Assembly: GCA_964489445.1 (NCBI GenBank)
Contig: CAZAYU010000003.1
Coordinates: forward strand, 134,715 to 198,714
Length of the DNA stretch: 64,000 bases
Source of the DNA: an uncultured Planctomycetia bacterium
Lineage (GTDB): Bacteria; Omnitrophota; Gorgyraeia; Duberdicusellales; 4484-171
Reading direction: 5' to 3'
Made by a program: the position numbers and the translations under genes. Of this stretch, positions 1 to 64,000 are shown piece after piece; the first letter of the stretch is position 1, and each line of letters starts with the position of its first letter. Below the pieces are notes generated by a model. The model worked only from the letters and a program-made list of their open reading frames with translations. It did no database searches and was not told where the DNA came from.

Positions 1-5
1 AACCA

Positions 6-3000
6 ATGTATGAATTAGCAGAAAATTATTTTGTCAGAACCGATGGTAGTTATTATATCTATGATTTACCGGAACATTCTTATGATTTGAGATGGATGAA
101 TCCAGAGATAAATGATTTTTATTATCGGAGTGACAACGAAGATTATGTTGTTCCCTGGGTTAATATTGAAAATATTGCCAAGACTATAGTGAATATTCAG
201 GATAAACAGGAAAAAAATAAAGCAATAAGTTATTTAGTAGAAACACTTTTCTTTTATTCTTATATTATGTCGATAAAATATCCAGATTTAAACGAGCGAT
301 TGTCCGATTCGCTAAGTGAATACGAAAATTTTTTAGGATTCCCTTACTATATTCATAAGGCAATTTCTCTCGGGTTAAATAAGATCGAAAAATCAAACCA
401 AGGAAACAAGGATATAGATTCAGAAGCAATATATAGTGTGTTAACAGAATTTAGTAAGCAGTTTGTCACAATGCACACACAGCATAAAGTATTTATCAGG
501 TCAGAACTAAACGCGATAATAGAGTCCTTAGGCCGGTTCGGTTCTTTGAGCAAACAACAAATAAATTATTTGTTAGAATATATGGATAAGATTGATCAAG
601 AAGAGCAAGCTAATCAGGAAATATTTGGTAACAATAATAAAATAGCACAATCAACTTCTTCAGGAATAGCAAAAGATGAAGATGTAAAAAAGAGGCTGAT
701 AGCGGTGATAAATGCATATATCGAAAGTATTAGAAGAGTAGTCGAGGAGGCAACTTTTAAGAATAATGTTAACGACGAGCAAAATGTATGGAAAGAGTAC
801 CTCAGTCAAAGTTCAAAGAAGAGGATGCTAGAGCTTCAGGATCACATATCGCAAGTTGAGGTGTTTTTAAATGAGATCAAAAATGAAGTGGATTTAAAGG
901 GAATTATCAATGTTCTTAATTCGCATTGTATTCAACCTAATCTATCACAAAGAAAGGTGATTGATTTAGTTGGAAAATATATGCCAGATTTAAACAAGGA
1001 GAAAGTATTTATTATTGATGAAAACTCGTTGTTTCGCTCAATATTCGTAAAGAATGAAGACTTCGGGGCGGTATTTGTGAAATTATTAACAGGCAAAGGC
1101 ATAAATGAGGGTTTCATTTTTATTAACAGCCGTCTAGCGCAAAGCAATATTCGACTAGCTTCATTCTTGATCCATGAGACATTTCACCAAAAAGATAATC
1201 TTCTAAACCACACACCATTACGTAAATTTTTATCCGAGGGAATTACTACTTATCTGCAAAAAAAACAATTGAGAAAGATTATTGTCGACGATGCATCGGA
1301 TATTGGTCTAAGTATCAAAGATGAATTAAGAAATGAATTCTCTACCGATTGGCTTTTGGAATTAATGTTTAATGAGAGGGATTATCTTGTAGATCAGGAA
1401 ACGGAAGAATTAGATCAGAGTAAAATATTGAATTGGCGTATTGATAAGATTTTAACTTATCCTAATGAACGGAGATTTGCTGAAGAACTTGTTCGCCGCT
1501 TTGGAGATACTTTTGTACAAGATATGTATCTTTTGGGAGATACACAATTGTTAGAAGATTTATTGGGACCAAGGTTTAAGATGATTGATTCAATTTTAGA
1601 ACGGGAAGACAAGAAAGGTTTATCATGGCAAAAAGAATATTCGCGATTAGCGTTAATTGCGCTTTCTGATCCCGAGGTTAGCATAGACACCTTAAATTGT
1701 TTTGACGAAGTTATAGATATAGTAGTTGATTCTTTAGATGACTGTTATTGGGGTTCGTTAGAATATGAAAAGAATGGAACGTATGGTTTTAATATTATCG
1801 TTCAGACGATTTATAACGATGAAACTATTTATGATTATGCGAAAAAATTCGAGCAAAATGATTATAGCCGAAAAGAAGTTGAAGTTGATGCAAAAGAATA
1901 TGTAAATAGTATTATTAAAGAGAAATTATCTTCTTCGGCATTAAATTTTATCGATCTTTTTGGCAAGGGCAGCTTAAGTGTTTTTAGAGGCAGTTATGAA
2001 GGATATAATCACGTTACACTGTTTTTCAAAGGCGAAAACAATGAGGCAATCATCAAATTATTACCATCGTTAGATAAATATTCAGAATTTGAATTTGCTA
2101 TGCCATTGGAAGAAAGATTGGAGTTTATTAAGCTGGCCAAAGAAAAACTAAAAGGAATTATTACTTTACAGGATGCATTTGAAGATGTTGAAATAGATAA
2201 AAGTGTTTTTCCTCCGGGCTTTGATTTTAATAGTATTCAGGGACAGATGAAAGAGAACTCAGTGCTAGTTTCTTTAGTGAAAGTAGACAGGAAAGTTTCC
2301 CCTTTATTTTATTCCGAGTCTGATAGTGAAAATTCTGTTGAAGCTAGTGATATTCCCTCTTTTGCAGATTTATTAGCTGATGAGATAGGTTTTGGAATAA
2401 ATAATGAGGTTTTTGGATGGAGCCAGGATACTTTTGACTGGTTTAAGAGAGTTGTTGATGATTATTTTGCTAAATTTCAAGAGTGTTGCCGGAGAGGTGT
2501 TTTCCCCGCAGATTATAAAATGAATAATTGCGGCATAACAGATAAAAATGAAGTATTAATCGCGGATATTGATTTGATGCTTTTTGGTGGAAAAAGAAAG
2601 TTAGGTGATGTGTTTATTGATACTTATGGAAAAGATTATCAAAAGATAGTAGAAAATGCTTTTAAGAAGATTAAAGAGACAGATCAGGGATTATTTTTTA
2701 TAGCATTAGAAAATTGTTTGATTGATAGTTTAGGAGAAAAAAAATATTTTTCCGAGGAAACGTTACAAGAGTTGATTAATAAAATGCGTTTGTATTATAG
2801 ACAGCAGGCCGGTGAAGTGTTTAGCTATGAAAATATTGAAAAAATTTGGGCCCAAAACTTGATAGCCGAATATTTAGCAAAAGAGCAAACTATTCAAGAT
2901 GCAATAGGCGTCTTAGGAGAAGAACATTCTCTTGAAGTAATTATGGATGGTAGTTTAAATAACACGGAAAAAAGTATTGTAAATCAAAAACAGCTGGATA

Positions 3001-6000
3001 ATTTTGGGCAAATGCTTTTTGGAAATTTTAAACAAAATGATTTATTTAAAACTATATTTAAGTATGTTTATGATGAAGCTGTGTTATCTGTTCGCGGAGC
3101 AGCCTTTTTACAATTTAAGCCGGTTGCAAATTGTAAGATAATAATTGAATCTCAACTTACGGTAAAAACGCTCGATGATGGGCAAAAAGCATTAGAAGTA
3201 AAGATATCTAGCCGGGCTACAGATGAAAATAATAATCTGGATAATAATTTTAAATATCTTAAGATTAAAGAGGATTCTTTGGAAATAGTAAATATGTTTT
3301 CTCAGCGCTTAGAAGGAGTTTCTTTAGAAAAGATTCCGGGGCAGGTGACGTTTAATGTTCCATTACAGTATTTAGAAATAAATGCAGCTGCTTCATCTGC
3401 ATTAGTAAGAAATAGAGAAAATAAGCCGGTAAATTTAGCAGATATCTTGGGAGAAGGGCAAATAGAGTATTTAGGCCGGGGAAGTAAGCAATTAGCTTTT
3501 CTTTGGAAAAGAGAAGGAAAACCGGATATGGTAGTGAAAATATTTGCCTTGATGGATGGTGATTCCCTGGCGAGAGGAATTGTTGAGAAAGTGAATATTG
3601 ATGAGCAATTAAAAAATATTAAGTTTTCTATTGAGCGTCTAAAAGGAATTACTACGCTTGTTGAGATTGCGAAGGATGTGGAAATTGAACGAATTAGATT
3701 TCCAGATGATTATTTTAATTTTAATGATATGCAAAAAAACTTAGAATATGATGAATTGGTGTTTCCGGTAGTAATAATTGAAGAAAAAGTTATTCCTTTA
3801 GTTTATTCCAATATTTATGATGGAATTACACGAATATCTAAAGGGGATGTGCCTAATTTTTCTGCTATTTTGTCAAAACAAGCCATAGAAGAAATAATGA
3901 ATAATGATATAGCTTCTCTAGGGGAGTTAGAAGTTTTCTCCCGATTCAAAAAAATAGTTGACGGGTATTTTAGAGCATTTGAATATTGTTGTCGGAAAGG
4001 AGTTTTTCCCGGGGATTACAAAATGAGTAATTGTGGGGTAACAGAAGATGATGATGTTCTAATATTTGACACGGATATGATGTTTTTTAATGGAAGTCGT
4101 TCGGTAGATGATGTTCTTTTGGAAATATACGGAGAAAACTATAAGACCCGAATGAAAAGACAGTTCATGGATATTTGGGCAGATGATATTAGTTTATTCT
4201 TTTCCGGAATGAAAGCTATTAGTATGGGTAATTTAGGTGATCAAGAAAATGATCTCGGCAAAAGAATAGAAGATCTAAAGGAAATAATGGTTAACTATTA
4301 TAACCAAAAATTTAAAAAAACATTTAATTACGAAAATATCAATAAAATATGGGCTATGGGTACAGAATCATCTTCTTCAGCGGTGGGAGAAGATAGTCAG
4401 GGGACAACAGAGCAAATAAAGCAAATTGTTGAGGGGCTAAAAATGAAAGTGCATGAGCCTGAAAATTTTGAGACAGCTATTGATGAATTAGAAATCGTAG
4501 CAACGGATACACAATATCAATTAAGCATAAGAATGGAAGCAGTCCAGGCTTTAAATGATTTATTTTTAGAAGCCAAAGATAGTGGAGACGGATTTTATGT
4601 TGCAGTAGTTTTGGCAGGCATCGTGTCTGATTTTCCTGTTCAACAAGTCGTATCAAACAGCATTATTAACATGTTTCTTAATGTTCTTTTAGGTAATCAA
4701 ACTATAAGTATTGATGGAAATCGTAAAAGTCAATATCATGCAGCGCATGGTTTATCCGTAATAGCTGACCGTTTTCCTAAACTAATTACACAAAGTTGGC
4801 TTAAGGCGTTAAAAATCTCTTTAGAAAGTTTAGATTATGCAACACAAATTGAAGCGGGTCGTGTGTTAAAAAGAATAGCAGATTATCGGTCGGAGTTAAT
4901 AAGTCCTAGTCAAAAAACTAATGAATTTAATATAGTAGCTTTTGAATCTGTTAAGAAAGAAATAGCTGATTTATTTGAGGATATAGAAATTATTTCTTTG
5001 ACGCAGAAGACCCCCGATAATAATTTGAGCATAGATGCTAAAGAAACAGGCGAAGTTATTAATCGGATTCTTCAAAAAACGGGCATCAAAATAAAAATTA
5101 GAGTACATGAAGTAGCTAGTATTAAAGCGGCCAAAGGTTTAATTAAGCTATTAAGTTTAAACAGAGATAGTGTTGTTATTGTCTATGCTGAAGAGGTTAG
5201 CGAAAGGCTAACAAGAGAAGAGTTTCCCGGATATAGTATAGAAAAATTTAAAGTTGGGGATATACGCAATAGCATTATCATGTTCGGAGATAGGATAAAG
5301 CCTATTTTTGACTATTCTAATCAGTGTGTAATTCCGTATACTTTTGTTAAATACCGCGCTTCTAATGTTTTTACCAAAGAAGAAAAAGATCAAGCGTACA
5401 AGCAGCTTAGCATAGGTAAAAGACAAATTATTGTATTTGGTTCACCGAATGACAATGAAGAGATAGAAAGCGTGGTAGCAGCCTACAATAGTCTTTATGG
5501 CGAAAAAGACACAAGAAATAGACCATTGCTTATTATTGCGCCTAGATATAAGCAAAAGCCAATTTTCTGGCAAAGGTTATTATCCGGTTATCAACATAAG
5601 ATAAAATTTCGTAATAATTCCACATTGCCTTTTGCTGACATGGAAAGAGAAAATGTACTTATACTGAATACTAAAGGGGAATTGTCAAAAATATATGGAA
5701 TTAGTGATGTGAGTATAGTCGGTAGAGATCGCAATATTGTAGAGCCAGCAATCCAAAGTAAACCGGTTTTTTATTTTGAGGGAGATTGGACTAATAACCA
5801 AGAAGTAAAAGATGGATTAGTAGAGATAGGTGGTGCACGTGAATTTAAATTGGATAGTTTTAGGGAGATAATGGAAAATTTTCAACAACGTTTAATGATG
5901 GGAAAACAAGGTGAAACTTTTGTCAAGCAGTTTAATGAGGAAAAAGAAAAAGAAGTACTAAGAGAGTCTAGTAAATTTATTTTATCTTCTGTAATTAGTG

Positions 6001-8141
6001 CAGCTTTGGGAGGAGAGGAAAAATTGGTATTAGTTACTAGTTCTTCGTCTCTTTCACTACAAGAAGAAAAAGAATTTAAATTTTATGTAGAAAAAGGGAT
6101 TATAGTGTTAATAGAGAAAGGACAGTATGCTGTGCTTCAGAATTGGACTCCGCAATATACCCCCTATATGGCAGGATATTGGTCTAAAGTATCTGGTGAG
6201 GATAGAGCGTTAATAGAAGCAAGAGATATAGCGAAAGAATATTTTACACCGGATGAAATAATGGACGCGGTATCTATTCAGAAAACAGGAGAAAATAACG
6301 AGCAGTTGTTAAATCAAAAAAAAGCACCTAACCTCAGAGAATTAAAGGATGAGGAGTTAAAGAAGATTGGTGATAATTTAGAAATTCATGGTGGTGAATT
6401 CCTGGGCAGAGAATTAACGGTAGATGTTTTAAAAGACAATGGCCTTTTGCCAAAATATGGTGTTGAGTTTGAGGGTGTGGGTATTTATTTTTCCTTGCCT
6501 TATAAATTGGTCAATAATAGAATCGCGTTTGTGGTTTATGTTGAGTCGGGAGGAAGTTTTATTGCTCGTTCCTATTATCGTAGTAATTCACAAGGTTTAT
6601 TTCGTTATCTGCCGAAATACCGGCTTATTGGCGAAAAAGTGACCTGGTTTGATAAAGGATACAGTGAAGAAAGTCTAAACGCTCCGTTGTTCATACAACA
6701 GGCGCTGTCTGTAATTATTCAAAAAGAATTTGCGTTACAGTTGAAAGAAGATCCTTATTTTATATTTTCCGGAACAGCACATTCATTATTTGATGATGTT
6801 ACAGGAACATACTATCGGGAGACCAACGGGAAACCTTTTCCTTTAGATGGTAATTTTGGTGATGTTTACGATGAAAACAATAATCTTGCTCCGGAAGATA
6901 TTAAATTTACTGTTTCGGAAGACGAGCCTGATTTTAATGTGTTAGTAACCCAATTTACGATACCAACAGTACTTTATGGAGATGTGACTGTTGAAGCATA
7001 TCTTTCTAAAAACGGTAAATTTCAATATATGTTTTGTAAGGATAATCTTAATAGAGTATGGATAGGAGGAATAGAAGATAATAGCGAGGTAACTTCATTA
7101 GGGTTAAGGAAAAATTGGGTTTATGCCGGAAAGTTGACCACACCAGCTTTTGAATATGCCAAACAAGCCGGTATTTATGGTAATGGTAATCTAAGTAAAG
7201 GACGTTATGTCGATATGTATAAGCATTACATAAGTAAAATTCCGGTAATTCAGAAATATATTAGCAGAAAACAAAATGGCCAAACTCCTCCTTTTTATTT
7301 ACAGCAAGGAATAGAGCTGATAAATGAGAATGAACATAAAAAAGCAATCGAGGTATTCGATGTAGCGATAGAACTATATCCGAGTGTAAACAGTTTTTGG
7401 TTTCACCGGGGGCGGGCTTACCATTATTTAGGAGATTTAGTAAAAGCCGAACGCGATTATCTTAAAGCTATAGATCTTGACTCTACTGTACTTTCAATAT
7501 ATTTATCATTAATTGATCTTTATTTTCAGAAAGGTGATATTGAGAAAGCTGAGCATATTTTAGAAGATGAGTTGATAAATTTTGATAGGAATAATTACAA
7601 TGAATACCGTCAAAGATTAGATGAGTTTATTGTCCGGAAAAGATTCGGACAAGGGGTACAAGTTACTTTACAGAAAATAAGCATCAAAGAAGGCAATAGA
7701 TCAAAGATACAAGCGGGCAAGGTAATGAAAGGTGTCTTGGCCAATGGTATACAGGCTGGCAGGCCGGTAATATTGTCAGATAAAGGCAAGACTACCCCAG
7801 TAGAAAAAATAGAAGTATTAAATGCTGGCATGCTGAATGTTTATACTCGTACATCTTTATATAAAGTAAGCAGTAATGTTGCTTCTTCGGCAATCAAACC
7901 TGTCTTTTTGGTATCGGAAGAACTTAATACTTTGGATAAACAGAAAAATAAAGGCGGTATTGATCTAACACCTGAACACTTAGATTTAGAGATTAAAGGC
8001 GAAGGAATAAATTTTCAAAATGTTGATATTCCGTTTGATATTCGGAATTTTCAAGGATTTACCTTTCAGATTATAAAAATCAAGCGGATTAAAAATTCAC
8101 AGGAGATTTTTTCTTCGCCAGAACTTGCCTTGGCAAATTAA
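6..8141 (+). CDS. Giant multidomain protein, C-terminal 2711 aa (probably 5'-truncated by the window edge). It carries an HExxH motif, a tandem ~500-aa module duplication, a GT30 (Kdo-transferase, KdtA)-like C-terminal domain and C-terminal TPR repeats
   Basis: One uninterrupted ORF from the track; the frame is open at position 6 with no upstream stop visible. HETFH motif at nt 1173-1187. Paired motifs CCRRGVFPADYKMNNCG (nt ~2484) and CCRKGVFPGDYKMSNCG (nt ~3987), and YENIEKIW/YENINKIW, recur at ~1503-nt spacing. Residues ~1790-1960 (nt ~5370-5900) align to the KdtA C-terminal domain ('LLIIAPRY' vs 'LLILVPRH'; 'NTKGELSKIYGISDVSIVG' vs 'GDTMGELMLLYGIADLAFVGGS'). TPR-like helices at nt ~7300-7560. 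Confidence 0.7.
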   Translation: MYELAENYFVRTDGSYYIYDLPEHSYDLRWMNPEINDFYYRSDNEDYVVPWVNIENIAKTIVNIQDKQEKNKAISYLVETLFFYSYIMSIKYPDLNERLSDSLSEYENFLGFPYYIHKAISLGLNKIEKSNQGNKDIDSEAIYSVLTEFSKQFVTMHTQHKVFIRSELNAIIESLGRFGSLSKQQINYLLEYMDKIDQEEQANQEIFGNNNKIAQSTSSGIAKDEDVKKRLIAVINAYIESIRRVVEEATFKNNVNDEQNVWKEYLSQSSKKRMLELQDHISQVEVFLNEIKNEVDLKGIINVLNSHCIQPNLSQRKVIDLVGKYMPDLNKEKVFIIDENSLFRSIFVKNEDFGAVFVKLLTGKGINEGFIFINSRLAQSNIRLASFLIHETFHQKDNLLNHTPLRKFLSEGITTYLQKKQLRKIIVDDASDIGLSIKDELRNEFSTDWLLELMFNERDYLVDQETEELDQSKILNWRIDKILTYPNERRFAEELVRRFGDTFVQDMYLLGDTQLLEDLLGPRFKMIDSILEREDKKGLSWQKEYSRLALIALSDPEVSIDTLNCFDEVIDIVVDSLDDCYWGSLEYEKNGTYGFNIIVQTIYNDETIYDYAKKFEQNDYSRKEVEVDAKEYVNSIIKEKLSSSALNFIDLFGKGSLSVFRGSYEGYNHVTLFFKGENNEAIIKLLPSLDKYSEFEFAMPLEERLEFIKLAKEKLKGIITLQDAFEDVEIDKSVFPPGFDFNSIQGQMKENSVLVSLVKVDRKVSPLFYSESDSENSVEASDIPSFADLLADEIGFGINNEVFGWSQDTFDWFKRVVDDYFAKFQECCRRGVFPADYKMNNCGITDKNEVLIADIDLMLFGGKRKLGDVFIDTYGKDYQKIVENAFKKIKETDQGLFFIALENCLIDSLGEKKYFSEETLQELINKMRLYYRQQAGEVFSYENIEKIWAQNLIAEYLAKEQTIQDAIGVLGEEHSLEVIMDGSLNNTEKSIVNQKQLDNFGQMLFGNFKQNDLFKTIFKYVYDEAVLSVRGAAFLQFKPVANCKIIIESQLTVKTLDDGQKALEVKISSRATDENNNLDNNFKYLKIKEDSLEIVNMFSQRLEGVSLEKIPGQVTFNVPLQYLEINAAASSALVRNRENKPVNLADILGEGQIEYLGRGSKQLAFLWKREGKPDMVVKIFALMDGDSLARGIVEKVNIDEQLKNIKFSIERLKGITTLVEIAKDVEIERIRFPDDYFNFNDMQKNLEYDELVFPVVIIEEKVIPLVYSNIYDGITRISKGDVPNFSAILSKQAIEEIMNNDIASLGELEVFSRFKKIVDGYFRAFEYCCRKGVFPGDYKMSNCGVTEDDDVLIFDTDMMFFNGSRSVDDVLLEIYGENYKTRMKRQFMDIWADDISLFFSGMKAISMGNLGDQENDLGKRIEDLKEIMVNYYNQKFKKTFNYENINKIWAMGTESSSSAVGEDSQGTTEQIKQIVEGLKMKVHEPENFETAIDELEIVATDTQYQLSIRMEAVQALNDLFLEAKDSGDGFYVAVVLAGIVSDFPVQQVVSNSIINMFLNVLLGNQTISIDGNRKSQYHAAHGLSVIADRFPKLITQSWLKALKISLESLDYATQIEAGRVLKRIADYRSELISPSQKTNEFNIVAFESVKKEIADLFEDIEIISLTQKTPDNNLSIDAKETGEVINRILQKTGIKIKIRVHEVASIKAAKGLIKLLSLNRDSVVIVYAEEVSERLTREEFPGYSIEKFKVGDIRNSIIMFGDRIKPIFDYSNQCVIPYTFVKYRASNVFTKEEKDQAYKQLSIGKRQIIVFGSPNDNEEIESVVAAYNSLYGEKDTRNRPLLIIAPRYKQKPIFWQRLLSGYQHKIKFRNNSTLPFADMERENVLILNTKGELSKIYGISDVSIVGRDRNIVEPAIQSKPVFYFEGDWTNNQEVKDGLVEIGGAREFKLDSFREIMENFQQRLMMGKQGETFVKQFNEEKEKEVLRESSKFILSSVISAALGGEEKLVLVTSSSSLSLQEEKEFKFYVEKGIIVLIEKGQYAVLQNWTPQYTPYMAGYWSKVSGEDRALIEARDIAKEYFTPDEIMDAVSIQKTGENNEQLLNQKKAPNLRELKDEELKKIGDNLEIHGGEFLGRELTVDVLKDNGLLPKYGVEFEGVGIYFSLPYKLVNNRIAFVVYVESGGSFIARSYYRSNSQGLFRYLPKYRLIGEKVTWFDKGYSEESLNAPLFIQQALSVIIQKEFALQLKEDPYFIFSGTAHSLFDDVTGTYYRETNGKPFPLDGNFGDVYDENNNLAPEDIKFTVSEDEPDFNVLVTQFTIPTVLYGDVTVEAYLSKNGKFQYMFCKDNLNRVWIGGIEDNSEVTSLGLRKNWVYAGKLTTPAFEYAKQAGIYGNGNLSKGRYVDMYKHYISKIPVIQKYISRKQNGQTPPFYLQQGIELINENEHKKAIEVFDVAIELYPSVNSFWFHRGRAYHYLGDLVKAERDYLKAIDLDSTVLSIYLSLIDLYFQKGDIEKAEHILEDELINFDRNNYNEYRQRLDEFIVRKRFGQGVQVTLQKISIKEGNRSKIQAGKVMKGVLANGIQAGRPVILSDKGKTTPVEKIEVLNAGMLNVYTRTSLYKVSSNVASSAIKPVFLVSEELNTLDKQKNKGGIDLTPEHLDLEIKGEGINFQNVDIPFDIRNFQGFTFQIIKIKRIKNSQEIFSSPELALAN
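2100..4400 (+). repeat. Diverged ~1.5-kb tandem module duplication inside the first giant gene
   Basis: Motif pairs at nt 2150/3640 (LKGIITL.../LKGITTL...), 2484/3987 (CCRRGVFPADYKMNNCG/CCRKGVFPGDYKMSNCG) and 2826/4330 (YENIEKIW/YENINKIW). The period is ~1503 nt. Confidence 0.75.
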
Positions 8142-8211
8142 AATTGTTTAACAGAATCTTTCAATAGATAACTTTCGTTAAAAGGCTGTATTTTTTTACT
8201 TTTCTGGTAGA

Positions 8212-9267
8212 ATGTCGCATATGGATAAGGATATTTTTTGTTTAGATAATTATAATTATTCGATATCTCAAGAGTTAATCGCTCAAGAACCTTTTTATCC
8301 CCGGGATGCTTGCAGATTGTTGGCTATTAATCGAAAAGTAAAAACAATTGATGAGGGTATATTCAAGGATATTCTTAATTTTTTTAAAAAAGGAGATGTT
8401 TTAGTACTAAATGACACAAAAGTGATCAAAGCGCGGTTATGCGGAAAAAAAGAGACCGGCGGAAAAGTTGAGGTGTTATTATTAAAAGAAAAAAATCCGG
8501 GAATCTGGGAAGCATTGGTTAATCCCGGAAAACGTTTAAAGATAAATGATAAGATTGTGTTTGAAGAAAATAAAATGTTTGCAAAAATTATCGGGAAAAC
8601 TCATCAAGCAACGAGAATTTTGCAATTTACACCGGTAGATTTTAAACAAACCTTAGATCAGGAAGGAGAAGTCCCTCTTCCTCCTTATATTAAGCAGAAT
8701 GTGAAAGATTTATCCGAGTATCAAACTATTTACGCTCAGAAAGACGGATCAGTTGCCGCTCCTACTGCAGGATTGCATTTTACCAAAGAGTTGCTAAGGA
8801 AGATAAAAGAAAAAGGGGTGAGAGTTGTTTATCTTACATTGCATTGCGGTTTAGCTACTTTTCGTCCGGTAAAGTGTGCTGATATTAGAAATCATGATAT
8901 GGATTCTGAATATTTGAGCATTTCGAAAAATGTAGCAGATGAAATTAATGCTGCTAAAAATAATGGCGGAAAAGTTATCGCCGTAGGAACTACTGCAATC
9001 AGAGCTTTAGAAAGTTCGGCAGTTAAAGGTTCTGGATTAACATTTGAAGTAAAGCCTTTTTCCCGAGAAACTGATTACTATATTGTTCCCGGATATAAAT
9101 TTAAAGTAGTGGACATGGTGATCACTAATTTCCATACCCCTTGCTCTACAAATCTAATATTGATGGCGACTTTTTGCGGGCTTAAATTAATTAATAAGAG
9201 CTATCAGGTAGCCCAAGAAAGGAAATTTCGTTTTTTTAGCTTTGGGGATGCTATGATTATTATATAA
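8212..9267 (+). CDS. queA: S-adenosylmethionine:tRNA ribosyltransferase-isomerase (queuosine biosynthesis)
   Basis: N-terminal 'SQELIAQEPFYPRDACRLL' and the overall ~350-aa architecture match QueA. Confidence 0.88.
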   Translation: MSHMDKDIFCLDNYNYSISQELIAQEPFYPRDACRLLAINRKVKTIDEGIFKDILNFFKKGDVLVLNDTKVIKARLCGKKETGGKVEVLLLKEKNPGIWEALVNPGKRLKINDKIVFEENKMFAKIIGKTHQATRILQFTPVDFKQTLDQEGEVPLPPYIKQNVKDLSEYQTIYAQKDGSVAAPTAGLHFTKELLRKIKEKGVRVVYLTLHCGLATFRPVKCADIRNHDMDSEYLSISKNVADEINAAKNNGGKVIAVGTTAIRALESSAVKGSGLTFEVKPFSRETDYYIVPGYKFKVVDMVITNFHTPCSTNLILMATFCGLKLINKSYQVAQERKFRFFSFGDAMIII

Positions 9268-9618
9268 ATATTATATAAGCTATTGTCGTTCAATCATTTA
9301 AAAAATGTAAAAAAACAGGATCTCTACATTGACTAAAGGATGTATTTTTAATATAATAAAAATACATCTTTATTTTCTTTTTATCTGTTAATCTGGGCAA
9401 AAATGATTAGTTTTGAAAGTGGGAAGCAGTTTTTTAATTAATAAGAAATAACTAAATTGCACAGGCTTAATAAATCTTGAAAATAGATATTAAAATAATG
9501 CTTTAATTGTTAGTATATTCCGCTACAGTAAAGATGCTGCAAATTTTCAACGATAGCTTTAGAACATCTTGGCGGAATCAATTCTCCGTCTAAGGCGGAT
9601 CATTAAGGAGGAGTAAAC

Positions 9619-11616
9619 ATGAACAGTGATGTCATGAATAAAAAAACTTTTCTTTTATGCGGGCATGCTCAATCAGGGAAAACATCTTTGGCGGAATGTA
9701 TTTTATTTAAAACTGGCGCTACCAGTCGGTTAGGAAGAGTAGATAATCAAACGACGATTAGTGATTATGAGGATGATGAGAAAGATCGCAAAAGTTCGAT
9801 TAATTTAGCAGTTCTGGGTACTAAATATAAAGGAACTATTGCGTTACAATTTATAGATACTCCTGGGTATCTGGATTTTATTGGAGAGGTTGTTTCTGGT
9901 GTTCGGGCTGTTGATTTTGCGATTATGGTGGTAGATGCTGTAGAGGGAATAGGTATTGGGACAGAAAAAACATGGGCGCTACTAAGGAAAGAGAATATTC
10001 CTTGTTTATTCTTTGTTAATAAGCTGGATAAAGAAAATACTAATTTTAACCATATAGTAAAAGATATAAGAGACAACCTAACAAAAAGCGCAATTAGCTT
10101 TTGTATTCCAGAAGAAAACTCAGTAATAAATATTTTAAAACACAAAGATAAGGATGCTGTTTTGTATAATAAAGCTATGGAAACAATTGCAGAAAGCGAT
10201 GATGTTCTTTGTGAAGAATACCTAGACACAGGCTCTTTAGCGGCAGAGGAAATAATTCCATCTCTTAAAAAAGCAGTTATTAGTTCTCGGATTTTTCCGG
10301 TAATTGGCGGTTCAGCGATTAAAGAATTAGGGATAGATATTTTACTTGAATTTATTTCTGAAATAATGCCTTCAGTGGGAGAATCATCACCTAGGAAGGC
10401 CAAAGATAAAGAAGGAAAAGAAGTAATTGTTGAGCCAAAGATAGATTCACCATTTTGTGGACAAGTGTTTAAAACTGTGATTGATCCGTTCGTGGGCCAG
10501 CTTAATATTATCCGGGTGTTTTCTGGAAAAATAGATTCAAATGCTGATTTTTTTAATTTTAGCAAAGAGCATAAAGAAAAGTTTGGCCAGATTTATTCTT
10601 TACAGGGAAAACAGCAGGTTGCTCAGGAAGGAGTTTGTGTGGGGGATATTGTTGCAGTGGCTAAGCTAAAGGATACACAAACATCTGATACTATTTGTGT
10701 CAGATCTCGTCTTGTAGAATTTTCGAAGTTAGAGTTTCCTTCACCTGCTTATTCGGCTTCGGTCAAACCAAAAACCAGACAGGATGAGGATAAGATATCT
10801 TCAGTGTTAACCCGGTTAACAAGTGAAGATCCTACTTGCAGTGTGTCGCGTGATGCTCAAACTAAGGAGTTAATAATTTCAGGTATGGGCGAATTACATA
10901 TCCATGTAATTATTGAAAGGATGAAGAGAAAATATCAAGCTAATGTGGAGCTAGGAACACCGAAGGTTCCTTATTTTGAAACCATTACTAAGGAAGTAAG
11001 AGTATCTCATAAATATAAGAAACAAACAGGTGGGAGAGGACAATACGGCGATGTTTCAATTATTGTGCAACCCTTAGAGAGAGGGTGTAAATTTGAGTTT
11101 GTAAATAAAATTGTCGGAGGTGCAATCCCACGTAATTTTATTCCTTCGGTAGAGAAAGGAATTCGCAAGGCAATGGCTGAAGGATTTTTAGCCGGCTATC
11201 CGATAACGGATGTCCGAGTAACCTTGTTTGATGGATCATATCATCCGGTTGATTCGTCAGATATGGCTTTTCAGATTGCCGCTTCAATGGCCTTGAAAGA
11301 TGCGTTTAAACAAACAGGAAGTGTATTACTTGAGCCGATCATGAATATAGAAGTAGTTGCTCCGGAGGAAGTAATGGGGCAAATTACCGGCGATATTAAT
11401 AGCCGTAGAGGTAGGGTCATGGGTATGGAGTCGAAAGGCAAGAATGAAGTTGTTAAAGCCCATGTTCCTTTAGCGGAAATGTTCAAGTATACTTCTGATT
11501 TACGTTCAGTTACCGGAGGCCGGGGTAGCTATACAATGAGTTTTTCTAACTACGAGATTGTTCCATCTCGGATTGCTCAAGGACTTGTAGAAAAAATAAA
11601 GAAAACGGAAGAATAA
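9619..11616 (+). CDS. Elongation factor G family GTPase (EF-G paralog-like)
   Basis: Strong SD (AAGGAGGAG) 8 nt upstream. P-loop 'GHAQSGKTS', 'DTPGYLDF', the NKLD motif and EF-G domain IV/V-like C-terminal region. 665 aa, slightly shorter than canonical EF-G. Confidence 0.85.
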   Translation: MNSDVMNKKTFLLCGHAQSGKTSLAECILFKTGATSRLGRVDNQTTISDYEDDEKDRKSSINLAVLGTKYKGTIALQFIDTPGYLDFIGEVVSGVRAVDFAIMVVDAVEGIGIGTEKTWALLRKENIPCLFFVNKLDKENTNFNHIVKDIRDNLTKSAISFCIPEENSVINILKHKDKDAVLYNKAMETIAESDDVLCEEYLDTGSLAAEEIIPSLKKAVISSRIFPVIGGSAIKELGIDILLEFISEIMPSVGESSPRKAKDKEGKEVIVEPKIDSPFCGQVFKTVIDPFVGQLNIIRVFSGKIDSNADFFNFSKEHKEKFGQIYSLQGKQQVAQEGVCVGDIVAVAKLKDTQTSDTICVRSRLVEFSKLEFPSPAYSASVKPKTRQDEDKISSVLTRLTSEDPTCSVSRDAQTKELIISGMGELHIHVIIERMKRKYQANVELGTPKVPYFETITKEVRVSHKYKKQTGGRGQYGDVSIIVQPLERGCKFEFVNKIVGGAIPRNFIPSVEKGIRKAMAEGFLAGYPITDVRVTLFDGSYHPVDSSDMAFQIAASMALKDAFKQTGSVLLEPIMNIEVVAPEEVMGQITGDINSRRGRVMGMESKGKNEVVKAHVPLAEMFKYTSDLRSVTGGRGSYTMSFSNYEIVPSRIAQGLVEKIKKTEE

Positions 11617-11671
11617 TTTTTTAGTTGTTTAATATTTTGTAAAAACAGACAAATATCACTTAGGAGAAATA

Positions 11672-12367
11672 ATGAAAATATATAATTTTGGGTTAAATAT
11701 TGAGCCGGGAAAGTACAAGTACAAGAATAATTATTTTAATAAATTAGTGGAAAAATTTTCACCAAAAGTAGTAACCCCTTATGTAGTAGAATTTTTAGAT
11801 ACAGATATTGATCGGTGTGAAGCAGTAGTTTTTGATAAAGAAAAAAGATTAGACTTTGTTTTAATTGATTTAGAAAAGATAGAGAAAAGGGTTATAAAGT
11901 CAGATGATGAAAATGAAAAAAAAATATTGCAGAAAGCTCAAGAGGCATTAGAGACAGAATCTTTATTGAACGAGGTAAGTTTTTCCGAAGAAGAAAAAGA
12001 AGTATTAAAAACGCTACAGCTAGTTACTCTAAAGCCTGCTGTTGAAAAGAATGCTTCAGAAGATATACACATAAATGAGCTGCTAAGTGATCTTTTATGT
12101 AAGGCAGAGATAATTTTATTTTTTACTGCCGGCAAAAAAGAAGTACATGCGTGGAGTGTTAAAAAAGGGGAAAATATTTTAGAAGCAGCCGGTAAAATTC
12201 ACAGCGATTTAAAAAGAGGATTTATCAAAGGAGAAGTTGTTAGCTGCCAGCATTTAGATGATTTTTTTAATATTGCTGAAGCAAAGTCTCGTGGGTTTGT
12301 AAAAATTGTTGACCGAGATTATCTAATGCAGGAGGCAGATATTATTGAGATTCGGTTTAATGTCTAA
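11672..12367 (+). CDS. YchF-like protein lacking the N-terminal P-loop G domain (helical plus TGS/DUF933 C-terminal domains only)
   Basis: C-terminal 'FFTAGKKEVHAWSVKKGENILEAAGKIHSDLKRGFIKGEVV...IIEIRFNV' aligns to the YchF TGS domain ('[36 protein letters not shown]...VMNFLFNV'). There is no GxxxxGKS motif at the N-terminus. Confidence 0.7.
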   Translation: MKIYNFGLNIEPGKYKYKNNYFNKLVEKFSPKVVTPYVVEFLDTDIDRCEAVVFDKEKRLDFVLIDLEKIEKRVIKSDDENEKKILQKAQEALETESLLNEVSFSEEEKEVLKTLQLVTLKPAVEKNASEDIHINELLSDLLCKAEIILFFTAGKKEVHAWSVKKGENILEAAGKIHSDLKRGFIKGEVVSCQHLDDFFNIAEAKSRGFVKIVDRDYLMQEADIIEIRFNV

Positions 12368-12468
12368 AAAATGATTACAGTGATTTTGGGAATGATTACA
12401 GAGGTTGAGAGAATAATTATAGTGATCAGAATTTAGGTGGGGTTAGAAATAAAAAAAAGGTATAGTAT

Positions 12469-13983
12469 ATGTTAAAAATTAGGAGAGCGTTAATAAGTGT
12501 TTGGGAGAAGAAAGGGATAGTTGATTTTGCCAAAAAATTAGCTGGATTAAATATTGAAATAATTTCTACTGGGAAAACAGCGAAATTATTAAGAAGAAGT
12601 GGATTAGTGGTCAAAGATGTTGCCAGTTTAACTTCTTTTCCGGAGATACTTTCTGGAAGGGTCAAAACTCTTCATCCAAAAATATTTGGGGGAATCTTAG
12701 CCAATAAAAAACATCCACTGCATATCGAAGAAATAAGAGGGCTAGGGATTCAGCCGATTGATATGGTTGTAGTGAGCCTTTATCCTTTTGTTGAAAAGAT
12801 AAAAGATAATTTAAGCCATGATGAAATGATTGAATATATCGATATTGGTGGTCCTTCAATGTTGCGTGCAGCGGCTAAAAATTTCAAAAATGTTGCTAGC
12901 TTAAGTCAATCGCATCAATACAAGATGATTTTAGAAGAGCTTAAGAAGAATAAAGGGTTTATCTCTAATGAAACTCTTAAAACACTGGCAGAAGATGCTT
13001 TTTATACGACTAAAGAATACGATAATGCTATTTACAATTTCTTCAAAGGTAAAAACATCTTAACTTGGAATTTAGAAGAAACGCATTCTTTGCGTTATGG
13101 AGAAAATCCGCATCAGAAAAGCGCGCTATATAAATTAGCTGAAGGAGGCAGTTTAAAATTCAAGCAACTTCAGGGTAAAGAGCTATCGTATAATAACTTC
13201 TTAGATTTAGATACAGCTATTCAGCAGGTAAATGAGTTTACTCATCCAGCAGCAGCAATCGTTAAACATGCTTCTATTTGCGGGGTAGGAGTAGATAAAA
13301 AGTTATCTTTGGCATACAAAAAAGCTTATTGTTGTGACAAGCTATCTAGCTTTGGCGGAGTAATTAGCCTGAATAAAAAAGTAGATAAGGAAACTGCTCG
13401 GCAAATTATTAAAAGCGAGTTTAAAGAATGTATAGTGGCTTTTGCCTATTCGCGTGAAGCGCTGAAGATATTTTCCACGAAGAAAAATATGAGGGTTATA
13501 GAAATTGATGTGACAAAAAAAATAAGCACACCTAATGTAAAAACAACTTTATTCGGATGTCTTATTCAAGGGAAGGATGTTGTGGGTTTAGACAAAAATA
13601 AATTAAAAGTAGTTACTAGAAGAAAGCCTACTTCCCGAGAATTAAAAGATCTTATTTTTGCTTGGAAGGTAGTGAAGATGGTTAAGTCTAATGCGATTGT
13701 TATAGCTAAAAATTGTTCAGTTCTCGGAATTGGAGGGGGGCAACCTTCTCGAGTGGGTGCAGTTAAAATAGCAATTCAAAAAGCAACCGGCTCTTTAAAG
13801 CTTGCTACATTAGCGTCGGATGGATTCTTTCCGAAACCAGATTCGATAAAAGTAGCTTATAAAAAAGGAATCAAGGCAATAATCCAGCCCGGAGGATCGA
13901 TCAAAGATCAGGAAGTCATAGATATGTGCGATAAATTAGGCATTAGCATGGTTTTTACAGGCATTCGCCATTTTCGTCATTGA
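12469..13983 (+). CDS. purH: Bifunctional AICAR formyltransferase / IMP cyclohydrolase
   Basis: 'RALISVWEKKGIVDFAKKL...GRVKTLHPKIFGGIL...QPIDMVVVSLYPF' are typical PurH MGS-like and AICARFT domains. Confidence 0.9.
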   Translation: MLKIRRALISVWEKKGIVDFAKKLAGLNIEIISTGKTAKLLRRSGLVVKDVASLTSFPEILSGRVKTLHPKIFGGILANKKHPLHIEEIRGLGIQPIDMVVVSLYPFVEKIKDNLSHDEMIEYIDIGGPSMLRAAAKNFKNVASLSQSHQYKMILEELKKNKGFISNETLKTLAEDAFYTTKEYDNAIYNFFKGKNILTWNLEETHSLRYGENPHQKSALYKLAEGGSLKFKQLQGKELSYNNFLDLDTAIQQVNEFTHPAAAIVKHASICGVGVDKKLSLAYKKAYCCDKLSSFGGVISLNKKVDKETARQIIKSEFKECIVAFAYSREALKIFSTKKNMRVIEIDVTKKISTPNVKTTLFGCLIQGKDVVGLDKNKLKVVTRRKPTSRELKDLIFAWKVVKMVKSNAIVIAKNCSVLGIGGGQPSRVGAVKIAIQKATGSLKLATLASDGFFPKPDSIKVAYKKGIKAIIQPGGSIKDQEVIDMCDKLGISMVFTGIRHFRH

Positions 13984-14090
13984 ATCAAAGTAAATCATTA
14001 AACATGGATTTGGCTGAGTTAATAAATAACAGTCGAATAATTGTAATATTTATTACTACAAGTAGTTTCTATTAAATAGCTATATAATAA

Positions 14091-15467
14091 ATGAATTATC
14101 ATCAAGTTGAAAAATATCTTGGTTCTTTTATAAATCACGAAAAGTGTTTAAATTTTTCTTATAGCGACTTAAAGATAGAGAGAGTTAAATTGCTGTTTAA
14201 ACATCTGGATATTTTTTGCGAAAAATTAAATATTGTTCATATTGCTGGCACCAAAGGAAAGGGGTCTACAGCGCATATTTGTGCATGCTTGATTGCATCT
14301 TCTGGGCACAAGGCAGGTCTTTACACTTCACCTCATATATTTGATTTTCGAGAGAGAATAAAGATAGCTTACGGTTTGAGATCTACAGATTGTAGCTATA
14401 AGTTAAGGAATAGAGGATTAAAGAAAAAAATAATCAGCGAAATGATTTCTAAAAACGATGTAGTAGAAATTGTAGGAAAGATAAAGAAAAAAATAAAAAA
14501 AATTAAATTTTCTAAGACTTTAGGAATGCCAACTTTTTTTGAATTATATACGGCAATTGCCTTAAAATATTTTTTAAATAAAGAGCTAGAATTTGCTGTT
14601 TTAGAAACAGGGCTAGGAGGAAGATTAGATGCAACTAATATCGTTAACCCTCGAGTTTCAGTTATTACGCATGTGGGTTATGACCACACAGATAAATTAG
14701 GAAAACGATTAAGTGATATTGCTTTAGAAAAAACGGGAATTATTAAAAATGGTATTCCGGTAATTAGCGCTAAACAAAGAAGCTCTGTAGAAAAAATAAT
14801 TGTTTGTCAGAGCCGCAGGAATAATGCTCCGTTGTTTATATACGGACGTGATTTTAAATCATCAAATATTGTAATTAAAAATAACTTTACACTATTTGAT
14901 TTCCAATTTCAGGGCAAAAAAATAAAAAATTTACAAATTAAGCTTAAAGGAGAGCACCAAATTGAGAATGCTTGTTGTGCTTTAGCTGCTACTCATTTAT
15001 TGAATAAGTCTGGGATAATTAAACAGAGAATAAGGGAAAGGCAAGGATTGTCTGAAGTTACGCTAGAGGGGAGATTCGAGATTTTCAAAAAAAAGCCATT
15101 GGTGGTTATGGATATTGCACACAATTGTTCTTCTTTTTTAACATTGCAAAATAGTTTAGATGTTTATTTTCCCAAAAAAAAGATTATTTTAGTTTTTGCT
15201 TGTTCTCAAGATAAAGATCCGGTGGCAATGCTTAAATTAATAAGATATGATAGTATAGTTATTACTAAATTTCATAATTCGCGTGCACAAAGCCCAGAGA
15301 ACATTAGAAGTAAGTGCAGAATAAAACAAGCATTTATTGCTAACGACGTAAAGGAGTCTTTTTCTGTAGCTGGAAAAATAGCTGATAAAGATTCCTTAAT
15401 CTTAATCAGTGGATCTGTGTTTTTAGTTAGTGAAGCCAAAAGGATTCTAGCAAGGTGCAATATATGA
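14091..15467 (+). CDS. folC: Folylpolyglutamate synthase / dihydrofolate synthase
   Basis: Mur-ligase family P-loop 'HIAGTKGKGST' and FolC-like N-terminus. Its stop overlaps the mnmE start (ATGA). Confidence 0.85.
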   Translation: MNYHQVEKYLGSFINHEKCLNFSYSDLKIERVKLLFKHLDIFCEKLNIVHIAGTKGKGSTAHICACLIASSGHKAGLYTSPHIFDFRERIKIAYGLRSTDCSYKLRNRGLKKKIISEMISKNDVVEIVGKIKKKIKKIKFSKTLGMPTFFELYTAIALKYFLNKELEFAVLETGLGGRLDATNIVNPRVSVITHVGYDHTDKLGKRLSDIALEKTGIIKNGIPVISAKQRSSVEKIIVCQSRRNNAPLFIYGRDFKSSNIVIKNNFTLFDFQFQGKKIKNLQIKLKGEHQIENACCALAATHLLNKSGIIKQRIRERQGLSEVTLEGRFEIFKKKPLVVMDIAHNCSSFLTLQNSLDVYFPKKKIILVFACSQDKDPVAMLKLIRYDSIVITKFHNSRAQSPENIRSKCRIKQAFIANDVKESFSVAGKIADKDSLILISGSVFLVSEAKRILARCNI

Positions 15468-16897
15468 GTAAATTAAATATTAAAGGATACGATGTAAACG
15501 ATACGATTGTGGCAATTGCTACATTTCCTTCTCGATCAGCTTTAGCGGTTATCAAGTTGTCTGGTAAGAAAGCATTACCAATTATTGGAAAGGTGTTTAA
15601 ACCGGCAAGAAATAAAAATATTTGCAAGGCAAAAACACACACGCTGCATTATGGGTGGATTGTCGATGAACAAAAAATGATAAATGATAAAGGAAAAAGG
15701 ATAAAGGAAAAAGAAAAGATTATTGATGAGGTATTAGTGAGTATTATGCGTAAGCCGCATTCTTATACCCGGGAAGATGTTGTAGAGGTTTCTGCTCATG
15801 GAGGATCTGCTTCAGTAAATAAAATTTTAGAAATAATGTTAAAACAAGGAGCTCGATTAAGCTTGCCGGGAGAGTTTACATATAGAGCGTTTTTAAGTGG
15901 AAGAATTGACCTACTACAGGTAGAAGGTGTTTTGAGCGTTGTTGAGGCAAAAACAGCTGATTCATTGACATTGGCATCTTCTCAGATAAAAGGAGAATCA
16001 ACGAATAAATTGCTGGTGCTTAAACAAGAAATAAAAGAATTATTTATCGAAACAGAAGGCGTGCTTAACTTTCCGGAAAGCGAAGCAGGAATTCATTATT
16101 CGATGCTAGGCAAGAAAATAAAAGAAATCAAGATGAAAGTAGATAAATTTTTAAAAGGAAGCTGTAAGGCACGGTATATTCAGGAAGGGTTTCGCTGTGT
16201 TATTTGTGGAAAAGCTAATGCTGGAAAATCTACCCTGTTTAATTATTTTCTTAAGGAGGAGAGAGCGATTGTTAGCAGGCAAAAAGGAACTACCAGGGAT
16301 GTTATTAAGTCAGAGATAAACATCCAGGGAGTTTTATTAAGGATGTATGATACTGCTGGAATTTTAGAGCCAAAAGATATAATTACTAAAAAAGCATTAA
16401 AAAAAACATTCCAAGCGTTTACAAAGGCTGATTTAGTAATTTTAGTTCTAGATGCTTCTCGAAAATTAGATAAGGATGATTTTTTCCTTTTGGATAAAAT
16501 AAAAGAAAAGAATACAATTCTACTAGTTAATAAGATTGATATTGCCAGAAAGGAAGTATTAAACCAAATAGCAGGTATAAAAGAGAAAAAGATAAAAATC
16601 AGTGTGCTGAAAAATATTGGTTTAGGAAATTTAGAAAAAGTAGTTTATAATAAAGTATACAAACGGGGGTTTGACCGGGAAAGTATTTTATTCTTAAATT
16701 ATTATCAGCAGGAAGTCTTGGAAAGACTGAAAGAAAGGCTTGAGCAAATTACAATGTTTTTAAAGCAAAAGTACACTATTGATTTTGTGGATTTAACTTT
16801 AAAGGAGTGCTTAGATGACTTAAGCCGGATATGTGGAGAAGTTGTTTCTGAAGAAGTGCTAGAGAAAATATTTTCAAGATTTTGTATCGGCAAGTAA
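15455..16897 (+). CDS. mnmE: tRNA modification GTPase MnmE (TrmE). The likely true start is the ATG at 15464
   Basis: 'DTIVAIATFPSRSALAVIKLSG', G domain 'GKANAGKSTLFN...TTRD' and the hallmark C-terminal 'CIGK'. Confidence 0.9.
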   Translation: MQYMSKLNIKGYDVNDTIVAIATFPSRSALAVIKLSGKKALPIIGKVFKPARNKNICKAKTHTLHYGWIVDEQKMINDKGKRIKEKEKIIDEVLVSIMRKPHSYTREDVVEVSAHGGSASVNKILEIMLKQGARLSLPGEFTYRAFLSGRIDLLQVEGVLSVVEAKTADSLTLASSQIKGESTNKLLVLKQEIKELFIETEGVLNFPESEAGIHYSMLGKKIKEIKMKVDKFLKGSCKARYIQEGFRCVICGKANAGKSTLFNYFLKEERAIVSRQKGTTRDVIKSEINIQGVLLRMYDTAGILEPKDIITKKALKKTFQAFTKADLVILVLDASRKLDKDDFFLLDKIKEKNTILLVNKIDIARKEVLNQIAGIKEKKIKISVLKNIGLGNLEKVVYNKVYKRGFDRESILFLNYYQQEVLERLKERLEQITMFLKQKYTIDFVDLTLKECLDDLSRICGEVVSEEVLEKIFSRFCIGK

Positions 16898-16948
16898 AAG
16901 ACTAAAACATACAATTATAAAGAAATATTAAATTAATGGAGGATTAAA

Positions 16949-17500
16949 GTGGATAAGAAAAAAATAGAAAAAGCAGTCAAAATGATTCTAGAGGCGGTAG
17001 GAGCTGATGTAAAAGCCAAGGATATAGCCGCTACCCCTAAAAGAGTAGCAGAAATGTATGAAGAAATTCTTCAAGGTCAGTTTAAGGATGCTGGCGAGGA
17101 GATAAATATTATTTTAGAGCAAAAGCATGACGAGATTATTCTTTTAAAGAATATTCCACTCCATAGTCTATGCGAACATCATTTGATTCCGTTCATCGGG
17201 AAAGTTCATGTTGCTTATATTCCGGATAAAAGAATCACTGGGTTAAGCAAAATTGCCCGGGTGGTAGATGTACTAGCCAAACGATTACAGGTTCAGGAAC
17301 GACTTACTACAGAAATAGCGGGTATTATTATGAAAAGATTGAAACCTAAAGGGGTTATGGTCGTTGTGGAAGCCGAGCATTTGTGTATGTCAATGCGTGG
17401 TGTTAAAAAAGCAGGAGCTTCAACCGTAACTTCTGTTGTTCGGGGAGTATTTCGTACGAACTCAAAGACTCGGCAGGAAGCGATGAGTCTTATAAAATAA
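16949..17500 (+). CDS. folE: GTP cyclohydrolase I
   Basis: GTG start with GGAGGA SD. '[22 protein letters not shown]' and '[14 protein letters not shown]' are FolE signatures. Confidence 0.9.
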
Positions 17501-17505
17501 GCAAT

Positions 17506-18045
17506 ATGAGCATAGTTACAAAAAAGGGCGACTTAGGAAAAACTTTTCTGTATAATGGCAGAAAAGTTAGCAAAAGCCATGTGTTGGTTGAAGCCTGTGG
17601 AGAGATTGATGAGCTAAGTTCTTACTTAGGTGCGGCTAAAAGTATTGCCAAGAGAAAAAAAGTAAAAAGAATTATTGAAGTAGTACAAAAAGATTTGTTG
17701 TTGGTAGGATCTGAAATCTCTTGCGGAAGCAAAAAAATAGTTAATTCTAAAATAAATATTGGGACTTTACAAATAAAATATATCGAAAATTTAATAAAAA
17801 GCATAGAAAAACAAAATGTGTTTTCCGGAAAAAAATTTTGTTTAAGTGGGAAAAATCTTTCTTCCAGTATGCTAGATATTGCCAGGAGTGTAGCCAGAAG
17901 GGCAGAAAGAAAGATAGTGGTTTTAGTGGGGAAAAAAAAGATAAACAATATTAATATGATTGTTTACTTGAATAGATTGTCTGATTTTATTTATTTGTTG
18001 GCTCGGCTGGAAGAATATCCGGCTTCTAAGAAAGTTAATTTTTAA
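17506..18045 (+). CDS. ATP:cob(I)alamin adenosyltransferase, PduO/MMAB type
   Basis: N-terminal 'TKKGDLGKTFLYNGRKVSKSHVLVEACGEIDELSSYLG' matches the PduO-type adenosyltransferase family. Confidence 0.75.
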   Translation: MSIVTKKGDLGKTFLYNGRKVSKSHVLVEACGEIDELSSYLGAAKSIAKRKKVKRIIEVVQKDLLLVGSEISCGSKKIVNSKINIGTLQIKYIENLIKSIEKQNVFSGKKFCLSGKNLSSSMLDIARSVARRAERKIVVLVGKKKINNINMIVYLNRLSDFIYLLARLEEYPASKKVNF

Positions 18046-18085
18046 CCCAAGTAGCAAAAAAACATAAACTTCAATCAATAAATTT

Positions 18086-19090
18086 ATGAGAGAAGCAATG
18101 TTGTATAATCGGTTGGAAAATAATACAGTTCTTTGCTGTCTTTGTCCTCATGCTTGTAAAATTGCCTCTGGGCTGGCAGGCATTTGTCGGGTAAGGAAAA
18201 ATAACAATGGAGTATTAAATACACTTAATTATTCAAAAGCTGTTGCCCAGAATATTGATCCAATTGAAAAAAAACCTCTATATCATTTTTTTCCCGCAAC
18301 TAAAGCATATTCTGTTGCAGCGCCAGGGTGTAATTTTAAGTGTGGCTTTTGTCAAAATTGGCAGATTTCTCAAGATTTCCAAGCAGATATTCTATCTTTA
18401 GTAAGCGATGTTTTGCCAGAGCATATTGTCAAATGTGCCAAAGAGGAAAATTGTAAAAGCATCGCTTATACCTATACAGAGCCAATTGTGTTTTTTGAAT
18501 ATATGTATGAAACTGCTAAATTAGCGCAAGAAGAAGGGATCAAAAATGTTTTAATTACCAATGGATTTATTACCCAAGAAGCTTTAGCGCAGATTATTCC
18601 TTATTTAGATGCGGTTAATGTTGATTTGAAAAGTTTTAATGATGATTTTTACGTTAAAAATTGCCATGGACACCTAAAGCCAGTATTAGAAACAATTAAG
18701 TGTTTGAAGGAAAATAATGTATGGACGGAAGTTACTACTTTAGTTATTCCAAAGTGTAATGATTCTTTAGAAGAGCTGAGACAAATTGCTGATTTTATAG
18801 TTAGCATCGGGAAGGAAATTCCCTGGCATATTAGTAGATTCCATCCAGAGTATCATTTTACAGATTATAAGGCGACCTCGTTAGATGTTTTGGATGATGC
18901 GTTTAAGCAAGCGAAATTATCCGGATTAGATTATGTTTATTTAGGCAACACAGAAAACAAAAATAATACTTGTTGTGCTGCCTGTAATGTTCTATTAGTT
19001 AGAAGGTACGGGTTTAATGTTGCCGAAAATATTATTGAGAACAGTCATTGTCCTTCTTGTGGAAAATTTATTGATGGTGTGTTTAATTAA
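18086..19090 (+). CDS. Radical SAM enzyme, AmmeMemoRadiSam-system (PflA-like activase) family
   Basis: N-terminal 'CCLCPHACKIASGLAGICRVRKNNNG' plus later cysteine clusters (CNFKCGFCQNW; C-terminal CxxC...CPSC). Confidence 0.7.
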   Translation: MREAMLYNRLENNTVLCCLCPHACKIASGLAGICRVRKNNNGVLNTLNYSKAVAQNIDPIEKKPLYHFFPATKAYSVAAPGCNFKCGFCQNWQISQDFQADILSLVSDVLPEHIVKCAKEENCKSIAYTYTEPIVFFEYMYETAKLAQEEGIKNVLITNGFITQEALAQIIPYLDAVNVDLKSFNDDFYVKNCHGHLKPVLETIKCLKENNVWTEVTTLVIPKCNDSLEELRQIADFIVSIGKEIPWHISRFHPEYHFTDYKATSLDVLDDAFKQAKLSGLDYVYLGNTENKNNTCCAACNVLLVRRYGFNVAENIIENSHCPSCGKFIDGVFN

Positions 19091-19105
19091 GATGAGCGGC
19101 TGACC

Positions 19106-19525
19106 ATGTTATTTAAAAAAAGAAGTAAGTTGTTATTGGTAGGAGTGGGAAAATTTTCTAGTAGCATTTTAGAAAAAATAAAATCACTAAATGTAGATGA
19201 TAAAGTTTTATTTGATGTACGTTTATCTTTAGAGGAAGCGCTGATTAATGCTGTTCAACATGGAAATAAAGCGGATAAGAAAAAGAAAGTGCTTGTGGAA
19301 GCGTATATCGATAATGATTGTCTGTATGTCAAGGTGGAAGATGAAGGGAAAGGATTTAATAGTGAAAATACTACTTCTTCTATTGAAGACAGGAATATTG
19401 AAAAACTATCTGGTCGCGGAGTTTTTTTAATAAAACAATGTATGGATAAAGTAAAATTTTCTAAGGGCGGAAGCCGAATAGTAATGGTAAAATATTTAAA
19501 TACGCACAGGAAACAAGAAGAATGA
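19106..19525 (+). CDS. Anti-sigma regulatory factor-like Ser/Thr kinase (RsbW/SpoIIAB-type HATPase_c)
   Basis: 'LEEALINAVQHGN' (N-box), 'VEDEGKGF' (G1) and 'GRGVFLIKQCMDKV' (G2), ~140 aa. Confidence 0.6.
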   Translation: MLFKKRSKLLLVGVGKFSSSILEKIKSLNVDDKVLFDVRLSLEEALINAVQHGNKADKKKKVLVEAYIDNDCLYVKVEDEGKGFNSENTTSSIEDRNIEKLSGRGVFLIKQCMDKVKFSKGGSRIVMVKYLNTHRKQEE

Positions 19526-19623
19526 ATCAGATGGGTATAATCTCAGGGTTTGGGTGCAGCGTTAATAGGATAAATTCTTTTATTTAGTAATTTTTGTGTG
19601 ATAATTAAGCATGGAGGTAGAAA

Positions 19624-19956
19624 ATGAAAATAACTGAAGACAGGAAAGGAGAAATGCTCATTTACCGTCTTAAGGGAGATGTGAATTTAAGTAATTCTCC
19701 CGTGTTGCGTAAGGCTTTTGAAAGTTGTACCCAGGGTGATGTAAAAAAAGTAATTGTGGATTTTAAAGAGGTTCCCTATATTGATAGCTCAGGGTTGGCA
19801 ACTCTAATTGAGCTCTTACAGCGGCTTAAAAAAATCGGTGGTAACTTGAGAATTTGCAATTTAGATGAAAAAGTAAAAGGCATTTTTGAGGTAACGAGGT
19901 TATTTAAATTGTTTAAAATATGTGATAACGAAGATATGGCCGTGGAGGATTTTTAA
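19624..19956 (+). CDS. STAS-domain protein (anti-sigma-factor antagonist or MlaB-like)
   Basis: STAS fold motifs 'VIVDFKEVPYIDSSGLATLIEL'. It lies directly upstream of mlaE/F, so it could be MlaB, or the partner of the adjacent RsbW-like kinase. Confidence 0.72.
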   Translation: MKITEDRKGEMLIYRLKGDVNLSNSPVLRKAFESCTQGDVKKVIVDFKEVPYIDSSGLATLIELLQRLKKIGGNLRICNLDEKVKGIFEVTRLFKLFKICDNEDMAVEDF

Positions 19957-20744
19957 TGGTTTCTTCAATTGGTAGAATGATCATTAATTCTATTAAGGAG
20001 GCAGTCGGGCTAACTGCTCTTTTATTAGATATCGTTTATTGGATAGTTATTGCTCCGTTTTGTGGGAAGCTAATTCATGTTCGTACTGTTTTTTATCAAA
20101 TGATGTTTGTCGGTGTACGGTCAGCACTAATCGTTTTTTTCGTAACATTTTTTACAGGTATGGTGTTGGCAATGCAATCAGCATATCAACTAGAGCAAAT
20201 GGGAGCAACTATCTACGTGGCATCTTTAGTTGCTGTTTCTTTGTGCCGGGAACTAGGTCCGGTGTTGACAGCATTAGTTATTGCCGGAAGAGTAGGGTCA
20301 TCCATTGCTGCTGAGCTAGGGACAATGAAAGTAAGTGAGCAAATTGAGGCTTTAGAAATAATGGCAATTAATCCGGTTCGTTTTTTGGCGGCTCCGCGGT
20401 TTATTGCTCTTTTTTTTATGCAGCCTTGCCTTACAGTTTTAGGAAATATTGCCGGAATGTTCGGTGGATTTATTGTGGGCGTATATAGTTTAAATATTAA
20501 GCCAGAATTATATATTCAAACAGGATTTAAATTTTTAGCACTCAAAGATATTTACACTGGAGTTGCTAAATCGTTTGTGTTTGCTTTGATTATTGCGCTG
20601 GTTGGTTGCTATGAAGGTCTTAATACTAAAGGTGGGGCTGAAGGCGTTGGAAGAGCAACAACCCAGAGTGTTGTCTTGAGTTTTATTTTAATCATTCTCG
20701 CTGATTGTGTATTAACAGCAATATTTTATTTTTCTGGAGTATAG
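19956..20744 (+). CDS. mlaE: Mla/Ttg2-type ABC transporter permease
   Basis: Multipass membrane protein with the MlaE-like conserved 'ELGPVLTALVIAGRVGSSIAAELGTMKVSEQIEALE'. Confidence 0.85.
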   Translation: MVSSIGRMIINSIKEAVGLTALLLDIVYWIVIAPFCGKLIHVRTVFYQMMFVGVRSALIVFFVTFFTGMVLAMQSAYQLEQMGATIYVASLVAVSLCRELGPVLTALVIAGRVGSSIAAELGTMKVSEQIEALEIMAINPVRFLAAPRFIALFFMQPCLTVLGNIAGMFGGFIVGVYSLNIKPELYIQTGFKFLALKDIYTGVAKSFVFALIIALVGCYEGLNTKGGAEGVGRATTQSVVLSFILIILADCVLTAIFYFSGV

Positions 20745-20745
20745 C

Positions 20746-21549
20746 ATGGCAGGTAAAAAACAAGCGATAATTTCCTTAAAAAATGTAAGTAAGGTTTTCC
20801 AAAATAGAAAGGTTATTAATGATGTCAGCTTGGATATTTACAAGGGCGAAACCTTTGTTATTATGGGGTGTTCCGGTTCTGGAAAGAGCACGCTCTTAAG
20901 ATTAATGACCGGTGCTATAAAACCAGACAAAGGAGAAGTATTAGTTAACGGGGAGGATATTGCAAAAATATCTAACAGAAAATTAGACGAGGCAAGAAAA
21001 ACATTCGGGATGCTTTTTCAGTATTCAGCACTTCTTGATTCTTTAACGGTAGAAGAAAATGTTTCTTTGCCTTTGAAGGAGCATTCACGTCTTGCCGATC
21101 ATATTATAAAAATTATTGTCAGAATGAAGCTTTCGTTGGTCGGTCTTAAGGGGTACGAAAGCTATTATCCTTCTCAGATTTCGGGAGGAATGAAAAAAAG
21201 AGTTGGATTAGCTCGAGCTATAGCTCTAGATCCAGTAATAGTATTTTACGATGAGCCGACATCCGGGCTTGATCCGGTAGTTGGGGGAGTTACCGATAAA
21301 CTTATTAAAGATTTAAGCGAGAAACTTTTAATTACATCTGTAGTGGTTACTCATGATATGCAAAGCGTATTTAAAATTTCAGACAGGATTGCTATGATCC
21401 ACGAAGGTGCGTTAATTGAAACTGGTACGCTTAGTGAAATTAAAAAAAGCAAGAACCCCTATCTTAAACAATTTATCAGCGGTAATCATGAAGGGCCGAT
21501 AGATTTTTTTAAAGAAGAAATAGATATTAAGGAAATATTGAATATTTAG
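20746..21549 (+). CDS. mlaF: Mla-type ABC transporter ATP-binding protein
   Basis: Walker A 'GCSGSGKST', ABC signature 'QISGGMKKRVGLARA', Walker B 'VIFYDEPTSGLD'. Confidence 0.9.
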   Translation: MAGKKQAIISLKNVSKVFQNRKVINDVSLDIYKGETFVIMGCSGSGKSTLLRLMTGAIKPDKGEVLVNGEDIAKISNRKLDEARKTFGMLFQYSALLDSLTVEENVSLPLKEHSRLADHIIKIIVRMKLSLVGLKGYESYYPSQISGGMKKRVGLARAIALDPVIVFYDEPTSGLDPVVGGVTDKLIKDLSEKLLITSVVVTHDMQSVFKISDRIAMIHEGALIETGTLSEIKKSKNPYLKQFISGNHEGPIDFFKEEIDIKEILNI

Positions 21550-21622
21550 GTTTTAAGTAATAGTGGCATAGCAGGGTTAAAAAACGATAGGGAAATATAA
21601 TTTTGTTTTTAGGAGGTAATGT

Positions 21623-22264
21623 ATGAAAAAATACGGTAATGAATTTAAAGTGGGTTTATTTTTTTTAATTTGTGTCTTTGGTCTTGCAGCTATTACTATT
21701 AGAACTAACAAAGTAAATTTTAAAAAGAAAGGATACCATATTTATGTGATTTTTGAAGATATATCTGGATTGGAAAAAGAGGCTTCGGTGTTATTAAATG
21801 GAGTAGATGCGGGTAAGGTAGAAAACATAGAGTCAGTGTATATTGCCGATAAAACAAAAGTTAAGTTAACGGTCTATCTTAACAATGGGGTAGAAATCAG
21901 AGAGAATCCAAAAATTTCTATTAAGTCTATAGGATTTATGGGAGAACAATGCTTGCAAATAAGTTCTCTAGAAGGCAAAAAATTAGTTAATCCCGGCGCC
22001 CTTATCAAAGGAGAACCTTGCACGGATATAGGAACAATAATGAAGAATGTTGATAACTTGACTAAGCAGGTAAATGAATTAACGTCTAACTTGAATTATG
22101 TTGTTGAAGATAGCAAAAATACTATTTCCCAAATGGTGTTAAATTTAGAATCTGCTTCTAAAAATCTGGAAGAGTTTACCTTAGACATTAAAAAGCATCC
22201 CTGGAAATTGCTATACAAGAATAAAGAAGAAAAGGAAAAAGAAAAATCTCCAAAAGATACATAG
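21623..22264 (+). CDS. mlaD: MCE-domain substrate-binding protein
   Basis: N-terminal TM helix followed by an MCE domain ('YHIYVIFEDISGLEKEASVLLNGVDAGKV'), downstream of mlaEF. Confidence 0.8.
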   Translation: MKKYGNEFKVGLFFLICVFGLAAITIRTNKVNFKKKGYHIYVIFEDISGLEKEASVLLNGVDAGKVENIESVYIADKTKVKLTVYLNNGVEIRENPKISIKSIGFMGEQCLQISSLEGKKLVNPGALIKGEPCTDIGTIMKNVDNLTKQVNELTSNLNYVVEDSKNTISQMVLNLESASKNLEEFTLDIKKHPWKLLYKNKEEKEKEKSPKDT

Positions 22265-22300
22265 ATAGTTATTCCTTAAGGAAGCAACTATAGATAAAAA

Positions 22301-22876
22301 TTAATATTTTATAAGCATTTCTTTTAGTTCTTGAGAATTTAAACAAGCAATTCCTAATTTTTGGGCCCATTTTATTAAGCCATTGTCAGAGGTAGAAAGA
22401 TAAGCATTTAATTCTTTAGCTAATAAAATTAGGTCAAAATCTTCTTTGCTGTCGATTGTTCCTTCACGCAAAGCTATTCGGTATTCATGTCTTAAAGTTT
22501 TGATGATTTCTTTTTCTTCTTTTTTTTCTGTGTTTAATCCTTTTCGGTTATATTTTTCAGCGATTCGCAAACCTTTATTAATTCGCATACGCATTTCCTC
22601 AATAAGCTCATAAACAAACAAAGCGGGAATTGAAGACTGATAAGAGGAGGGGGGGCGCTTGTCAAGCAGAATAGTTTTTTTTACCGGAAGTGTATCCTCG
22701 ATAAATTTCATTAATTCTGTGTATACCGAAGGAGGAATATGGCATGAAATATGTTGTTTCTCGCTTAGCTGGTCTAAAAAACTTTCTAAAGCGTTTCTCG
22801 GAGTGTTTCCAAACACAAAACGAGAGTCAGGGTTTACAAAAAGGCTAGTGTCTAAAACAATTTTTATTTTATCCAT
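22301..22876 (-). CDS. PIN-domain protein (putative ribonuclease)
   Basis: 'IVLDTSLF' N-terminal PIN acidic motif and a C-terminal 'LSTSDNGL' motif. Isolated minus-strand gene. Confidence 0.5.
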   Translation of the reverse strand: MDKIKIVLDTSLFVNPDSRFVFGNTPRNALESFLDQLSEKQHISCHIPPSVYTELMKFIEDTLPVKKTILLDKRPPSSYQSSIPALFVYELIEEMRMRINKGLRIAEKYNRKGLNTEKKEEKEIIKTLRHEYRIALREGTIDSKEDFDLILLAKELNAYLSTSDNGLIKWAQKLGIACLNSQELKEMLIKY

Positions 22877-23063
22877 AATTTAATATTGTAGCTAAATGTA
22901 TTTAAAAGTAAACATTAATTTAATAATACGTATTATTAAAAATAAGGCATATTGTAGTTTGAAGATGTAGGGAGCTAAATAAAATTTACCAAAAAAATAC
23001 TTGATTAAGTACTTTTATATTGTTAAACTTATATTAAATAATAACTCTAGCAAGGAGGTCAAA

Positions 23064-23963
23064 ATGAAACAGTATCAAAGTATCATTGTTGTAAGTGTTG
23101 TCTGTTTATTTTTATTGTCTGGCTGTGACAGTGTAGAGAAAATATTAAAACCAAAGAAAGAAACGGTTATCAACAATACAAAAGGAATAGAAGGCCCACT
23201 TCTTGCTCAAGTTAATAATTGGAAAATTGGCTTAGGAGATTTTGAGAAAAGATTGCAAACCTTAGAGCCTTTAGCGAAACAGCAAAATTTAGATGTTAAT
23301 GATTATGAATTTAAAAAGCGTGTTCTTGATGAATTAGTGAAGGCGGTGCTTTTGTCCGAAGAGGCAAAGTCTCAAGGGTTTGATAAAAAAAGTGATGTGC
23401 AAGAGGCTCTAGAAGGGTACAAGCAAACTCTTTTAGCGCAGAGTCTTATAGCGGATACTGTAAAAAATATGGATGTAACTGATGTGGAAATTACGAATTT
23501 TTATTCGCAAAACAAAGATTATTTCAAAAGCCCCGAAGAAGTTAGAGTTAAAGAAATAGCAGTTAACAGTGACTCGGAAGCCAAGGACCTATATATTCGA
23601 ATCCTTCAAGGTGAAGATTTCTCTCTTTTAGCTAGCCAGCACTCCGTATCTTCCTCCAAGGACAATGGGGGTGACCTGGGATATATTGTTTATGACGAAA
23701 AGGAAAAATTTTATAAGTTTTGGGAAATAGTGACCGCTTTAGAAAAAGGAGAGATATCCAGTATATTTAAAGGTGAGGATAAGAACTACTATATCGTAAA
23801 ATTAGAAGATAGAAAAGAAGGTAAAGCTACTCCACTTGTTGAGATAAAGGAAGAAATTCGTAGAGTCTTAAAGATTGATAAAGAAAATAAAGGAATTGAT
23901 AATTTAGTTAATACGTCTAAGCAAAATGCCAAAGTTATTATTAATGAAGACTTATTGCAATAA
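23064..23963 (+). CDS. Parvulin-type peptidyl-prolyl cis-trans isomerase (SurA/PrsA-like) with signal peptide/lipobox
   Basis: AAGGAGG SD. Signal 'VVSVVCLFLLSGC'. Parvulin motif 'VRVKEIAVNSDSEAKDL...GGDLGYIV'. Confidence 0.75.
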   Translation: MKQYQSIIVVSVVCLFLLSGCDSVEKILKPKKETVINNTKGIEGPLLAQVNNWKIGLGDFEKRLQTLEPLAKQQNLDVNDYEFKKRVLDELVKAVLLSEEAKSQGFDKKSDVQEALEGYKQTLLAQSLIADTVKNMDVTDVEITNFYSQNKDYFKSPEEVRVKEIAVNSDSEAKDLYIRILQGEDFSLLASQHSVSSSKDNGGDLGYIVYDEKEKFYKFWEIVTALEKGEISSIFKGEDKNYYIVKLEDRKEGKATPLVEIKEEIRRVLKIDKENKGIDNLVNTSKQNAKVIINEDLLQ

Positions 23964-24017
23964 GTCAATTGTGGATTTAGATGGTAGTATTTATTATCAA
24001 TCAATAATTTTAGTAAA

Positions 24018-24932
24018 GTGAAAAAGGCAATACTAAAAATTTGTGTTTTATCCATTTTACTTGTTTTTTCTTTTATTGGATGTGATAATTTTTCTTTTTT
24101 TGACAAATCAGTTAAAAAAAATCCCAAAAATGACCTAGAAAGGCCTTTTGTTAATGGTATTATAATCGCTAAAGTTAACGGGTATCCAATAACTTTAGAG
24201 GATTTAGATGAAGAAATCGAACGATATAATGCCGAAATTCCTTTAGAGCAACAGGAATCAAAAATAACTACCTCTGAGGAAAAGCTTAATTATCTTAAGA
24301 ATGAACTTGTCCAGCGGGTTCTTTTGTATAAGGAAGCCTTAAACAGAGGATTAGATCGTATGCCGGAAGTTCGTAAAGTTATTGAAAAAACTAAAATGCA
24401 AATGTTGGTTTTTCAGCTGATGCAAGAAGAGATGGAAAAAATAAGTGTCAGTTTTGGTGAGATTGAGGAATATTACAACAAATTGCCGGATGAATATAAA
24501 AAAGAGGCGGAGCAGAGAAGAGTAAAAGAAATTGTCGTAAAAAGTCAATCTCAAGCAAAGGATTTATTGATTAAATTATTACAGGGAAATGATTTTTCGT
24601 TTTTAGCTCAGCAGTATTCCATTGTCGATAGCGCTAAAAATGGAGGAGATTTAGGTATAATCAAGCCGGGGGATAAATCTAAAGAATTTGATGAAATAGT
24701 TTTTTCTGAAATGTTAGATGTTGGGCAGGCAAGTAATTTTTTTAAAGGACCCGAAGGATATTATATTGTTAAGATTGAATCTAAGTTAGGGGGAAAACGA
24801 AGAACTCTTAGCGACATGCGGGATGATCTTAAAACTCTTTTAACTATATCTAAACGGCAAAAAATGATAAATGATTTGGTAGGTAATTTATCACGTAATT
24901 CAGTTATTGAAATAGAAGCAGATAGAATTTAA
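24018..24932 (+). CDS. Parvulin-type peptidyl-prolyl cis-trans isomerase, paralog
   Basis: GTG start. Signal/lipobox 'FSFIGC'. Parvulin 'RRVKEIVVKSQSQAKDLL...GGDLGII'. Confidence 0.75.
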   Translation: MKKAILKICVLSILLVFSFIGCDNFSFFDKSVKKNPKNDLERPFVNGIIIAKVNGYPITLEDLDEEIERYNAEIPLEQQESKITTSEEKLNYLKNELVQRVLLYKEALNRGLDRMPEVRKVIEKTKMQMLVFQLMQEEMEKISVSFGEIEEYYNKLPDEYKKEAEQRRVKEIVVKSQSQAKDLLIKLLQGNDFSFLAQQYSIVDSAKNGGDLGIIKPGDKSKEFDEIVFSEMLDVGQASNFFKGPEGYYIVKIESKLGGKRRTLSDMRDDLKTLLTISKRQKMINDLVGNLSRNSVIEIEADRI

Positions 24933-24934
24933 AT

Positions 24935-25855
24935 ATGGAAAAAAAGAAAATCAGTTTAATCATTGGGGTAGTTTTGAGCATTATGGCAATAGTATTTCTT
25001 AACCTATATTTAAGAGGTGAACGCCAAAAAAATGTTAAGGAGTTAGAAAAAGCATTTGTAGAAAAGTACAAAGATTTAGTTACTGTATTCATTGCGGATG
25101 AGGACATAGAGAAAGGTTCTATTTTAAATGCAAATGTACTGAGTACAAAAATAATTCCGAATAAATATGTTGAGCCGCAGGCGGTTACTTCTTTAGCTAA
25201 AGCCGTTGGGATGAAAGCAGCGGTTCCGATTAAAAAAGAAGAACAAATTACCCTAAGTAAATTAATAAATACAAAAACAACTATGGCTAGATCTTTAGCA
25301 ATGGCAACCCCAGTAGGAAAAAGAGCAATAACTATAAGCGTAGATAGCATAATGGGATTAGCAGGAATGATTGTCCCGGGGGATTACGTTGATGTTATTG
25401 CTTTATTGCCTACCCCTACACAGGGTGCTGATGGAACTCAGACTGTACAAATGGTTAATATTCCTATTTTCCAAAATGTGTTAGTGATTGCGGTAGGCGG
25501 GCAATTGGCAGCTAGACAGGATCAAGGGCAATCATCTTCAGGGTGGGGCTGGGGAGTCCAAAAAAGAACTAGTGAAAAAATTGCGCCATCTCCATTAATT
25601 ACATTAGCGTTAAGTTCACAAGATGCCAGCTTACTTTCTTTTGTTAATGAGCAAGGAAGATTGAGGTTAGTTATTCGCTCTCCTGCTGATGCCAAAATAG
25701 AGCAGATTTCGCCGGCAAGCTGGGAAACTCTTTTTAGCTATATAAATTCACTTATTCCTTCTCAAGATATTAAAGATAAGCATACACCGGTTAAAGCTAA
25801 AAGCGTAGAAATTTATCGGGGGGAAAATAGAGATTCAGTTTATATATCAGAGTGA
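24935..25855 (+). CDS. cpaB: Flp pilus assembly protein CpaB/RcpC
   Basis: N-terminal TM followed by a SAF-like/CpaB domain, directly upstream of the secretin. Confidence 0.75.
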   Translation: MEKKKISLIIGVVLSIMAIVFLNLYLRGERQKNVKELEKAFVEKYKDLVTVFIADEDIEKGSILNANVLSTKIIPNKYVEPQAVTSLAKAVGMKAAVPIKKEEQITLSKLINTKTTMARSLAMATPVGKRAITISVDSIMGLAGMIVPGDYVDVIALLPTPTQGADGTQTVQMVNIPIFQNVLVIAVGGQLAARQDQGQSSSGWGWGVQKRTSEKIAPSPLITLALSSQDASLLSFVNEQGRLRLVIRSPADAKIEQISPASWETLFSYINSLIPSQDIKDKHTPVKAKSVEIYRGENRDSVYISE

Positions 25856-27465
25856 TGAAAAAGATTAATATTTTTATTATTATTTTTTTGCTGATTGTTT
25901 GCTTACCGTTAATAGGCTTTTCTTTGTCTGAACGAGAAGAAATTGTTATTTACCAGGGGCAGATGGAATCTGTTTCTGTTTCTGTTCCGGAAAGGATTGT
26001 TATCGATAAGCCGGAAGTAGTTGATGTGATAAGGGTTGGTAATAACGAAATGCTTTTAAGTGGAAAACAAAAAGGGGAGGCTAAGATTAGTTGGAAGGAT
26101 AATCTTGGTGAGCATAATCTTGATGTTAAAGTTTTAGCCGAAGATGTGGAGAAAATAAAAAAGCGGATTGATGATATTCTAAAAAAAATTGGATCTTCGA
26201 ATATTAAGACGAAAACTATGGAGAATGAGGAAAAGGTTTTTCTTTTGGGTGATGTTAAAGATGAGGTGGATATAGAAAGAATTTTTTTAGCGTTGGGAGA
26301 TTTAAAGGATAAGACAGTTAACCTTGTACAAATAAAACCAGAGGACGCAATGGTTGAGATTTCTGTTCAAATTCTTGAATTTCAAAAAGGAAAAGGAAGA
26401 AACTTAGGGTTTGAACTTCCCAGCTCGATAACTTTTAGTGAAATAAATTCTTCTCTTGGCACATCAGGGCTACCTTTTGGCGGACTTTTTCCGATTAGGT
26501 CATGGGATCGAGATAAGTTCTCTGGAACTTTGAGGTTATTAATTAACGAAGGGAAGGCTAAGGTGCTTTCTCGGCCACGGCTTGCTTGTCGTAGTGGTAA
26601 AGAAGCTGAGCTTTTAGTAGGAGGAGAAATTCCGATAATGACCACCGAGGCTTCCGGTAGCAGTGAAACTCCGGGTACTAATATTGAATATAAAGAATAC
26701 GGGATTAAGTTAAAAATAAGTCCGCAAGTAGTTGACGGTGATAAGATAGATATTTTACTTTCTGTGGAGGTAACAGAGGTTGATGAAGCTGGCCTTCAAC
26801 AGCTGGGAGGCAGTGACAATATAACTGCATCAGCTTATCCGTTTACTAAAAGAAATGTTACTACGGAGCTTTCTTTAAGAAATAACGAAATTTTAGCTAT
26901 TGGTGGATTGATTAAACAGAAAACTCAAGAGGATTTAAAAAAATTTCCTTGGTTAGCTGATATCCCGATTTTAGGTGCCTTCTTTAGGAGTAAAAATGTT
27001 ACTCAAGGCGGGGGAGCTGACGAGAAGGGCGATACTGAATTATTCATTACTCTTTCTCCCAAGATAATTTATCGGGATGGTCAAGATAACCAAAAAAAAA
27101 TAAAAGAATCGTTTCGGGAAGAAACATTAGAGAAAAAAATCAGTCGTTACCACGATAGATCTCATATCCCAGATGAACTACAAAGTTATGTGTTAGCAGT
27201 TAAAAAGATGATATTAAGGGATATTTCTTATCCAGAAGTAGCTTCAAGTAGTGGTTGGGAAGGGAGCTTGCTGATTTCTTTAAAAATTTCTTCCGATGGA
27301 AAACTTAAACAGGCGAAAATTGCTGAGTCTTCGGGAAATAAGATATTTGACCAAGATGCTTTAAATGTGGCTAAAGCAGTAAAATACCCCCCCTTTTATT
27401 ACTATAAGATAAGTCTAGAAGAGATAAACTTAGAAATACCTATAGTGTACAAGCCTACGAAATAA
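25852..27465 (+). CDS. cpaC: Tad-type secretin (CpaC/RcpA) fused to a C-terminal TonB_C-like domain
   Basis: Secretin domain 'VLSRPRLACRSGKEAELLVGGEIPI...LAIGGLIKQKTQEDLKKFPWLADIPILGAFF'. C-terminal ~90 aa 'DISYPEVASSSGWEGSLLISLKISSDGKL...SSGNKIFDQDALNVAKAVKYPP' resembles the TonB C-terminal domain. Confidence 0.82.
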   Translation: MMKKINIFIIIFLLIVCLPLIGFSLSEREEIVIYQGQMESVSVSVPERIVIDKPEVVDVIRVGNNEMLLSGKQKGEAKISWKDNLGEHNLDVKVLAEDVEKIKKRIDDILKKIGSSNIKTKTMENEEKVFLLGDVKDEVDIERIFLALGDLKDKTVNLVQIKPEDAMVEISVQILEFQKGKGRNLGFELPSSITFSEINSSLGTSGLPFGGLFPIRSWDRDKFSGTLRLLINEGKAKVLSRPRLACRSGKEAELLVGGEIPIMTTEASGSSETPGTNIEYKEYGIKLKISPQVVDGDKIDILLSVEVTEVDEAGLQQLGGSDNITASAYPFTKRNVTTELSLRNNEILAIGGLIKQKTQEDLKKFPWLADIPILGAFFRSKNVTQGGGADEKGDTELFITLSPKIIYRDGQDNQKKIKESFREETLEKKISRYHDRSHIPDELQSYVLAVKKMILRDISYPEVASSSGWEGSLLISLKISSDGKLKQAKIAESSGNKIFDQDALNVAKAVKYPPFYYYKISLEEINLEIPIVYKPTK

Positions 27466-27467
27466 AC

Positions 27468-29639
27468 ATGACAAAAACAATTGCAATTTATAGCACAAAA
27501 GGCGGTGTAGGTAAGACTACGGTGTCTGTAAATACTGCTTTAAGTCTTTCTTTGAAAAAAAAGAAAGTACTGCTTTTAGATTTAGACTTGGGAGCCCCTT
27601 TGGATATTGCAAAAATGTGTGGCGTTAAGCCTAAAAAGGGAATGGTTGATCTTTTATCAGTTTGGGATAAGGTGAAAAATGATGAAGAAGCCTTAAGGGT
27701 AACTTTTTTTACTCAAATTAATCCTTATTTTCATTTTTTACCGGCGGCAATATCTTCAAGAGCAGTAGCTCATTTAAATGCTGAGTCTATAAGGGGCATA
27801 TTAAAAGCTCTTAAATCTTTCAGTTATGAGTACATCATCATTGATGGAGGATTGAATCTTACTGATATTTTAATCGAGATATTTGATTCTGCTAATGTAA
27901 TTTCTTTAGTGCTTACTCCAGATATTCTTTCATTGTATCAAACAGAATGGATATTAGATACTCTTCAAAGTTTAGGTTTTCCTTTAAGTATGATAAAAGC
28001 AGTGATTAACCGTTCAGAAAGTAAAGGTAGCGTAAGTGCTTTTGAGATTAAACTTCTTTTGCCTATAGAGATTATTTGTACTATTCCTTCTGATGGAAAA
28101 ACTGTGGGCATGGCTTTAAATAGAGGAATTCCTGTAGTTTTGGATTCACCACATAGTCGAATTAGTTTGGCAATAGGTTCTTTAAGTGACGTAATCATCA
28201 AGAGAGAGGACATGTATATATCCCATAAAGATCTGTCTAGCTTAAGGATAAAAGATAGTGCTATTAAAGAAGACACTAAAACTGATCTATGGAGCCGGTT
28301 GGGATTAATGGAACCGTTAAGAGAGGTAAAAATACAAAGAGAAGAGGATATTATTATTGATTTAAAAAAGAAATTACATTCTCAGCTAATAAAAGAAATG
28401 AATCTAAAACGAATGGCGGTTGGCATGATGAATGCAAATGTCGAACAGGCAAGAAAATTAAGGCAAGATGCGGAAAAGATTTTAAGTAATATTTTAGCAA
28501 AAGAAACTGGCGGATTTATTTCTTCTTATGAGGTTAGGCAGAAATTAATTAATGAGATTGTTGATGAAAGCCTGGGTTTGGGTCCTCTAGAGGAATTAAT
28601 AGCTGATCCTCAAATTACAGAAATAATGGTTAATAATAAAAATAGAATTTATGTAGAAAAAAAGGGAAAGATTTATTCTACTAGTAAAAGATTTACTTCT
28701 AATACCCAAGTGCGTACAGTTATTGAAAGAATTTTGGCACCTTTAGGAAAAAGAATTGATGAATCTTCTCCTTATGTTGACGCTCGTCTTCCCGATGGCT
28801 CAAGAGTAAATGCAATAATTCCACCCTTAAGTTTAACAGGGCCGACCTTAACTATAAGGAAATTTGCCAAACAAAGGCTCGGAATAAATGAGTTAGTGAC
28901 AGATTACAATAGCTTAAGTCAAGAAATGGCTACTTTTTTAAAAGCGTGTGTGACTTCACGAAAAAATATTTTGGTAACCGGAGGAACGGGGTCTGGGAAA
29001 ACTACTTTTCTTAATATTCTATCCGAGTTTATTCCTGATCGTGAAAGAATTATTACTGTTGAGGATTCAGCTGAGCTGAAACTTCACCATCATCATTGGA
29101 TAAGGCTAGAGTCAAAACCACCAAATATTGAAGGTAAAGGGCAAATTACAATAAGAGATTTATTTAAAAACACTTTACGCATGCGGCCGGATAGAATTGT
29201 GGTTGGTGAATGCCGGGGTGGGGAAGTTTTAGATATGCTCCAGGCTATGAATACTGGCCATGATGGAAGCATGTCTACGATTCATGCTAATTCTACTCAT
29301 GATGTATTAATGAGGCTGGATAGCATGATTTTAATGAGTGGTATAGAGCTTCCGATACGCGCGATTAGGGAGATGATTTCTTCGGCTTTAGATTTAATTG
29401 TCCATACAGCTCGCTTAAGTGATGGAACAAGAAAGGTTATCCAGATTACTGAAGTTGGCGAAATGGTTGGTGAAACGAACGTGGATCTCAAAGATATATT
29501 TGCTTTTAGACAAAAAGGTATAGATAATGATGGTGTTGTAAACGGTTCTTTTTATCCCACCGAGTATATTCCTTCTTTTTATGAGGAAATCTGTGTGAAA
29601 GGCATTGATTTGCCTAAAGAAACATTTCAGAAAAAATAA
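27468..29639 (+). CDS. Fusion of CpaE/TadZ (ParA/MinD-like ATPase) and CpaF/TadA (secretion ATPase)
   Basis: N-terminal 'IAIYSTKGGVGKTTVS' deviant Walker A. C-terminal half has Walker A 'GGTGSGKTT', 'VGECRGGEVLDMLQAMNTGHDGSMSTIHANS' (VirB11/CpaF family). Confidence 0.85.
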   Translation: MTKTIAIYSTKGGVGKTTVSVNTALSLSLKKKKVLLLDLDLGAPLDIAKMCGVKPKKGMVDLLSVWDKVKNDEEALRVTFFTQINPYFHFLPAAISSRAVAHLNAESIRGILKALKSFSYEYIIIDGGLNLTDILIEIFDSANVISLVLTPDILSLYQTEWILDTLQSLGFPLSMIKAVINRSESKGSVSAFEIKLLLPIEIICTIPSDGKTVGMALNRGIPVVLDSPHSRISLAIGSLSDVIIKREDMYISHKDLSSLRIKDSAIKEDTKTDLWSRLGLMEPLREVKIQREEDIIIDLKKKLHSQLIKEMNLKRMAVGMMNANVEQARKLRQDAEKILSNILAKETGGFISSYEVRQKLINEIVDESLGLGPLEELIADPQITEIMVNNKNRIYVEKKGKIYSTSKRFTSNTQVRTVIERILAPLGKRIDESSPYVDARLPDGSRVNAIIPPLSLTGPTLTIRKFAKQRLGINELVTDYNSLSQEMATFLKACVTSRKNILVTGGTGSGKTTFLNILSEFIPDRERIITVEDSAELKLHHHHWIRLESKPPNIEGKGQITIRDLFKNTLRMRPDRIVVGECRGGEVLDMLQAMNTGHDGSMSTIHANSTHDVLMRLDSMILMSGIELPIRAIREMISSALDLIVHTARLSDGTRKVIQITEVGEMVGETNVDLKDIFAFRQKGIDNDGVVNGSFYPTEYIPSFYEEICVKGIDLPKETFQKK

Positions 29640-29780
29640 TAACTACGATTGTTTGTAAGTAGTTGTCCTCCAGCAGTCTATAGAATATTTTTAATTATTT
29701 ACCTTGTTTTAAACATTGAAACTTTAAAAAATCAGGCACTTATTATTATGAAAGCGTTTTCAAAAAATTGCTTTTTTGAA

Positions 29781-29810
29781 TTGTTTTTTTAATAATTTAT
29801 ATGTTATACT
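29781..29810 (+). promoter_or_regulatory. Putative sigma70-like promoter (-35 TTGTTT, extended -10 TGtTATACT), copy A
   Basis: The sequence 'ttgtttttttaataatttatatgttatact' is nearly identical to 'ttgtttttttcttcatatatatgttatatt' at 41206-41236. Confidence 0.5.
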
Positions 29811-29814
29811 TTAA

Positions 29815-29905
29815 GCGTCACCTAAGGGAGGCGACGAAAAAGGCAATTTGCTGGAGTTTTGTAAAAAGCGAAGGCGAAGCGCAAAGCCACGGGTTCCAAA
29901 AAGTT
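29815..29905 (+). ncRNA. c-di-GMP-I (GEMM)-like riboswitch/leader, copy A (tentative)
   Basis: Conserved core 'GCGCAAAGCCACGGgtTCCAAAAA' is shared with copy B and resembles the Vc2 riboswitch junction 'GACGCAAAGCCUCCGG'. Upstream 'taaggg' plus hairpin. Followed by an intrinsic terminator. Confidence 0.4.
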
Positions 29906-29973
29906 AAGAGTTCAAAAGTCATAGTTTATATTTTGGACAAAATGTAAATTAGAGTTTGAACTAAATAGGAAAT

Positions 29974-30013
29974 AGCCGGGCTGCCGTCAGAAAAAGGCAG
30001 TCCGGTTTTTTTA
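29974..30013 (+). terminator. Intrinsic terminator / attenuator hairpin directly upstream of the first flp gene
   Basis: 'CCGGGCTGCC gtcagaaaaa GGCAGTCCGG' is a 10-bp stem (one G.U) followed by TTTTTTT. The ATG of the pilin gene lies 7 nt downstream. Confidence 0.6.
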
Positions 30014-30019
30014 TTAGAT

Positions 30020-30232
30020 ATGAGTAAAACAATGAAAAACCAATTATTTAAAGAAAGAGAATCACAAGCTGTTTTAGAATATACGATTCTTTTTGCAATT
30101 GTAGTCGCTGCTTTAGTTAGCTCATTGTTTTTAGCTAATGGGGGTAATACGCTAAAGAGTAATTTTTTGGATATGACAGAAGCTATGGCCGGAGATTCTT
30201 TAGAAAATTCTACTATTGGAGGATGGGATTAA
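30020..30232 (+). CDS. flp: Flp/Fap family pilin 1
   Basis: Class III signal 'ESQAVLEYTILFAIVVAALV' (xxxxEY plus hydrophobic stretch). Confidence 0.7.
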   Translation: MSKTMKNQLFKERESQAVLEYTILFAIVVAALVSSLFLANGGNTLKSNFLDMTEAMAGDSLENSTIGGWD

Positions 30233-30233
30233 A

Positions 30234-30389
30234 ATGATTAAAAAAAGCAAGGCCCAGAGCATTGTGGAATATGCATTGTTATTTAGTGTGATTTCTGCTG
30301 CTTTAATTGCAATGACTACTTATATTCAACGTTCAGTAAATGCCAAGTTAAAGGTGATCCAGGAGGAATTATACGAATCAAGTCGGTAA
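30234..30389 (+). CDS. flp: Flp family pilin 2 (51 aa, below the ORF-track cutoff)
   Basis: Self-translated: MIKKSKAQSIVEYALLFSVISAALIAMTTYIQRSVNAKLKVIQEELYESSR. The Flp motif is 'AQSIVEY'. Confidence 0.6.
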   Translation: MIKKSKAQSIVEYALLFSVISAALIAMTTYIQRSVNAKLKVIQEELYESSR

Positions 30390-30405
30390 AAAAAAGGAGG
30401 AGAAG

Positions 30406-30588
30406 ATGAAAAGAAGGGTAAAGGCGCAAAGCATTTTAGAGTATACAATTATTTTGGCGGCAATTGTGGGTGCGGTTGTTCTTGGTGCTAAACTAATTGG
30501 TGGTAGAGTACAGCAGGGTTTTACAGATGCTGGTGATGTTCTTACTGATGCGACAAGTGATTTTAAAACTCATTTTACTAGTCTGTAA
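30406..30588 (+). CDS. flp: Flp family pilin 3
   Basis: 'KAQSILEYTIILAAIVGAVVLGA'. SD AAGGAGGAG upstream. Confidence 0.75.
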   Translation: MKRRVKAQSILEYTIILAAIVGAVVLGAKLIGGRVQQGFTDAGDVLTDATSDFKTHFTSL

Positions 30589-30652
30589 AAAATAATAAGT
30601 GAGGTGAGTTGTCAAAGGGCTATAGAATAAAAAAGTATAAAAGGAGGTAAAG

Positions 30653-31021
30653 ATGTTAATTGAATCAAAAAAAAGATGGGTAAGACGCGCACAATCAACG
30701 GTAGAATATGGAATTCTCATTGGGGTTATTGTAGGTGCTGCAGTAGCGATGCAGACTTACGTTAAACGTTCACTACAAGCAAGACAAAAAGACAGCTCCG
30801 ATTTACTTACCAGCATGACTGGAACGGTTGATGTAGGCTCTGTAAGCGGAACTTTAGCAACAACCAATCAGTATGAGCCATATTATCTTAGTCGTAATCA
30901 AACAGATACACTATCTGTGGATACAGTTAATAAAGCTGTTACTGCCGGTGGCGCTGCAACTGCTACCAAGGCGAATACTTCTAAAAGTGATTCTACGATG
31001 GGGTATACGGTGTCTAGATAA
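30653..31021 (+). CDS. flp: Flp family pilin 4 (extended C-terminal Thr/Ser-rich tail)
   Basis: 'RAQSTVEYGILIGVIVGAAVAMQTYVKRSLQ'. SD AAGGAGG. Confidence 0.72.
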   Translation: MLIESKKRWVRRAQSTVEYGILIGVIVGAAVAMQTYVKRSLQARQKDSSDLLTSMTGTVDVGSVSGTLATTNQYEPYYLSRNQTDTLSVDTVNKAVTAGGAATATKANTSKSDSTMGYTVSR

Positions 31022-31087
31022 AAAAATTATAATGGGATGTGAGAATGTTAAGCGTAAGTTTATTTGGAAAACAAAGAAGGAGGGGGC

Positions 31088-31408
31088 ATGTTAACAAAAT
31101 TAAGAAAGGGTCAATCTAGCTTAGAATATGCTGCTTTAATTGGTGTAGTCGTGGGAGCGGTTGTTCTGATGAGTACGTATATGCGGCGCTCAGTTGAAGG
31201 TAGTCTTAGGGAGAATTCGGATAGTATTGGCGATCAGTATAGTTATGAAAATGGAAGTTATAGTTATTCAAAGACTTTAGAAGCACCTGAAGTATCTCTA
31301 ACTACTGTAACAACCGATGGAACTGATACTGGTGGTGGAAACACTAGCCAATCTAGAACAGGACAAAATCGGGCAGTACTCGAAACAGTTACTGCCGCTG
31401 CAGAGTGA
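31088..31408 (+). CDS. flp: Flp family pilin 5 (ATG at 31088; the track ORF starts at TTG 31064)
   Basis: 'KGQSSLEYAALIGVVVGAVVLMSTYMRRSVEG'. SD GAAGGAGGGGG upstream of the ATG. Confidence 0.7.
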   Translation: MLTKLRKGQSSLEYAALIGVVVGAVVLMSTYMRRSVEGSLRENSDSIGDQYSYENGSYSYSKTLEAPEVSLTTVTTDGTDTGGGNTSQSRTGQNRAVLETVTAAAE

Positions 31409-31516
31409 AACAATTAATGCTAACTTGATGATATTTTTTTTGGCTATTCTCAAGATGGACATAGAGAATAAAAAATATGGTGAGAAGCAATTTTTAACTA
31501 CAAGAAGGTATCAAGC

Positions 31517-31840
31517 ATGATCGGAAAATTAAAAAAAGGAAGATTCTTTTTAGAATATGCGGCATTAACCGCAATAATTGTTATTGCGGTTCTTGGGATG
31601 CAAACTTATTTAAGAAGAGCTTTTTCCGGTCGATTTCGGGAACTTTCTGATCAAGTCGGCGATCAATATGATCCGCAAGCCGTTAACGGGACTAAGACAG
31701 TTGTTATTTCTAGTGCTGTTGATGAATATATGGTTTATGCAGACATAGATAGTGATGGTGAAAATGAATATGCCGGAAGTCGAGTTCATTCTATAAATGA
31801 GCAAACATTTAATTCAACTGAAACAATTACTAAACCGTAA
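31517..31840 (+). CDS. flp: Flp family pilin 6
   Basis: 'KGRFFLEYAALTAIIVIAVLGMQTYLRRAFSG'. Confidence 0.7.
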   Translation: MIGKLKKGRFFLEYAALTAIIVIAVLGMQTYLRRAFSGRFRELSDQVGDQYDPQAVNGTKTVVISSAVDEYMVYADIDSDGENEYAGSRVHSINEQTFNSTETITKP

Positions 31841-31910
31841 ATGTAGTGGTTTTAGGTTTAAGCGTTATTGGGTTGATTGTATCTATGTGAGGTAAAAACA
31901 AGAGGAAGAT

Positions 31911-32348
31911 TTGAAGAATAAAGGCCAAAGCTTAACTGAATATGTATTGATTTTATCTGTAGTTCTATCCGCTGTTATTGGAATGGAGGTATATGCTAAA
32001 CGGGCTATTCAGGCTAAAGTCAAAGATTTAACCGATTTATGTATTGCTTCCAAAGATAGCCACTTAGATAATACGACCGAGATCATTCCTCTTTTAGATG
32101 CAGCATCTGGAAAAATAACTGCCTCAGAATCTCATATTAAGAAAACTATTACAGAAACCCCCACAGATATGACTTTTACTAAAGGAACCGCTGACGGTGA
32201 GAGTTTTTATTTATATTCTGAAAGCGAATATCAAAGCAAAGACCCGGATGAAGAAGTATCTACTGCAGGTACGGGTTCTGAAGGTGCTCTTGCTGTATCT
32301 GGAATAAAAATTGGGCAAATTTCCAGTCGTTTTCCAACTGGTGAATAA
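31911..32348 (+). CDS. flp: Flp family pilin 7 (TTG start)
   Basis: 'KGQSLTEYVLILSVVLSAVIGMEVYAKRAIQAK'. SD AGAGGAAG. Confidence 0.65.
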   Translation: MKNKGQSLTEYVLILSVVLSAVIGMEVYAKRAIQAKVKDLTDLCIASKDSHLDNTTEIIPLLDAASGKITASESHIKKTITETPTDMTFTKGTADGESFYLYSESEYQSKDPDEEVSTAGTGSEGALAVSGIKIGQISSRFPTGE

Positions 32349-32349
32349 A

Positions 32350-33375
32350 ATGAAGTTTTTTCCTTGTAATCAAAAAAAATCACAAGCTATTCTAGAAATA
32401 GGGATATTAGGTTCGATAATTCTTTTGGTAACCTTTCAATTAGTTTCTTATGTTCAGCGTTCAAATGACCAGCAATATTTAACAATGAAAACATTTCGCG
32501 ATAGTTTGGATAAAGCTCACTTTGGCAGCTGTGTGGTTATTCAAGATGTTAGTGCTGATCCTATAGTCCAAAGCTGGCCTTGCAGCGATCCGGCTCCTTC
32601 TGGCTACAAAGGTCCTTATTCAAAAGGGGGAAGTGTTACGCTTAATGAGATAGAGCATCGGCGTCAAGCTAGCGGTGATTTTTCGCGTAAAGGACAAAGA
32701 ACGGTTTTTTCTTCAGGGAGTAATATTTATTGGGGCGTTCCGTTTATTGATTATGAAATCGGAGAAGAAGAAATAGATGTAACCGTAAATAATTTAGGGC
32801 ATTACGAAATTTATAATATAAATGATCACCAATATAGTTTTGTCGAATACTATGACCAGGATTCGGATGGCTATAATGATTGGGTAGATGATGACATCGA
32901 TGGTGATGGAATACTTAATGTCGATGATGACGATGCAAACGGTGATGGGATTGACGATGATTTTGCCAGAGATAATTCTGGAATGAATGATGATTTAGAC
33001 TCAGATGGAATACCTAATTGGAAAGATGATGATGCAAATGGGAATGGGATTGACGATAAAGATGAAAGCCCTAGGATTGAAATGATTATGAATTATCAGG
33101 ATCGTTGGAAGCAGACCAGTCAAAAATCAGAAACGTCGTCTTCCACGATTAATAACTATATTCTTGCTTCTAAAGATGGGAGTTCTTATTCCGAAGGTGT
33201 AAGTATAAATTTTTATGATCGCAGCAATCCGGTTAATAAGATTTTAGGTGACGGTAATGATCTTCCTTTAGCGGAAAGCAATAATCAGTATCTGACATTT
33301 GAAGATGGAAAGTATAAGTATAGCATTGATGTAAAAGGAGTAAATCGTGCTAGTAAGTGGTCCACAAATAAGTAA
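32350..33375 (+). CDS. TadE-like minor pilin/pseudopilin with Asp-rich (thrombospondin-type-3 / calcium-binding-like) repeats
   Basis: N-terminal 'KKSQAILEIGILGSIILLVTF' (SQxxxE class III-like signal). Central 'DDDIDGDGILNVDDDDANGDGIDDDF...DLDSDGIPNWKDDDANGNGIDDKDE'. Confidence 0.6.
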   Translation: MKFFPCNQKKSQAILEIGILGSIILLVTFQLVSYVQRSNDQQYLTMKTFRDSLDKAHFGSCVVIQDVSADPIVQSWPCSDPAPSGYKGPYSKGGSVTLNEIEHRRQASGDFSRKGQRTVFSSGSNIYWGVPFIDYEIGEEEIDVTVNNLGHYEIYNINDHQYSFVEYYDQDSDGYNDWVDDDIDGDGILNVDDDDANGDGIDDDFARDNSGMNDDLDSDGIPNWKDDDANGNGIDDKDESPRIEMIMNYQDRWKQTSQKSETSSSTINNYILASKDGSSYSEGVSINFYDRSNPVNKILGDGNDLPLAESNNQYLTFEDGKYKYSIDVKGVNRASKWSTNK

Positions 33376-33456
33376 GTTTGCGGTTGCTAGTTTGGAGTTG
33401 AGAGATGAAAGATAGAGGAAAAGTCTATAGAATATAATTTTGAGTTACTGCAATCT

Positions 33457-34470
33457 ATGAACTTTAATGAAGGATACATAAAGATGGACAAACATAAGAG
33501 AGCTAACTCTCAAGTGGTAATTGAATTAGTAGTTGGGTTTATTGTGATAGTTTTGTTTTTTTTGGGAGCAAGTCGAATCTGGGTTTGGTCTAATGCTCAG
33601 GTTGTGGGAAGAAGTCCCGCTTATAAGGAAAGTCGGATTTCTGCTGGTAATACACATCCGGGATTTTGGGGAAATACAGGTGAAGAAGGAGTGTATACTC
33701 CCAAGGAATTAACTGACGGATGGGTTTTTGGTGAGGATGCTTCTTCCGGTAGCTCAGCTGTAGTCAATATACCTAACTCTGGTAATCCCACTAAGTTAAA
33801 CTTTGTTGCTGCTAAAGCTTTACAAAATGAAATTAATGATGATAAAAATAAATGGAAGGACTGGGTCGATGTTGATCCTACTGATCCAGCAGCTATTCAA
33901 AATGCAATTAATGAAGTAACTGAGGCAATAACTGAAATGGAAGCAGATATTACTATTATTGAAGATTGGAGAGATAAATGGCAAAACTGGTATGATTTAG
34001 CAGTAGCGGGAATCTCTCAAGCTAATAATGATATAATTTATTGGCAAGGGCGGGTAAGTTATCATTGCCCTTGCACTCCTTCTGAATGGGATGATTGCAG
34101 TAATTGTGAAGAGGCTACTGCTCGATTGGCAGTTGCCAAAGATGGTGGACGTCACGTTTGGGATCCTGATGAAGGAGAGTGGGGAGAATATGTTTATGAT
34201 CCTTCTCAAGCTTGGATGAGTACTTGGGCAACAAGATCTGAGTTTGCGGATGATTACTATTTATGCCAGATTGCTGGAAGCTATTATGCTTCAAAAAATA
34301 GGTATGTTCAGGAAGCCTGGATTCCTGGACTATCAGATTGGCAGGAAAGAGAAATAATAGCTCAAGTTAAGAGAGATGAATGGCAAGATAGTTTAGATGA
34401 AGCAAATGATGGATTAGATGAACTAAAAAAAATAAAAGCTGATTTAGAAGCAATGCTTGCAGCATTGTAG
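33457..34470 (+). CDS. TadE/TadF-like pseudopilin (probable start at ATG 33484)
   Basis: 'KRANSQVVIELVVGFIVIVLFFLG' class III-like N-terminus, then a large Trp/Asp-rich globular region. Confidence 0.55.
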   Translation: MNFNEGYIKMDKHKRANSQVVIELVVGFIVIVLFFLGASRIWVWSNAQVVGRSPAYKESRISAGNTHPGFWGNTGEEGVYTPKELTDGWVFGEDASSGSSAVVNIPNSGNPTKLNFVAAKALQNEINDDKNKWKDWVDVDPTDPAAIQNAINEVTEAITEMEADITIIEDWRDKWQNWYDLAVAGISQANNDIIYWQGRVSYHCPCTPSEWDDCSNCEEATARLAVAKDGGRHVWDPDEGEWGEYVYDPSQAWMSTWATRSEFADDYYLCQIAGSYYASKNRYVQEAWIPGLSDWQEREIIAQVKRDEWQDSLDEANDGLDELKKIKADLEAMLAAL

Positions 34471-34593
34471 CGGGTAAAGCTAGAATTTGTATTTTAAAAT
34501 ATTTAATTATTTTAGTTTATTCTAATAGCCTGAACTTTGTGTTGTTGATTATAGAATTGTAAATAAGGTGAGTTTAAGTTATAATAATACAAA

Positions 34594-36126
34594 ATGTTTA
34601 TATTTTTTGCCCAAAATAAGAATGCCTATGGCCGTATATTCAAGAAAGCCCAATTAGCCCCCCTGTTTATTGCTTTGATTACTATTATTATAATTGCGGC
34701 AATGATTACAGTTAATTTAAATAAAATTGCAATTACTAAAACGCATACTGCTAATGCAGTTGATGCTGGAGCTATTGCTGCAGCATCGCAAATGGCGTTT
34801 GCATTCAATCTTTTAGCTACTCAGGCTATGGGCATGTATGCGACTTATCAGGCTTCTACGACAGCCAGCAATCTTCTTTTAGATTATGCGGATGAAGATT
34901 TAGATTTAACAGTTTCGTTGGTAGCATCCGGAAACGCGTTGATAACAATTGCTGGAGCGTTGGCTTGTGTTCCCTGGGCTGGAAAATATATTGGTCCGGC
35001 GCTTTTGAAGGCAGGTATTATTTTGCTGTCTATTGGGCAATATTTCTTTGCCATGGTAGGTGCTGATATGACTGCGGCTGAAGATACGATTGAAGGTCTC
35101 TACGAAGGGCAGCTTGCAACTTATCTCGGCAGTGACTTAGAATATCCTTCCGACGATACAGAAGATGGAAGTAACGAGACTGACGATGACAAAGATGACG
35201 CGGATAATATTGAAGATGATGAAAGTGATGATATTGGAATGCGGGAGTCAATGGATGAAAATATTAAATCTGCTCGAGATATGGCCTACGACTACAATTT
35301 TTTAAACAGTGGGATAACCGAAAAATTAAATCCGGATTTAGATAAGGATGGTGAGCTAGCCGAAGACGCAGCCGGAAATAAGATTAACCCCAGTCAGGGA
35401 GTTGAATTTTCTTATCACGTATCAGATAAAGATACTCCGCAGGAATTTAAATGGAAAGACGGACAAAAGCGCGATCATTTAGTCAATGTAGATGTAAAAT
35501 TAGATGATGTTGTGCGCTATCAATTTATTAGAACCAAGGCGAATAAAGATGAAATTGATGGATATTTCAAGGATTTTTGGATTACTTACACAGCAATTTC
35601 AGTGGCTTTTGCTGTTGCAGATGCATATCTTTTAAGTTTATTTGCTACTGCTAGCAGCACACCAGATTGTGGTTGGTGGTTTTATATTTATCCTGTTGGG
35701 TGTACAGGTCCATTAGCTTGTGTAGGGTGGACTGCTGCAGTGATAATGGCAATTGCTGAATTCATAGCAATCTTTGGAGGTTATGCTTTGCTTAGTTCAC
35801 TTGTGGATGATATAAGAGAAGGTATTTCTGAGGGTGGAACATTTTGGGATGATGACGGGGATATTGGAAATAATTTTATTGTGACCTTGAATGATGTTGA
35901 CCATTCTCGGGAAATAGAGACTACTACTTTTCAAGAACACGCGGGACAGGATATGGGGTTATGGGAGGCAAAATATCCAAAAGTAAAATCCCAGAGCTGT
36001 GCTAGTTTTGCTTGTAATCCTGATGACCCGGATTGTTCGGGTACTTGCTCTACTTGCAGTTGTCTTAACGGAAAAAATCCTTGTGTAAATCATGATCCGG
36101 TGCTTGTGGGGGTAGATGAGTTTTAA
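34594..36126 (+). CDS. TadG-like Flp pilus assembly protein (membrane anchored, acidic linker, Cys-rich C-terminus)
   Basis: N-terminal 'LAPLFIALITIIIIAAMITVNLNKIAITKTHTANAVDAGAIAAAS' resembles the TadG N-terminal domain. D/E-rich stretch 'SDDTEDGSNETDDDKDDADNIEDDESDD'. C-terminal multi-Cys cluster. Confidence 0.55.
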   Translation: MFIFFAQNKNAYGRIFKKAQLAPLFIALITIIIIAAMITVNLNKIAITKTHTANAVDAGAIAAASQMAFAFNLLATQAMGMYATYQASTTASNLLLDYADEDLDLTVSLVASGNALITIAGALACVPWAGKYIGPALLKAGIILLSIGQYFFAMVGADMTAAEDTIEGLYEGQLATYLGSDLEYPSDDTEDGSNETDDDKDDADNIEDDESDDIGMRESMDENIKSARDMAYDYNFLNSGITEKLNPDLDKDGELAEDAAGNKINPSQGVEFSYHVSDKDTPQEFKWKDGQKRDHLVNVDVKLDDVVRYQFIRTKANKDEIDGYFKDFWITYTAISVAFAVADAYLLSLFATASSTPDCGWWFYIYPVGCTGPLACVGWTAAVIMAIAEFIAIFGGYALLSSLVDDIREGISEGGTFWDDDGDIGNNFIVTLNDVDHSREIETTTFQEHAGQDMGLWEAKYPKVKSQSCASFACNPDDPDCSGTCSTCSCLNGKNPCVNHDPVLVGVDEF

Positions 36127-36247
36127 TAAGGTTAAAGGTTAAAGGAAAAAGTGAGAAAGGGGAAAATTAAGACTTAATGTTTAGTGGAGATTAAAAATGC
36201 TACTAACATTTAATTTTGACTTAAATGAGAAGTAGAGAGGAGGGCAA

Positions 36248-37150
36248 ATGGGTTCTAATCCCGGTAAAGTTTTTAGTGTAACTGCGGTTTTTATTCTTTT
36301 TATTTTTTCTGTTTTTGCTCAGAGTGTAAAAACGGATATCGATTTAGGCAAAATACCTTTACCTCCAGGTTCCCGTGCTTTAGAAATTCCTTTACCGAAG
36401 GTAGGCAATTCTAGCGCAGACACTGTTTATTATAAAACTGTTTTAGACACGAGAAAGTTGATAAGCTTTTATACTAAAGAATTATCCAGAAGAGGATGGG
36501 AGAACAAAGAGAATGCTTTAGAAGCAATTAAAAAAATTAATGTTCCTTTTGATAAACAATATAAAGGGGTTGATGTTGAAGGTTTGCTAAAAAATATGAT
36601 TTATTTTTATAAGAATGAGCAGACATTGATGTTGATGATAATTCCTCCCCGCGGTAGACATACAGAGACAATTTTTACTCTTTCTTACATTGGTGGTGCT
36701 TTTTTTAATCAGGGATCTAGCCAATCTCAAAGTAGTGAACTACCTTCTTCAATTCCTATTTATCCACAGGCTGAATTTATGTCTCGAGTTTTGAAGACTC
36801 GCATTTATACTATAGGAAATAAAGGAATCAATGAGGTAATTAATTTCTATAAACAAAAAATGCCGGTTTCTGGATGGATATTACAAAACGAAACGCCAAT
36901 AACCGAAGAAATAATAGATACTTCTTCTGCTTTTGATAATGAATCTAATTGTAAAACTTGCCCTAAGCCAAAAACCATTTCTCTTCAAGTTATTAATGAG
37001 CTTAAGAAAGGGATTTCTATTTTAAAATCGGAACTTTATTTTACTAATGGAATGGGGGAAAAATGTAAATTACAGTTTAGTAAAATGCAAAGCATAGCCT
37101 TGCCTTCTCCTACTCAACTTACTATAATATATGATAAGGGAAGAAAATGA
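36248..37150 (+). CDS. Secreted hypothetical protein of the tad locus
   Basis: Signal peptide 'VFSVTAVFILFIFSVFAQS'. No recognisable domain. Confidence 0.5.
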   Translation: MGSNPGKVFSVTAVFILFIFSVFAQSVKTDIDLGKIPLPPGSRALEIPLPKVGNSSADTVYYKTVLDTRKLISFYTKELSRRGWENKENALEAIKKINVPFDKQYKGVDVEGLLKNMIYFYKNEQTLMLMIIPPRGRHTETIFTLSYIGGAFFNQGSSQSQSSELPSSIPIYPQAEFMSRVLKTRIYTIGNKGINEVINFYKQKMPVSGWILQNETPITEEIIDTSSAFDNESNCKTCPKPKTISLQVINELKKGISILKSELYFTNGMGEKCKLQFSKMQSIALPSPTQLTIIYDKGRK

Positions 37151-37335
37151 GTCTAAAGATATTTTGTAAAGCGCAATCGACTATTGCTTATGTAGCTATG
37201 GCTACATTTTTAATTAGTGCTATGATTGCGGTTTCTTTTTATTTTCGCCGGTCTTTGCAGGGAAAATATCGTGAGTCAGTAGATGTATTCGGAGAAGGTG
37301 TTCAGTATGAACCGGGAATGACTTCTGTTGAGTAG
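37147..37335 (+). CDS. Divergent Flp-like pilin paralog (Glu to Ala at +5)
   Basis: 'KAQSTIAYVAMATFLISAMIAVSFYFRRSLQGK' is similar to pilin 4 'RAQSTVEYGILIGVIVGAAVAMQTYVKRSLQAR'. Its start overlaps the upstream stop by 4 nt. Confidence 0.5.
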   Translation: MSLKIFCKAQSTIAYVAMATFLISAMIAVSFYFRRSLQGKYRESVDVFGEGVQYEPGMTSVE

Positions 37336-37365
37336 TTAGTTTAAACTTATAAACAAACAGTAATA

Positions 37366-38208
37366 ATGCTTTTATTAATAATAATTCTTTTGTTGGCTGG
37401 GGTAGTTTTCTTAAGTTATTGCTTTATTCCTTCCCTTTTGGCAAAATCTGAGAATCTAAGAGATAAAAGGACCAAAGAGACTATCGATAAATTGGAAGGT
37501 GCTTTTATTTTTATTAGCAGCAGGAAGTTAAATATTGTCTATGTAGTTCTTCCTTTTATATTTGGGTTTCTCGGGTTTTTCCTTTTTAAATTTCCAGGTT
37601 TAATCATTGGCGTAGTAGTAAGCGGAATTATGCCATTGGTGATAACAAAAATGATTGTTGCTAAACGGAAAAAAAAGTTTGATTCGCAAATTGTCGATAA
37701 TTTGATGATTATTTCTAGTTGTCTTAAGGGAGGTTTAAGCTTGCTACAATCGCTAGAGACTGTTGCTGAAGAAAGCCCTATACCTTCTTCAGAAGAGTTT
37801 AGTTTGATAGTTAATGAAGTCAAAGTGGGCGTTTCTTTAGAGGACGCGATGATTAGTCTTAATAAAAGGATGCGGTCGGATGATTTGGATTTGGTTATTT
37901 CTTCAATGCTGGTGTCTAGGGAAACCGGGGGAGATTTAACAAAAGTCTTTTCCCGTTTGATTTCTACTATTCGCGATCGGCGGGAAATAAAAGATATGGC
38001 TAATACCTTAACCCTTCAAGGAAGAGCTCAGGGAATAATTATGTCTGCAATCCCTCCCTTGTTTGTGGTGATAATCATGAAATCTAACCCTCATCATTTT
38101 GATGTTTTGCTTCGAGATGAGACTGGAAAAATACTTTTGTTTGCTGCAGTAATTATGCAAATATTGGCCTTATTTTTCATTAAAAAGTTTAGTTCGGTTA
38201 AAGTATGA
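37366..38208 (+). CDS. tadB: Flp pilus assembly inner-membrane platform protein TadB (T2SSF family)
   Basis: T2SS-F-like domain, multipass membrane protein, paired with the downstream TadC. Confidence 0.8.
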   Translation: MLLLIIILLLAGVVFLSYCFIPSLLAKSENLRDKRTKETIDKLEGAFIFISSRKLNIVYVVLPFIFGFLGFFLFKFPGLIIGVVVSGIMPLVITKMIVAKRKKKFDSQIVDNLMIISSCLKGGLSLLQSLETVAEESPIPSSEEFSLIVNEVKVGVSLEDAMISLNKRMRSDDLDLVISSMLVSRETGGDLTKVFSRLISTIRDRREIKDMANTLTLQGRAQGIIMSAIPPLFVVIIMKSNPHHFDVLLRDETGKILLFAAVIMQILALFFIKKFSSVKV

Positions 38209-39065
38209 TAATTATTTTAATTTATTCTTGTATATTTCTAGCGTTGTTTTTTGTTATTCGTTCTTTTTTCATTGAAGACTTATCACAAGTTTCAATAATT
38301 ACTGCCAAGAGAACGTTTCACGGAAAATTTTTAAAATTGTTAGCGCCGCTGACAGCGGTCAACACTATAATCCTAAAACCTTTTCCTCGTATAAAAAAAA
38401 CGTTGGATGCTAAGCTTACTTTTGTAAGATGGGATTTAACTGCCCCGGAATTTTTGTTTATAAAAGAGGTATTAATTGTTTTAGGGATAATAGTAGTTTT
38501 CCTTTATTTTCCTAAAAATTATATATTTATAGTCCTGATGGTCGTTTCTGGCTTTCTTATTCCGGATATAATATTAAAGTCTAAGGTAACTGGCAGAAAG
38601 AATGATATTGTTAGAGTTTTACCGGAAACAGTTGATTTATTATGCCTTTGTGTGAGCGCAGGGTTAGATTTTATTTCAGCGACAAGATGGATTATCGCTA
38701 AAGCCCATTCTAATCCTATGGTTGAAGAATTAAAGTTAACGTTAGAAGAAATTAAAGTTGGCCGGCCAAAAATAGAGGCTTTGCGCCAGATGGCTAAGCG
38801 TTTAGACATACCGCAGGTAAGTACTTTTATCCGTAGTCTTATTCAGGCGGAAAAAATGGGGACATCCATTGAGGAAACTTTTACGATAATTTCTGATGAT
38901 GTACGGAGTCAACGTTCTTATCAAGGTAAAAGAGAAGCAATGAAAGCCTCTCTAAAAATGCTCATTCCTCTTATTTTATTTATCCTTCCGATAATTTTAA
39001 TTATTGTTGCCGGACCAGTACTGTTGGAGTTTTTACGCGGCGGGGTTGGCAAAATCAGCCACTAA
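38205..39065 (+). CDS. tadC: Flp pilus assembly platform protein TadC (T2SSF family)
   Basis: T2SS-F-like domain 'LPETVDLLCLCVSAGLDFISA...ALRQMAKRLDIPQV'. Its stop TAA at 39063-39065 abuts the IS element. Confidence 0.8.
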   Translation: MIIILIYSCIFLALFFVIRSFFIEDLSQVSIITAKRTFHGKFLKLLAPLTAVNTIILKPFPRIKKTLDAKLTFVRWDLTAPEFLFIKEVLIVLGIIVVFLYFPKNYIFIVLMVVSGFLIPDIILKSKVTGRKNDIVRVLPETVDLLCLCVSAGLDFISATRWIIAKAHSNPMVEELKLTLEEIKVGRPKIEALRQMAKRLDIPQVSTFIRSLIQAEKMGTSIEETFTIISDDVRSQRSYQGKREAMKASLKMLIPLILFILPIILIIVAGPVLLEFLRGGVGKISH

Positions 39066-39183
39066 TGGGGACACGACACTTAACTATTGTTTATTTTTTT
39101 TGGCCCAGGTTTGTCACGGCGCACTAATGGGGACACGACACTTAACTATTGTTTATTTTTTTTGGCCCAGGTTTGTCACGGCG
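39060..39183. repeat. Perfect 62-bp tandem duplication (x2) at the left end of the IS200-like element
   Basis: 'cactaatggggacacgacacttaactattgtttattttttttggcccaggtttgtcacggcg' at 39060-39121 repeats exactly at 39122-39183. Confidence 0.85.
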
Positions 39184-39885
39184 GAGCTTTCTTCCGGTTA
39201 TTTCTTCAAGATTAGAGATAAAGGCATTATTGCCCAATGGTCTACCGTTTCGAAAATGTTTTCTAAAATTGTGTATGTCATTATTTTTATCTTTAGATAA
39301 AAGATACAAAGACCAGTCGTTTATTCCTGAAAGCAAAAAATTATCGTCTAATAAATGATTATGCTTTTTGTAAACATGAGAGTAAGCGCTTGACCATTTA
39401 TAATTTTCTGCTTTTTTAACCATTGTTGCCCTTACTGGATTACGCTCAATGTAGCGCATTGCTGCGAATAAGTATTCTTCAGATAGAGGGTAAGATTTGA
39501 ATCTTCCTTCCCATAAATAGCCGCGCCAATTTTGGCGGGAATTTATTGTGTAAGTGTATTTTCGGTGTGCATCGCCTAGCCCTTTGGATAAACTATTCTT
39601 TGTTTTCGGAACAACAATAAGATGAACGTGATTATCCATAAGACAATATCCCCAAATGGATATTCCTGCCGGTTTTGCGTAATCGTTTAGACAATTTAGG
39701 TATAACTGCTTGTCTTCAGGTGTAAAAAATACTTGTTGTCGGCGATTGCCTCGCTGAATAATATGGTGCGGGCATTTTGGTATAACAATCCGTGCTATTC
39801 TTGGCATAATATATGTTAACAGGAGTAAGTAAAGCAATATAGCCTTCTTAATAAATAGACGAAAGAAAGATAGTTTTTCTTTCAA
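39142..39885 (-). CDS. tnpA: IS200-like Y1 (HUH) transposase, REP-associated tyrosine transposase type (probable start at Met27, nt 39807)
   Basis: 'MPRIARIVIPKCPHHIIQRGNRRQQVFF...YCLMDNHVHLIVVP...KYTYTIN' carries the HxH motif and the catalytic Tyr region typical of RAYT/IS200 TnpA. Confidence 0.8.
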   Translation of the reverse strand: MKEKLSFFRLFIKKAILLYLLLLTYIMPRIARIVIPKCPHHIIQRGNRRQQVFFTPEDKQLYLNCLNDYAKPAGISIWGYCLMDNHVHLIVVPKTKNSLSKGLGDAHRKYTYTINSRQNWRGYLWEGRFKSYPLSEEYLFAAMRYIERNPVRATMVKKAENYKWSSAYSHVYKKHNHLLDDNFLLSGINDWSLYLLSKDKNNDIHNFRKHFRNGRPLGNNAFISNLEEITGRKLRRDKPGPKKINNS

Positions 39886-39958
39886 AATATTAAATTTTTT
39901 TGGATTTATCTATACAGATGAAGTAATTTAAGGAATGATTTGCCCAAATAATGAACAA

Positions 39959-40228
39959 TTAAGTGTCGTGTCCCCCAATTGCAAGGATGATTGCGGTTGT
40001 GCCTTCTTTGCGATAAATGCTTTTATATCCGGAGGTAATTGTAAATTCCCAGCAGTCTTTGGTGCCTTCAATCTTCCTGCGCCTTAAAAGCGGAGAAGAC
40101 TCATTTTTTAAAAGCATATCGATACACCAATAAAACCAATGAAAATTCTTCTGTATTTGAGCCGGAAGTTCTCGTTTGTTCTTGATTTTATTTCTTATCG
40201 GTTCGGTGATAATGATTCGGTTGATCAT
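39959..40228 (-). CDS. RelE/ParE-family type II toxin (tentative)
   Basis: C-terminal 'WEFTITSGYKSIYRKEGTTAIILAIGGHD' resembles the RelE/ParE 'YRIIYRI..d..vvIlrIgHRkd' core. Overlaps the upstream antitoxin-like gene by 4 nt. Confidence 0.5.
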   Translation of the reverse strand: MINRIIITEPIRNKIKNKRELPAQIQKNFHWFYWCIDMLLKNESSPLLRRRKIEGTKDCWEFTITSGYKSIYRKEGTTAIILAIGGHDT

Positions 40229-40503
40229 CCTTCAATATCCTTTCGTAGTTCTTCGGTTGAATTGTATTCAGAATATCTGTGGTCGGCTATTGCTTTTTCT
40301 GAATTGCTAATTGCTTTTTGCCATTTTGAGCTAAAAAACTGTGTTTGTTGGGTATTTACCGCTGATACCGGGGTAATAATTAGTTGATTGTTCTTTACTT
40401 CCAAGCGTAGTAAATCACCAGCGTTGATCTTTAATGCCTTTCTCATTGAAGAAGGAAGGGTAATCTGACCGTTTCTGACCACTTTTCTTATTGTTTCGAA
40501 CAT
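40225..40503 (-). CDS. AbrB/MazE/SpoVT-type antitoxin (tentative)
   Basis: N-terminal 'IRKVVRNGQITLPSSMRKALKINAGDLLRLEVKNNQLIITPV' is a swapped-hairpin AbrB-like DNA-binding domain. Confidence 0.55.
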   Translation of the reverse strand: MFETIRKVVRNGQITLPSSMRKALKINAGDLLRLEVKNNQLIITPVSAVNTQQTQFFSSKWQKAISNSEKAIADHRYSEYNSTEELRKDIEG

Positions 40504-40631
40504 TTGTGCTCCTTTTTTCAGCTGATTACGGCGATTGTGAAAAGATTGCAGCGATTACCTCATTAATCTTCTTACTTGGCAGCTTTTGTTTCCAAAATTA
40601 ATCAATAATCCTACGTTGCAGCCAGTTATTT

Positions 40632-40922
40632 TTAAGTAAGATAAAACCTGCGCTTCAAATATTTTGGCATGTAACCGGTCAAGGCTTTAACTTCCACAAT
40701 TATACTGTTTTCAATTATTAAATCTAATCTTAGAGAACCAACTTTTTGGTTAGCATACTTTATTTTATATTGTTTTTCTGTATTGTAGTTTAATCCTGCT
40801 GAAGTTAAGGCAATTTTTAAAGCATTGTGATAGATCTTTTCACTAAATCCGGGACCTAATTCAGAATGAACTTTATGCGCGCAGCCAATTATTTTCTCAG
40901 TAAGGGGGTCTCTTTTTTCCAT
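40632..40922 (-). CDS. GxxExxY family protein (PD-(D/E)xK-like)
   Basis: 'IIGCAHKVHSELGPGFSEKIYHNAL...IVEVKAL' matches the GxxExxY family signature. Confidence 0.65.
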   Translation of the reverse strand: MEKRDPLTEKIIGCAHKVHSELGPGFSEKIYHNALKIALTSAGLNYNTEKQYKIKYANQKVGSLRLDLIIENSIIVEVKALTGYMPKYLKRRFYLT

Positions 40923-40986
40923 CTTTGTAATCTTTTAAAAATCATGGTAATCATAAGAAGTATACCACAGTAGGCTAGTCAAATCA

Positions 40987-41019
40987 ATATGTAATTTACA
41001 TATTATGTAAATTACATAT
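40987..41019. promoter_or_regulatory. Two adjacent 17-bp palindromes (ATATGTAAtTTACATAT / TATGTAAaTTACATATA), a possible operator
   Basis: Perfect dyad symmetry seen directly in the sequence, ~65-100 nt upstream of the GxxExxY gene start (minus strand). Confidence 0.3.
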
Positions 41020-41205
41020 AAAACCAGGTAATAAAGCCTTAATTCTTCTAAATAGACTATTTTGCAATTTTTACTCTGGTAATACTCAAATACTCACTAA
41101 TCATCTATTTTTATTGTGGATTTTGTTCAATCAATTTTTAAATGAATAAGTATAACTACCCAAAGAGTGTTTTTTAAAAAAAAACGAAAAAAGTACCAAT
41201 TTTCC

Positions 41206-41236
41206 TTGTTTTTTTCTTCATATATATGTTATATTT
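41206..41236 (+). promoter_or_regulatory. Putative promoter, copy B (-35 TTGTTT, -10 TGTTATATT)
   Basis: Near-identical to the copy A promoter at 29781-29810. Confidence 0.5.
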
Positions 41237-41244
41237 ATATTGTA

Positions 41245-41306
41245 AAGTTCGATAAGGGCAATCCTGACTAAGTCAGGTGCGCAAAGCCACGGATCCCAAA
41301 AATAGT
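41245..41306 (+). ncRNA. c-di-GMP-I (GEMM)-like riboswitch aptamer, copy B (tentative)
   Basis: 'AAGGGCAAt-CCTGAC-taa-GTCAGG-tGCGCAAAGCCACGG' parallels the Vc2 aptamer 'CAGGGCAAA-CCAUUC-gaaa-GAGUGG-gACGCAAAGCCUCCGG'. The conserved box is shared with copy A. Confidence 0.5.
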
Positions 41307-41363
41307 GGATAACTGATTTATCATAGTCTGAGGCTACGATAAACCGATATTGCTCAAGGGAAA

Positions 41364-41414
41364 GCCGGGCTGCCGAAACTTTGAAAATAGAGTTTTGACA
41401 GTCCGGTTTTTTTT
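41364..41414 (+). terminator. Intrinsic terminator / expression-platform hairpin upstream of the giant gene
   Basis: 'CCGGGCTG...CAGTCCGG' stem with an internal hairpin, followed by TTTTTTTT. Same stem sequence as the copy A terminator. Confidence 0.55.
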
Positions 41415-41530
41415 AAATAGCCGACAGGACACATTATGAGAAATAAAAAGATGAAAATGAATATATTGGGGAATTTGTGTTATTTATATAGTATATATAC
41501 ATTTAATTTTTTTTTAACTATACAAGATAA

Positions 41531-44500
41531 ATGAGCATAGAACAGAAACATACTGGCGTATTTAATGAAGCTCAAAAGGAAAGGGCAAAGCCTTGGATTA
41601 GAACAATTGCGTTGTTGGTTGTCTTTGCTTTTTTGCATCAGAATATTGTTTTAGGGTTTACCGGAAATAATTTTTTCTTTCAATCTCAAATAATGCCTCA
41701 AGGGCCCAAGGCAGTATTAGATATTTCTTCTTCTTTCTTGCAGGAAGAAGCTCCGGAAGCAGTAAGGAATATCCTTAATGCAGTATCTTCAAATCCTGGA
41801 ATCAGCAAGATTAAATTTCCTTCCGGCAAAATCTTAGATGTTAACAATAAGCTAAATTTAACGCCGCAGGGCATAGATCAAATTTATACGTTACTTAAAG
41901 AGAAACCCTGTGGAACAGAAGCGCTTTATGATTACTTGAGAAATTACGGATTAAGCAATTCGCAGACTGAAGTCGCCAGCATTCTTTTTTCTATTGATGT
42001 TCTAGAAAATTCCGAAAATTTAAGAATAGATCCGCAATCTCTACAAAATTCATTATATAGTCTTGTTCATGGTGCAGAATTTTTTGGGTACCAGCTAACA
42101 CCGATAGAGCTCAAAAAACCCTTTCCGGTGTTTATTCTGCAGGAGTTTACTCCGTTTATCGCCCATTTCAAGATTGGACATTATGTAGTAGTTAGAAAGA
42201 TCGAAGATGGAAAAGTTTTTTGTATTGATAACGGAATGCCGGCGGAATATAGTTTAAAGAAATTTTTACAGGATTTTAGCGGATATGCCGCAGTAGCTAA
42301 TTTTAAACCTTTTAGTTTTGTGAAAAAGGTTTCTTTAGATAAGGCTAAAGTGATTAAAGGTTCGCGTCAAGGAACTAATTTAAGAAATTGGTCGCAGTTA
42401 GCGAATTTAGATAAAATCAGACAGCAGGTTGATGATTTTCGCAGTGATGCTCAAAGTAAAATCTTAAAAAGTATGGCTATCCAAGCGGGGATTTCTGTTG
42501 TTGGCAGTTTTGCTTCCGGATTTATTAAAGGGGCTGCCGGAACAGTTCCTAAAGGGGCAACAGTTGCAACTGATTTAACTACCGGAGGTAACTATCTTGT
42601 AGAGGGAAGTGTTGGAGCGAGAACATTTACAGAAGTAGGTAGTTTTTCACACATGGTAAACTCTGGTTGGACTAATATGGCTAGTTCATTTTCTAGTGTT
42701 GGTAGCGGGATGGTGATGGGTTTGTCCGGATCAGCCTTATGTACCGGAATTTCCGGAATCGGTCGAGCATATGACTGGGATAGAGGCACAACGAGGATAG
42801 TTTCTGCTCTTTCGATGGGCGCACTATACGGTGGGTTACAAGGGTTTTCTGGCGGCGGACAATATGGAATGTTTGGTGCGACTGTGGATGCTGGTTGGAC
42901 CGGAGCCTTAAAAGGAGCTGCAGCCGGAGTAGGATATAATTTAGTAAGAGTTCCGGTGGGTGATTATTTAGCCGAAAGATTTGGTGAAAATTGGGATACA
43001 GTAGGTTATGCGATTGGCGGTATTGCCGGAGATTTAGCGGCTAGCAGCATAATGTCCGGATTAAACGGTGATTTTACTTTAGGCGGTAAAATAGAAGTGG
43101 ACCCAAATAAAGGTTATGGTTTGGGCGATCATTTGTATGGTCAGATAGGCAGTTGGACAGAAGATTTAGTGACTGCGGGAATGCAGGGCTTGGCTAATGA
43201 ACTCGATTTAGGGAATACTTGGGAGGCAATGTTTTCATTTTCCGGCGGCTTTAGCCGAGGGTTAGTGGATAGCCAATTGAATAAGCAAACTAGCTGGCAT
43301 GATGGCTTAATGTCTGGATTAGAAAAGGGTGTCTATTCAATGGGGGTAAGTTACTTTGAAAATTGGATGGAAGATAATATTGGCGGGGCGTTAGGAGATT
43401 GGGTTAAAGACTCAACCATGAATCGGAATATGCTGGCTAATTTAGCTACCGGGACTTTAGCCGGCGGGTTTTATGGTTTAGCCAGCGACAATGATTGGAA
43501 TATTCCGGGGATGACTCAAGAAAACAAGAATTTAGGCTGGTGGAACATTGCGACAATTCCGTTAGATAGTGTTGTAGAAGCCAATCAGGCGATGTTTAGT
43601 TTTGGTAAAAGCCGGTTGGATAGTGGTCAGATAAGTTTTTCTAAATATCTTCAGAATCTTACTGACGTGTTTATTCCCAAATATGACTGGCAAATTAGCC
43701 GGGAAGTGCGCAGCCAACTTAAAAACTACGATTATGATAAAAAGTTAGAACTAGCCAATAATTTCAATCAGAAGGGCTCTCTTTATGAGGGTAAAATATT
43801 TAATTCCGACGGCTCAATTAATAATAAAGCCTTATCTGATGCGTATGGTAATTTTATGGTTGATCAGTCTTTGTATCCGGACATGATGGAGAATTTCCTT
43901 CAGGCGATGGACAGTATGGGCGCTCAGTATCACCACTGGAATGCAGTAGCTAATTTACAGAAGTTTGCCAGTCCTATTGTTCAACAGTCTATAAGCAGCC
44001 TGACTAAGTACAATGCGATGGATGGTAATTTAGGGATAGTAACAAATCAAGCAATAGAAGATCTAAAGGGAAGAGATGTTTTTCAGAGTAGGACTACAGT
44101 CAATGGGCATCAGGGATTTAAATATGAAGAAAGGGAGTACGATGAATACGGTGAATACGAGATGTATATTGAATCTAAGCAAACGAGCAATCCTTACAAA
44201 GAAGGTTCTAACTTAGCAGGAATGCTAGAACGATATAAGGATTTAGATTCCGGGACAGAATCTAAAGACATCCGCTATGAAGATGGATTTGTTTTCTATC
44301 GTTTGGGAGAAGCTTATATTGACGATAAAACTATGGACTTTGTATTCATAAACACAAATCATGAACAAAGAAATTTTAATTTCAATAGTATCGAAAGTTT
44401 CATCGGGCCCGTAGATAAATTGTTAAAAGCAGGGCACTCGGCAAATAGTATTACATCTTTAAAGAGTTTCGGGATTGATTACGTAGCGATTTCTATTTTC

Positions 44501-47500
44501 AGTAATCTTAAAAGTGCCACTAAATTTTACGGGATGAAAGATGTTGACTGGTGGTTTGACGAAATCATGGCTGTGGGTGAAAAAAAACTAGGAGAATATC
44601 ATTACGGAAATAATTCAATAAAAGGTAATTTTTGGCAGACCGCAGACCAAAAAGGAAAATTAATCAGTTTTCTTTCAGCTGATGCCAAAATGTATGATGG
44701 CGCAAATAACCAAATTGGTCATGCTTTAGCCGGAGTAGCCCGGGCCGGAATGCCGCAATTAATTTTATTCAATCAGGAAAAATACAATCTTTCATTGTCT
44801 AGCTCTTCAAACGGATTATCCCGCCAGATTCCTGTTCAAGGGCTGATGCATGTAGCCGAAATAAATAATGATTTAAGTGTTCAGAAAGGTTCATTTATTT
44901 CTTTTGATGTTAATTCAGTTAAACAAAAAGACGGGAAAATAAAAAATGAACTTAATCCGGCTATTCCCAGTGATTTTTTAAGCCGGCTAAGCAACAAAGA
45001 TTTAGGCATTGAGTCTTTAAAGATCAATGAATTTGGCCGACATGATTGGGGAAATACATTTTATACTGAAGGCCGGTATCAATTAAAATATGCGGATAAA
45101 GATGTGCAGATAACTCCGCGTTATACTGGATTTGGGGAAGTTGGAGATACCATTAAAATAGGGGATAAAGAAATTAAATTTCCGGTTTCTACTGCTTATG
45201 AAGTTCGGGTTGAATACAATAAAGGAATAACTTTTAAAGATATAGATAGGGGAAAGAAACAGATAGATATTTTTTCTATTGATTCCGACAATACAGATAT
45301 TGCCGCTAGTGTAGCGGCGAGGTATAGCGCGCCCTGGATTAGTGAAGTTTTAAACATAAAGAAAGCTGAGCCGGTATTTAGGCCGTTAGCTCCGAATGTA
45401 GACATAAAAGTGTTTACTTCGTCAGAAGAGTCCGGTGAAAATATCGCTGAAAATTTTTCTTTGGTTAAATCCGGGTTTGGCTTAGATGGAGTAAATATAA
45501 ACGGCAATATAAAGAAGAGATTAAGCGGTGTGCTTACTGGTGCGCGGGATTTGGTTCCGGAAAAAGTAGATGCCAGTTTTTACGGCAATGAACTTAAGCT
45601 TGATGAACAAGCAAAGACGAAGTTACCTTCGCAAAATTATCATCCGTATGCTTTTAAGTCAGAGAATTCTCCGATTACTGTAGGCAATCACCTGATACGT
45701 TATGCGGACGCTCGAAGTTCATGGGATATGTCTGTAGATAATAGCGGAAACTTTAGCAGTAATGTAAAATTAAGAATAGGTGGAAAAGTTGTTGTTAATA
45801 ATCGGATAAAATCTTTGTCTACTCAGAATAGAAGGATAGAAGCATTGCAAGGAACTGATAAAGTTTGGGCAGTGTATAATAGCGGATTATTTCCGGATAT
45901 GGCAGGAGTTATTAATGTAGGTAAAGGAGAAACAATTAATATGGTGACTTCTCCAAAAATTCCCACATTCAATAATCCGAAAGAAAAAGAAGCATTAACC
46001 GAAGTACCCAAAGATTTATTAGGAAATCAGATAAAAATTTTGAAGCCGGATAACAAGCCGGCAGCAAATCAGTATGAATTAATCCAAGAGCGGTTTGATA
46101 ACAATAAGGACATAATGAATGTCCTTAATGAAGGTACCCATGGAAGTCTTCGGGGTGTTTCTCGTGATGAACGCAGTGCGGTGAATGAATTTGGAGATGG
46201 CGCCTATGTTTTTTATACTGATTCTTCCGGTGTCAGTGGATATACTTATAACAGCATTTTCGATATACAAGGAGACCGGCCGGCTTATCCGCATAATTAT
46301 TATTTCGGATACAAAGATGCTCGGGTAATTACCCGCCAAGGGTCTTCTCGAGTAGAGTTTTTACCGAAGTTTCAAAATGCAGTAAAAAGTGCGTATCAAA
46401 AAAATAAAAATACTTGGAAGCCCGCTGTTTATTGGCAAATGGTCCAAGATGAGTCAACGATTCTAAACAATAACAACATTAAGCTTTCAGGTCAGAAAGA
46501 AGAGGTAAAAATTCCGGTTTCTTTAGTGCATCAGGGGGCATTATTGCATATAGATGGGCGATTAGCGGCGGTAAAAAAAGATTTTTATCAGTTACCCACA
46601 GCCTTAGCCGAAAAATCAGAAGATAAGCAGTTCTACGGAGACACCGCGCAAGGATTATTTATCTCCGGCTGGACTCCCCAATCGGTATTAAAAGATGTTT
46701 TAAACGTTAAATCGCAACATAAGTCTAGCGAACAAACAGGTAAGAATGACATAGTCAAATTGAAGCAAACTGAAAAACAGCTTAGAACAGATGCAAATAT
46801 GATTTCATTTTCTTCGGAAACAGACAAGCAGAAGATTGAAATGGCACTTCAAAATTTTTCCCGCCAGCATTTTTCCGGAGATGTTCACGCGGTTATTGAA
46901 GGCAGTGTAGACACTTCCCAAGGTAATGTAGTAAATCTTTCTACTTCTTATCTTCTTTTAGGGAGTTTTAACAATAAAGAACGGGAATTGGTTATTCGGA
47001 ATCAAAAACCAGAATCTTCTCATTTAATTCCGTTTCAAGCCGGAGTTCCCAAAGGTCTAAAGGCTACATTTACTCCGGAAAAATATGAAAATGATGTGCT
47101 AAATAAAACATTAACTTACAGCGGAAAAGGAAACCTTCCGTTTGCTGTATTTCAATCTACCCCTCAAGGGTTTGCCGGCGGGTTTTTTAAGGTCGGCCGG
47201 TTTGGTGAAGTAACAGAAGAGCTATTAGTCCCATCTCAAGGTTTGGAAGCCTTGTCGATAAACACCAGTGATTTAAAAAAACTACCTGCTTATTATTCGA
47301 ATGTCTTATCCAGGGCTAAGGCTGCAGATAATAATGCGATAGCAAAGGGAGTACTTCCGTTAGCTGTTTCTTTTGGGGCAAAAGACAGAGTAAGCGTGGT
47401 TTTAGGTATGATTAATGGGAAAAAACCGGGTGAAACTTTCGCTGTTTTGTATAGGGGGCAATGGGGCGGTGATAATAATTTATATGGTGTCGGGTTTGTC

Positions 47501-50500
47501 AGCACCAAGAAAAATGGATTAATTTTAGATCGGGCGATACAGGATTCTGACAAACAATATGTCGGAAAAACAGAGATTGATGCCTTATATTTAGGTATGA
47601 AGGGGTATGGAACCGGCGGAACCGATAATTTTGGAATGAAAGCCGATATAAACCGCTCTCAAGTTTGGGGCCGAATTTCCGGTTACAGCAAGCAGAAAAA
47701 ACTAATAAAAGAGGCGGCAACGCCTAAATTAAAGATACACGATAATAATTTAGTGGAAATTAATTTTGGGCTCCAAAAGAGTATTCTTTTTGACCGGGAT
47801 AAAGCAGAATTTCCTGTTTCCCGGTTAAATAGCATTGCCCAGAATTTAGGGATAAAATTAAGCGGATTAGAAACTAAAGACTCACTTATTCGGAAAATTC
47901 AAGGAAAGCTTAAAATTACCGTTGACGGAGTAATCGGGCAAAATACTAAGCAGGCCATTTCCAAGGCTTTATCTTCGGGAAACTCTAATTTTTCCCAGCA
48001 AATTAAGCAGGCTTCTTCTACCGGACGCTCAATTTTAAATTTGGATGCCCAGGATGATCAAGAATATGGGCTATTACTAAAGGATTCCAATTTAACAATG
48101 TTTTTAAATCCGCTGACTGCCAGCGGACAGCCTAATGTCAATTTTGAGGATAAACTTTGTGTTTATGACAATGCGGTTTGGAATATTATTGATGCCGGGC
48201 AGATGGAAAAAAGTAAAGGCGAGATAGTTAAGTTTAAGCCGAGTAACCGTTCAGAATGGACAACAGTCCTTGAAGGGATCAAGCCCGGACATCTTTCTCC
48301 GGATAAGATTAAAAACAGTACTTTTCAGATTGCCAACCGTTTGAGAGCCGGTAAAGGAAAAGTATTTTTTGATGTAAATGGAGGAGTTAGTTTTGGCGCA
48401 GATACTACCTATTCTTTGACTATGGACATCAATAAGCGAAATATTGCTCAAACTCGTCCGTTAGGGATTGTTAATGATGGGTTGCTGGCGTTAATTTTAG
48501 AAGCGGAAGAAATGATTTCGGGAAAAGATTATGATCCGAGTACGCAAAAATGGCTTAAAGGTGCCAGGGAGAAAGGATTGGCTCAATTCAAGAATCAACA
48601 TAAAACTGAAATTTCTCTGCTTTCTGGGAAAATCCAGAATAAAGAAAAAATATCCGCAAAAGAGGCGCAAGCAATAGCTACTCAAGAGATTTTAAAAAGA
48701 GCCGGTGCTTCGCACGAAGACTTAAAAAATTTGGTATATCAGGTAGGAGCGGCTGCGCACACAGGCGATATTGCCGTGGGAAAAACATCCGCAGGAATTA
48801 CCCCACTTTTGGATAAAGAGAATATCAATCCGGCGATAATCAATGGTATAGAATTTTCAGTTATTGACCGGGGTAAGGTTTGGTTAAGCCGTCTTTTTGA
48901 ATCTGACGGTAATCAAGGGATAAAGGCATCGGCTCAACCGGTAGAGATAGCCAGTTTTGATATCGGAGATGTAATAAAGTGGCACGGAACTGAAAAGATT
49001 TCTAAGCAGAGAGTATTTACATTTTCTGCCGGAAAAGATGATGTCTTCCTATCTTTTGCTCAGAAGAAATTTAAACCGGAGCAAACAAAAAAAACCCAAC
49101 CGAGCTTAAAAGTAACTGCTAGATTAAAAGGAGCTAATTCAAAAGATACTACTGGGCAAAAAATTAAAAAACCAAATCCAGCGGCAGATGATGACGGTAT
49201 TTCGTTTGTGCGAGAAGCAAGCGCCTCTATATCTCCTAATGCCGTAAGTACCTCAACTCCTGTTGGTGAACAACAACAGGAAATAGATAATTTAAAAAAT
49301 AAGAAAAAAGTTATTGAGGGTCAACTTGCGTATTTGCAGAGTCAAAAATCTGAGGCACCTATTGATAGATATAATAATCAAGGGCCTTCTTACAAGGAAA
49401 TGAATAACCGGGAAAATGAATTAAAGGCCGAGCGACAAAAGATTCAAACTCAGATAAAAGAATTAGATGCTGCCGAACAACCTGTGGCTGTGGCAGAAGC
49501 GAATCCTTCTGTAAATTCAGCAAACAGCAGTGCAAGTCCATCGTTATCTTCTAAGGCCGAAGCATTACCGGTTGCAAAAACTAAAACAAACAATACAGGA
49601 TTATCTTTGATCTCTCCAGTAGATGCTTCTACGCCAGTTGTTGCAACAGAAACCACAACTTCGGATTTACCAGTAACAGCGAAAGATGATACAGGATTGT
49701 CTTTAATCCCTGCAGCAAGCGCTTCTATTCCTCCTATAGTAAAAGGTGGTGCAAGTAGATCTTTAAATGCAGAGGACAATAAACCAGCACGGCTTTTGCC
49801 GGGAGTAGAAAAATGGCTAGCAAGTGATGGTGTAGTAGAAATTGAAAAGCGCAAAGTAACAATACAGCCAAATAAAGAGAGTGTGTCGGCAACGACGAAT
49901 AAAAAAGGATCAACAATTAGTATGAGCGCTCTAATTAATGATGCCGTTAATGAGCGTCTTGCCATTGGTGATAAAAAAGTAGAAAGTGAAAAACATGAAG
50001 AAGCAGTATCACCAGTTAATACTACAGTTATTTCAACCACAGTTACTCCGGTGTCGGAAGAAGAAGTATATAAAGAAGGATATGTTGGAAGGGCAAAAGG
50101 ATTTATTTCCAGTCTTTTTTCTGGTAGCAATGAATCTCAACCACAAGTAGTAAAAGAACCATACGAAAGTATGCATGATGCGGTTAATAGAGTGATGGAA
50201 GAAGACACAGCAGGATTATCTAAAGAACCACCAGCTTCAGTTGCAATTGAAAAACCAAAATTAGCGGCACCGGTTGTAACAACTAAAACAGATCCGGTGG
50301 ACAACAATGCAGGCTTCTCTTTAGTCCCTCCAGCAGATGCTTCTATTCCTCCTTCTGTAGTTACAGGAGAAGATAGAGTAAACAATAATGGACAAACAAG
50401 GCGCATTGATGATCCGAATAGCTGGAAAAATAGTGGCACAGTAGGAATTAAAAAGCGCGAAGTAACGATAAAACCGAACACAGAGATTACGTCGGCAACG

Positions 50501-53500
50501 GATTCGAATAATAAAGGATCAATAATTAATATGAGCGCCCTAATTGAAGATGCTGTTGATGAAGCTATTGGTGATAAAAAAGTAGAAATTGAAAAGCATG
50601 AAGAAGCAGTAATCACAGTTAGAACTACAATTACCTCAACCACAGTTACTCCGGTGTCGGGAGAAGGATATGTTGAAAGGGCAAAAGGATTTATTTCCAG
50701 TCTTTTTTCTGGGAGCAATGAATCTCAACCACAAGCAATAAAAAAGAAATACGAAAGTATACATGATGCGGTTGATAGAGTGATGAAAGAAGGGGATACG
50801 GCAGGATTATCTAAAGAACCACTAGCTTTAGTTGCAATTGAAAAACCAAAATCAGCATCACTGGGTGCAAAAACTGAGACATATCCGGCGGAAAAAAATA
50901 CAGGTTTCTCTTTAGTCTCTACAGTAGATGCTTCTATTCCTCCTTCTGCAGTTACAGGAGAAGATAGAGTAAGCAATAATGGCCAAACAAGGCGCATAGA
51001 TCAGGATAGGTGGGAAAATAGTGGTACAGTAGAAATTAAAAAGCGCGAAGTAATAATACAATCAAATAATAAGAGTACACCGGCAACGGATTCTTCTCCG
51101 AGAGAATCCACATTTAACTTCAGTGCAGAACTTGATGAGGCCATTAAAAATATTCCGAATCGTAGTAGTAATTCTTTTGGACAATATAAAAGTACCGAAC
51201 CGGTAGTTGGAAAAAATAATGATGAGAAAGTTAATCAGGTAGTGGGAGAAAGCATTGAAAAAACTGGCATTAAGTCTGCGCCTCTGTCGCATATTGAAAT
51301 TGACCACGGAGCAGTACGAACTCTGGAAGGAGTAAGCGGCAGTTATGAATTAGGCGGCGTAAAAGAAGGAAGTCTGTCGAGTTTTGTTTTATTTGTGAAT
51401 AACGGCGAATTAGCCGGAGCCGAATGGGCATATAAAATTTTTCCCACACTTCAAGGCGTAAATTTTAATCTTCCCGGACAAGAAAAGATAGCCGCTAATT
51501 CTAATAGCAAGCCAAAGTTTTATAATTCAGGCCAATCAGTAAATATGCAAACCGCTAACGTTCAAGGTGTGAGAATATTTAACAATGTCTATGCTAATAC
51601 TGGTGCCTTAGAAGACGGAAAATATAACCTTAAAAAAGCGTTTAAATTGGTGGTTTTGCCGAAAGAAAGAGTCGAAGTTGGTTTGAGCATACAGCACTTA
51701 CCGGAAGTGTTAAAAGCATTTGCCGCAGGCCAGATTAACTCTTCGCCTAGAATAAATAACAATGTTGTTGTTACTTATCATGTTAATTCTGCCGGCAAAC
51801 AGGGAGAAGTTAATTACGGAAAAGTTTTAGGAAAGGTTAAAGATAATCAATTTACTATTTACGGAAATGTGGGGGATTTGTTATCCGGAACCGAACAGAC
51901 TTTAGATGATCTTCTTAAGCGCAGTGGAATTAATGGCTTAGATAGTTCTTCTCAGACAGCTTTAAAGGGAAAGGATATTGAATATGAAGTAATCAATCAG
52001 GCTCCGTATGAGCTGGAATCAATTACAGCCGGAGGCAGGAAAATTTCTCGCAAAACAGATAAGGAATTTTTTGAAGAAACAATTTCCCGGAAGTTAGGCG
52101 CTGGAGAAAGAGTGGGAAATGTTCTTATTGATGGATTAGTTCAAGGCATTCTCGGCGGTATGGTAGGATTATTGTTGTCTCCGCTAGCTGATTCTACTAA
52201 TCGGGTAGTCTATAGACCATCTCTTCTGGGTGATGAAGCTTGGGGAACTACAAAACGGACCTGGTCCTGGATTAATAAACAACTTGATTTTGGGTTAATG
52301 GGAATTACTGGAAAGGAAGATTTAGGTAAATTAGCGGAAATGGGATTTACGCCAAAACGGATTGAATTGGGTAAGAATTCGGTTCCGGACGAAGAACAGA
52401 AAAAATTTGTCAATAACTACCATATCAAAGGAATAGCCGCAGAAACCTTAAGCGGCGGAGTTATTGAGGTGATGTCTGAAGTAAAGACTCCCGCCGAACA
52501 AAGTAATATCTCTTCGCGAGTAGAAAAAGAAGGTGGAAAAGAGAAGGCTTCTTCTAATAGGCAAATAAAAACAACCACAGCAAACACAAACAATAAAGAA
52601 ACAACAATCACTCATTTTATTGATAACAGTTGGCATTTAGGCAGAGGCGAATATTCTTTTAATATTGAAGAAAACCAAAGCGGTGGATTTGATATTGGCA
52701 GTTTAAACTGGGAAAGTTTAGGAGAAATAAAAGTTAAGGCATTTGGCGGTCATCCATTTTCTGAGCTTTCCGGATATTCTCCGAAAACGGAAGTTTTGGC
52801 TATTCCTACGCTCGGTGGATTTAAAAATTATATTGGTGAAAAAACTTCGGTTTCTCTGAGTTTTAAAGGCAGCATTGCTTTAATCAGTGGCGTTGAAGGT
52901 TATCGACAGTTTCAGGCAATTACTACCCGAGGAGAAAACCAAGGTTGGGATGCTTTGGTTTCTTCCAATGGTCAATGTGCCTTGTTGAATAAGGGAAAGA
53001 TAGAAGCTTACGTGCCGGATATTGAACAGGTGGGAACAGTGGTAGTTGTTGGTAAAGGCAAAAGGTTCAAGATTACCGATACAAGCGGACTCTTCGGCCG
53101 TTTGGATAACACTTTAGGGGTAGTAGGTAATTCTGTCTGGGGGTTTTTAAGATTGCCTATGGATGTAGGTAGTGATTTATTATACTCTCCTTTTCGTTTG
53201 CTGGGATTAGCTAAAGGTGAAGCATTTGAATTTACTAAAAATGGTGCATTAGCCTCTTCTGAAACAGCGTCTAAACAATTTATTTCTATTTTTACTGGAA
53301 AAGGACTTGAGAAGATAAAAGCAGGTAAAGATAATTCCAGCAAGAGCAGAGAATTTAATATTGTTAAAAAAGACGGGGCCTATCTTATTGCCCGTAAAAT
53401 TTCGGAAAATGAGGCAATAACGTTTGTTGTTTCTCCCACCAAAGATTTAGAGGTGTATACTATAAATAAAAATAGAACTTTAGGTGAAAAAACCTTAGAT

Positions 53501-56500
53501 ATGACTAATCCGGAAGAAGTACAGGATTATTTTAAGAACTATATGGGGGATAAATATATCGAGGGAATGGGACAGCGTACTGAAAAAAACGCCGAAACTC
53601 CGACCATTGCTAAGGCGCAAAAGCAAGCGCGTGAGCATGTAATTTATATCACAGAAAACGGGGTCATTAAAGAGAAGACTACTCTTTTAAATTATTTAGA
53701 AAAGAATACAGGGCAACCTTTTGAGCAGTCGCTTGCGGGGATAGGAAAGCTATTGTCTACAAGGCTGACCGGAAAAAAAGTTGAGTTTTCCGATCCGGCG
53801 GTTAAGGCGTTAATTGGATACGCGATTCTTGGTAAACTGGTTATCAACCCCAGTTTAACGGCGATTCCTTGGGTAAAGATAAACCAGGGGCTGATAACGA
53901 TTAATGCTGATTGTGCCGGTTCGGCATTTCTCTTTGAACAAGGGATAGTTAAATTAATTCCGGAAGCTGTGAAGCAGACAGTGGGAAATTATTTGGATGT
54001 GGTTACAGTTCCCGGGCATGTATTTTCCGGATTTTATCTTGACCCGGCATTGAAAGGATCTAAAGGGTATGCCGATTTTAATAAAGAAGAAAAGAAGCAG
54101 ATCATTACTTTTGAATTAGCCCGCCGGGATTTGCCCTTGGTTTCTAATATGGCTTCTTTAGAGGCCAATGAAGTTTATGACGCAAAAAAAATAACTTTAG
54201 GTTTTCATCCGGCGTTTTCCAGCCGTAAAGGCGGAAAAGGCGCAGGCGAGGAAAATTTACTTTCTCCTTCGGCAGATACCAATGGTTTATTTCCCGCGAT
54301 AAGAGTTTTATATAATAATTTAGCCATTGAATCCGGGCGGCTGGGAAATCAAGCGGCAGCTCGTCAATATTTATATCTTTCCGGATTAAATGTTAATGAA
54401 AACGACAATATTGTCCTTACCGCTAACGGTTTAGCGTTGAATAGAGGCGGGGATAGTGTTTATCTTCCGGCATTAGGCGGACCGGAAGGCGGGCAGATAA
54501 GAGTCGCCTTAGGTAAAGACGGCAAACCGGAATATTATTATCAAAAGGGTATTGAAGGACTAAATGTTTTTAGCGGTGAAAGCGTGGTGTTTACCGATAA
54601 TAACGGGATGGTAAGGAAACATTCAGTAGTATCTAATCTTGCTTTTCCCGGTGAGTTCGGTAAAAAATATGGTGAATTTTATAAAATAATCAGTTTTGAC
54701 GGAAAGGAATCAAGCTATATTCAGAAGAAAGAGGGAGAGTCTCTGCAGCTTAATGATGAGATGCTTGGCACAATTATTAAAGAAATTAATAAAACGCACA
54801 CAATTGTTGTTAATCCGGAAGTCGGTTTAACAGCTGGACTGAACAATTCGGATAAGTTGTTAACATCAATAGTCGTTCCTAACGAAATTCTGAACGAAAA
54901 GGTAAAAGGAAAAGCAAGAAATCAAACCGGACGGGAAATAATGGATGATTTAAGTGTCGGCCAAAGTTCCGGAGACAGCGGAATGTCTTTCATTGGTAAA
55001 TATTGGGAAAAAACCAAAAATGGAGCGCATGAAATTTGCAATAGGATAGGCGAAACTTCTCTGTATCGTATGTATTTCGGAGAAAGTAACGAGGAAGAAG
55101 CTTCTAGACTTGTAGATTCAGGAGAAGCGATTAACACATATACCGGAAATAGATGGATTGATAACATATTTGATTATAATGGTAATAATATTTATATAAT
55201 TAAAGATGGCAAAATGGCTGTTATTGATGGGATGAACGCTTTAATGCTCGGGGCGTTATTGGAAAAAAATAATCCGCAGGAATATGGCATAGTAAATGCT
55301 GCACTTATTCGCCGTGACGGAATGACGAACTTAGAAATTGGTACAGACATCGTACTTTTAGCTTTGACTGCTATTCCGTTAGCAAGAATTGGGATTGCTG
55401 GAATTAAAGCCGGAGGCGGCGCTTTGCTGAAAGTTGGATTTTCTAAAGTAGGGTTTGGCAGTGTTGAAAAAGGATTCTTGGAGAGCAGACTAGTTGGAGT
55501 AATTGAAAATACTGTTAGCAAGAAAATTACTAACTTATTATCAGAAGTATCTAAAGGTATGACTAGTGTTTCTTTGGATGGTGGTAAACGGAAATTAGCC
55601 GAGACAGTTGCGGCTAATTTGCCTGGGGGAGTTTCACCAGCTCGAATGATTTCTCGGAATACTTTAGCCGCCATGGGCCGTTCAAGTTTAGAACATATTG
55701 TTGCTCCGGCGCTTAGCGCTAATGTTAATTTAATCGGAATCAACATGATGATGAACGTTGCTAACGGGAATGATTTTTTTCAGGGAATCACTCTCCATTC
55801 AACGATGAGGACTGCATTAGTCGGTATTGGATTTGCCGGTTTAATTCCTTCCCGCAACCCGGCTTTAGGGATTCGTTCTTTCCAAGGATACGCTAAAGAA
55901 GTGATGATGCGCCAGTTTATACGTGTTGGAAGCAAAAAATTTAGTTTCAAGGGGTATAATGGCGGAATTCAGGGGATTGGCTGGGCAGGCCAGGGTGTTT
56001 TACGAGGCGCAGAGCAGGTTTTTGGAATTTCATCCGATATCCGCGAGCAATTTTGGACACCACTACATATTGCAGCTACTCTCTGGGCGCTTTCTCCCAC
56101 AGCGGCCAAAGATAGCATGACTGCTAAAGGATTTTTAAAAGATCATATCTGGGATTCAATGAAGAGTAGGAAAGCTTATTATTTTGCCGGAGTTCCGGCC
56201 GGATATTTAGGTTTAAAGTATATTCAGAGTAAAGATTATGATTTAGGGATGATTAATTTTATTAAAAATGACTGGATGCCGGAGCTTGCTTTAATGTTTG
56301 CTGGTTTGGGGGGCCTTAAGCACATTGGAAGTTTAAAGGACGGAGCAAGATCTGCCGGTAAAAAAGCATTAGAAACTTTACGTAATCCTCAGGCGGCGGT
56401 TGCCAGAGGTGTAGCGCAGGTTAAAAATTTTCGCAATAGCTTTAGCTATAGTTTTTTTGCGCGCAAGCAGCTTTTGCAAATGGGTAGTGTAGCTCAAGTT

Positions 56501-59500
56501 TTAACAGTATTTAACGGAACCGCTAAAGCTGCCGGCTTAGTGGTTGAAGGGGTAATGAGAACATTCGGAGATTGGGGTGAGGATAATCCGTTATCCGGAA
56601 GAAACGCGAATACTGCGTTGGGCAATATTTTTGGAAGAAGAACAGGTCAGAAAGCTTGGGCGGTAATTCCGCAAAGTATGGCTGAAGGTGCGGTAATGGG
56701 TGCCGGATTCGGCGCTTTAATGGCAGTGGCCCGGCCGGTTTTAGAGCCGGTGATGCATCGGCTACCGGTAATTAGCCGGGCAATGCGGTATTGGGATAGA
56801 AATTATGGCAATACTTTAGTGGGGACTCAAGAATTTAAATGGTTTGGAAGAATGTTTAAAAACCGGTTTATGGCTCGTTTTCAATCATTTTTTGTGGAAG
56901 AACATCTAAAAGAAGAACTAGTAGCCAGCACTCTTTTGCGGAGTGTAAGATTTGGCGGAAATTCTTTAGAGGGCCACGCTTTGAATGAGTTTTTCCAAGA
57001 AACGATTACCGACTTTACCGGAAGATTTACAATTACTCATCTTAGCCGTCAACTTAGTTTTGCGATTGGAGAAAAAGGCGGAAAAGTTATTGGCATTGAG
57101 TCTGAAGCCTGGAGTAAAGACGCCCCGATGTCTAAAACTCAACTTGCAGATGCAATTAATGCCAGCTATGGTCGGGTTAAGCAGCACCAAATTCCGAATA
57201 TTTCTACCGACAAAAAATTACCGGATAATCTTAAATTGGTTATAGAATTTAAAGATGGCAGCCGGCAGAATATCGAAGTGGAAAATAGCCGGGATGTGGG
57301 GGAAGCGCTAAACACCCAACATTTTAAACAGCAATATAGAGGTGAAAGTGTAGATTTTCTTAAAAAAGAGATTGAAACCGGAATAGGAGACCGTTATTCA
57401 TCAAAAGCTCATGCTGCACGGGAAGTTTTGTTGGAGCAAATTGCTGAGAATGACGAAGACCATATTGTAAGACTAGCTAATGGCGAAAATATTACTTTCC
57501 AAACGCAAACAATAGACCCGGTTCTGTTTGATATCGGCAATGCTTTAAGTCTTGTTTTGGCGAAGAATACAAGCGCTTTGCAAAAATTAGAAGCTTTGCA
57601 GAAAAACAGTCTTTCTCCTTGGGCATTTAAGGATTTTGGTTTTTCCGGCTCTAAAGCTAGAGCTGATCAACATCTTCTTTTTAAACGCTTTACTGCACAG
57701 GCTCTTTATACCCAGAGCATTCTTGCTGAAGCTAACGCTTTACGTAATCCTACTCGTTCTAATGAGGAGCTTTATCAAGCATTATTTTCGCAACACCGGC
57801 AGGCTAAAGACGAAAAAGAATATTATGCAACTTATTATAAGACTTTAGAGAAAGAGGGTAAAGATTATTGGCGGGGTAATGCGTTTACCCGCTTAGGGTT
57901 GCTTGGTGTCGGCTTAAAAGGATATAAAGATGAGTATAATTATATTCATGTAATCCAGCCTGAAAAAATCAAACAAGCTAACGAAGCGCTTCTTTCCGAT
58001 GTTAGTTTGTATGCTAAAAAAGAAATCGAGCTTAAAAGGCAACTCCGGTCTTTAGATAATCAAAATAAATTAAATAAGGAACAACGTAAAGAAAAAATAG
58101 AAATAGAGCGGAAAATTAAAGCTTTGGAATGGATACAAATAGATTTTAATCTTGATTCAAGCCTTACCGGAGAAATGGAAGTATCCAGACAAGCGGTTAT
58201 GAAAGAAATAAAAGATGAAAAAACCCGGCTTTCTGAAACATTTCAAGTATTTACTTCTACCGGACGCGTGCGCGATTTTGTAAAACAAGGATTTAAAGAA
58301 TTTAAGCGAAACGAAGGTGGCCCGCTTAAAGTAATTAAAGCGTTCAGAGTCGCTTATAACAATTACTATAAAGCTCTTGATCCGCTTAAGGTTGTTCAAC
58401 AAGCCTATAGCCGCAGCAAAAAGCATCAATTTTTGTTTAGCGGCAGAGATAGTGAATTCTTGAATCAGGAATTAGATGGATTTTTGGGTAATGAAGCTTT
58501 AGGCTTATTGAGAAACGTGAATACTCAAGAGGATTTAAGCCTTAATGATATTTATCAACCGAAATTATTTGGCGAGTTTGATCTTTTTTACAACCGGTTA
58601 ATTAATCAGCTCACGGATAAAATCTCTGATTATGAAAAGGAAATAGCGGATAATTCTAGCGATTATCAACTTCTTGCTCGGCGAGATAAGCTTGAAGATA
58701 TAAAAACTCGTCTGGATAAAATTGATACTAAACATATTGCTTCGGTTTATGATTTTGCCGCTGTTTTGGATGATGCGCTTATGCCGGTTACCGATAAGGA
58801 TATTCGTACTCATGCTAAGGCGCTTAGAATGGTTGCTCAGGAAAGGGACAACAGAATTAACGATAGAGAGTGGTTAGATAGCCGTCTTAAAGAAGAAATA
58901 CAGACGGTTAATGAGCTAAGAAAGGGTATCGAGAAATTAACGGCGAAAGAGATTAAAGCCCAAAATAAGTTAAGCTCTGGTTCAGAATTTAGAGAACTAG
59001 TCATTGAAATGGAAAGCAAAGGAAAGAATGCAGATGAGAAAGAAGCAATGGAGATAAATATAAATTCAATGAGCAGTGAGAAGTTTTTTGAATTAGCTAA
59101 AAAAATGTATCTCGAAAACGATGCTTCTGAAATAGCCAAAGCTAATGCAAAATTATGGGAGAAGAGAGCAAGCAATCTAGTGATATCAATTCGGGAAACT
59201 CATGATGGGTCAGCTAAAATTATCAGAGAGTCAAGCGGCCAGTATACCTTAATAATGCCGCATAGCCGGGTTGAAGAAAATTTAAGATCAAATGGATCAT
59301 CTTCGTTTAGCCTGAACGATACCGGAATATATGAGTTAGAACATGAATTAGGCCATCGCTATCAATATGGATTAGGAGTAACGATGCAGGAAAGCGGTAC
59401 GATGAATAAAACACCGCAAGATGAAGTTTTGGCTTTAACGCGTGATGTGGCTAATTTAAGTAAGAATATCAAAAATAATAGCAATTACCGCAAAACTACT

Positions 59501-62500
59501 TTTGTAAATATGATCGGCGCAATAACCGGGACTAATTATCTTGGTGATCGCCTAATGGAGTTTATTCCTTTAGAAGAACAGGAAAAAATTGCCCAGCGAA
59601 TAGAAAAAGATATCTTAAATATTAAAAAGATTAGATTATCTAATCTTTCTACCTGGAGGGTGCCTTACGTTAAGCTTCCTTGGTTTAAGCAAAGCGCTTT
59701 AGAATGGGGAACTAAATCCGGAATAAGCGGCAGAATAGAGCGCGTTTTGCGCAGCAATGACGGTAAATTACCTTCATTTGCGATGCAGTCATCAGACCCT
59801 CATTCTTTATTTTTACCGGTTCAAAGTAATGAGCAACAGGATTATATTTTAGAGGATGACCGCCGGTTTAAAGAAAAAATGATTGAAGAAATTGTATTTA
59901 TTCGTCCCAAAGAAGATATTAAGAAGATTCTAAAAATGGCTAAAGATAACGGCATTAGGATAAAAACAAAATATTCGCTTAATAAGTATATCCGTAAAGC
60001 TGCTTCATTGGGAATTCTGGGTGGTGAGGCGATTGGTGCTTTTAATAATGAGCGGCTGGAAAATGGAAAAGGAATTGTTTATTTGCCCTGGGGATGGAAA
60101 GATAATCCTTTTGAAAGCCGGGCAATATTGGCCCATGAAGTTGCCGAGCATGCTTTGGGCGATAAGAATTCAGAAAATGTTATGCACGATTTTGTTAATT
60201 TGATTGATGCGGTTGAACAATTAGAAAGGGTAGACAATAAATTAAAAGACACGCTTGAAAAGGCAAGAAATTATCATCGTACAGGTTATGATAATTTAGG
60301 CAAAAATCTTGCTAAGCAGGCTGAGGAAAATGAATTGGCAGATGAACAAGGAAAAATTAGCGGTGAAAATCTGAAAAAATTACGAACATTAATCGATGGA
60401 GTTATTCTCCGTTTAGAAAATGAGAATGTCGATTATTTTCAAAATCCAGAAGCGGCTATTCAAAAGCTGAAAGAACTAAAGGAAAAAGAAAGTGTTAGTT
60501 TGAATGAATTAAAAATCTTACAAATAACAGCATCTGATTATTATGTGGCTACGGAAATTTTTGCACATTACGCTAGTGAACAATATGGATATCAGAGTAA
60601 TAAACGGGTGCGTGCATTTATTGATCGGGTGCAAGGGCATCCCGAAATTCAATCAATGCTGGATGACCGGTTGAGTCGGTTAGATATTTCACCTTCCCGC
60701 AGAATGCACAGCAAGCAAAAAGAAATAGCCCTGATAATTGGATCCGACACCAGTTTAGCCAAGAAAAAAGGTTATGCTTCTTCTTATGCTGGAGACTCAG
60801 GCGGTGAAGCAGATGAAGAAGAGATAGGGCAGCAAGAACTTATTGATGAACTTAGAAGAATGATAGAGGAATCCAAAGTAATACCTGAAGGAAACGAAGC
60901 ATCTGCATCATCAGGTATTAGCAATTCGGAAGCAGAGAATTTACAAGCTTATAAGAAGACTTCTAATTCAGGTAATTTTAATAAAGTACTTCCAGCACAG
61001 AAACAGGATGAACGTTCCTCCAGTTCAATTGATTCCAATAAAGTCGCTATAGAAAAAATGATTAAGAAACAGAATAGCATGCACGACCAGAAGCAAGAGA
61101 TAGATAACTTTCTTTTTGGTTCGCAAGCTGGCTTCAGCGCTAAGGAAGTGAAAACTAATGAAGATAATGCAAATTCGCGTTTATTATCTAAAGGAGCAGA
61201 TTCTCTCTTTGGTTCATTGTCTATCGGTAGTAATGGTACAGAAGCTGGTGATAAAGGGCCAAGCAAGAAAGAGAATGTTTTAAAGGAGGTATTAAGTAAC
61301 TTAGATATTGCTGATGAGTCCAGTGCTGCACCTAACGTTTTAAATAATGGTTCGGATATGAAATTATTAAGAGCCAATGATGTCGTTCGGTTATCGGGAA
61401 AAGGATTTGAATATTTAGTTGAGACAGATAAAACAACTGGGTTTAAACTCCGGTTTAATAGAGGCGAACGTCCGGAAATAGAGAATATTTCTTTTGATGC
61501 TGCAGTCCAGCTTCCATTGAAGATAAAGCAAGGAGAAATGGCTGTATTTAAACTTACTCCGGAAGAAGCCAAATTATTTATGAATGGTAATTTTTATACC
61601 AACGAACTAAGTACTTGCACAGGAGTATCATTAAAAGGAAAATACAACGATTACTCTGTATTAGGAATAGCGCATATTCCTCAAGGGCAAATATCAGATG
61701 ACCCGCTATTACCACAAAAAGTATTCGAGTCAGTTATCGATAAATCCATTGATATCGGATTAACCGATATCAATATAGGAGTCTATTATTTTAGCGGTGG
61801 TGAATCAAAAACGCCGTTTCCTTCTCAGGAAGGATTAAAACAGAAATACTCCGAAGTTAAGGAGATAGAGGTATTTGACGGATATGTTCCGGGTAAAGGC
61901 GGATTAAAGCCAGTTGGAATGTCTTTTTCTGATTCAAACAACAAAGAATTTAAAGCTAGCAATGGAGGAGCAGGTGGCAACAACGGTTCTTCTTCGATAT
62001 CATCTGGCAGAAAAGGTTCGACCGTAGCTTCTAGTTCAATTCCGATTGAAGAAGATTCGGCTCAGAGGCTGCCGTTTGACAACAGCCCGTTTAATTCTAA
62101 TGCAAATGGTCAGATGCCTTGGATACCGGCGTCTAGTTCACCGGTTAATCCAATTGGGGTTAATCCGATGTCATCGGGTTCGTCTTTAATCTTTGGAAAA
62201 GTAATTAAAGGAGTAAGAAATGCCGCAGAAGAGTTTTTCTGTTCTTCTGCCTTGGCAGCTTCACCAATTGAGCAGGCAGCACTAAAGGGCGCTTCATCGA
62301 GTGCTTATAAAGCATCAACCGGTGCTTCCGGTAAAAATGCCGGGCCTAGCAATATGGTCAGCTCTGCCATGTCTTCAGGCAGAATTGACCAGTCGAAAGA
62401 AGACAAAATAGATAAACTGTTTAATAAAATTGCAAGATTTACTGGAAATTTAAGAAATTTTGCAGAAAGTTTCCCCGAGTTCTTTAAGAAATTGAGTGAA

Positions 62501-64000
62501 AATCTCAGATCTGTAATCGGGAAAGGTGCGCTTGCAAAAAACAACGCGCCGACGAATAAAAGAGCTGTACCTGGAACCGGAATAGATGTATCAGGAGAAG
62601 ACAGAGAATTAAGCTCATTGTCCGTTAATAATATAAATAACGGCAAAGATTTATCAAATAAGCCAGAAGGGCTTAGAGAACGTATTCATCAATTATCTAG
62701 TGGGTTGAAAGAAACCCTCAATTCTTGTGCTCCGCCTTTAGAAAAAGGCGAAAATTCTATTTTACTGTCTTCAGCAATCATTAATACTTCTTCTAGCTCT
62801 ATAGTCAATAATGATAAATCTGGATCAGTTGACCCTTTACTAGGCAAAGAAACCGTGCCTTCTAATAATTTACAAACGGAACAATTGCGAGGCATAACTA
62901 AAAAACTCAACAAGGGTATTCATTATATGCAGGCACGAATCTTTAGTTTAGAACGTTGGGCTCTTAGCACTGAACCGGACAAATATGAGATGGAAGAGAT
63001 AACGAAACTTATGAGTAATGATAAGTATGAGTTTGATCCGGCTAAAGAAGTAGTTTTAGCGCGCAGGGACTATTATGGAGCAATGGCAGTTACCAAGCAA
63101 AGATTAGAAGAAGAAATTAAGAAAATAAAAAGCGGAACAATATCCATTGAGGAACCGGTAAATTTAAAATTATTAATTAACAGCTGTGCCAAGTTTATTA
63201 TTTCCAGGGATAACTTAAAAAATATCGAGTTAGATGGGAAAGAAGAATTAGAAATTGCGGTAAACAAAGCTGTGTCTCTTTCGGCAAAAATTATAGCCGT
63301 TACCGAAGGGATAAAATTTTCAGTGAAGGAAAAAAGTGAGGGAGAAGATATTGAAGCTTCAAAGTTGTTACAAGAGGTACTTAGACGACTTGGTGGTTTA
63401 GAGAAAGAAGTCAAGAATACCAAAGCAATAGCAGAAGATACTAATAAGAGAATGGAAGATACCAGCAGGGAAGTAGAAAAACGAACAAAAAGAACTGAGA
63501 TAAAATTGGATATTGCGAATAAAAATATGAGTGAAATGAATAGGGAAGTAGAAGAACGAACAAGAAAAACTGAGATAAAATTGGATATTGCGAATAAAAA
63601 TATGAGTGAAATGAATAGGGAAGTAGAAGAACGAACAAGAAAAACTGAGATAAAAGTGGATATTGCGAATAAAAATATGAGTGAAATGCGGACTAAACAG
63701 CAGGAAAGTTTTGAAAATTGCTTAGAGGGAAGCTTGATAAGATTGGGTTTTGATAAAATCGCCGATAAAATAAAAAAGGCTAGAAAATTCGGCGCAAAGA
63801 TTAATATGTTAAAAATTGTCAGAATTTCTCGGAGAGCATTAAAAACATTTAGCTTTTCCAAAGAAAACTTGATTAAGTTAAGTGAAAATAATCCCGGCCT
63901 TTTAAATAAGCTGATCTTTATTGAACAGCAATCCGAAGGCATTCATCATGCTTTTAGTGTGAATAATGTCGATGAGCAGGGTGTTTGGGTTTTAAGCGAG
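41531..64000 (+). CDS. Giant protein, N-terminal 7490 aa. The ORF is open to the window end (3' partial). It has an N-terminal TM anchor, a C39/papain-like cysteine peptidase-like domain, Gly-rich regions, large tandem repeats, an HELGH zinc-peptidase-like motif and long coiled-coil regions
   Basis: No stop codon in frame from the ATG at 41531 (preceded by an in-frame TAA at 41528-41530) to nt 64000. Checked by hand translation; the frame is consistent at checkpoints (Cys codon 41909, HELGH at 59339-59353, last codon 63998-64000). No plus-strand ORFs are listed in the track for this 22.5 kb, and the track lists only closed ORFs. TM 'WIRTIALLVVFAFLHQNIVLGF'. 'KPCGTEALYDYLRNYG...IGHYVVV...CIDNG' resembles the peptidase C39 Cys/His arrangement. 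Confidence 0.8.
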   Translation, partial: MSIEQKHTGVFNEAQKERAKPWIRTIALLVVFAFLHQNIVLGFTGNNFFFQSQIMPQGPKAVLDISSSFLQEEAPEAVRNILNAVSSNPGISKIKFPSGKILDVNNKLNLTPQGIDQIYTLLKEKPCGTEALYDYLRNYGLSNSQTEVASILFSIDVLENSENLRIDPQSLQNSLYSLVHGAEFFGYQLTPIELKKPFPVFILQEFTPFIAHFKIGHYVVVRKIEDGKVFCIDNGMPAEYSLKKFLQDFSGYAAVANFKPFSFVKKVSLDKAKVIKGSRQGTNLRNWSQLANLDKIRQQVDDFRSDAQSKILKSMAIQAGISVVGSFASGFIKGAAGTVPKGATVATDLTTGGNYLVEGSVGARTFTEVGSFSHMVNSGWTNMASSFSSVGSGMVMGLSGSALCTGISGIGRAYDWDRGTTRIVSALSMGALYGGLQGFSGGGQYGMFGATVDAGWTGALKGAAAGVGYNLVRVPVGDYLAERFGENWDTVGYAIGGIAGDLAASSIMSGLNGDFTLGGKIEVDPNKGYGLGDHLYGQIGSWTEDLVTAGMQGLANELDLGNTWEAMFSFSGGFSRGLVDSQLNKQTSWHDGLMSGLEKGVYSMGVSYFENWMEDNIGGALGDWVKDSTMNRNMLANLATGTLAGGFYGLASDNDWNIPGMTQENKNLGWWNIATIPLDSVVEANQAMFSFGKSRLDSGQISFSKYLQNLTDVFIPKYDWQISREVRSQLKNYDYDKKLELANNFNQKGSLYEGKIFNSDGSINNKALSDAYGNFMVDQSLYPDMMENFLQAMDSMGAQYHHWNAVANLQKFASPIVQQSISSLTKYNAMDGNLGIVTNQAIEDLKGRDVFQSRTTVNGHQGFKYEEREYDEYGEYEMYIESKQTSNPYKEGSNLAGMLERYKDLDSGTESKDIRYEDGFVFYRLGEAYIDDKTMDFVFINTNHEQRNFNFNSIESFIGPVDKLLKAGHSANSITSLKSFGIDYVAISIFSNLKSATKFYGMKDVDWWFDEIMAVGEKKLGEYHYGNNSIKGNFWQTADQKGKLISFLSADAKMYDGANNQIGHALAGVARAGMPQLILFNQEKYNLSLSSSSNGLSRQIPVQGLMHVAEINNDLSVQKGSFISFDVNSVKQKDGKIKNELNPAIPSDFLSRLSNKDLGIESLKINEFGRHDWGNTFYTEGRYQLKYADKDVQITPRYTGFGEVGDTIKIGDKEIKFPVSTAYEVRVEYNKGITFKDIDRGKKQIDIFSIDSDNTDIAASVAARYSAPWISEVLNIKKAEPVFRPLAPNVDIKVFTSSEESGENIAENFSLVKSGFGLDGVNINGNIKKRLSGVLTGARDLVPEKVDASFYGNELKLDEQAKTKLPSQNYHPYAFKSENSPITVGNHLIRYADARSSWDMSVDNSGNFSSNVKLRIGGKVVVNNRIKSLSTQNRRIEALQGTDKVWAVYNSGLFPDMAGVINVGKGETINMVTSPKIPTFNNPKEKEALTEVPKDLLGNQIKILKPDNKPAANQYELIQERFDNNKDIMNVLNEGTHGSLRGVSRDERSAVNEFGDGAYVFYTDSSGVSGYTYNSIFDIQGDRPAYPHNYYFGYKDARVITRQGSSRVEFLPKFQNAVKSAYQKNKNTWKPAVYWQMVQDESTILNNNNIKLSGQKEEVKIPVSLVHQGALLHIDGRLAAVKKDFYQLPTALAEKSEDKQFYGDTAQGLFISGWTPQSVLKDVLNVKSQHKSSEQTGKNDIVKLKQTEKQLRTDANMISFSSETDKQKIEMALQNFSRQHFSGDVHAVIEGSVDTSQGNVVNLSTSYLLLGSFNNKERELVIRNQKPESSHLIPFQAGVPKGLKATFTPEKYENDVLNKTLTYSGKGNLPFAVFQSTPQGFAGGFFKVGRFGEVTEELLVPSQGLEALSINTSDLKKLPAYYSNVLSRAKAADNNAIAKGVLPLAVSFGAKDRVSVVLGMINGKKPGETFAVLYRGQWGGDNNLYGVGFVSTKKNGLILDRAIQDSDKQYVGKTEIDALYLGMKGYGTGGTDNFGMKADINRSQVWGRISGYSKQKKLIKEAATPKLKIHDNNLVEINFGLQKSILFDRDKAEFPVSRLNSIAQNLGIKLSGLETKDSLIRKIQGKLKITVDGVIGQNTKQAISKALSSGNSNFSQQIKQASSTGRSILNLDAQDDQEYGLLLKDSNLTMFLNPLTASGQPNVNFEDKLCVYDNAVWNIIDAGQMEKSKGEIVKFKPSNRSEWTTVLEGIKPGHLSPDKIKNSTFQIANRLRAGKGKVFFDVNGGVSFGADTTYSLTMDINKRNIAQTRPLGIVNDGLLALILEAEEMISGKDYDPSTQKWLKGAREKGLAQFKNQHKTEISLLSGKIQNKEKISAKEAQAIATQEILKRAGASHEDLKNLVYQVGAAAHTGDIAVGKTSAGITPLLDKENINPAIINGIEFSVIDRGKVWLSRLFESDGNQGIKASAQPVEIASFDIGDVIKWHGTEKISKQRVFTFSAGKDDVFLSFAQKKFKPEQTKKTQPSLKVTARLKGANSKDTTGQKIKKPNPAADDDGISFVREASASISPNAVSTSTPVGEQQQEIDNLKNKKKVIEGQLAYLQSQKSEAPIDRYNNQGPSYKEMNNRENELKAERQKIQTQIKELDAAEQPVAVAEANPSVNSANSSASPSLSSKAEALPVAKTKTNNTGLSLISPVDASTPVVATETTTSDLPVTAKDDTGLSLIPAASASIPPIVKGGASRSLNAEDNKPARLLPGVEKWLASDGVVEIEKRKVTIQPNKESVSATTNKKGSTISMSALINDAVNERLAIGDKKVESEKHEEAVSPVNTTVISTTVTPVSEEEVYKEGYVGRAKGFISSLFSGSNESQPQVVKEPYESMHDAVNRVMEEDTAGLSKEPPASVAIEKPKLAAPVVTTKTDPVDNNAGFSLVPPADASIPPSVVTGEDRVNNNGQTRRIDDPNSWKNSGTVGIKKREVTIKPNTEITSATDSNNKGSIINMSALIEDAVDEAIGDKKVEIEKHEEAVITVRTTITSTTVTPVSGEGYVERAKGFISSLFSGSNESQPQAIKKKYESIHDAVDRVMKEGDTAGLSKEPLALVAIEKPKSASLGAKTETYPAEKNTGFSLVSTVDASIPPSAVTGEDRVSNNGQTRRIDQDRWENSGTVEIKKREVIIQSNNKSTPATDSSPRESTFNFSAELDEAIKNIPNRSSNSFGQYKSTEPVVGKNNDEKVNQVVGESIEKTGIKSAPLSHIEIDHGAVRTLEGVSGSYELGGVKEGSLSSFVLFVNNGELAGAEWAYKIFPTLQGVNFNLPGQEKIAANSNSKPKFYNSGQSVNMQTANVQGVRIFNNVYANTGALEDGKYNLKKAFKLVVLPKERVEVGLSIQHLPEVLKAFAAGQINSSPRINNNVVVTYHVNSAGKQGEVNYGKVLGKVKDNQFTIYGNVGDLLSGTEQTLDDLLKRSGINGLDSSSQTALKGKDIEYEVINQAPYELESITAGGRKISRKTDKEFFEETISRKLGAGERVGNVLIDGLVQGILGGMVGLLLSPLADSTNRVVYRPSLLGDEAWGTTKRTWSWINKQLDFGLMGITGKEDLGKLAEMGFTPKRIELGKNSVPDEEQKKFVNNYHIKGIAAETLSGGVIEVMSEVKTPAEQSNISSRVEKEGGKEKASSNRQIKTTTANTNNKETTITHFIDNSWHLGRGEYSFNIEENQSGGFDIGSLNWESLGEIKVKAFGGHPFSELSGYSPKTEVLAIPTLGGFKNYIGEKTSVSLSFKGSIALISGVEGYRQFQAITTRGENQGWDALVSSNGQCALLNKGKIEAYVPDIEQVGTVVVVGKGKRFKITDTSGLFGRLDNTLGVVGNSVWGFLRLPMDVGSDLLYSPFRLLGLAKGEAFEFTKNGALASSETASKQFISIFTGKGLEKIKAGKDNSSKSREFNIVKKDGAYLIARKISENEAITFVVSPTKDLEVYTINKNRTLGEKTLDMTNPEEVQDYFKNYMGDKYIEGMGQRTEKNAETPTIAKAQKQAREHVIYITENGVIKEKTTLLNYLEKNTGQPFEQSLAGIGKLLSTRLTGKKVEFSDPAVKALIGYAILGKLVINPSLTAIPWVKINQGLITINADCAGSAFLFEQGIVKLIPEAVKQTVGNYLDVVTVPGHVFSGFYLDPALKGSKGYADFNKEEKKQIITFELARRDLPLVSNMASLEANEVYDAKKITLGFHPAFSSRKGGKGAGEENLLSPSADTNGLFPAIRVLYNNLAIESGRLGNQAAARQYLYLSGLNVNENDNIVLTANGLALNRGGDSVYLPALGGPEGGQIRVALGKDGKPEYYYQKGIEGLNVFSGESVVFTDNNGMVRKHSVVSNLAFPGEFGKKYGEFYKIISFDGKESSYIQKKEGESLQLNDEMLGTIIKEINKTHTIVVNPEVGLTAGLNNSDKLLTSIVVPNEILNEKVKGKARNQTGREIMDDLSVGQSSGDSGMSFIGKYWEKTKNGAHEICNRIGETSLYRMYFGESNEEEASRLVDSGEAINTYTGNRWIDNIFDYNGNNIYIIKDGKMAVIDGMNALMLGALLEKNNPQEYGIVNAALIRRDGMTNLEIGTDIVLLALTAIPLARIGIAGIKAGGGALLKVGFSKVGFGSVEKGFLESRLVGVIENTVSKKITNLLSEVSKGMTSVSLDGGKRKLAETVAANLPGGVSPARMISRNTLAAMGRSSLEHIVAPALSANVNLIGINMMMNVANGNDFFQGITLHSTMRTALVGIGFAGLIPSRNPALGIRSFQGYAKEVMMRQFIRVGSKKFSFKGYNGGIQGIGWAGQGVLRGAEQVFGISSDIREQFWTPLHIAATLWALSPTAAKDSMTAKGFLKDHIWDSMKSRKAYYFAGVPAGYLGLKYIQSKDYDLGMINFIKNDWMPELALMFAGLGGLKHIGSLKDGARSAGKKALETLRNPQAAVARGVAQVKNFRNSFSYSFFARKQLLQMGSVAQVLTVFNGTAKAAGLVVEGVMRTFGDWGEDNPLSGRNANTALGNIFGRRTGQKAWAVIPQSMAEGAVMGAGFGALMAVARPVLEPVMHRLPVISRAMRYWDRNYGNTLVGTQEFKWFGRMFKNRFMARFQSFFVEEHLKEELVASTLLRSVRFGGNSLEGHALNEFFQETITDFTGRFTITHLSRQLSFAIGEKGGKVIGIESEAWSKDAPMSKTQLADAINASYGRVKQHQIPNISTDKKLPDNLKLVIEFKDGSRQNIEVENSRDVGEALNTQHFKQQYRGESVDFLKKEIETGIGDRYSSKAHAAREVLLEQIAENDEDHIVRLANGENITFQTQTIDPVLFDIGNALSLVLAKNTSALQKLEALQKNSLSPWAFKDFGFSGSKARADQHLLFKRFTAQALYTQSILAEANALRNPTRSNEELYQALFSQHRQAKDEKEYYATYYKTLEKEGKDYWRGNAFTRLGLLGVGLKGYKDEYNYIHVIQPEKIKQANEALLSDVSLYAKKEIELKRQLRSLDNQNKLNKEQRKEKIEIERKIKALEWIQIDFNLDSSLTGEMEVSRQAVMKEIKDEKTRLSETFQVFTSTGRVRDFVKQGFKEFKRNEGGPLKVIKAFRVAYNNYYKALDPLKVVQQAYSRSKKHQFLFSGRDSEFLNQELDGFLGNEALGLLRNVNTQEDLSLNDIYQPKLFGEFDLFYNRLINQLTDKISDYEKEIADNSSDYQLLARRDKLEDIKTRLDKIDTKHIASVYDFAAVLDDALMPVTDKDIRTHAKALRMVAQERDNRINDREWLDSRLKEEIQTVNELRKGIEKLTAKEIKAQNKLSSGSEFRELVIEMESKGKNADEKEAMEININSMSSEKFFELAKKMYLENDASEIAKANAKLWEKRASNLVISIRETHDGSAKIIRESSGQYTLIMPHSRVEENLRSNGSSSFSLNDTGIYELEHELGHRYQYGLGVTMQESGTMNKTPQDEVLALTRDVANLSKNIKNNSNYRKTTFVNMIGAITGTNYLGDRLMEFIPLEEQEKIAQRIEKDILNIKKIRLSNLSTWRVPYVKLPWFKQSALEWGTKSGISGRIERVLRSNDGKLPSFAMQSSDPHSLFLPVQSNEQQDYILEDDRRFKEKMIEEIVFIRPKEDIKKILKMAKDNGIRIKTKYSLNKYIRKAASLGILGGEAIGAFNNERLENGKGIVYLPWGWKDNPFESRAILAHEVAEHALGDKNSENVMHDFVNLIDAVEQLERVDNKLKDTLEKARNYHRTGYDNLGKNLAKQAEENELADEQGKISGENLKKLRTLIDGVILRLENENVDYFQNPEAAIQKLKELKEKESVSLNELKILQITASDYYVATEIFAHYASEQYGYQSNKRVRAFIDRVQGHPEIQSMLDDRLSRLDISPSRRMHSKQKEIALIIGSDTSLAKKKGYASSYAGDSGGEADEEEIGQQELIDELRRMIEESKVIPEGNEASASSGISNSEAENLQAYKKTSNSGNFNKVLPAQKQDERSSSSIDSNKVAIEKMIKKQNSMHDQKQEIDNFLFGSQAGFSAKEVKTNEDNANSRLLSKGADSLFGSLSIGSNGTEAGDKGPSKKENVLKEVLSNLDIADESSAAPNVLNNGSDMKLLRANDVVRLSGKGFEYLVETDKTTGFKLRFNRGERPEIENISFDAAVQLPLKIKQGEMAVFKLTPEEAKLFMNGNFYTNELSTCTGVSLKGKYNDYSVLGIAHIPQGQISDDPLLPQKVFESVIDKSIDIGLTDINIGVYYFSGGESKTPFPSQEGLKQKYSEVKEIEVFDGYVPGKGGLKPVGMSFSDSNNKEFKASNGGAGGNNGSSSISSGRKGSTVASSSIPIEEDSAQRLPFDNSPFNSNANGQMPWIPASSSPVNPIGVNPMSSGSSLIFGKVIKGVRNAAEEFFCSSALAASPIEQAALKGASSSAYKASTGASGKNAGPSNMVSSAMSSGRIDQSKEDKIDKLFNKIARFTGNLRNFAESFPEFFKKLSENLRSVIGKGALAKNNAPTNKRAVPGTGIDVSGEDRELSSLSVNNINNGKDLSNKPEGLRERIHQLSSGLKETLNSCAPPLEKGENSILLSSAIINTSSSSIVNNDKSGSVDPLLGKETVPSNNLQTEQLRGITKKLNKGIHYMQARIFSLERWALSTEPDKYEMEEITKLMSNDKYEFDPAKEVVLARRDYYGAMAVTKQRLEEEIKKIKSGTISIEEPVNLKLLINSCAKFIISRDNLKNIELDGKEELEIAVNKAVSLSAKIIAVTEGIKFSVKEKSEGEDIEASKLLQEVLRRLGGLEKEVKNTKAIAEDTNKRMEDTSREVEKRTKRTEIKLDIANKNMSEMNREVEERTRKTEIKLDIANKNMSEMNREVEERTRKTEIKVDIANKNMSEMRTKQQESFENCLEGSLIRLGFDKIADKIKKARKFGAKINMLKIVRISRRALKTFSFSKENLIKLSENNPGLLNKLIFIEQQSEGIHHAFSVNNVDEQGVWVLSE
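49560..51100 (+). repeat. In-frame tandem repeats of ~588 bp (~196 aa), ~2.6 copies, within the giant gene
   Basis: E.g. 50082-50260 vs 50669-50850 are ~90% identical; the protein repeats read 'GLSLIPAASASIPP...' / 'AGFSLVPPADASIPPSVVTGEDRV...' / 'TGFSLVSTVDASIPPSAVTGEDRV...'. They generate the spurious antisense ORFs 49450-50997. Confidence 0.85.
63467..63691 (+). repeat. 75-bp (25-aa) in-frame tandem repeat x3 within the giant gene
   Basis: 'REVEERTRKTEIKLDIANKNMSEMN' x3 (63467-63541, 63542-63616, 63617-63691), nearly identical at the DNA level. Confidence 0.85.

Follow-up and report, generated by a model that had tools for sequence, protein, structure and literature searches.

A WaaA-like GT-B module among the enzyme-like modules of a 5,094-residue protein from a probable Omnitrophota bacterium

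Giant multi-enzyme proteins are an established feature of the Omnitrophota, described as 'Archaeovorins' by West-Roberts et al. 2023 (bioRxiv 10.1101/2023.11.21.568195) and as members of a 'multi-enzyme metabolic cluster' class by Nielsen & Lui 2026 (bioRxiv 10.64898/2026.06.07.730766). These proteins, for which a role in host or prey interaction has already been proposed, carry glycosyltransferases, peptidases, HEAT and TPR repeats near Tad/T2SS loci, and they have been grouped by length into genes of >90 kb, proteins of at least 10,000 aa (the 2026 catalogue) and also proteins of at least 30,000 aa (10.1101/2023.11.21.568195; 10.64898/2026.06.07.730766). They are thought to mediate host-cell attachment or attack, and most of their sequence is without annotation. 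The glycosyltransferases reported in them are of the GT5 or GT1 types, and the terms 'Kdo' and 'GT30' are absent from both preprints.

The window analysed here, a DNA stretch of 64,000 nucleotides, opens inside a comparable gene. Positions 3..8141 of the forward (+) strand, on which all features below lie, form a single frame without interruption (33% GC), listed as an ORF at 6..8141 of 2,711 codons plus a stop; the only codon 5′ of that ORF in the window is CCA, and no stop stands there. A preliminary description had noted a very large ORF of at least 2711 aa, open at the window start, and had asked whether an in-frame stop lies upstream. The frame does run on: a Logan contig with 19,267 nt identical to the window DNA lengthens it upstream by 596 aa, and contigs that carry the gene internally give a predicted length of 5,094 aa, with 100% identity over 3,306 aa. 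The retrieved full-length protein (P0010, whose residue numbers are the window aa number n + 2383) occurs at 100% identity in independent assemblies from ENA, JGI and Logan. The window therefore holds the C-terminal 53% of the protein, and the 5′ 7.15 kb of the gene lie outside it. An origin of the long frame by chimeric assembly or chance opening, with coincidental motifs, is for practical purposes refuted: different samples yielded the same sequence in five or more independent assemblies, a stop-free frame of 8.1 kb is unlikely to arise by chance at this GC content, every module has homologues with conserved motifs, and no point in favour of an artefact was found.

A word-index homologue search with all 2,711 aa gave no match at 1e-5, a false negative of long queries, and an exhaustive HMMER search recovered the giant protein itself and seven relatives. 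The N-terminal 700 aa matched nothing among either genome contigs or metagenome contigs, and QueA found only 39-47% identical matches from unrelated phyla among genome contigs, with no close representative of the species. The context points, indirectly, to Omnitrophota: two homologues are labelled Candidatus Omnitrophica/Omnitrophota at NCBI, and the contig is present in the Ace Lake metagenomes 3300023233 and 3300023253, which yielded Omnitrophota MAGs named Ca. Aceula lacicola (paper supplement). We conclude that the 2,711-aa region is the C-terminus of a 5,094-aa modular protein of a probable Omnitrophota bacterium.

Compared with the giant multi-enzyme proteins known from the phylum, this protein is a smaller relative with a different build. 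It combines on one chain the same mixed and highly divergent content of glycosyltransferase, kinase/phosphotransferase, peptidase, HEAT and TPR modules, and it shares with the described giants a signal peptide or anchor and a duplicated internal domain whose copies have diverged in nucleotide sequence; the phylum is probably the same, and a Tad locus lies in the wider neighbourhood, 16.8 kb downstream. It is, however, far shorter than the classes of at least 10,000 or at least 30,000 aa, its glycosyltransferase is GT30-like, and its end domains and seam motif, discussed below, are not described in the two preprints. Unlike the Archaeovorins, it has a single N-terminal hydrophobic segment rather than many TM helices, and Pfam finds no C39, S8 or SecA-like domain in either half. 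MARTX toxins and RTX giant adhesins offer an analogy in working principle only, being single, very long secreted chains whose end regions are conserved and whose internal enzyme modules are exchangeable and in part occur as separate proteins too; P0010 differs from them in lacking RTX repeats and the cysteine protease domain and in bearing an N-terminal Sec-type signal, the window holds no T1SS genes, and no sequence relation was found.

The GT30 (WaaA/KdtA)-like GT-B module lies at 5019..5966 (aa 1672-1987; residues 4055-4370 of the full chain) and is supported by NCBIfam, the homologues P0006-P0009, AlphaFold, Foldseek and hhalign. Its N-terminal half (aa ~1695-1805) is reduced, and its C-terminal half (aa ~1805-1975) is the nucleotide-binding one. 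Similarity to the C-terminal domain of KdtA/WaaA had been proposed from motifs, and it is borne out, with LLIIAPRY at aa 1841-1848, GEL at 1891-1893 and NIVEPA at 1910-1915, and with four NCBIfam WaaA equivalog models matching aa 1790-1975. The best of these (E 1.2e-7) aligns aa 1793-1936 with model positions 209-354 of 402, at a score of 31 bits against curated cut-offs of 363-590, so that the family score is not reached. Pfam gives no glycosyltransferase match even at E 10, Glycos_transf_N (PF04413) included. In the AlphaFold model, which spans aa 1575-2015, pLDDT is 80-95 in the C-terminal half and 60-80 or lower in the N-terminal half, and the two Rossmann-like halves of a GT-B fold are present. 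Foldseek retrieved only GT-B enzymes with this model, and its top PDB matches were the WaaA structures 2xci (E 1.4e-6, 372 columns) and 4bfc (TM 0.71). Sequence and profile searches of the PDB with the segment and its family returned no match.

The residues that line the nucleotide pocket are known from A. aeolicus WaaA, in whose C-domain CMP is bound by P211/R212 (P-R, phosphate), G248/L250 (G-E-L, cytosine pocket) and N273 and E276 (N..E, phosphate/ribose); the catalytic and acceptor residues G30/E31 (SVGE), E98, W102 and K162 lie in the N-domain (PMC6286764). Aligned by hhalign with E. coli WaaA (E 8.5e-5), the C-terminal half of the module is covered over 166 columns at ~23% identity, with APRY paired to VPRH, TKGEL to TMGEL and RNIVEP to HNPLEA. 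We take these E. coli motifs to correspond to the A. aeolicus residue numbers above. By this alignment the CMP-binding residues of the WaaA C-domain are kept in the giant protein, as P1846-R1847, G1891-E-L1893, N1910 and E1913. The N-terminal half could not be aligned to the E. coli N-domain by hhalign (E 0.53), and a recognisably conserved WaaA N-domain was rejected on this value; in the same comparison and in an alignment by eye, the SVGE, ETELWPN and K162 regions had no recognisable counterparts. By eye, the position of the catalytic Glu of SVGE is occupied by Ser or Ala (Ser in the giant protein), and an invariant Glu, E1702, stands three residues before it in the first strand-helix loop. 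The acceptor half measures ~110 aa and has four strands in the AlphaFold model, at moderate to low confidence. Searched alone against the word index, the 413-aa WaaA-like segment returned four homologues. Across these five family members, which are 30-38% identical, R and G-E-L are invariant in all, and the three members long enough to include N..E retain it, a pattern that argues for selection on nucleotide binding. The homologues are sporadic; P0006 is a standalone gene of 442 aa with its own start and stop, and P0009 bears a signal peptide.

Compared with WaaA/KdtA (GT30; 2XCI/2XCU from A. aeolicus and the 4BFC C-domain from Acinetobacter baumannii), the module shares the GT-B architecture but has a six-residue deletion in the GGS...GGHN loop and an acceptor half about half as large; WaaA is a membrane-surface enzyme of ~400 aa, whereas the module is embedded in a chain of 5,094 aa, behind a region of helical repeats. 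From the profile matches and the predicted structure, the segment is a genuine GT-B module whose closest known relatives are the GT30 Kdo transferases. Judged by its scores, far below the cut-offs, and by its reduced acceptor half without SVGE, it is not a WaaA orthologue. Its predicted CMP-type nucleotide pocket (PR, G-E-L, N..E) appears intact, and the acceptor half is shortened, without the residues specific for lipid A. Searches with this segment, for which the preliminary description had proposed HHpred or Pfam, came out positive with NCBIfam WaaA (E 1.2e-7), Foldseek and hhalign and negative for any Pfam glycosyltransferase; a Kdo transferase (GT30) in the family sense was not upheld, given 31 bits against 363-590, the lack of a Pfam match and the unalignable acceptor half. 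Nor is a glycosyltransferase module in a giant protein unusual here, as had been suggested, since glycosyltransferases rank with the most frequent domains in the giant proteins of Omnitrophota.

Upstream of the WaaA-like module, the internal duplication consists of two copies of a kinase-like module. Copy 1 occupies 1944..2861 (aa 647-952; K683 in AIIKLL, D836, K838, N841, D854) and copy 2 occupies 3429..4361 (aa 1142-1452; G1157/G1159, K1178, D1337, K1339, N1342, D1355). The repeated segments (aa 646-952 and aa 1142-1452) are 34% identical over 313 aa (E 4e-55) and are offset by 496 aa (1.49 kb). The preliminary description had seen two diverged tandem modules of ~500 aa, 1.5 kb apart; the duplication and its spacing stand, but the shared part is ~310 aa, and the ~180 aa that follow copy 1 are unrepeated. 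This spacer (2862..3389, aa 953-1128) lies outside the internal repeat and has no family match. Copy 2 is 38% identical to P0011 and 33% to P0012, and a D-x-K-x-x-N motif with an Asp 13 residues on is invariant in both copies and in these two homologues (alignment A3). Alignment positions G27 and K46 are also invariant, and are assigned to a Gly-rich loop and an ATP-anchoring Lys by position only. The whole protein matches Pfam AceK_kinase (PF06315) with E 3e-5 and 24 bits, below the 29.3-bit cut-off, copy 1 matches it below threshold (E 0.017), and hhalign aligns copy 2 with E. coli AceK (E 2e-4) over only 64 columns, placing D, N and D on AceK 457, 462 and 475. The AlphaFold model of copy 2, built from a 4-sequence alignment, is weak (pLDDT 40); it shows three strands followed by a long helix, and was left out of the fold search. 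PDB sequence and profile searches with the kinase-like modules were empty, as was a word-index homologue search with copy 2. Both the modules and the AceK kinase domain have D-x-K-x-x-N with the Asp 13 residues on, and this spacing is that of classical protein kinases, while the Gly-rich loop and Lys of the modules are candidates; the AceK phosphatase/regulatory domain is absent from the modules. Resting on motifs and sub-threshold profile matches, the duplicated region is a probable protein-kinase-like module that keeps the catalytic-loop residues in both copies. Its identification with the WaaP-like LPS kinases was rejected, as hhalign found no similarity to WaaP, and Pfam gave no Kdo/WaaP-kinase family match for the giant protein.

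The module at 789..1943 (aa 262-646) is a putative gluzincin-type metallopeptidase with an HExxH...EG signature. The HETFH motif mentioned in the preliminary description is present at nt 1173-1187 (aa 390-394) and is followed by E411-G412 (within nt 1230-1250). Five homologues with 21-26% identity were found by the exhaustive HMMER search, and H135, E136, H139, E156 and G157 (alignment A4) are invariant in the six sequences; the Glu, 17-21 residues after HExxH, may serve as the third ligand. HExxH and a downstream Glu are common to the gluzincins (M1, M61), but no peptidase family or fold in Pfam, NCBIfam or the PDB matches this family significantly, the only hints being weak matches (E ~0.07) to M1 or M61 for one family member each. 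Two homologues, P0013 and P0016, are standalone modules of ~500 aa each with signal peptides. The signature supports a putative zinc metallopeptidase.

Between copy 2 and the WaaA-like module, the region at 4386..5015 (aa 1461-1670) is all-helical in the AlphaFold model, at low confidence. It has no Pfam HEAT match, and the standalone homologue P0009 carries clear HEAT-like repeats at the equivalent place, from which we infer that the region is HEAT-like. The module that follows the WaaA-like one (6057..7265, aa 2018-2420), between SSSSLS and the TPRs, has no match in Pfam, NCBIfam or the PDB. TPR repeats span 7275..7616 (aa 2424-2537), as indicated by Pfam and by consensus TPR proteins in the PDB; the Pfam matches at aa 2431-2520 exceed their cut-offs for TPR_2 (37.3 bits against 27), TPR_1 (36.4 against 27.8) and TPR_8 (32.5 against 25.7). 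These repeats had been described as C-terminal, and they are real, but ~175 aa remain between them and the very end. In the giant protein, Pfam sees nothing but TPRs.

The modules are separated by short Ser-rich seams. The motif [AS]SS[AP][VILA] occurs in 9 copies against 0.09 expected, a number reached in 0 of 2000 shuffles, and the relatives P0015 and P0014 carry five and four copies. In the window, seam motif 1 is SSSAL (1929..1943, aa 642-646), motif 2 is ASSAL (3390..3404, aa 1129-1133), motif 3 is SSSSAV (4368..4385, aa 1455-1460) and motif 5 is ASSAI (7881..7895, aa 2626-2630); a seam-like Ser run, SSSSLS (6039..6056, aa 2012-2017), coincides with the C-terminus of the standalone P0006 (alignment A1). 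The DNA word TCTTCRGCR (8 against 1.5 expected) was rejected as a separate nucleotide signal, as the encoded motif and a TCN codon preference explain it. At the end of the chain, a C-terminal domain of ~60 aa that starts with GGIDLTP (7941..8138, aa 2646-2711; once in the window) shares 45% identity with the C-terminus of P0015 and 36% with that of P0007, and has no Pfam family match. The N-terminal domain of ~370 aa, which found nothing in PDB searches or NCBIfam, is 58% identical to that of P0015 and 34% to that of P0014, with different modules between the shared ends, and is accompanied by the seam motif in P0010, P0014 and P0015. The giant protein is thereby shown to consist of gene-sized modules strung between conserved Ser-rich seams, with conserved N- and C-terminal domains.

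The N-terminus of P0010 has a signal-peptide-like hydrophobic segment, with positive charges in the n-region, an h-region of 17 aa and a small-x-small site (TYA|SA), and similar hydrophobic N-termini are found in all complete relatives; this fits a membrane or surface association, of which the preliminary description had thought the latter probable. The reading we lean towards, at somewhat better than even probability, is a giant multi-enzyme chain, exported to or tethered at the envelope, whose modules would act as separate predicted enzymes in host or prey interaction. The N-terminal signal would export the chain or tether it at the envelope, and the modules would work independently on one polypeptide: the WaaA-like module could bind a CMP-activated ulosonic acid (Kdo-like) and transfer it to some acceptor that is not lipid IVA, the kinase-like modules could phosphorylate envelope or host-cell substrates, and the HExxH module could cleave such substrates. 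ATP and CMP-sugars are cytoplasmic metabolites, and exported transferase and kinase modules would therefore need the host cytoplasm or another donor.

In a distinctly less probable alternative, the hydrophobic N-terminus would serve as an anchor that is not cleaved off, and the ~5,000-aa chain would remain inside the producing cell as a tethered multi-enzyme assembly line on the cytoplasmic face, for the bacterium's own envelope glycoconjugates; the combination of a Kdo-like transferase with sugar kinases would then echo WaaA with KdkA or WaaP. ATP and CMP-sugars are available only in a cytoplasm, WaaA is paired with the kinases WaaP and WaaY in the E. coli LPS-core locus, and P0012 has the same kinase-like module downstream of a similar hydrophobic N-terminus and in company with PAS, GAF, HATPase and receiver domains, which are normally cytoplasmic. 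A second weak hydrophobic stretch (residue 829) lies in P0011 between LysM domains and the kinase-like module and would return the latter to the cytoplasm. Yet the N-termini have all three features of cleavable signal peptides, standalone WaaA-like and HExxH modules bear signal peptides of their own, a Tat-type signal is embedded in the upstream part, and the kinase-like modules resemble WaaP neither by hhalign nor in Pfam. The Tat signal, a canonical twin-arginine export signal seven residues after a seam in the upstream half, bears on a further reading that we consider rather unlikely, namely that the seams are processing sites and the 5,094-aa ORF is a polyprotein cut into separate enzymes (the metallopeptidase, two kinases, the WaaA-like transferase and others). 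Such cleavage fits the succession of seam and Tat signal because the signal would work only as a new N-terminus, and the family-specific N-terminal domain could in that case be a processing or export device.

For the WaaA-like module itself, a catalytic role competes with that of a relic, a pseudo-enzyme or a nucleotide- or carbohydrate-binding domain kept for binding or as a scaffold. The small four-stranded acceptor half, the missing counterparts of SVGE, ETELWPN and K162, and the scores far below the WaaA cut-offs would suit a relic; against it stand the retained donor-pocket residues R, G..L, N and E, their invariance (R and G-E-L in all five members, N..E in the three that reach there) and the invariant E1702 in the first strand-helix loop, and we regard the loss of catalysis as possible but the less likely outcome. 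A housekeeping role, in which the module would supply the lipid A Kdo transferase of the cell itself and merely happen to be part of a large protein, is very improbable. The organism is a diderm, with genes for MlaEFD, SurA-like proteins and a secretin in the window, and the best matches are WaaA models, but the equivalog scores, the absent Pfam match, the unalignable N-domain and the sporadic homologues, one with a signal peptide, all speak against a housekeeping enzyme.

The general picture of Omnitrophota giant proteins drawn in the two preprints is unchanged by the finding. Deeper comparison resolves most of this giant chain into recognisable or putative enzyme folds and depicts it as a composite of modules that are also in circulation as separate genes with signal peptides. 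It also provides concrete modules for testing, namely a predicted CMP-sugar-binding WaaA-like domain, an atypical kinase family and an unclassified HExxH family, and the seam motif could be searched in the much larger giants as a test of whether those are processed.

The Tad system was said to be flanked by giant ORFs. A Tad locus is indeed encoded in the same window, but ~16.8 kb of housekeeping genes separate the stop of the first giant ORF from the first Tad gene, rcpC, at 24935, and no Tad genes lie within 8 kb in the relative P0015. A comparison of the two giant ORFs for common modules, also proposed in the preliminary description, gave no BLASTP similarity, and shared modules were rejected. 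The second giant ORF of the window carries an N-terminal C39 peptidase domain.

The first giant ORF of the window (3-8141, + strand), put at a minimum of 2711 aa in the preliminary description, is part of a gene encoding 5,094 aa. Its frame is stop-free on the + strand from window base 3 as far as 8141, with the first ATG at base 6 after the single codon CCA, and is open at the window edge. Public assemblies were probed with the exact sequence of QueA, encoded by the gene next downstream. The Logan contig SRR7526679_1081, which matches the window without a difference over 19,267 nt, adds 596 codons to the frame, which is also cut there by the contig end, and the gene is internal on a 106-kb ENA contig and a 25.9-kb JGI contig, where it is called at 5,094 aa; the 3,306 readable amino acids of this gene call are 100% identical with the window protein. 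An exhaustive HMMER search returned the full-length protein, P0010, in which residue n of the window protein (the numbering used below unless P0010 is named) is residue n+2383, so that the frame continues upstream instead of meeting an in-frame stop. An assembly artefact is ruled out, since at least five assemblies, made from different samples, have the sequence without a change. The locus is present in the JGI metagenomes 3300023233 and 3300023253 from Ace Lake, Antarctica (in the latter only as a 2.5-kb fragment), which yielded binned Omnitrophota MAGs named Ca. Aceula lacicola.

The segment of this chain described earlier as Kdo-transferase-like is a genuine GT-B module whose closest known relative is GT30, the family of the Kdo transferase WaaA, as profiles, structure prediction and profile-profile alignment agree. 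Four NCBIfam WaaA equivalog models match aa 1790-1975, the best at E 1.2e-7 and 31 bits over positions 209-354 of the 402 in the model, which represent the C-terminal half of WaaA; all scores are far under the curated cut-offs of 363-590 bits. The profile support came from NCBIfam and not from Pfam, in which no glycosyltransferase family matched the giant protein even at E 10, and a phmmer comparison of the segment with PDB sequences gave no match. Four relatives with 34-38% identity were found with aa 1600-2012, two of them named Candidatus Omnitrophica/Omnitrophota by NCBI. With these names and the Ace Lake MAGs taken together, the window probably stems from an Omnitrophota bacterium. One, P0006, is a complete 442-aa gene flanked by a radical-SAM gene and a MerR gene, and another, P0009, carries an N-terminal signal peptide followed by HEAT-like repeats and then the WaaA-like module. 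In an AlphaFold model based on the five-sequence family alignment, strands and helices alternate, with a pLDDT of 80-95 in the C-terminal half and of 60-80 or lower in the N-terminal half. In a Foldseek search of the PDB, the best hit was A. aeolicus WaaA (2xci, E 1.4e-6, 372 columns) and the next the CMP-Kdo-binding domain of A. baumannii WaaA in isolation (4bfc, TM 0.71, rmsd 3.6 Å), followed by further GT-B enzymes.

Alignment of the family with E. coli WaaA (from NC_000913.3) by hhalign covered 166 columns at E 8.5e-5 and paired the donor-pocket motifs APRY with VPRH, TKGEL with TMGEL and RNIVEP with HNPLEA, the last directly preceded by a six-residue deletion. In WaaA, P211 and R212 contact the cytosine and phosphate of CMP, G248 and L250 are part of the cytosine pocket, and N273 and E276 contact the phosphate and the ribose, respectively (PMC6286764). 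Judging from conservation in the family, the E. coli motifs would correspond to the residues that hold CMP in A. aeolicus, and the predicted CMP-type donor pocket is conserved in the module. The N-terminal half, about 110 aa with four strands in the model, is not alignable with the WaaA N-domain (hhalign E 0.53). For this reason, and because the profile scores fall so far short of the cut-offs, an orthologue of the lipid-A Kdo transferase is rejected.

Two further putative enzymatic modules precede it. The HETFH motif reported in the preliminary description is present at aa 390-394, and an exhaustive HMMER search with aa 262-646 retrieved five homologues (21-26% identity): two large proteins of 2,201 and 2,587 aa, one of 1,618 aa and two standalone proteins of about 500 aa with signal peptides. 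Invariant in the family alignment are H, E and H and, 17-21 residues further on, an E-G pair, a combination that at sequence level is the gluzincin pattern. The family has no Pfam, NCBIfam or PDB family match, and single members reach E ~0.07 to the peptidase families M1 and M61; the conserved motif is genuine, and peptidase activity is its putative function. The internal duplication has the offset claimed for it (496 aa, 1.49 kb), but only about 310 aa are repeated, not about 500: in BLASTP, aa 646-952 match aa 1142-1452 with 34% identity (313 aa, E 4e-55), and some 180 unrepeated residues follow the first copy. Two relatives, P0011 and P0012 (38% and 33% identity), carry this module alongside LysM and PAS domains and alongside PAS, GAF, HATPase and receiver domains, respectively. 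The four-sequence alignment has as invariants the Gly in G-x-G, the Lys in V-[IV]-K-[IVL]-[FL], D-x-K-x-x-N and an Asp 13 residues after the Asn, the latter two in the exact spacing that protein kinases have in their catalytic and metal-binding loops. Pfam AceK_kinase matches the same spot in both copies, under its cut-off, and hhalign with E. coli AceK (E 2e-4, 64 columns) aligns D, N and D with AceK 457, 462 and 475, presumably the catalytic residues of that enzyme. The AlphaFold model reaches a pLDDT of only 40; a protein-kinase-like fold is nonetheless probable. A relationship to WaaP was discarded, no similarity to it being found.

The reported TPRs lie at aa 2424-2537, and aa 2018-2420 gave no family match. 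P0010 starts with a signal-peptide-like segment, KKRASASSR-AIIIFVLIAFIVATFAV-HFPKKTYA|SA, and has no other strong hydrophobic segment beyond it. Its residues 1-403, which match no known family, are 58% identical with the N-terminus of P0015 and 34% with that of P0014. The last ~60 aa (window 7941-8138, + strand; 'GGIDLTP...GFTFQII', with a GGID[LF]xP start) recur at the extreme C-termini of P0015 (45%) and P0007 (36%), otherwise different proteins; this domain, also without a known family match, may act as a tag for sorting or secretion. By these similarities, P0010 and P0015 have both end domains and the HExxH module in common, while everything between differs. P0015 (2,587 aa; Logan SRR28093593_70923 (L026), 2031-9794) is flanked by genes for a class I aminoacyl-tRNA synthetase and a PAS-HD protein, and Tad genes are absent within 8 kb of it, so the family is not tied to Tad loci. 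The simplest reading is that the giant chain was built by fusion of gene-sized modules.

Module boundaries are marked by a Ser-rich seam motif, [AS]SS[AP][VILA], present nine times in P0010 against 0.09 expected from shuffles, of which none in 2000 reached nine. P0015 has five copies and P0014 four, the motif being common only to relatives with the P0010-type N-terminal domain; it is absent from 8,384 aa of other window ORFs, and the second giant ORF has one (SSAI at aa 7080, nt 62768). Seams lie in the window at 1929-1943, 3390-3404, 4368-4385, 6039-6056 and 7881-7895 (+ strand), and outside it within P0010 residues 376-2023. In alignments they coincide with the termini of standalone homologues, and 18 of their 19 Ser codons are TCN, the commonest Ser codon of the ORF being AGT. 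Upstream of the window, a seam is followed seven residues on by a canonical Tat signal (SRRKFLK, h-region and ALA; Pfam TAT_signal E 0.004), and this twin-arginine signal, SRRKFLKTMGVATAGVVASQFKPIEALA, is embedded mid-protein at P0010 residues 1400-1440. There are two copies of a 40-aa junction element (AAAFIKNFTLFSVSDSSSSA...), at P0010 residues 678-717 and 1362-1423. That the seams are cleavage sites of a polyprotein is improbable; they may instead be glycosylated sites, or mere linkers.

Recognisable domain folds and motifs, a modular build and signal-like N-termini are the established features of this chain, which would be exported or tethered at the envelope, its modules acting as independent enzymes on envelope or host substrates and the WaaA-like module binding a CMP-activated ulosonic acid. 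The main difficulty for export is energetic, as ATP and CMP-sugars are cytoplasmic. Because of this, and because P0012 joins the kinase-like module to typically cytoplasmic signalling domains, a scaffold working on the cytoplasmic face stays a serious rival, if on balance an unlikely one. As for catalysis, a by-eye match of the helix KAAKGLIKLL with LAAIPLVRAL of WaaA puts Ser/Ala at the position of the catalytic Glu of the SVGE motif, with a Glu invariant in the family (E1702) three residues before it; a non-catalytic WaaA-like module is likewise a serious rival, if on balance an unlikely one.

Omnitrophota are known for giant ORFs and for Tad loci, both regarded as hallmarks of the phylum (PMC10066038). 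The 'Archaeovorins', of uncertain topology, combine glycosyltransferases (GT5, GT1), peptidases, HEAT and TPR, with N-terminal C39/S8 peptidases that 'might cleave the giant proteins' (West-Roberts et al. 2023), and a 'multi-enzyme' giant class has sugar-metabolism and kinase clusters (Nielsen & Lui 2026). A glycosyltransferase module in a giant protein, thought unusual in the preliminary description, is thus to be expected. What is new is its GT30-like nature, mentioned in neither study, together with the kinase-like and HExxH families, the family-specific end domains and the seam motif; with 5,094 aa and one hydrophobic segment, P0010 fits none of the size classes or topologies catalogued in them. 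Overall, the initial observation stands with refinements, and its interpretation is supported in part.

Downstream of the first giant ORF follow queA, fusA, ychF, purH, a Mur ligase gene, mnmE, folE, a PduO-type adenosyltransferase gene and a radical-SAM gene, then mlaEFD and two surA-like genes, and next the Tad locus (24.9-39.1 kb), a gene content that indicates a diderm organism. The Tad locus comprises rcpC, a secretin with a C-terminal TonB_C domain (25852-27465, +), a TadZ-like ParA/MinD ATPase fused with a TadA (T2SSE) ATPase (27468-29639, +), at least six small Flp-type pilin-like genes with an N-terminal ...EY[AT]xL... hydrophobic motif (30020-32348, +), followed by an acidic Asp-rich 354-aa ORF (32311-33375, +), a TadE/G-like gene and tadB/tadC. 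An IS200-like (Y1_Tnp) transposase gene (39145-39885, -) separates it from a c-di-GMP-I riboswitch (41247-41377, +; Rfam RF01051, 47 bits vs gathering score 35, E 4e-6) and the second giant ORF (41531-64000, +; at least 7,490 aa, running off the window end). The riboswitch precedes the start of this ORF by about 150 nt, which suggests c-di-GMP control of the ORF. BLASTP shows no similarity between the two giant proteins, for which a comparison for shared modules had been proposed; the second combines a hydrophobic anchor at its N-terminus with a Peptidase_C39 domain (aa 174-256, E 1e-5), an arrangement described for the Omnitrophota 'Archaeovorins'. Window GC is 32-41%, and the sequence is strongly skewed towards G over C. 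Genes lie almost exclusively on the + strand; the transposase and a PIN_5 ribonuclease (22304-22876, -) are the only two convincing minus-strand genes. The skew is uniform at +0.2 to +0.3 except at 38-42 kb, near the transposase and riboswitch, where it falls to about 0.

Follow-up and report, generated by a model that had tools for sequence, protein, structure and literature searches.

A Tad-type pilus or secretion locus of Omnitrophota upstream of a giant gene, with apparently paired c-di-GMP riboswitch leaders

Canonical Tad/Cpa systems (Aggregatibacter tad, Caulobacter cpa, Pseudomonas rcp/tad) combine CpaB, a pil_N-bearing secretin of the RcpA type, a CpaF motor, the platform proteins TadB and TadC and a ParA-family partner with one to three short, helix-only pilins that carry Glu at +5 and Tyr at +6. 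In Omnitrophota, a conserved secretion locus precedes the genes for giant proteins (West-Roberts et al. 2023, bioRxiv 10.1101/2023.11.21.568195), and Velamenicoccia possess a Tad complex that V. archaeovorus expresses in co-culture with prey (Seymour et al. 2023, PMC10066038). The locus described in these two studies lies immediately before a giant ORF whose N-terminal part holds a C39 peptidase domain. It encodes a Rotamase_2 peptidyl-prolyl isomerase (PPIase), RcpC, a secretin, an ATPase of the GspE family and proteins of the GspF family, besides many small proteins with similarity to class III signal peptides. A further relative is Kil of Myxococcus xanthus, a Tad-like system required for contact-dependent killing, in which the prepilin peptidase KilA is dispensable and the pilins are partly redundant (Seef et al. 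2021, PMC8460266). Here, we describe a Tad-type pilus/secretion gene cluster at 24935-39065 on the + strand of a 64-kb stretch of DNA (the window). All close homologues of its proteins come from Omnitrophota, and the same set of genes stands at the same place as in the published type. We consider it probable that the locus is the form which the Tad (type IVc) machine for pili or secretion takes in Omnitrophota, at its customary site before a giant-protein gene. This type of locus has been described in outline before, and the window is another instance of it with nothing essential different; the features that a preliminary description had listed as unusual, such as the fusions, are standard across the phylum.

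Gene order and the envelope core

The locus consists of two units, an envelope core (CpaB, secretin, fused ATPase) and a unit running from the pilins to TadB and TadC. The core, the genes at its head and the platform genes are as follows.

23064-23963, + strand: PpiC-type PPIase lipoprotein 1, lipobox LSGC (Rotamase/SurA_N family by NCBIfam), conserved head of the locus
24018-24932, + strand: PpiC-type PPIase lipoprotein 2, lipobox FIGC (Pfam Rotamase_3 56.2 bits, Rotamase_2 48.6 bits, SurA_N_3 28 bits)
24935-25855, + strand: CpaB/RcpC (Pfam RcpC 73.2 bits, and SAF; TIGR03177 pilus_cpaB 141.5 bits against a cut-off of 71)
25855-27465, + strand: RcpA/CpaC-type secretin with C-terminal TonB_C (Pfam T2SS-T3SS_pil_N 29-94, Secretin 230-406, helical linker, TonB_C 459-534)
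27468-29639, + strand: single polypeptide with a MinD/ParA-type P-loop domain in the TadZ position and a TadA/CpaF motor ATPase (Pfam AAA_31, CbiA, ParA, T2SSE)
37366-38208, + strand: TadB-type platform protein with one T2SSF domain (75.8 bits; 43% identity to the homologue in related locus L014)
38205-39065, + strand: TadC-type platform protein with one T2SSF domain (60 bits; 45% identity to the L014 homologue)

Seven small pilins open the second unit; they are followed by a pair of large pilin-like proteins, the TadG-like protein, a periplasmic protein of 300 aa, a pilin-like protein lacking the Glu, and the TadB/TadC platform. Both the Tad-type identity and the gene order given earlier hold: CpaB, secretin, fused ATPase, pilin array, three larger pilin-like proteins, a 300-aa protein with a signal peptide, a 62-aa pilin-like protein, TadB and TadC, all on the + strand. 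Curated Pfam/NCBIfam cut-offs are exceeded by the CpaB, Secretin, TonB_C, T2SSE and T2SSF assignments; among the families named earlier for an HMM check, Secretin, TonB_C, AAA_31, T2SSE and T2SSF were found, Flp_Fap stayed below its cut-off, and TadE received no support. A PPIase gene lies 5' of cpaB in 12 of 12 related loci (precomputed Pfam annotation included). Unlike in canonical Tad/Cpa systems, PPIase lipoproteins belong to the locus.

The secretin differs from its canonical counterparts in carrying TonB_C, and no TadD pilotin is encoded here; the earlier proposal that TonB_C takes the place of a separate pilotin is conjectural. Its domains score 131 bits (Secretin) and 52.4 bits (TonB_C, cut-off 24.6), and its C-terminus reaches 49.3 bits against TIGR01352 tonB_Cterm (cut-off 27.1). 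An AF2 model (pLDDT 79) gave Foldseek matches that include the secretin RcpA (8odn) and a TonB C-terminal domain (5lw8), and its C-terminal domain superposes on the TonB C-terminal domain of H. pylori (TM 0.76, rmsd 2.2 Å), in agreement with the fusion proposed earlier.

In the fused ATPase, AAA_31/ParA covers residues 2-168 (AAA_31, CbiA and ParA together 2-186) and T2SSE residues 370-651 (223 bits). The C-terminal half matches solved CpaF (8rkd) at 371 bits and FlaI at 145 bits, and the ParA-family structure 3ea0 is matched at 63.8 bits. Fusion to a CpaF-type motor, as first described, stands, but the CpaE part of that label does not: the ParA-like half looks more like MinD/ParA than CpaE/TadZ and has no receiver-like N-domain, so 'CpaE' is a functional analogy. 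Canonical systems differ in that their ParA-family partner is not fused to the motor. Most relatives carry a second, stand-alone T2SSE ATPase after the fusion, which the window's copy does not have.

That the fused genes and small ORFs are artefacts, with assembly frameshifts joining two genes or ORFs arising by chance, is extremely improbable; nothing was found in favour of this possibility, which the preliminary description had raised, and it is refuted by conservation across clusters, assemblies and loci. The fusion of about 722 aa occurs in more than 120 protein clusters, PF00263 and PF03544 occur together in 120 of 120 secretin relatives among the matches listed, and both architectures recur at unchanged length in over 100 protein clusters of Omnitrophota and at 13 related loci. 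Gene models are identical in four independent assemblies of the same organism from different samples, and orthologues of the small ORFs, with order and motif kept, are present at 8 other loci.

The locus has also been read as a type II secretion (T2SS)-like system before giant genes (West-Roberts et al. 2023), in which case the pilins would be pseudopilins of a short piston that drives effectors, the giant protein or others, through the secretin, and would not form an adhesive pilus. GspD-type PDB secretins are the best whole-chain fold matches, the subunits resembling minor pilins are many, distinct and conserved in order, and a giant gene with the same riboswitch leader adjoins the locus. 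However, the diagnostic components are all Tad-type, with CpaB above its cut-off and a ParA-type partner present; there are two single-domain T2SSF proteins and not one GspF, the motor scores only 53 bits against TIGR02533 GspE (cut-off 630) compared with 371 bits for CpaF, and no GspC, GspL or GspM was seen. The giant proteins themselves are described as multi-TM with their own SecA-like domains (West-Roberts et al. 2023). We regard such an exporter as unlikely. A short pseudopilus driving secretion would nevertheless fit the same genes as the Tad-type pilus that we favour, a point against our reading.

Pilin array and prepilin signal

The pilins and their companions are listed below, with a slash marking the junction between positions -1 and +1; pilins 1, 3, 6 and 7 come from a motif scan and from gene calls in four assemblies.

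30032-30232, + strand: pilin 1, 66 aa, ...KERE-S/QAVLEY (orthologue in L006)
30234-30389, + strand: pilin 2, 51 aa, KSK-A/QSIVEY (Pfam Flp_Fap 19.5 bits, under the 32.2 cut-off)
30406-30588, + strand: pilin 3, 60 aa, RVK-A/QSILEY
30653-31021, + strand: pilin 4, 122 aa, VRR-A/QSTVEY, Ser/Thr-rich tail (Pfam Class_IIIsignal 18.6 bits, under the 23.7 cut-off; orthologues in relatives)
31088-31408, + strand: pilin 5, 106 aa, LRK-G/QSSLEY (Class_IIIsignal 17.5 bits, below cut-off)
31517-31840, + strand: pilin 6, 107 aa, LKK-G/RFFLEY, recent paralogue of pilin 5
31911-32348, + strand: pilin 7, 145 aa, KNK-G/QSLTEY
32350-33375, + strand: large pilin-like protein, 341 aa, QKK-S/QAILEI (motif; no Pfam family)
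33484-34470, + strand: large pilin-like protein, 328 aa, RAN-S/QVVIEL (motif; no Pfam family; versions of 81-88 aa at the same position in relatives)
34594-36126, + strand: TadG-like protein, 510 aa (PF13400 Tad 18.2 bits, below the 22.3 cut-off)
36248-37150, + strand: protein of 300 aa bearing a signal peptide of Sec type, conserved together with the 62-aa gene (no Pfam or NCBIfam match)
37147-37335, + strand: pilin-like 62-aa protein, FCK-A/QSTIAY, Ala in place of Glu at +5 (counterparts in L006, 67 aa, and L011, 56 aa)

Seven tandem small pilins and the 62-aa gene make eight, one fewer than first counted (eight in tandem and a ninth), and gene callers gave the same count on four assemblies. 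Loci of this kind exceed canonical systems in pilin number (7-12 against one to three), but the window's count is not especially high, given that related loci carry 8-12 pilin genes. The class III-like signal [KR]-[GAS]/Q occurs in eleven proteins of the locus. Together with a hydrophobic helix, the signal motif appears nine times on one strand within 4.5 kb, compared with one spurious match in the rest of the six-frame 64 kb, a cluster beyond chance.

The array belongs to a family of 4,604 cluster representatives, in which -1 is Ala in 44, Gly in 9 and Ser in 7 members (n = 60), +1 is Gln in 53/60 and +6 is Tyr in 48/60. Ala at -1 is unusual among bacterial prepilin peptidase substrates, and the mostly Ala -1 with Gln at +1 sets these pilins apart from canonical ones; Gly at -1 in pilins 5-7, noted earlier, is confirmed. 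No pilin of the window reaches a curated Pfam/NCBIfam cut-off, Flp_Fap and Class_IIIsignal included, and falling short of Flp_Fap is a further difference from canonical Tad/Cpa pilins. Family members match Class_IIIsignal more often than Flp_Fap, and it is their commonest weak match (40 of 150, below gathering score). Archaeal class III signal peptide (Epd/DUF361-type) pilins share the N-terminus [KR]-[GAS]/Q-x-S-x-E-[YF], although these hits too fall below the gathering score, the machinery here is bacterial and diderm (secretin, CpaB), and no archaeal-type peptidase was found. The AF2 model of pilin 5 (100-sequence alignment) is one long helix at 9-48, with pLDDT >90 over about 11-40, followed by a low-confidence tail. 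In being short and helix-only, with Glu at +5 and Tyr at +6, the pilins agree with those of canonical Tad/Cpa systems.

Antigenic diversification, proposed earlier, is disfavoured because other species carry orthologues of pilin types 2, 3 and 4, arranged in the same order, that outscore the best paralogue in the window. Orthologues of pilin 2 score 46-54 bits in 7 loci (best paralogue 40.8), and those of pilin 3 score 41-51 bits in six loci (L014: 32.3; best paralogue 32.3).

The larger proteins are less easily named. No HMM supports the TadE and TadF labels; the proteins of 341 and 328 aa carry no more than the same S/Q-x-x-x-E signal. For the former, relatives have proteins of 177-260 aa in the corresponding position that are homologous to its N-terminal part; it also has an Asp-rich DxDxDG region resembling thrombospondin type 3 repeats (weak NCBIfam throspo3_MtsC match, E 0.37). 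The TadG-like label keeps its PF13400 match, but below threshold; the protein has a KK-A/QLAPLF signal-like N-terminus, an AVDAGAIAAA motif and about 5 hydrophobic segments, with homologues of 436-558 aa in L006, L009, L011 and L014. Word-indexed search places the 300-aa protein in only 2 clusters, with weak homologues in L006 and L014 that have the same neighbours before or after. That the pilin, TadE/F and TadG assignments lie below curated HMM cut-offs counts against our explanation, as do the uncommon Ala at -1, the failure to find a prepilin peptidase in the window or within 10 kb of related loci, and the sub-threshold score of the pilin-side aptamer.

As first reported, the 64-kb window encodes no prepilin peptidase: a scan for A24-like ORFs (multi-TM with GxGD) found none, none of the ORFs of at least 110 aa reads as such a peptidase, and no A24-like gene was found within 10 kb of any related locus, nor is there a nearby TadV as in canonical systems. 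Since none was found, prepilin processing is assumed. A peptidase dispensable in cis is also a trait of Kil, which shares with this locus a Tad-derived machine, several pilin-like proteins and a (likely) predatory context (Seef et al. 2021). The locus could encode a Kil-like, contact-dependent prey-killing apparatus that assembles at prey contact and is needed for lysis, its pilins only partly needed as fibres. RcpA of Velamenicoccia groups with RcpA of the predatory Stigmatella, Vulgatibacter and Lysobacter, and V. archaeovorus, which expresses the Tad complex, is a predator (Seymour et al. 2023). However, the hallmarks of Kil, namely FHA-domain proteins, an ATPase fused to FHA, a short secretin without N-terminal domains and a split into two clusters, are not seen here, and we hold this possibility only tentatively.

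Riboswitch leaders and the giant gene

Leaders of one type precede the pilin array and the giant gene.

29802-29810, + strand: extended -10-like box TGTTATACT, 5' of the pilin leader, a putative promoter element read from sequence
29825-29996, + strand: aptamer of c-di-GMP-I (GEMM-I) type preceding the pilins (RF03167 32.6 bits with a local E of 5.5e-6, short of the gathering score)
29974-30012, + strand: terminator hairpin with U7, expression platform (-22.8 kcal/mol, z -5.9); its 5' arm (GCCGGGCUGCC) is the aptamer 3' strand
41240-41415, + strand: second c-di-GMP-I riboswitch, about 150 nt upstream of the giant ORF (aptamer 41247-41377, RF01051 47.2 bits, gathering score 35)
41364-41415, + strand: terminator overlapping the second aptamer (hairpin -24.7 kcal/mol, z -6.5)
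41531-64000, + strand: giant ORF of at least 7,490 aa that continues beyond the window; its N-terminal part has a TM segment and Peptidase_C39 (aa 174-256, Pfam 25.5 bits against 22)

The second aptamer, which passes the RF01051 gathering score, resembles the c-di-GMP-I riboswitches known at pilus and adhesion genes, and an aptamer combined with a terminator has the design of a transcriptional switch; long insertions in the P2 hairpin are a difference, and the pilin-side copy scores below the gathering score. The latter aligns with elements in L006 and L008 that do pass RF01051, and a covariance model (R1) places a counterpart immediately before the first pilin gene in all eight relatives with arrays (L006, L008, L009, L011, L013, L014, L015, L127). 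L006, L008 and L009 also have the arm shared between aptamer and terminator. On the giant-gene side, L031 carries an equivalent element 160 nt upstream of its homologue, and a box at 41227-41235 has ATATGTTATA[CT]T in common with that at 29802-29810. Unlike in the published type, insertions in the window, an IS200-type transposase and two small genes, separate the locus from the giant gene.

Neither fusion is mentioned in the papers searched, and the same goes for the Ala -1/Gln +1 signal, the absence of a peptidase and riboswitches of any kind; nor do these papers report a pilin array and giant gene under the same leader type. The paired riboswitches, as predicted from sequence, are apparently the one new point.

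A proposed regulated fibre of specialised subunits

At high c-di-GMP, the aptamer would fold and the terminator could not form, so that the pilin and platform genes would be transcribed (an ON switch). Because the giant gene shares the leader design, it would probably be switched on together with them. Prepilins with [KR]-K-[AGS]/Q-S-x-L-E-Y may be cut by a peptidase encoded elsewhere in the genome and assembled by the CpaF domain on TadB/TadC, the fibre leaving through a secretin that, we conjecture, is tethered in the periplasm by its TonB-like domain. The ordered, conserved set of distinct pilin types suggests a fibre of specialised subunits, in which large tip or minor subunits may bind prey or host cells.

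Components and setting of the Tad-like locus

The gene order of the pilus locus at 24935-39065 (+) was correct in the preliminary description, and its core components are placed in known families by curated models. CpaB matches TIGR03177 at 141.5 bits (equivalog cut-off 71) and Pfam RcpC at 73.2 bits, and is thus an RcpC/CpaB protein. The secretin carries pil_N, Secretin and TonB_C domains, each at or above its Pfam gathering score (PF13629, pil_N, BON-like, 23.4 bits against 23; PF00263, 131 bits), which makes it an RcpA/CpaC-type protein, and its C-terminus matches TIGR01352 (tonB_Cterm) at 49.3 bits against 27.1. An AlphaFold2 model of the secretin based on 85 homologues has a mean pLDDT of 79, with values mostly >90 in the C-terminal domain. 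When it was compared with the PDB using Foldseek, secretins ranked first, including P. aeruginosa RcpA (8odn, 27% identity), and the C-terminal domain retrieved TonB C-terminal domains (for example 5lw8, TM 0.76, rmsd 2.2 Å).

The fusion ATPase combines a ParA/MinD-type domain (residues 2-186) with a T2SSE domain (residues 370-651, 223 bits, Pfam). Its C-terminal half scores 371 bits (E 6e-110) with Caulobacter CpaF (8rkd) compared with 145 bits for archaeal FlaI, and the best NCBIfam match is the TadA family TIGR03819 at 332.7 bits, just below the cut-off of 373; it is a TadA/CpaF-type ATPase of a Tad system. The N-terminal half matches AAA_31 at 56 bits and MinD models at about 80 bits, under their cut-off, with ParA and MinD as the nearest solved relatives. 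The position of this domain, fused to TadA, is consistent with TadZ, although the receiver-like N-domain of TadZ/CpaE is lacking, given that the ParA/MinD domain begins at residue 2. TadB and TadC (280 and 286 aa) are encoded by adjacent genes and have one T2SSF domain each (75.8 and 60 bits, cut-off 25.2), as in the two separate single-domain platform proteins of Tad systems.

Both fusions are real genes and not frameshift artefacts, given that the same architectures recur in at least 120 ATPase and at least 120 secretin clusters. The ATPase relatives (at least 120 clusters, 55-68% identity) are 717-735 aa long bar one, and all those listed combine a ParA-family domain with T2SSE; PF00263 and PF03544 occur together in 120 of the 120 secretin clusters listed. 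The block PPIase-CpaB-secretin(TonB_C)-fusion ATPase is also collinear in 12 related loci (L005-L016), and the homologous core is present in the complete Omnitrophota genome CP070807.1. The fusions had been considered unusual, but they are the normal architecture in Omnitrophota. For annotation this means that flagging them as artefacts would be wrong, as would naming the secretin ‘TonB family protein’, which is all that NCBI calls several of its relatives. A difference lies in the motor: in most relatives, namely L006, L008, L009, L010, L011, L013, L015 and L127 (a further Omnitrophota Tad locus), the fusion is directly followed by a second T2SSE ATPase, a stand-alone protein of 353-355 aa that shares about 43% identity with the CpaF half, whereas this gene is absent from the window, L007 and L014, and L005 has only a 212-aa remnant. 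The stand-alone protein could serve as an additional motor, for instance to drive retraction.

The window locus is a further instance of a published Omnitrophota locus type. West-Roberts et al. 2023 (10.1101/2023.11.21.568195) described homologues of gspD, gspE, gspF and rcpC and a Rotamase_2 PPIase in the locus, together with numerous small genes similar to class III signal peptides, and found it conserved throughout the phylum. Seymour et al. 2023 (PMC10066038) named it the Tad complex, linked it to predation and reported that V. archaeovorus expresses it when grown together with Methanosaeta. Because the component families are of the Tad type and not of the T2SS type, ‘Tad-like’ is preferable as a name. 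The GspE model TIGR02533 scores 53 bits against 630, the platform consists of two single-domain T2SSF proteins instead of one double-domain GspF, no locus protein matches the GspC, GspL or GspM families, and the pilin signal (arrow between -1 and +1) is A↓QSxLEY compared with G↓F-T-L-x-E in T2SS pseudopilins. The locus also lacks the hallmarks of the Myxococcus Kil system, which are FHA-domain proteins, an FHA-fused ATPase, a secretin without N0 and split clusters (PMC8460266); no FHA match was found on the locus proteins. Judged from sequence, the machine may produce a long fibre for adhesion, a short piston for secretion or a killing device of the Kil kind.

Wherever close homologues have a taxon name, it is Candidatus Omnitrophota/Omnitrophica or unclassified ‘bacterium’, and for a few of them the source MAG bears the label Planctomycetia or ‘uncultured bacterium’. 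The same proteins are encoded on contigs of several independent metagenome assemblies, the longest being the 243.7-kb contig that contains the window. The window has a G+C content of about 35% and a strongly positive GC skew, and the following features lie upstream of cpaB.

Features upstream of the locus
19106-22264 (+): genes for an anti-sigma-factor-like kinase, a STAS anti-anti-sigma protein and MlaE/MlaF/MlaD
22301-22876 (-): PIN_5 gene (‘RNA ligase partner’; TIGR03875 at 185 bits), immediately before the PPIase genes and on the opposite strand
23064-24932 (+): two tandem PpiC-type PPIase lipoproteins with lipoboxes LSGC and FIGC

The genes at 19106-22264 are ordinary envelope housekeeping genes, found also in the locus L001. 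A PIN_5 gene is located at the equivalent position in two relatives (L005, 5502-6086; L008, 5727-6308), and its synteny with the Tad locus therefore seems to be conserved. The PPIase lipoproteins, two in the window compared with one in the relatives, might act as a chaperone or pilotin for the secretin. Farther upstream, a stop-free frame of 2712 codons (3-8138, +) enters from the left edge and is the C-terminal part of another very long protein, with TPR repeats near its end, a weak AceK-kinase-like match and two internally repeated segments of about 450 aa, each containing the motif GVFP[AG]DYKM[NS]NCG[IV]T.

The pilin array and its signal

A six-frame scan of the window for [GAS]-x4-E-[YFLI] followed by an uncharged hydrophobic stretch gave nine plus-strand sites, all within 30062-33508; the rest of the window contains a single further site, which is unrelated. 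The nine sites are seven small genes (66, 51, 60, 122, 106, 107 and 145 aa) and the starts of a 341-aa and a 328-aa protein. A second scan, for short ORFs with an N-terminal hydrophobic helix, added only a 62-aa gene at 37147 (A↓QSTIAY, with Ala at +5) and a 510-aa protein (KKA↓QLAPLF). Gene callers likewise found seven plus one pilins in four other assemblies of this organism. The tandem array and one further pilin were recognized in the preliminary description, but its count of eight plus a ninth is wrong and becomes seven plus one. Nor is the number very high, as had been thought: the array is at the low end of the range, because relatives have 8-12 pilin genes.

The signature [KR]-[GAS]↓Q is present on 11 proteins of the locus, and Gly at -1 in pilins 5-7 was confirmed. 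The consensus from 60 signal-bearing ORFs of other loci, at least one of which is an unrelated chance match, is [KR]-K-A↓Q-S-[IT]-L-E-Y, with Ala (44/60), Gly (9/60) or Ser (7/60) at -1, Gln at +1 in 53 of the 60 and Tyr at +6 in 48. The first pilin after the riboswitch in L127 (about 7750-7800) reads MKNKKLKKT↓QSIIEY, and with the Thr at its predicted -1 position T joins A, G and S among the residues found there.

The Flp label of the small pilins was not borne out by HMM searches, as none exceeds a curated cut-off. The best Flp_Fap score, for one of the eight window pilins, is 19.5 bits against 32.2, pilins 4 and 5 reach 18.6 and 17.5 bits with Class_IIIsignal (PF04021) against a gathering score of 23.7, and an NCBIfam search of the small proteins gave no match. 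By Pfam's criterion the window pilins are not members of Flp_Fap. The family itself is nevertheless real and of considerable size: with a profile built on the eight pilins of the window, 4604 cluster representatives were retrieved at E≤1e-3, of which 888 reach E≤1e-10 (1.84 billion searched), and among the best 150 of these 4604, at E≤0.01, Class_IIIsignal matches 40, Flp_Fap 16 and DUF4244 7. A model of pilin 5 from a 100-sequence alignment has one long helix (residues 9-48, pLDDT >90 over about 11-40), then a Ser/Thr/Gly-rich, low-confidence tail, and no globular domain. The weak HMM matches and the helix model together point to helix-only, Flp-like pilins with an archaeal class III-like signal. 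They resemble Flp pilins in the single helix without globular domain and in Glu5-Tyr6, and archaeal class III signal peptide pilins in Gln at +1 and basic residues at -2/-3, a likeness that is real but sub-threshold.

The labels TadE, TadF and TadG for the larger proteins hold by analogy only: pilin-type signals are seen, but curated-HMM support is missing. The 341-aa and 328-aa proteins both bear such a signal, PF07811 (TadE) matches no locus protein, and the 510-aa protein scores 18.2 bits with PF13400 against 22.3. The motif AVDAGAIAAA of the 510-aa protein resembles one that we take to be characteristic of TadG proteins. Compared with their counterparts of 177-260 aa and 81-88 aa in relatives, the 341-aa and 328-aa proteins are enlarged. 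The 341-aa protein contains Asp-rich DxDxDG repeats like thrombospondin type 3 repeats (read from the sequence; the NCBIfam hint is very weak). A homologue search with the 300-aa protein of the locus gave only two clusters.

Other species possess counterparts of the pil2, pil3 and pil4 types, arranged in the same order, and these usually outscore the best paralogue in the window (for pil3, 41-51 bits in 6/7 loci compared with 32); pilins 5 and 6 form a closer pair. This pattern points to old, specialized subunit types with some local duplication, and not to a set expanded recently for antigenic variation. Antigenic variation, one of the readings suggested earlier, is rejected because the orthologous order is kept across species. 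Overall, the Tad locus, its fusions and the lack of a peptidase in the window stand as first described; the unusual nature of the fusions, the pilin number and antigenic variation do not.

The prepilin peptidase

No ORF of at least 110 aa in the window reads as an A24 peptidase, in agreement with the reported absence of TadV/CpaA. Within 10 kb of the ATPase, no A24 peptidase was found in the 12 related loci, and there was none near any of 13 loci. Multi-TM ORFs with GxGD, a crude proxy for A24 peptidases, are absent from the window and L005-L016, and Peptidase_A24 is not listed in the precomputed Pfam lists of five loci. The TadG-like 510-aa protein, which is polytopic with membrane Asp residues, was considered as a hidden peptidase and dropped, as it has no GxGD and carries the TadG-like motif AVDAGAIAAA. 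In the part of the KO table of Seymour et al. 2023 (PMC10066038) that covers about three genomes, genome 221, a single data point of uncertain completeness, has K02279, K02280 and K02283 (CpaB, CpaC and CpaF), and K02278 (CpaA), K02654 (PilD), K07991, K02464 and K02506 are not listed for it. The ordinary expectation is that the peptidase is encoded elsewhere in the genome. In the Kil system of Myxococcus (PMC8460266) the cognate peptidase is dispensable, for which the authors invoke the promiscuity of prepilin peptidases. The Ala -1/Gln +1 signal without a nearby peptidase is a point worth following up.

Predicted paired riboswitch leaders of the pilin and giant genes

Two related RNA elements lie on the plus strand, one before the pilins and one before the giant ORF.

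RNA elements and genes around the end of the locus
29833-29989 (+): related element on the pilin side; RF03167, its sole listed match, at 32.6 bits against 59; locally significant
39142-39885 (-): IS200/IS605-type Y1 transposase, between tadC and the giant-gene leader
40228-40503 (-): AbrB/SpoVT-like small protein, between tadC and the giant-gene leader
40632-40922 (-): GxxExxY-type small protein, between tadC and the giant-gene leader
41247-41377 (+): c-di-GMP-I riboswitch, RF01051 at 47.2 bits, above the gathering score of 35
41531-64000 (+): giant ORF of at least 7490 codons, leaving the window on the right

The riboswitch at 41247-41377 is located about 150 nt 5' of the giant ORF and overlaps a terminator, with the whole element extending to 41415. 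The pilin-side element lies inside the 380-nt gap from the ATPase to pilin 1. Both share the core AAGGCAA...GCGCAAAGCCACGG...AGCCGGGCUGCCG and have long insertions in the second hairpin. Positional counterparts directly before the first pilin gene pass RF01051 in the relatives L006 (46 bits) and L008 (38.7 bits), and a covariance model (R1) built from these two and the two window elements detects further copies in L009, L013, L014, L015 and L011 (E 8e-17 to 8e-5), each a short distance 5' of the pilin array. A blind scan of metagenome contigs with the 16-nt core mostly gave high-GC GEMM-I elements of other organisms, upstream of secreted proteins; the only relevant hits were L127, where the element separates the ATPases from the pilin array, and L031, a locus in which the element (3903-4006) is followed after 160 nt by a homologue of the giant-ORF N-terminus (29% identity over 270 aa).

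In all the cases examined, a strong hairpin with a U-run behind it uses the 3' strand of the aptamer (GCCGGGCUGCC) as its 5' arm. The window terminator hairpins have folding energies of -22.8 kcal/mol (z -5.9) on the pilin side and -24.7 kcal/mol (z -6.5) on the giant-gene side; a consensus terminator scan missed both, their loops being longer than it allows. The same ATATGTTATA[CT]T box precedes the leader at 29825-30012 and that at 41240-41415 and reads as a putative extended -10, and a consensus promoter scan of the window was uninformative (75 promoter-like sites, 65 expected). The layout would correspond to a transcriptional ON switch, with ligand and direction of control as we infer them, in which the ligand-bound aptamer would exclude the terminator. 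The sharing of an aptamer arm by the terminator is seen directly, and binding of c-di-GMP and control of the downstream gene are predicted. TadB and TadC are encoded downstream of the pilins and would therefore be gated too. The Omnitrophota literature on giant-gene/Tad loci that we searched does not mention a riboswitch in such a context.

The giant ORF has an N-terminal hydrophobic/TM segment and a Peptidase_C39 domain at aa 174-256, the only family found by a Pfam search of its 7490 aa, and no relative was retrieved from metagenome contigs searched with its N-terminus. The three minus-strand genes at 39142-40934 are inserted between tadC and the giant-gene leader, and the transposase likewise follows tadC in L003, another assembly of the same organism.

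A far-reaching scenario, to which we give little credence, would have Omnitrophota without a canonical A24 peptidase, the [KR]-K-Ala↓Gln pilins being matured by a different or very divergent enzyme, and the Tad-derived machine and the giant protein forming one c-di-GMP riboswitch-gated device deployed at prey contact. The riboswitch pair is worth following up in its own right, as it provides a testable regulatory link between c-di-GMP, the pilin/platform operon and a giant gene that others tie to predation.

Follow-up and report, generated by a model that had tools for sequence, protein, structure and literature searches.

The locus analyzed here raises the question of whether a pilin gene array and a giant gene downstream of it are controlled by the same second messenger. 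The window, the whole 64,000-nucleotide stretch of Omnitrophota DNA that was analyzed (G+C content, 36%), contains two noncoding stretches on the forward strand, at 29781-30012 (leader A) and 41206-41414 (leader B), which the earlier note had read as twin leaders, each composed of a promoter, a GEMM-like core and a terminator. The data presented below argue, with a probability of about 80%, that both are riboswitches turning gene expression on in response to cyclic di-GMP (c-di-GMP), and our confidence is higher for leader B than for leader A.

Gene order and shared layout of the two leaders

Two genes for Rotamase_2 peptidyl-prolyl isomerases (22983-24932) are followed, on the forward strand and upstream of leader A, by genes for RcpC/CpaB (24935-25855), a secretin with a TonB_C domain (25852-27465), and a TadZ-like/T2SSE ATPase fusion (27468-29639). 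On the 3′ side of this leader, an array of seven genes whose Flp-like pilin products share the motif [ASG]Q[AS]x[ILVT]EY (30020-32348) precedes larger pilin-like and TadE/G-like genes (32311-37335) and two T2SSF genes of the tadB/tadC type (37366-39065). All genes from 30020 to 39065 are encoded on the forward strand with tight spacing, which suggests that they may constitute a single operon, the first gene of which starts with the ATG at 30020; public assemblies place this start at 30032. Genes for an IS200-type transposase, MazE and a PD-(D/E)XK protein (39142-40922) lie on the opposite strand, and leader B and the giant ORF (41531-64000) follow on the forward strand. The latter comprises more than 7,490 codons, is open at the window end, and encodes an N-terminal Peptidase_C39-like domain at residues 174 to 256. 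The downstream genes named in the earlier note, seven Flp-like pilin genes behind leader A and a giant ORF behind leader B, were thus both recovered.

This gene content, including rcpC, gspD, gspE, gspF, Rotamase_2 and small pilin-like genes and then a C39 giant gene, is that of an Omnitrophota giant-gene locus. In the loci described by West-Roberts et al. (2023, bioRxiv 10.1101/2023.11.21.568195), a secretion/pilus cluster precedes a C39 giant gene, and they have in common with the window Rotamase_2, rcpC, a gspD-like secretin, a gspE-like ATPase, class III signal-peptide genes and gspF-like genes. The link to c-di-GMP in that study consisted only of downstream PilZ genes and of GGDEF domains inside some giant proteins, whereas no PilZ gene or GGDEF domain is visible in the window: GGDEF, EAL, HD-GYP and PilZ domains were all absent from the scanned window proteins, a set that included residues 1 to 7,489 of the giant ORF and left out ORFs such as 17407-18042. 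The proposal that the pilin array and the giant gene may form one functional module fits the conserved synteny, and the label of a predation apparatus would derive, rather than from the present data, from the literature on Omnitrophota giant-gene loci, in which a role of giant genes in prey-cell attachment and degradation was inferred from domain content and synteny (10.1101/2023.11.21.568195; 2026 complete-genome preprint).

The two noncoding stretches aligned over their entire length and carried their elements in a common order, in agreement with the earlier note, and the three sequence elements that it had singled out could each be located in both copies. The promoter-like box, described as near-identical, matched TTGTTTTTTTnnTnATnTATATGTTATA at 24 of 24 specified positions at 29781-29808 and at 41206-41233, and these were the only two matches in the window when up to 3 mismatches were allowed (0.00 expected from shuffles). 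The conserved core GCGCAAAGCCACGG occurred exactly twice, at 29879 and 41279 (0.13 expected). The 3′ element AGCCGGGCTGCCG had exactly two mismatch-free sites in the window, at 29974 and 41363, and was followed in both copies by CAGTCCGG and then by 7 to 8 T residues.

In box A (29781-29810, forward strand), a −35-like TTGTTT (29781-86) is combined with the extended −10 element TGTTATACT (29802-10), and in box B (41206-41235, forward strand) the identical −35-like hexamer (41206-11) is combined with TGTTATATT (41227-35); transcription would start near 29817 and 41242, respectively. In 8 related leaders collected from other genomes (numbered with the prefix L), the aptamer is closely preceded by the pattern TGnTAnAnT, with an equivalent site in L001, L013, L029, L037, L047 and L054, and the first aptamer helix (P1) starts 12 to 22 nt 3′ of the −10 hexamer. 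Furthermore, the three genes directly upstream of leader B are encoded on the opposite strand, so the giant gene needs a promoter of its own. The promoter reading is therefore well supported, by the extended −10 element kept in related leaders and by the orientation of these genes. A simple promoter scanner detected neither box, since their −35 elements match at only 3 of 6 positions, and RNA folding and the conserved extended −10 element were used for the promoter and terminator calls made here.

Class I aptamers in both leaders

Infernal searches against Rfam, the check suggested in the earlier note, gave significant clan matches at both sites, above the gathering score for copy B and below it for copy A. 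Copy B, which the note had described as co-linear with the Vc2 c-di-GMP-I aptamer, matched RF01051 with 47.2 bits (gathering score, 35) at 41247-41377 over the full model (positions 1 to 87), and it was the single match in the whole window when Rfam 15 was applied at gathering thresholds; on RF03167 (c-di-GMP-I-GGC, a model of the same clan) it reached 48.8 bits, below the gathering score of 59. For copy A, the best Rfam match was RF03167 at 29833-29989, with 32.6 bits and E values of 5.6e-6 in a local 401-nt scan and 8.9e-4 window-wide; this is below the gathering score of 59, and the RF01051 score (threshold, 35) was lower than 32.6 bits and suppressed. When the whole window was scanned permissively, no GEMM-clan matches other than copies A and B appeared. 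We also built a covariance model of our own from 22 related aptamers, which found exactly two sites in the window, copy B with 89.9 bits and copy A with 46 bits. A c-di-GMP-II aptamer was considered as well and discarded, as the whole-window scan listed no RF01786 match at E ≤ 1.

Without any constraint, the nascent RNA of each copy, ending immediately before the 3′ arm of its terminator, had the P1-P2-P3 aptamer as its minimum-energy fold. Aptamer B (41244-41382, forward strand) is the simpler one: P1 (41248-51/41374-77) can be extended across one bulge by 41244-47/41379-82, P2 (41263-68/41272-77) consists of 6 bp and a UAA loop, and P3 pairs 41285-97 with 41358-71. Aptamer A (29833-29988, forward strand) has a 4-bp P1 (29833-36/29985-88), two further pairs, G-C and C-G, at 29843-44/29881-82, and a P3 (29885-97/29968-82) carrying a long distal hairpin. 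Its P2 is elongated, consisting of 6 bp (29847-52/29873-78), a 3×3 internal loop and 5 bp (29856-60/29865-69) capped by GUAA (29861-64). An alternative P2 register for copy A, 29847-52/29867-72, was about 10 kcal/mol worse, left an 8-nt linker, and was rejected.

In the Vc2 aptamer, c-di-GMP is contacted by G20, A47 and C92, and a C-G pair between P2 and P3 is universally conserved (PMC4744006); we set this interhelical pair as C44-G83 by our own mapping of the Vc2 sequence, so its assignment is one by position and not from a three-dimensional model. All five residues are canonical in the model alignments of both copies, G20, A47 and C92 corresponding to G29842, A29883 and C29984 in copy A and to G41257, A41283 and C41373 in copy B, and C44 and G83 to C29880 and G29975 and to C41280 and G41364. 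Thus, position 20 is G in both copies and not the A of GEMM-Ib, and position 47 lies in GCAAAGCC in both and not in the GCGAAGCC, with G at 47, of RF03167, a family for which the scores of 48.8 and 32.6 bits also stay below 59.

The copies resemble Vc2 and the RF01051 family in their three-helix architecture, in the GGCAA...GCAAAGCC...GCC core and in the residues listed above. They differ in a distal P3 extension of 64 to 75 nt and in the lack of an identified GAAA tetraloop and receptor, P2 ending with GUAA in copy A and with the UAA loop in copy B. Docking of a GNRA tetraloop of P2 into a receptor in P3 is a property of type 1 GEMM-I members only, and type 2 members do without it. A canonical tetraloop receptor was not identified in P3 of either copy; a CC-AAAAA internal loop in P3 is common to both. 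A scan of 185,579 species genomes with the pattern GCAAAGCCACGG-N60-90-CCGGGCTGCC returned 57 loci, most of which were clearly GEMM-I aptamers; they came from groups that included Anaerolineae, Omnitrophota and Planctomycetota, indicating that long P3 extensions are common.

The covariation proposed as a second check was found. Among 70 aligned relatives, 97.7% of the cells were paired, and compensatory changes were seen in 12 of 18 pairs; shuffles gave 82.8% paired cells, slid partners gave 22 to 47%, and none of 500 shuffles reached the observed value. The alignment behind these figures was itself fitted to the model, and in the 57 pattern-collected loci, the proximal P3 pairs are largely fixed. 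The closing helix also covaries between the two window copies, P1 being GACG/CGUC in copy A and UUCG/CGAA in copy B, and past the AG bulge the third pair of P3 covaries likewise, with U-A in copy A and C-G in copy B. Outer P1 strands of related leaders are paired with other sequences again, namely, GAGGC/GUCUC in L001 and L037, AAGGA/UCCUU in L047, and UUUCCCG/CGGGAAA in L013.

These data bear on three other readings of the two leaders. Since copy A stays below both Rfam gathering scores (32.6 bits versus 59 for RF03167, and a still lower RF01051 score versus 35), leader B might be the only working switch, and leader A might be a decayed aptamer that acts as a constitutive attenuator or terminator between the ATPase and the pilin genes or is controlled in another way. 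The long, irregular P2 and the short 4-bp P1 point in this direction too, and the related Flp-type leaders L037 and L047 likewise score below the threshold and lack the G83 position. Nevertheless, all ligand-contacting and universally conserved residues of copy A are intact, its P2 is well formed by folding and closed by a GNRA loop, and without constraint its nascent RNA adopts the aptamer as minimum-energy fold; moreover, its differences from copy B keep pairing, and the orthologous leader of L001 has an even longer P2 insertion at the same place and passes RF01051 with 37.5 bits. We therefore regard decay of leader A as unlikely, and the suspicion voiced in the earlier note, that copy A may be degenerate, was not borne out. 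Contigs of the same genome from other samples carried an identical leader A, without strain-level variation.

GEMM-I variants with altered specificity exist, and the aptamers might accordingly sense another cyclic dinucleotide, such as 3′3′-cGAMP as in GEMM-Ib, or a variant ligand. An A at position 20 is indeed present in the unrelated collected loci L034, L042, L046 and L048, and the best Rfam match of copy A is the GGC-variant model; the top rank of that model probably reflects its inclusion of P1, a helix present in both copies, and G20, A47 (in GCAAAGCC, not GCGAAGCC) and C92 make up the canonical c-di-GMP signature in both, leaving a different ligand very improbable. Finally, the near-identity of promoter box and terminator between the copies and the IS200-type transposase gene near copy B might suggest that the boxes common to both leaders belong to a dispersed repeat without sensor function, either REP-like or a mobile promoter cassette. 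The 64 kb contain only two copies, each lying in a 5′ leader in the sense orientation, on which ground a REP-like repeat was rejected; in addition, the conserved parts are the aptamer core and the expression platform, which are common to riboswitches of other phyla, and the variable parts (P1, P2 and distal P3) differ between the copies yet keep pairing. We consider this last reading hardly credible.

Overlapping terminators and the predicted switch

Terminator A (29976-30012, forward strand) consists of a 10-bp stem (29976-85/29996-30005) and a U7 tract (30006-12), with a folding energy of −19.9 kcal/mol. Terminator B (41365-41414, forward strand) is formed by an outer stem (41365-72/41399-406), an inner stem and a U8 tract (41407-14), with −22.8 kcal/mol. 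A simple terminator scanner detected neither of them, being blind to these hairpins because their loops exceed 8 nt. The U-tract of copy A ends at 30012, before the ATG at 30020, and that of copy B ends at 41414, before the giant-gene ATG at 41531. The claim of the earlier note of a strong terminator with a U-tract in both copies held, but the terminator is not the separate downstream element that the note had described, as its 5′ arm, CCGGGCUGCC, also serves as the 3′ strand of the aptamer. In copy A, this arm overlaps the 3′ strand of P3 (29976-82), C92 (29984) and the first P1 nucleotide (29985), and in copy B, 41365-72 together with the inner stem overlaps the 3′ strands of P3 and P1. Because of this shared strand, the aptamer and the terminator are mutually exclusive.

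For the full leaders, the terminator fold was calculated at −64.2 kcal/mol in copy A and −57.8 kcal/mol in copy B, versus −51.1 and −39.6 kcal/mol, respectively, with the aptamer enforced. The terminator folds are thus 13 to 18 kcal/mol more stable than the aptamer folds, and switching would have to be kinetic. The mutual exclusivity of the two structures predicts c-di-GMP-dependent read-through, that is, an ON switch, a direction that is read from structure.

If both leaders are c-di-GMP-responsive ON switches, each would form the 5′ end of a transcription unit composed of a sigma-70-type promoter with an extended −10 element, a GEMM-I aptamer and an intrinsic terminator. The three-helix aptamer would form first on the emerging RNA. 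With c-di-GMP bound, P1 and P3 would be held, the 5′ arm of the terminator would be unavailable, and RNA polymerase would read through; with no ligand, the more stable terminator hairpin would displace the aptamer, and transcription would stop at the U-tract. Leader A would in this way gate the Flp-pilin, minor-pilin and tadBC genes, including any read-through from the upstream rcpC-secretin-ATPase genes, and leader B would gate the giant gene, such that a rise in c-di-GMP would turn on the pilus subunits at the same time as the giant surface protein.

Occurrence in other genomes and relation to known systems

The placement of leader A is conserved in other genomes. The order ATPase, riboswitch, Flp-like genes was found in L001, an Omnitrophota MAG whose ATPase is 71% identical to that of the window, in line with a probable Omnitrophota origin of the latter, and in L047 (62% identity), with one ORF of about 470 amino acids between the T2SSE ATPase and the riboswitch in both; a riboswitch also precedes Flp-like genes in L037 and L012. 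The direct overlap of aptamer and terminator recurs in L001, L012, L029, L037, L047 and L054. A metagenome scan with the ATPase protein returned three loci, two of them full-length (L063 and L064, 60 to 61% identity), and in these two another gene directly follows the ATPase and no riboswitch was found behind it, showing that the placement after the ATPase is not universal.

For leader B, the counterpart is L054, in which a riboswitch scoring 53.4 bits, above the Rfam threshold, precedes an ORF homologous to the N terminus of the giant ORF (34% identity over 923 amino acids; E value, 3e-161) that likewise contains a C39-like domain. This homologue came from the DNA-pattern scan and not from a protein database search; residues 1 to 500 of the giant ORF had no match at E ≤ 0.001 in the protein database searched. 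In L029, only the first ~40 residues of the ORF are common to the giant ORF. Terminator B is followed by a 32-codon ORF (41436-41534, forward strand), with AGGA 5′ of its ATG and a stop codon that overlaps the giant-gene ATG (ATGA). It has no counterpart in L054 or L029, which argues against a conserved leader peptide and leaves its status uncertain.

The closest functional parallel is Bc2 of Bacillus thuringiensis, a c-di-GMP-I ON switch that acts by termination/antitermination before the cap adhesin gene (PMC4933901, PMC11218506). In both systems, a class I aptamer is followed by an intrinsic terminator adjoining the ORF; read-through is favoured by the ligand, as predicted here, and the Bc2 target is a large surface adhesin. 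The window belongs to another phylum and differs in carrying the design twice, before two transcription units and with matching promoters. In Clostridioides difficile, the class II riboswitch Cdi-2-4 lies before pilA1, and c-di-GMP-induced read-through turns on type IV pilins and adhesins (PMC6200980). Switching on pilin and adhesin genes by read-through with c-di-GMP is what we predict for the window as well, but the C. difficile ON switches are class II and most of its class I riboswitches are OFF switches, in contrast to the predicted class I ON switches of the window, and the pili of the window are of the Tad/Flp type.

Riboswitches for c-di-GMP before pilus, flagellar and adhesin genes and class I ON switches such as Bc2 are established, and as pilus and adhesin c-di-GMP riboswitches and class I ON switches have been documented, the present result is ordinary for riboswitch biology. 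The link of riboswitches to giant genes appears to be unreported: the word riboswitch is absent from the texts of the 2023 giant-gene preprint and the 2026 complete-genome preprint, and a literature search for Omnitrophota, giant and riboswitch jointly found no paper, an absence from searchable texts that is no proof of novelty. Neither the regulation of giant genes nor their actual function is addressed in these two preprints, beyond the role inferred from domain content and synteny, and the leaders offer a testable handle on the regulation. The ON-switch reading predicts that the pilin operon and the giant gene are co-regulated and transcribed only at high c-di-GMP. In metatranscriptomes, the signature of the leaders would be transcripts ending at the U-tracts versus read-through transcripts, and the leader RNAs lend themselves to in vitro assays that require no culture of the organism.

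Many giant proteins carry GGDEF domains (West-Roberts et al., 10.1101/2023.11.21.568195), and the twin ON riboswitches might represent the transcriptional arm of a c-di-GMP circuit widespread in Omnitrophota, a speculative proposal to which we give a low probability. In such a circuit, GGDEF-containing giant proteins would, once engaged, raise c-di-GMP and, by way of the leaders, further activate both the pilin operon and the gene that encodes them in a positive feedback loop, resulting in all-or-none commitment to attachment or predation. As a weaker possibility than this circuit, the Flp-type leaders might constitute an aptamer subclass of their own whose binding properties are altered. Within this group, P2 is extended or divergent, G83 is lost in some members, and most score below the Rfam threshold.

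Leader A and other Flp-associated leaders

Comparing the leader in front of the Flp pilin array (leader A) with the leader of L001, a locus from an Omnitrophota MAG, revealed a common 5′ segment, GGGAGGCGACGAAAA(A)GGCAAU, located at 29826-29847 (+) in the window. In L001 and in another Flp-associated locus, L037, an outer P1 helix is formed by GAGGC together with a GUCUC that lies 3′ of the aptamer. The GUCUC partner is absent from leader A of the window, where P1 consists of GACG/CGUC. This GACG could alternatively pair with an upstream CGUC (29816-29819), depending on the position of the transcription start.

The Flp-associated leaders of L037 (2479-2639, −) and L047 (4581-4735, −) fell under the Rfam thresholds but retained G20, A47 and C92 (Vc2 numbering) as well as the same terminator design. 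Both carry AA for AG in the P3 bulge (G83 to A), and C44 was not aligned. These two leaders may represent a variant subclass.

A public assembly of this genome (contig L058) includes a 48-residue gene called on top of aptamer A, at 5334-5480 of that contig, corresponding to 29801-29947 (+) of the window. This is almost certainly a spurious call covering the riboswitch.

Between terminator B and the giant gene

A 32-codon ORF, MRNKKMKMNILGNLCYLYSIYTFNFFLTIQDK, lies at 41436-41534 (+), with AGGA 5′ of its ATG, and its stop codon overlaps the start codon of the giant gene in an ATGA. Since no Shine-Dalgarno sequence is visible for the giant gene itself, this stop/start overlap suggests translational coupling between the two reading frames. 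A counterpart of the 32-codon ORF is, however, absent from both L054, in which the riboswitch precedes a giant-gene homologue, and the related locus L029. After the terminator and before the start of the giant gene, these two loci have a G-rich motif, GGGGAAAGGGG (about 2924-2938 in L054 and about 3004-3016 in L029), whereas only TTGGGGAATTTG is present at the corresponding position of the window (41466-41477).

Genes around the leaders and a second giant ORF

Upstream of leader A, the window encodes a secretin with a C-terminal TonB_C domain (25852-27465, +) and a pilus ATPase to which an N-terminal ParA/MinD-like (TadZ-like) domain is fused (27468-29639, +). The tadC-like gene is separated from leader B by genes for an IS200/Y1 transposase, a MazE-type antitoxin and a PD-(D/E)XK protein (39142-40922), all on the opposite strand (−); this group seems to have been inserted where the secretion system and the giant gene usually adjoin.

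A second giant ORF runs in from beyond the left edge of the window and is represented by its C-terminal 2,712 codons (3-8138, +), with TPR repeats near its end; its leader is located outside the window. The genes that come after this ORF are housekeeping genes (queA, fusA and others), with no PilZ gene among them.

GEMM-I aptamers in other loci

In L034, L042, L046 and L048, which come from MAGs of Bipolaricaulota, Thermotogae, Acetomicrobium and Chthonomonadales, the long-P3 GEMM-I aptamers carry A at position 20, the signature associated with cGAMP-type (GEMM-Ib) specificity. Several loci (L006, L008, L015, L028, L034 and L042) contain two to four GEMM-I aptamers on the same strand, arranged in tandem or near one another.

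Follow-up and report, generated by a model that had tools for sequence, protein, structure and literature searches.

The DNA upstream of a giant open reading frame (ORF) in this Omnitrophota genome very probably carries a class I c-di-GMP (c-di-GMP-I) riboswitch, probably an ON switch, that gates transcription elongation into the giant gene. This reading was obtained from the sequence and from RNA models of the leader, which was called copy B in the preliminary description; a second leader, copy A, lies further upstream in the window (the whole 64-kb stretch of DNA that was analysed). The same switch stands before every retrieved relative of this Omnitrophota giant gene. The features discussed below are collected in Table 1.

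Table 1. Features of the copy B leader, the giant gene and copy A, in window coordinates
Feature	Position	Strand	Details
Promoter-like site	41206-41235	+	−35-like TTGTTT 41206-41211, 18-nt spacer 41212-41229
Extended −10, TGtTATATT	41227-41235 (hexamer TATATT 41230-41235)	+	Read from sequence
c-di-GMP-I aptamer (predicted)	~41243-41383	+	Rfam match, minimum-energy fold, covariation
P1	41243-41251 paired with 41374-41383	+	9 bp, one bulged A
P1a	41258-41282	+	G41258-C41259 with G41281-C41282, plus CCUGAC/GUCAGG, UAA triloop cap
P1b	41285-41297 paired with 41358-41371	+	Extended by hairpin 41298-41357
P1b expansion	41298-41357	+	~60 nt, lineage-specific; 62-nt insertion in Rfam alignment
Intrinsic terminator (predicted)	41364-41414	+	−24.6 kcal/mol hairpin, then U8 at 41407-41414
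Lower terminator stem	41364-41372 with 41399-41407	+	9 bp
1×1 internal loop	C41373 / A41398	+	C41373 is the C92 equivalent
Upper terminator stem	41374-41383 with 41388-41397	+	10 bp, AAAA loop
Upstream ORF (uORF), 32 codons (MRNKKMKMNILGNLCYLYSIYTFNFFLTIQDK)	41436-41534	+	First ATG after the U-tract; AGGA 7 nt upstream of ATG
Giant ORF	41531-64000, runs off window	+	>7490 aa
Copy A, second c-di-GMP-I aptamer with terminator (predicted)	29833-30012 (aptamer 29833-29989)	+	Overlapping terminator as in copy B

Class assignment of the leader

The whole 64-kb window was searched against the covariance models of all 4227 Rfam families. Copy B was the sole match above the gathering score, aligning to RF01051 (c-di-GMP-I) at 41247-41377 on the + strand over model positions 1-87 of 87, at 47.2 bits (E = 4.2e-6; the gathering score is 35). 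The full-length match gives a class to what had previously been described as a riboswitch-like leader, and two of the details change. The aptamer-like region proposed at 41245-41306 does belong to an aptamer but is its 5′ half only, the true end being at ~41383; and the leader, presented as copy B, is of the same class as copy A but is not a sequence duplicate of it, with only short matches between the two outside the conserved core.

In class I riboswitches, G20 makes a Hoogsteen contact to G-alpha of the ligand, A47 an intercalating/backbone contact, and C92 a Watson-Crick pair to G-beta (PMC5888326, PMC6140456). The Vc2 numbering of these nucleotides was mapped onto the Rfam consensus by our own count from the Vc2 sequence, and the equivalents in copy B are all canonical: G20 corresponds to 41257, A47 to 41283 and C92 to 41373. 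The fold and the conserved bases are both seen, and from these we infer ligand binding.

The ligand could in principle be another cyclic dinucleotide (3′3′-cGAMP, as for GEMM-Ib), or the leader could belong to the c-di-GMP-I-GGC variant class, with a ligand that is perhaps different. The latter model, RF03167, is in fact the best clan member for copy B in E-value mode (48.8 bits), and several orthologues exceed its gathering score. Copy B itself, however, falls below that score, which is 59, and the inclusion of P1 in the RF03167 model is probably the sole reason for its good score. The diagnostic bases also speak for RF01051. The Rfam consensus sequences of the two families differ in the core at GACGC-A/G-AAGCC, the variant consensus being GACGCGAAGCC, with a G 3′ of the P1a-closing GC, whereas copy B has GCGCAAAGCC, with an A at the separating position, 41283, as in all parsed relatives. 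In the cGAMP-sensing relatives an A replaces G20 (PMC6140456), but copy B has a G at 41257. Both variants were dropped on score and diagnostic bases, and a ligand other than c-di-GMP is considered extremely unlikely. By its sequence and its model match, the copy B leader is a class I c-di-GMP (GEMM-I) riboswitch and a predicted binder of c-di-GMP; as a riboswitch, it is an ordinary, if expanded, member of class I.

Structural support for the aptamer

The aptamer is the unconstrained minimum-energy fold of nascent RNA ending at 41378 (−38.5 kcal/mol) or at 41385 (−41.8 kcal/mol). The leader as a whole (41243-41420) folds at −57.6 kcal/mol, compared with −38.2 ± 3.7 kcal/mol for dinucleotide shuffles (z = −5.25). 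Six other assemblies from the same population have a leader that is 100% identical. Covariation was assessed by building a covariance model from 14 leaders and realigning 47 hits to it. In these 47 relatives, 95.9% of cells at paired positions could pair, versus 81% in shuffles and 27-42% with slid partners, 111 cells were changed on both sides, and compensatory changes were present in nine pairs, including all six P1a pairs; these figures come from an alignment fitted to the model, in which, for L001-L028, the search pattern had already set part of P1b. Small ORFs of 26-34 aa lying over the aptamer on either strand were judged to be due to chance.

In the predicted fold, the P1b expansion prolongs the helix coaxially with imperfect pairing and ends in an apical hairpin, UUUAUC-A-UAGUC UGA GGCUA-C-GAUAAA; taken alone, it has a fold z of only −1.5. 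The corresponding insert in orthologues ranges from absent (in 91-nt aptamers) to ~100 nt, with unrelated sequence, so that the aptamers span 91-181 nt. A conserved structure or second aptamer was not found within the insertion, whose length and sequence vary freely and which matched no other Rfam family at E ≤ 1.

Copy B also departs from most of its relatives in the P1a loop. The loop is a GNRA tetraloop in 31 of the 37 parsed relatives; the six without GNRA still score above the gathering score, and one of these, L030, has the same UAA loop as copy B and scores 49 bits. The receptor-like CCUAAG in P1b of the relatives is CCCAAAAA in copy B. GNRA-receptor docking is a subtype feature of many RF01051 members and not a requirement of the family, and from these bases the tetraloop-receptor contact is probably absent in copy B. 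The UAA loop, the altered receptor and the P1b expansion may lower the affinity for the ligand; they leave the binding pocket untouched.

The missing GNRA tetraloop, the changed receptor region and the large, non-conserved P1b insertion would also be expected if the copy B aptamer were decaying and no longer responsive to ligand. In that case the leader would act as a constitutive attenuator, and polymerase would pass it with the help of another factor, for example a processive antiterminator, as needed for a very long transcript. Such a reading would fit the far greater stability of the terminator compared with the aptamer and a conserved G-rich motif downstream that otherwise has no explanation (both described below). 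Against it, no ligand-contact or junction nucleotide has been lost and all three helices (P1, P1a, P1b) pair in full, L030 scores as above with the same loop, and other Rfam members in the set also lack GNRA. In addition, the aptamer has been kept upstream of the gene family in ~8 lineages, which argues for selection. We regard decay as unlikely, and a ligand-responsive class I aptamer is the reading used in what follows.

Promoter, terminator and switch logic

The copy B promoter block shares 85% identity over 33 nt with the block upstream of copy A. Upstream of the L031-L039 leaders, the arrangement TTGACA-N17-TGtTATATT is kept, and upstream of L025, L029 and L012 the extended −10 reads TGtTAAATT or TGgTATATT. 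Judged from the position of these elements, transcription of copy B would start at ~41242-41244. The DNA after the promoter block is structured and richer in GC.

The 5′ arm of the terminator (41364-41383) runs through the 3′ strand of P1b and the junction into the 3′ strand of P1. Since aptamer and terminator share this RNA, they are mutually exclusive. For the full leader, the terminator fold has an energy of −58.2 kcal/mol versus −35.6 kcal/mol when the aptamer is enforced, and termination is thus the predicted default state. When the RNA was folded stepwise, the upper terminator stem had already replaced P1 at 41400, and by 41412 the lower stem was inside P1b. As the terminator is favoured over the aptamer by ~22 kcal/mol, switching has to be under kinetic control, and its dynamic range is unpredictable.

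An overlapping terminator was found in 15 of 15 related leaders, with energies of −16 to −32 kcal/mol and tracts of 5-8 U, and its 5′ arm is always the aptamer sequence GCCGGG(C/U)U(G/A)C. Compensatory changes occur at arm positions 7 (C-G to U-A), 9 (G-C to A-U) and 11. The upper terminator stem has equivalents in L030, L031 and L034.

The preliminary description had placed the promoter at 41206-41236 and the terminator at 41364-41414, and both are borne out: the former by TTGTTT and TGtTATATT at that place, the resemblance to the copy A block and the conservation in orthologues, the latter by stems of 9 and 10 bp, the AAAA loop and U8. Its estimate of ~170 nt for the terminated transcript agrees with the predicted length of 172 nt (~41243 to 41414). 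The small hairpin that it saw in the terminator loop is real (41374-41397), but does not point to an additional, more complex expression platform: it forms the upper part of the terminator stem, in competition with P1, and such an upper stem is a common variation on a single long terminator hairpin. A consensus scanner applied to the window listed neither the promoter nor the terminator of copy B. It missed the promoter because the −35 hexamer is weak, matching three of six consensus positions, and the terminator because its template allows only a 3-8-nt loop and no 1×1 internal loop. The miss is a limit of the scanner and no evidence of absence.

Because the terminator is built from aptamer RNA, an ON switch is predicted, like Bc2 (see below), and on the folding results and this analogy copy B is most probably an ON switch. 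Among class I c-di-GMP riboswitches, OFF switches are common, Cd1 of C. difficile being one example. The commonness of this type and the presence of a terminator could be taken to favour a c-di-GMP-I riboswitch that is OFF or translational, in which the ligand favours termination or hides a ribosome site. But for an OFF switch the bound aptamer would have to sequester a distinct anti-terminator, whereas the terminator 5′ arm here is the aptamer 3′ half; as for a translational switch, neither a Shine-Dalgarno (SD) sequence nor a start codon is close enough to the aptamer, the nearest ATG lying 22 nt past the U-tract. Switching in this direction or at this level is judged very unlikely, and we proceed with the transcriptional ON switch.

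The giant gene and the upstream ORF

At its N-terminus the giant protein carries a membrane anchor; a Peptidase_C39-like domain lies at aa 174-256, and there is also a Gly-rich region. No other Pfam domains were found in the part of the ORF that lies in the window. A search of its N-terminal 340 aa against 5.8 billion proteins returned no homologue, not even the protein itself, so the protein database evidently does not contain these giant ORFs. Its relatives came from DNA scans instead (next section).

Terminator and giant gene are separated by a 116-nt spacer that contains the uORF, whose TGA stop and the giant ATG overlap in the sequence ATGA. The giant ATG (41531) has no SD, and likewise the ATG of the orthologues. 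At six other loci (L025, L029, L030, L012, L031 and L034), the first ATG past the U-tract opens a uORF of 19-60 codons that ends between −18 and +10 nt from the SD-less gene ATG, while dinucleotide shuffles give such a uORF in 2-8% of trials per locus. A conserved ATTATGA context is seen in L025, L030 and L033-type loci. L032 has a comparable uORF near the gene ATG that ends in ATGA (read by eye), and at L035 an 11-codon uORF ends in an ATGA that apparently overlaps the second Met codon of a Gly-rich gene. On this sequence pattern, the uORF is likely to be a termination-reinitiation device.

Several of the orthologous uORF starts lack an SD. Within the uORFs, a G-rich motif, UGGGGGAAAGGGGG, is conserved (reduced to UUGGGGAAU in the window), which L031 and L034 read in different frames. 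The SD-less starts and this difference in frame make translation of the uORF insecure. The G-rich motif could be an extra element, for example one that serves processive antitermination as a pause or loading site. Repeats of ACACAGAT are common in the orthologous leaders and show no enrichment in this window.

A predicted second switch at the Tad locus

Copy A precedes four Flp-type pilin ORFs and Tad genes. Its terminator reads GCCGGGCUGCC...GGCAGUCCGG, followed by U7, and its aptamer matches RF03167 with 32.6 bits (E = 9e-4), which falls short of the gathering score. An orthologous order of TadZ/A (70% identical), riboswitch and Flp pilins is present at L002, where RF01051 scores 37.5 bits. 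The Tad locus of the window comprises RcpC, a secretin-TonB_C fusion, a TadZ-TadA fusion, the Flp-type pilins, TadG-like genes and two T2SSF genes. Between TadC and copy B lie an IS200-type transposase, a MazE-like pair and a PDDEXK_3 gene, a block that from its gene content looks like a secondary insertion. Elsewhere in the window, QueA (8212-9267) matches one database protein with 100% identity, and many of the next-best named matches (~51-60%) are annotated as Candidatus Omnitrophota, which places the window in that phylum.

Conservation of the coupling in relatives

Two scans were made. In the first, 185,579 species genomes were searched with a pattern that describes a class I core carrying a long insert in P1b, which returned 28 loci, 7 of them labelled Omnitrophota. 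The ORFs downstream of L012 and L025 have N-termini resembling that of the giant ORF in the window, the identity to the ORF after the L025 riboswitch being 42% over 460 aa. L002 and L007 have Flp pilins downstream, as for copy A. The second scan used a peptide motif from three aligned giant-protein N-termini against 241 million metagenome records, with no use of the RNA, and gave 11 loci. A riboswitch of the c-di-GMP-I clan, above the gathering score, lies upstream on the same strand in 11 of these 11, with a terminator designed like that of copy B, and the genome loci L012 and L025 are arranged likewise. In six of them, a Gly-rich gene of 366-466 aa stands between the switch and the giant-type gene, and TadB-TadC directly precede the riboswitch at L031, L034, L035, L036 and L038. 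Since some leaders are nearly identical (L033/L036/L038/L039; L031/L034; L025/L029), the 13 relative loci and the window amount to ~8 distinct lineages.

These observations lead us to favour, by a modest preponderance, a broader reading: that a c-di-GMP-I ON riboswitch and a uORF abutting an SD-less start form a dedicated, conserved module of the C39-type Omnitrophota giants, following TadB-TadC and paired with a switch on the Flp operon. The riboswitch class is known; the surprise lies in its context, a conserved coupling to Omnitrophota giant genes that is apparently unreported. Neither a riboswitch-giant-gene coupling nor a uORF abutting a giant start codon was found in the literature searched, and no paper found there paired 'c-di-GMP riboswitch' with 'Omnitroph'.

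Proposed mechanism

In the proposed mechanism, transcription would start at ~41243 from the extended −10 promoter, and the first ~140 nt would fold into the three-helix aptamer, with G41257, A41283 and C41373 forming the ligand pocket. If c-di-GMP is absent, the upper terminator stem would strip away the 3′ strand of P1, after which the lower stem would invade P1b, and the resulting 19-bp terminator with its U8 would cause RNA polymerase to release a transcript of ~172 nt. If c-di-GMP is bound within the window of ~30 nt ahead of the terminator 3′ arm, P1 and P1b would be locked, no terminator would form and the polymerase would read on into the giant gene. On the read-through mRNA, the uORF would probably deliver ribosomes to the giant gene by termination-reinitiation. 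Copy A would be a second switch of the same design acting on the Flp pilin/Tad genes, such that expression of the pilus subunits and of the giant surface protein would be switched on jointly at high c-di-GMP.

Significance

The giant genes of Omnitrophota, with tens of thousands of codons, were described only recently, and to our knowledge nothing is known of when or why they are expressed. c-di-GMP is the classical attachment signal. If the module reading is true, c-di-GMP would be the cue on which these ultrasmall and putatively predatory bacteria commit themselves to transcribing a giant gene of 22 kb or more along with their Tad pili, and the switch would be the first regulatory handle on the timing of giant-protein production. 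Our hypothesis is that c-di-GMP licenses the pilus and the giant protein jointly, which would fit the role proposed for these proteins in adhesion to prey. The regulation of giant genes is thereby opened to experiment: the ratio of metatranscriptome reads upstream and downstream of the terminator would be a readout of the c-di-GMP state in an uncultured organism, and the riboswitch and the N-terminal peptide motif could serve as a joint marker for giant-gene starts in fragmented metagenomes.

Comparison with known systems

The closest structural reference is Vc2 of Vibrio cholerae (GEMM, RF01051), with which copy B has in common the three-helix architecture, the junction sequences and G20, A47 and C92. 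GEMM RNAs are typically found in 5′ UTRs of genes for surface or attachment functions (PMC7266159), and copy B is placed likewise. It differs from the RF01051 consensus in its UAA triloop, in having no receptor sequence and in its P1b expansion of ~60 nt versus ~17 nt, and from Vc2-type systems in its host phylum, Omnitrophota, and in the size of the regulated gene (>7490 aa).

Bc2 of Bacillus thuringiensis BMB171 is an experimentally proven c-di-GMP-I ON switch, in which the ligand leads to an anti-terminator instead of the intrinsic terminator (PMC4933901). It is located upstream of the collagen adhesion protein gene cap, which encodes a large surface adhesin that it controls by repression and de-repression, and its terminator adjoins the cap ORF (PMC4933901). 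Copy B is like Bc2 in combining a class I aptamer with an intrinsic terminator in the 5′ UTR of a large surface-protein gene, a likeness at the level of architecture. Whereas the ON behaviour of Bc2 was established by experiment, that of copy B is predicted from sequence and fold. The hosts differ, a Gram-positive Firmicute for Bc2 and a diderm Omnitrophota for copy B, and in place of a terminator directly at the ORF, copy B has the uORF-bearing spacer of 116 nt.

Published giant genes of Omnitrophota encode an N-terminal C39 domain near a signal sequence and have a conserved T2SS-like/Tad locus upstream (West-Roberts et al. 2023, 10.1101/2023.11.21.568195; 10.64898/2026.06.07.730766). The giant gene in the window is like these C39-type giants in its N-terminal anchor, C39-like domain, largely unannotatable body and upstream Tad/T2SS-like locus. 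The words riboswitch and c-di-GMP are absent from both of these papers. While such a switch is thus not part of the description of the published Omnitrophota giants, the giant gene described here has a predicted c-di-GMP-I switch upstream.

A uORF and a G-rich motif ahead of the giant gene

The first ATG downstream of the terminator U-tract of the riboswitch starts a conserved uORF, both in the window and in six orthologous loci, which come from genomes (L012, L025) or metagenomes (L029, L030, L031 and L034; see table below). In L025, L030 and the L033-type loci, this start ATG is embedded in the sequence ATTATGA. The uORF ends between −18 and +10 nt from the ATG of the giant gene, and in the window its end and the start of the giant gene share an ATGA overlap. 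The start codons of the giant genes lack a Shine-Dalgarno (SD) sequence in all loci. A comparable uORF arose by chance in 2–8% of shuffle trials per locus.

The read-through leader also carries, within the uORF, a conserved G-rich motif of the form UGGGGGAAAGGGGG or UUUGGGGAGAAA...GAGGGG, whose reading frame differs between L031 and L034. SD-like pausing, a standby site and a loading site for processive antitermination are candidate roles for this motif.

Features of the leaders and neighbouring genes; positions are those of the window or of the named locus
Feature	Locus	Position
uORF	Window	41436-41534
uORF	L025	2890-3027
uORF	L029	2858-2980
uORF	L030	2814-2996
uORF	L012	2975-3034
uORF	L031	2904-2996
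uORF	L034	2908-2985
G-rich motif, UUGGGGAAU	Window	about 41466-41474
G-rich motif	L025, L029, L030, L012, L031, L034, L032	47-142 nt 5' of ATG
ACACAGAT/ATCTGTGT repeats	L012	2959-2997
ACACAGAT/ATCTGTGT repeats	L029	2712-2729 and 2934-2941
ACACAGAT/ATCTGTGT repeats	L025	2969-3009
ACACAGAT/ATCTGTGT repeats	L030	2676-2683
ACACAGAT/ATCTGTGT repeats	L032	458-501
ACACAGAT/ATCTGTGT repeats	L002	5111-5138
Gly-rich protein gene (example)	L035	1871-2971
Secretin with C-terminal TonB_C domain	Window	25852-27465
TadZ-like ParA/MinD ATPase fused to TadA (T2SSE) ATPase	Window	27468-29639

Variation in the interval from riboswitch to giant-type gene

In L032, a gene for a GIY-YIG nuclease (109 aa) has been inserted at 610-939, after the terminator of the riboswitch and before the giant-type gene. 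Just 5' of the giant-type gene, this locus keeps the G-rich motif as well as a short uORF with ATGA at its end. Six other metagenome loci (L033, L035, L036, L037, L038 and L039) encode a Gly-rich protein of 366–466 aa in the same interval; it has a signal peptide and lacks Pfam domains. Since this protein can be aligned with aa 366–668 of the giant protein of the window, it may be that protein's N-terminal module in split or fused form.

Repeats and genes around the riboswitch

Copies of ACACAGAT and of ATCTGTGT, its reverse complement, are found across orthologous riboswitch leaders, in the P1b insertion as well as in the 5' UTR. Enrichment of these repeats was not found in the window, which has three matches against 0.9 expected, none of them in the leader. 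The stretch separating the riboswitch promoter from the PDDEXK_3 gene contains a 33-nt palindrome (40987-41019) with fully (100%) complementary 16-nt arms (ATATGTAATTTACATA and TATGTAAATTACATAT) and a 1-nt gap. This palindrome could serve as an operator or mark where a mobile element ends.

Minus-strand genes at 39142-40922, encoding an IS200-type Y1 transposase, a MazE-like antitoxin with an 89-aa partner, and PDDEXK_3, separate TadC from the riboswitch in the window. They look like an inserted mobile or toxin–antitoxin cassette, because TadC is immediately 5' of the riboswitch in L031, L034, L035, L036 and L038. The Tad locus of the window also contains two unusual fusions.

Long ORFs and related elements elsewhere

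Residues 1–340 of the giant protein (41531-42550) gave no match, not even to themselves, in a collection of 5.8 billion proteins; QueA of the same genome was matched there at 100% identity, and relatives were recovered by DNA scans. This collection seems to lack giant ORFs. A second very long ORF (3-8138, plus strand) enters at the left edge of the window with its C-terminal 2712 aa, in which Pfam recognises only TPR repeats, at around aa 2430–2510.

Five loci from the genome scan (L004, L005, L019, L026 and L028), all outside the Omnitrophota (Chloroflexota, Thermotogae and others), have two or three c-di-GMP-I matches each, spaced a few hundred to a few thousand bases apart.
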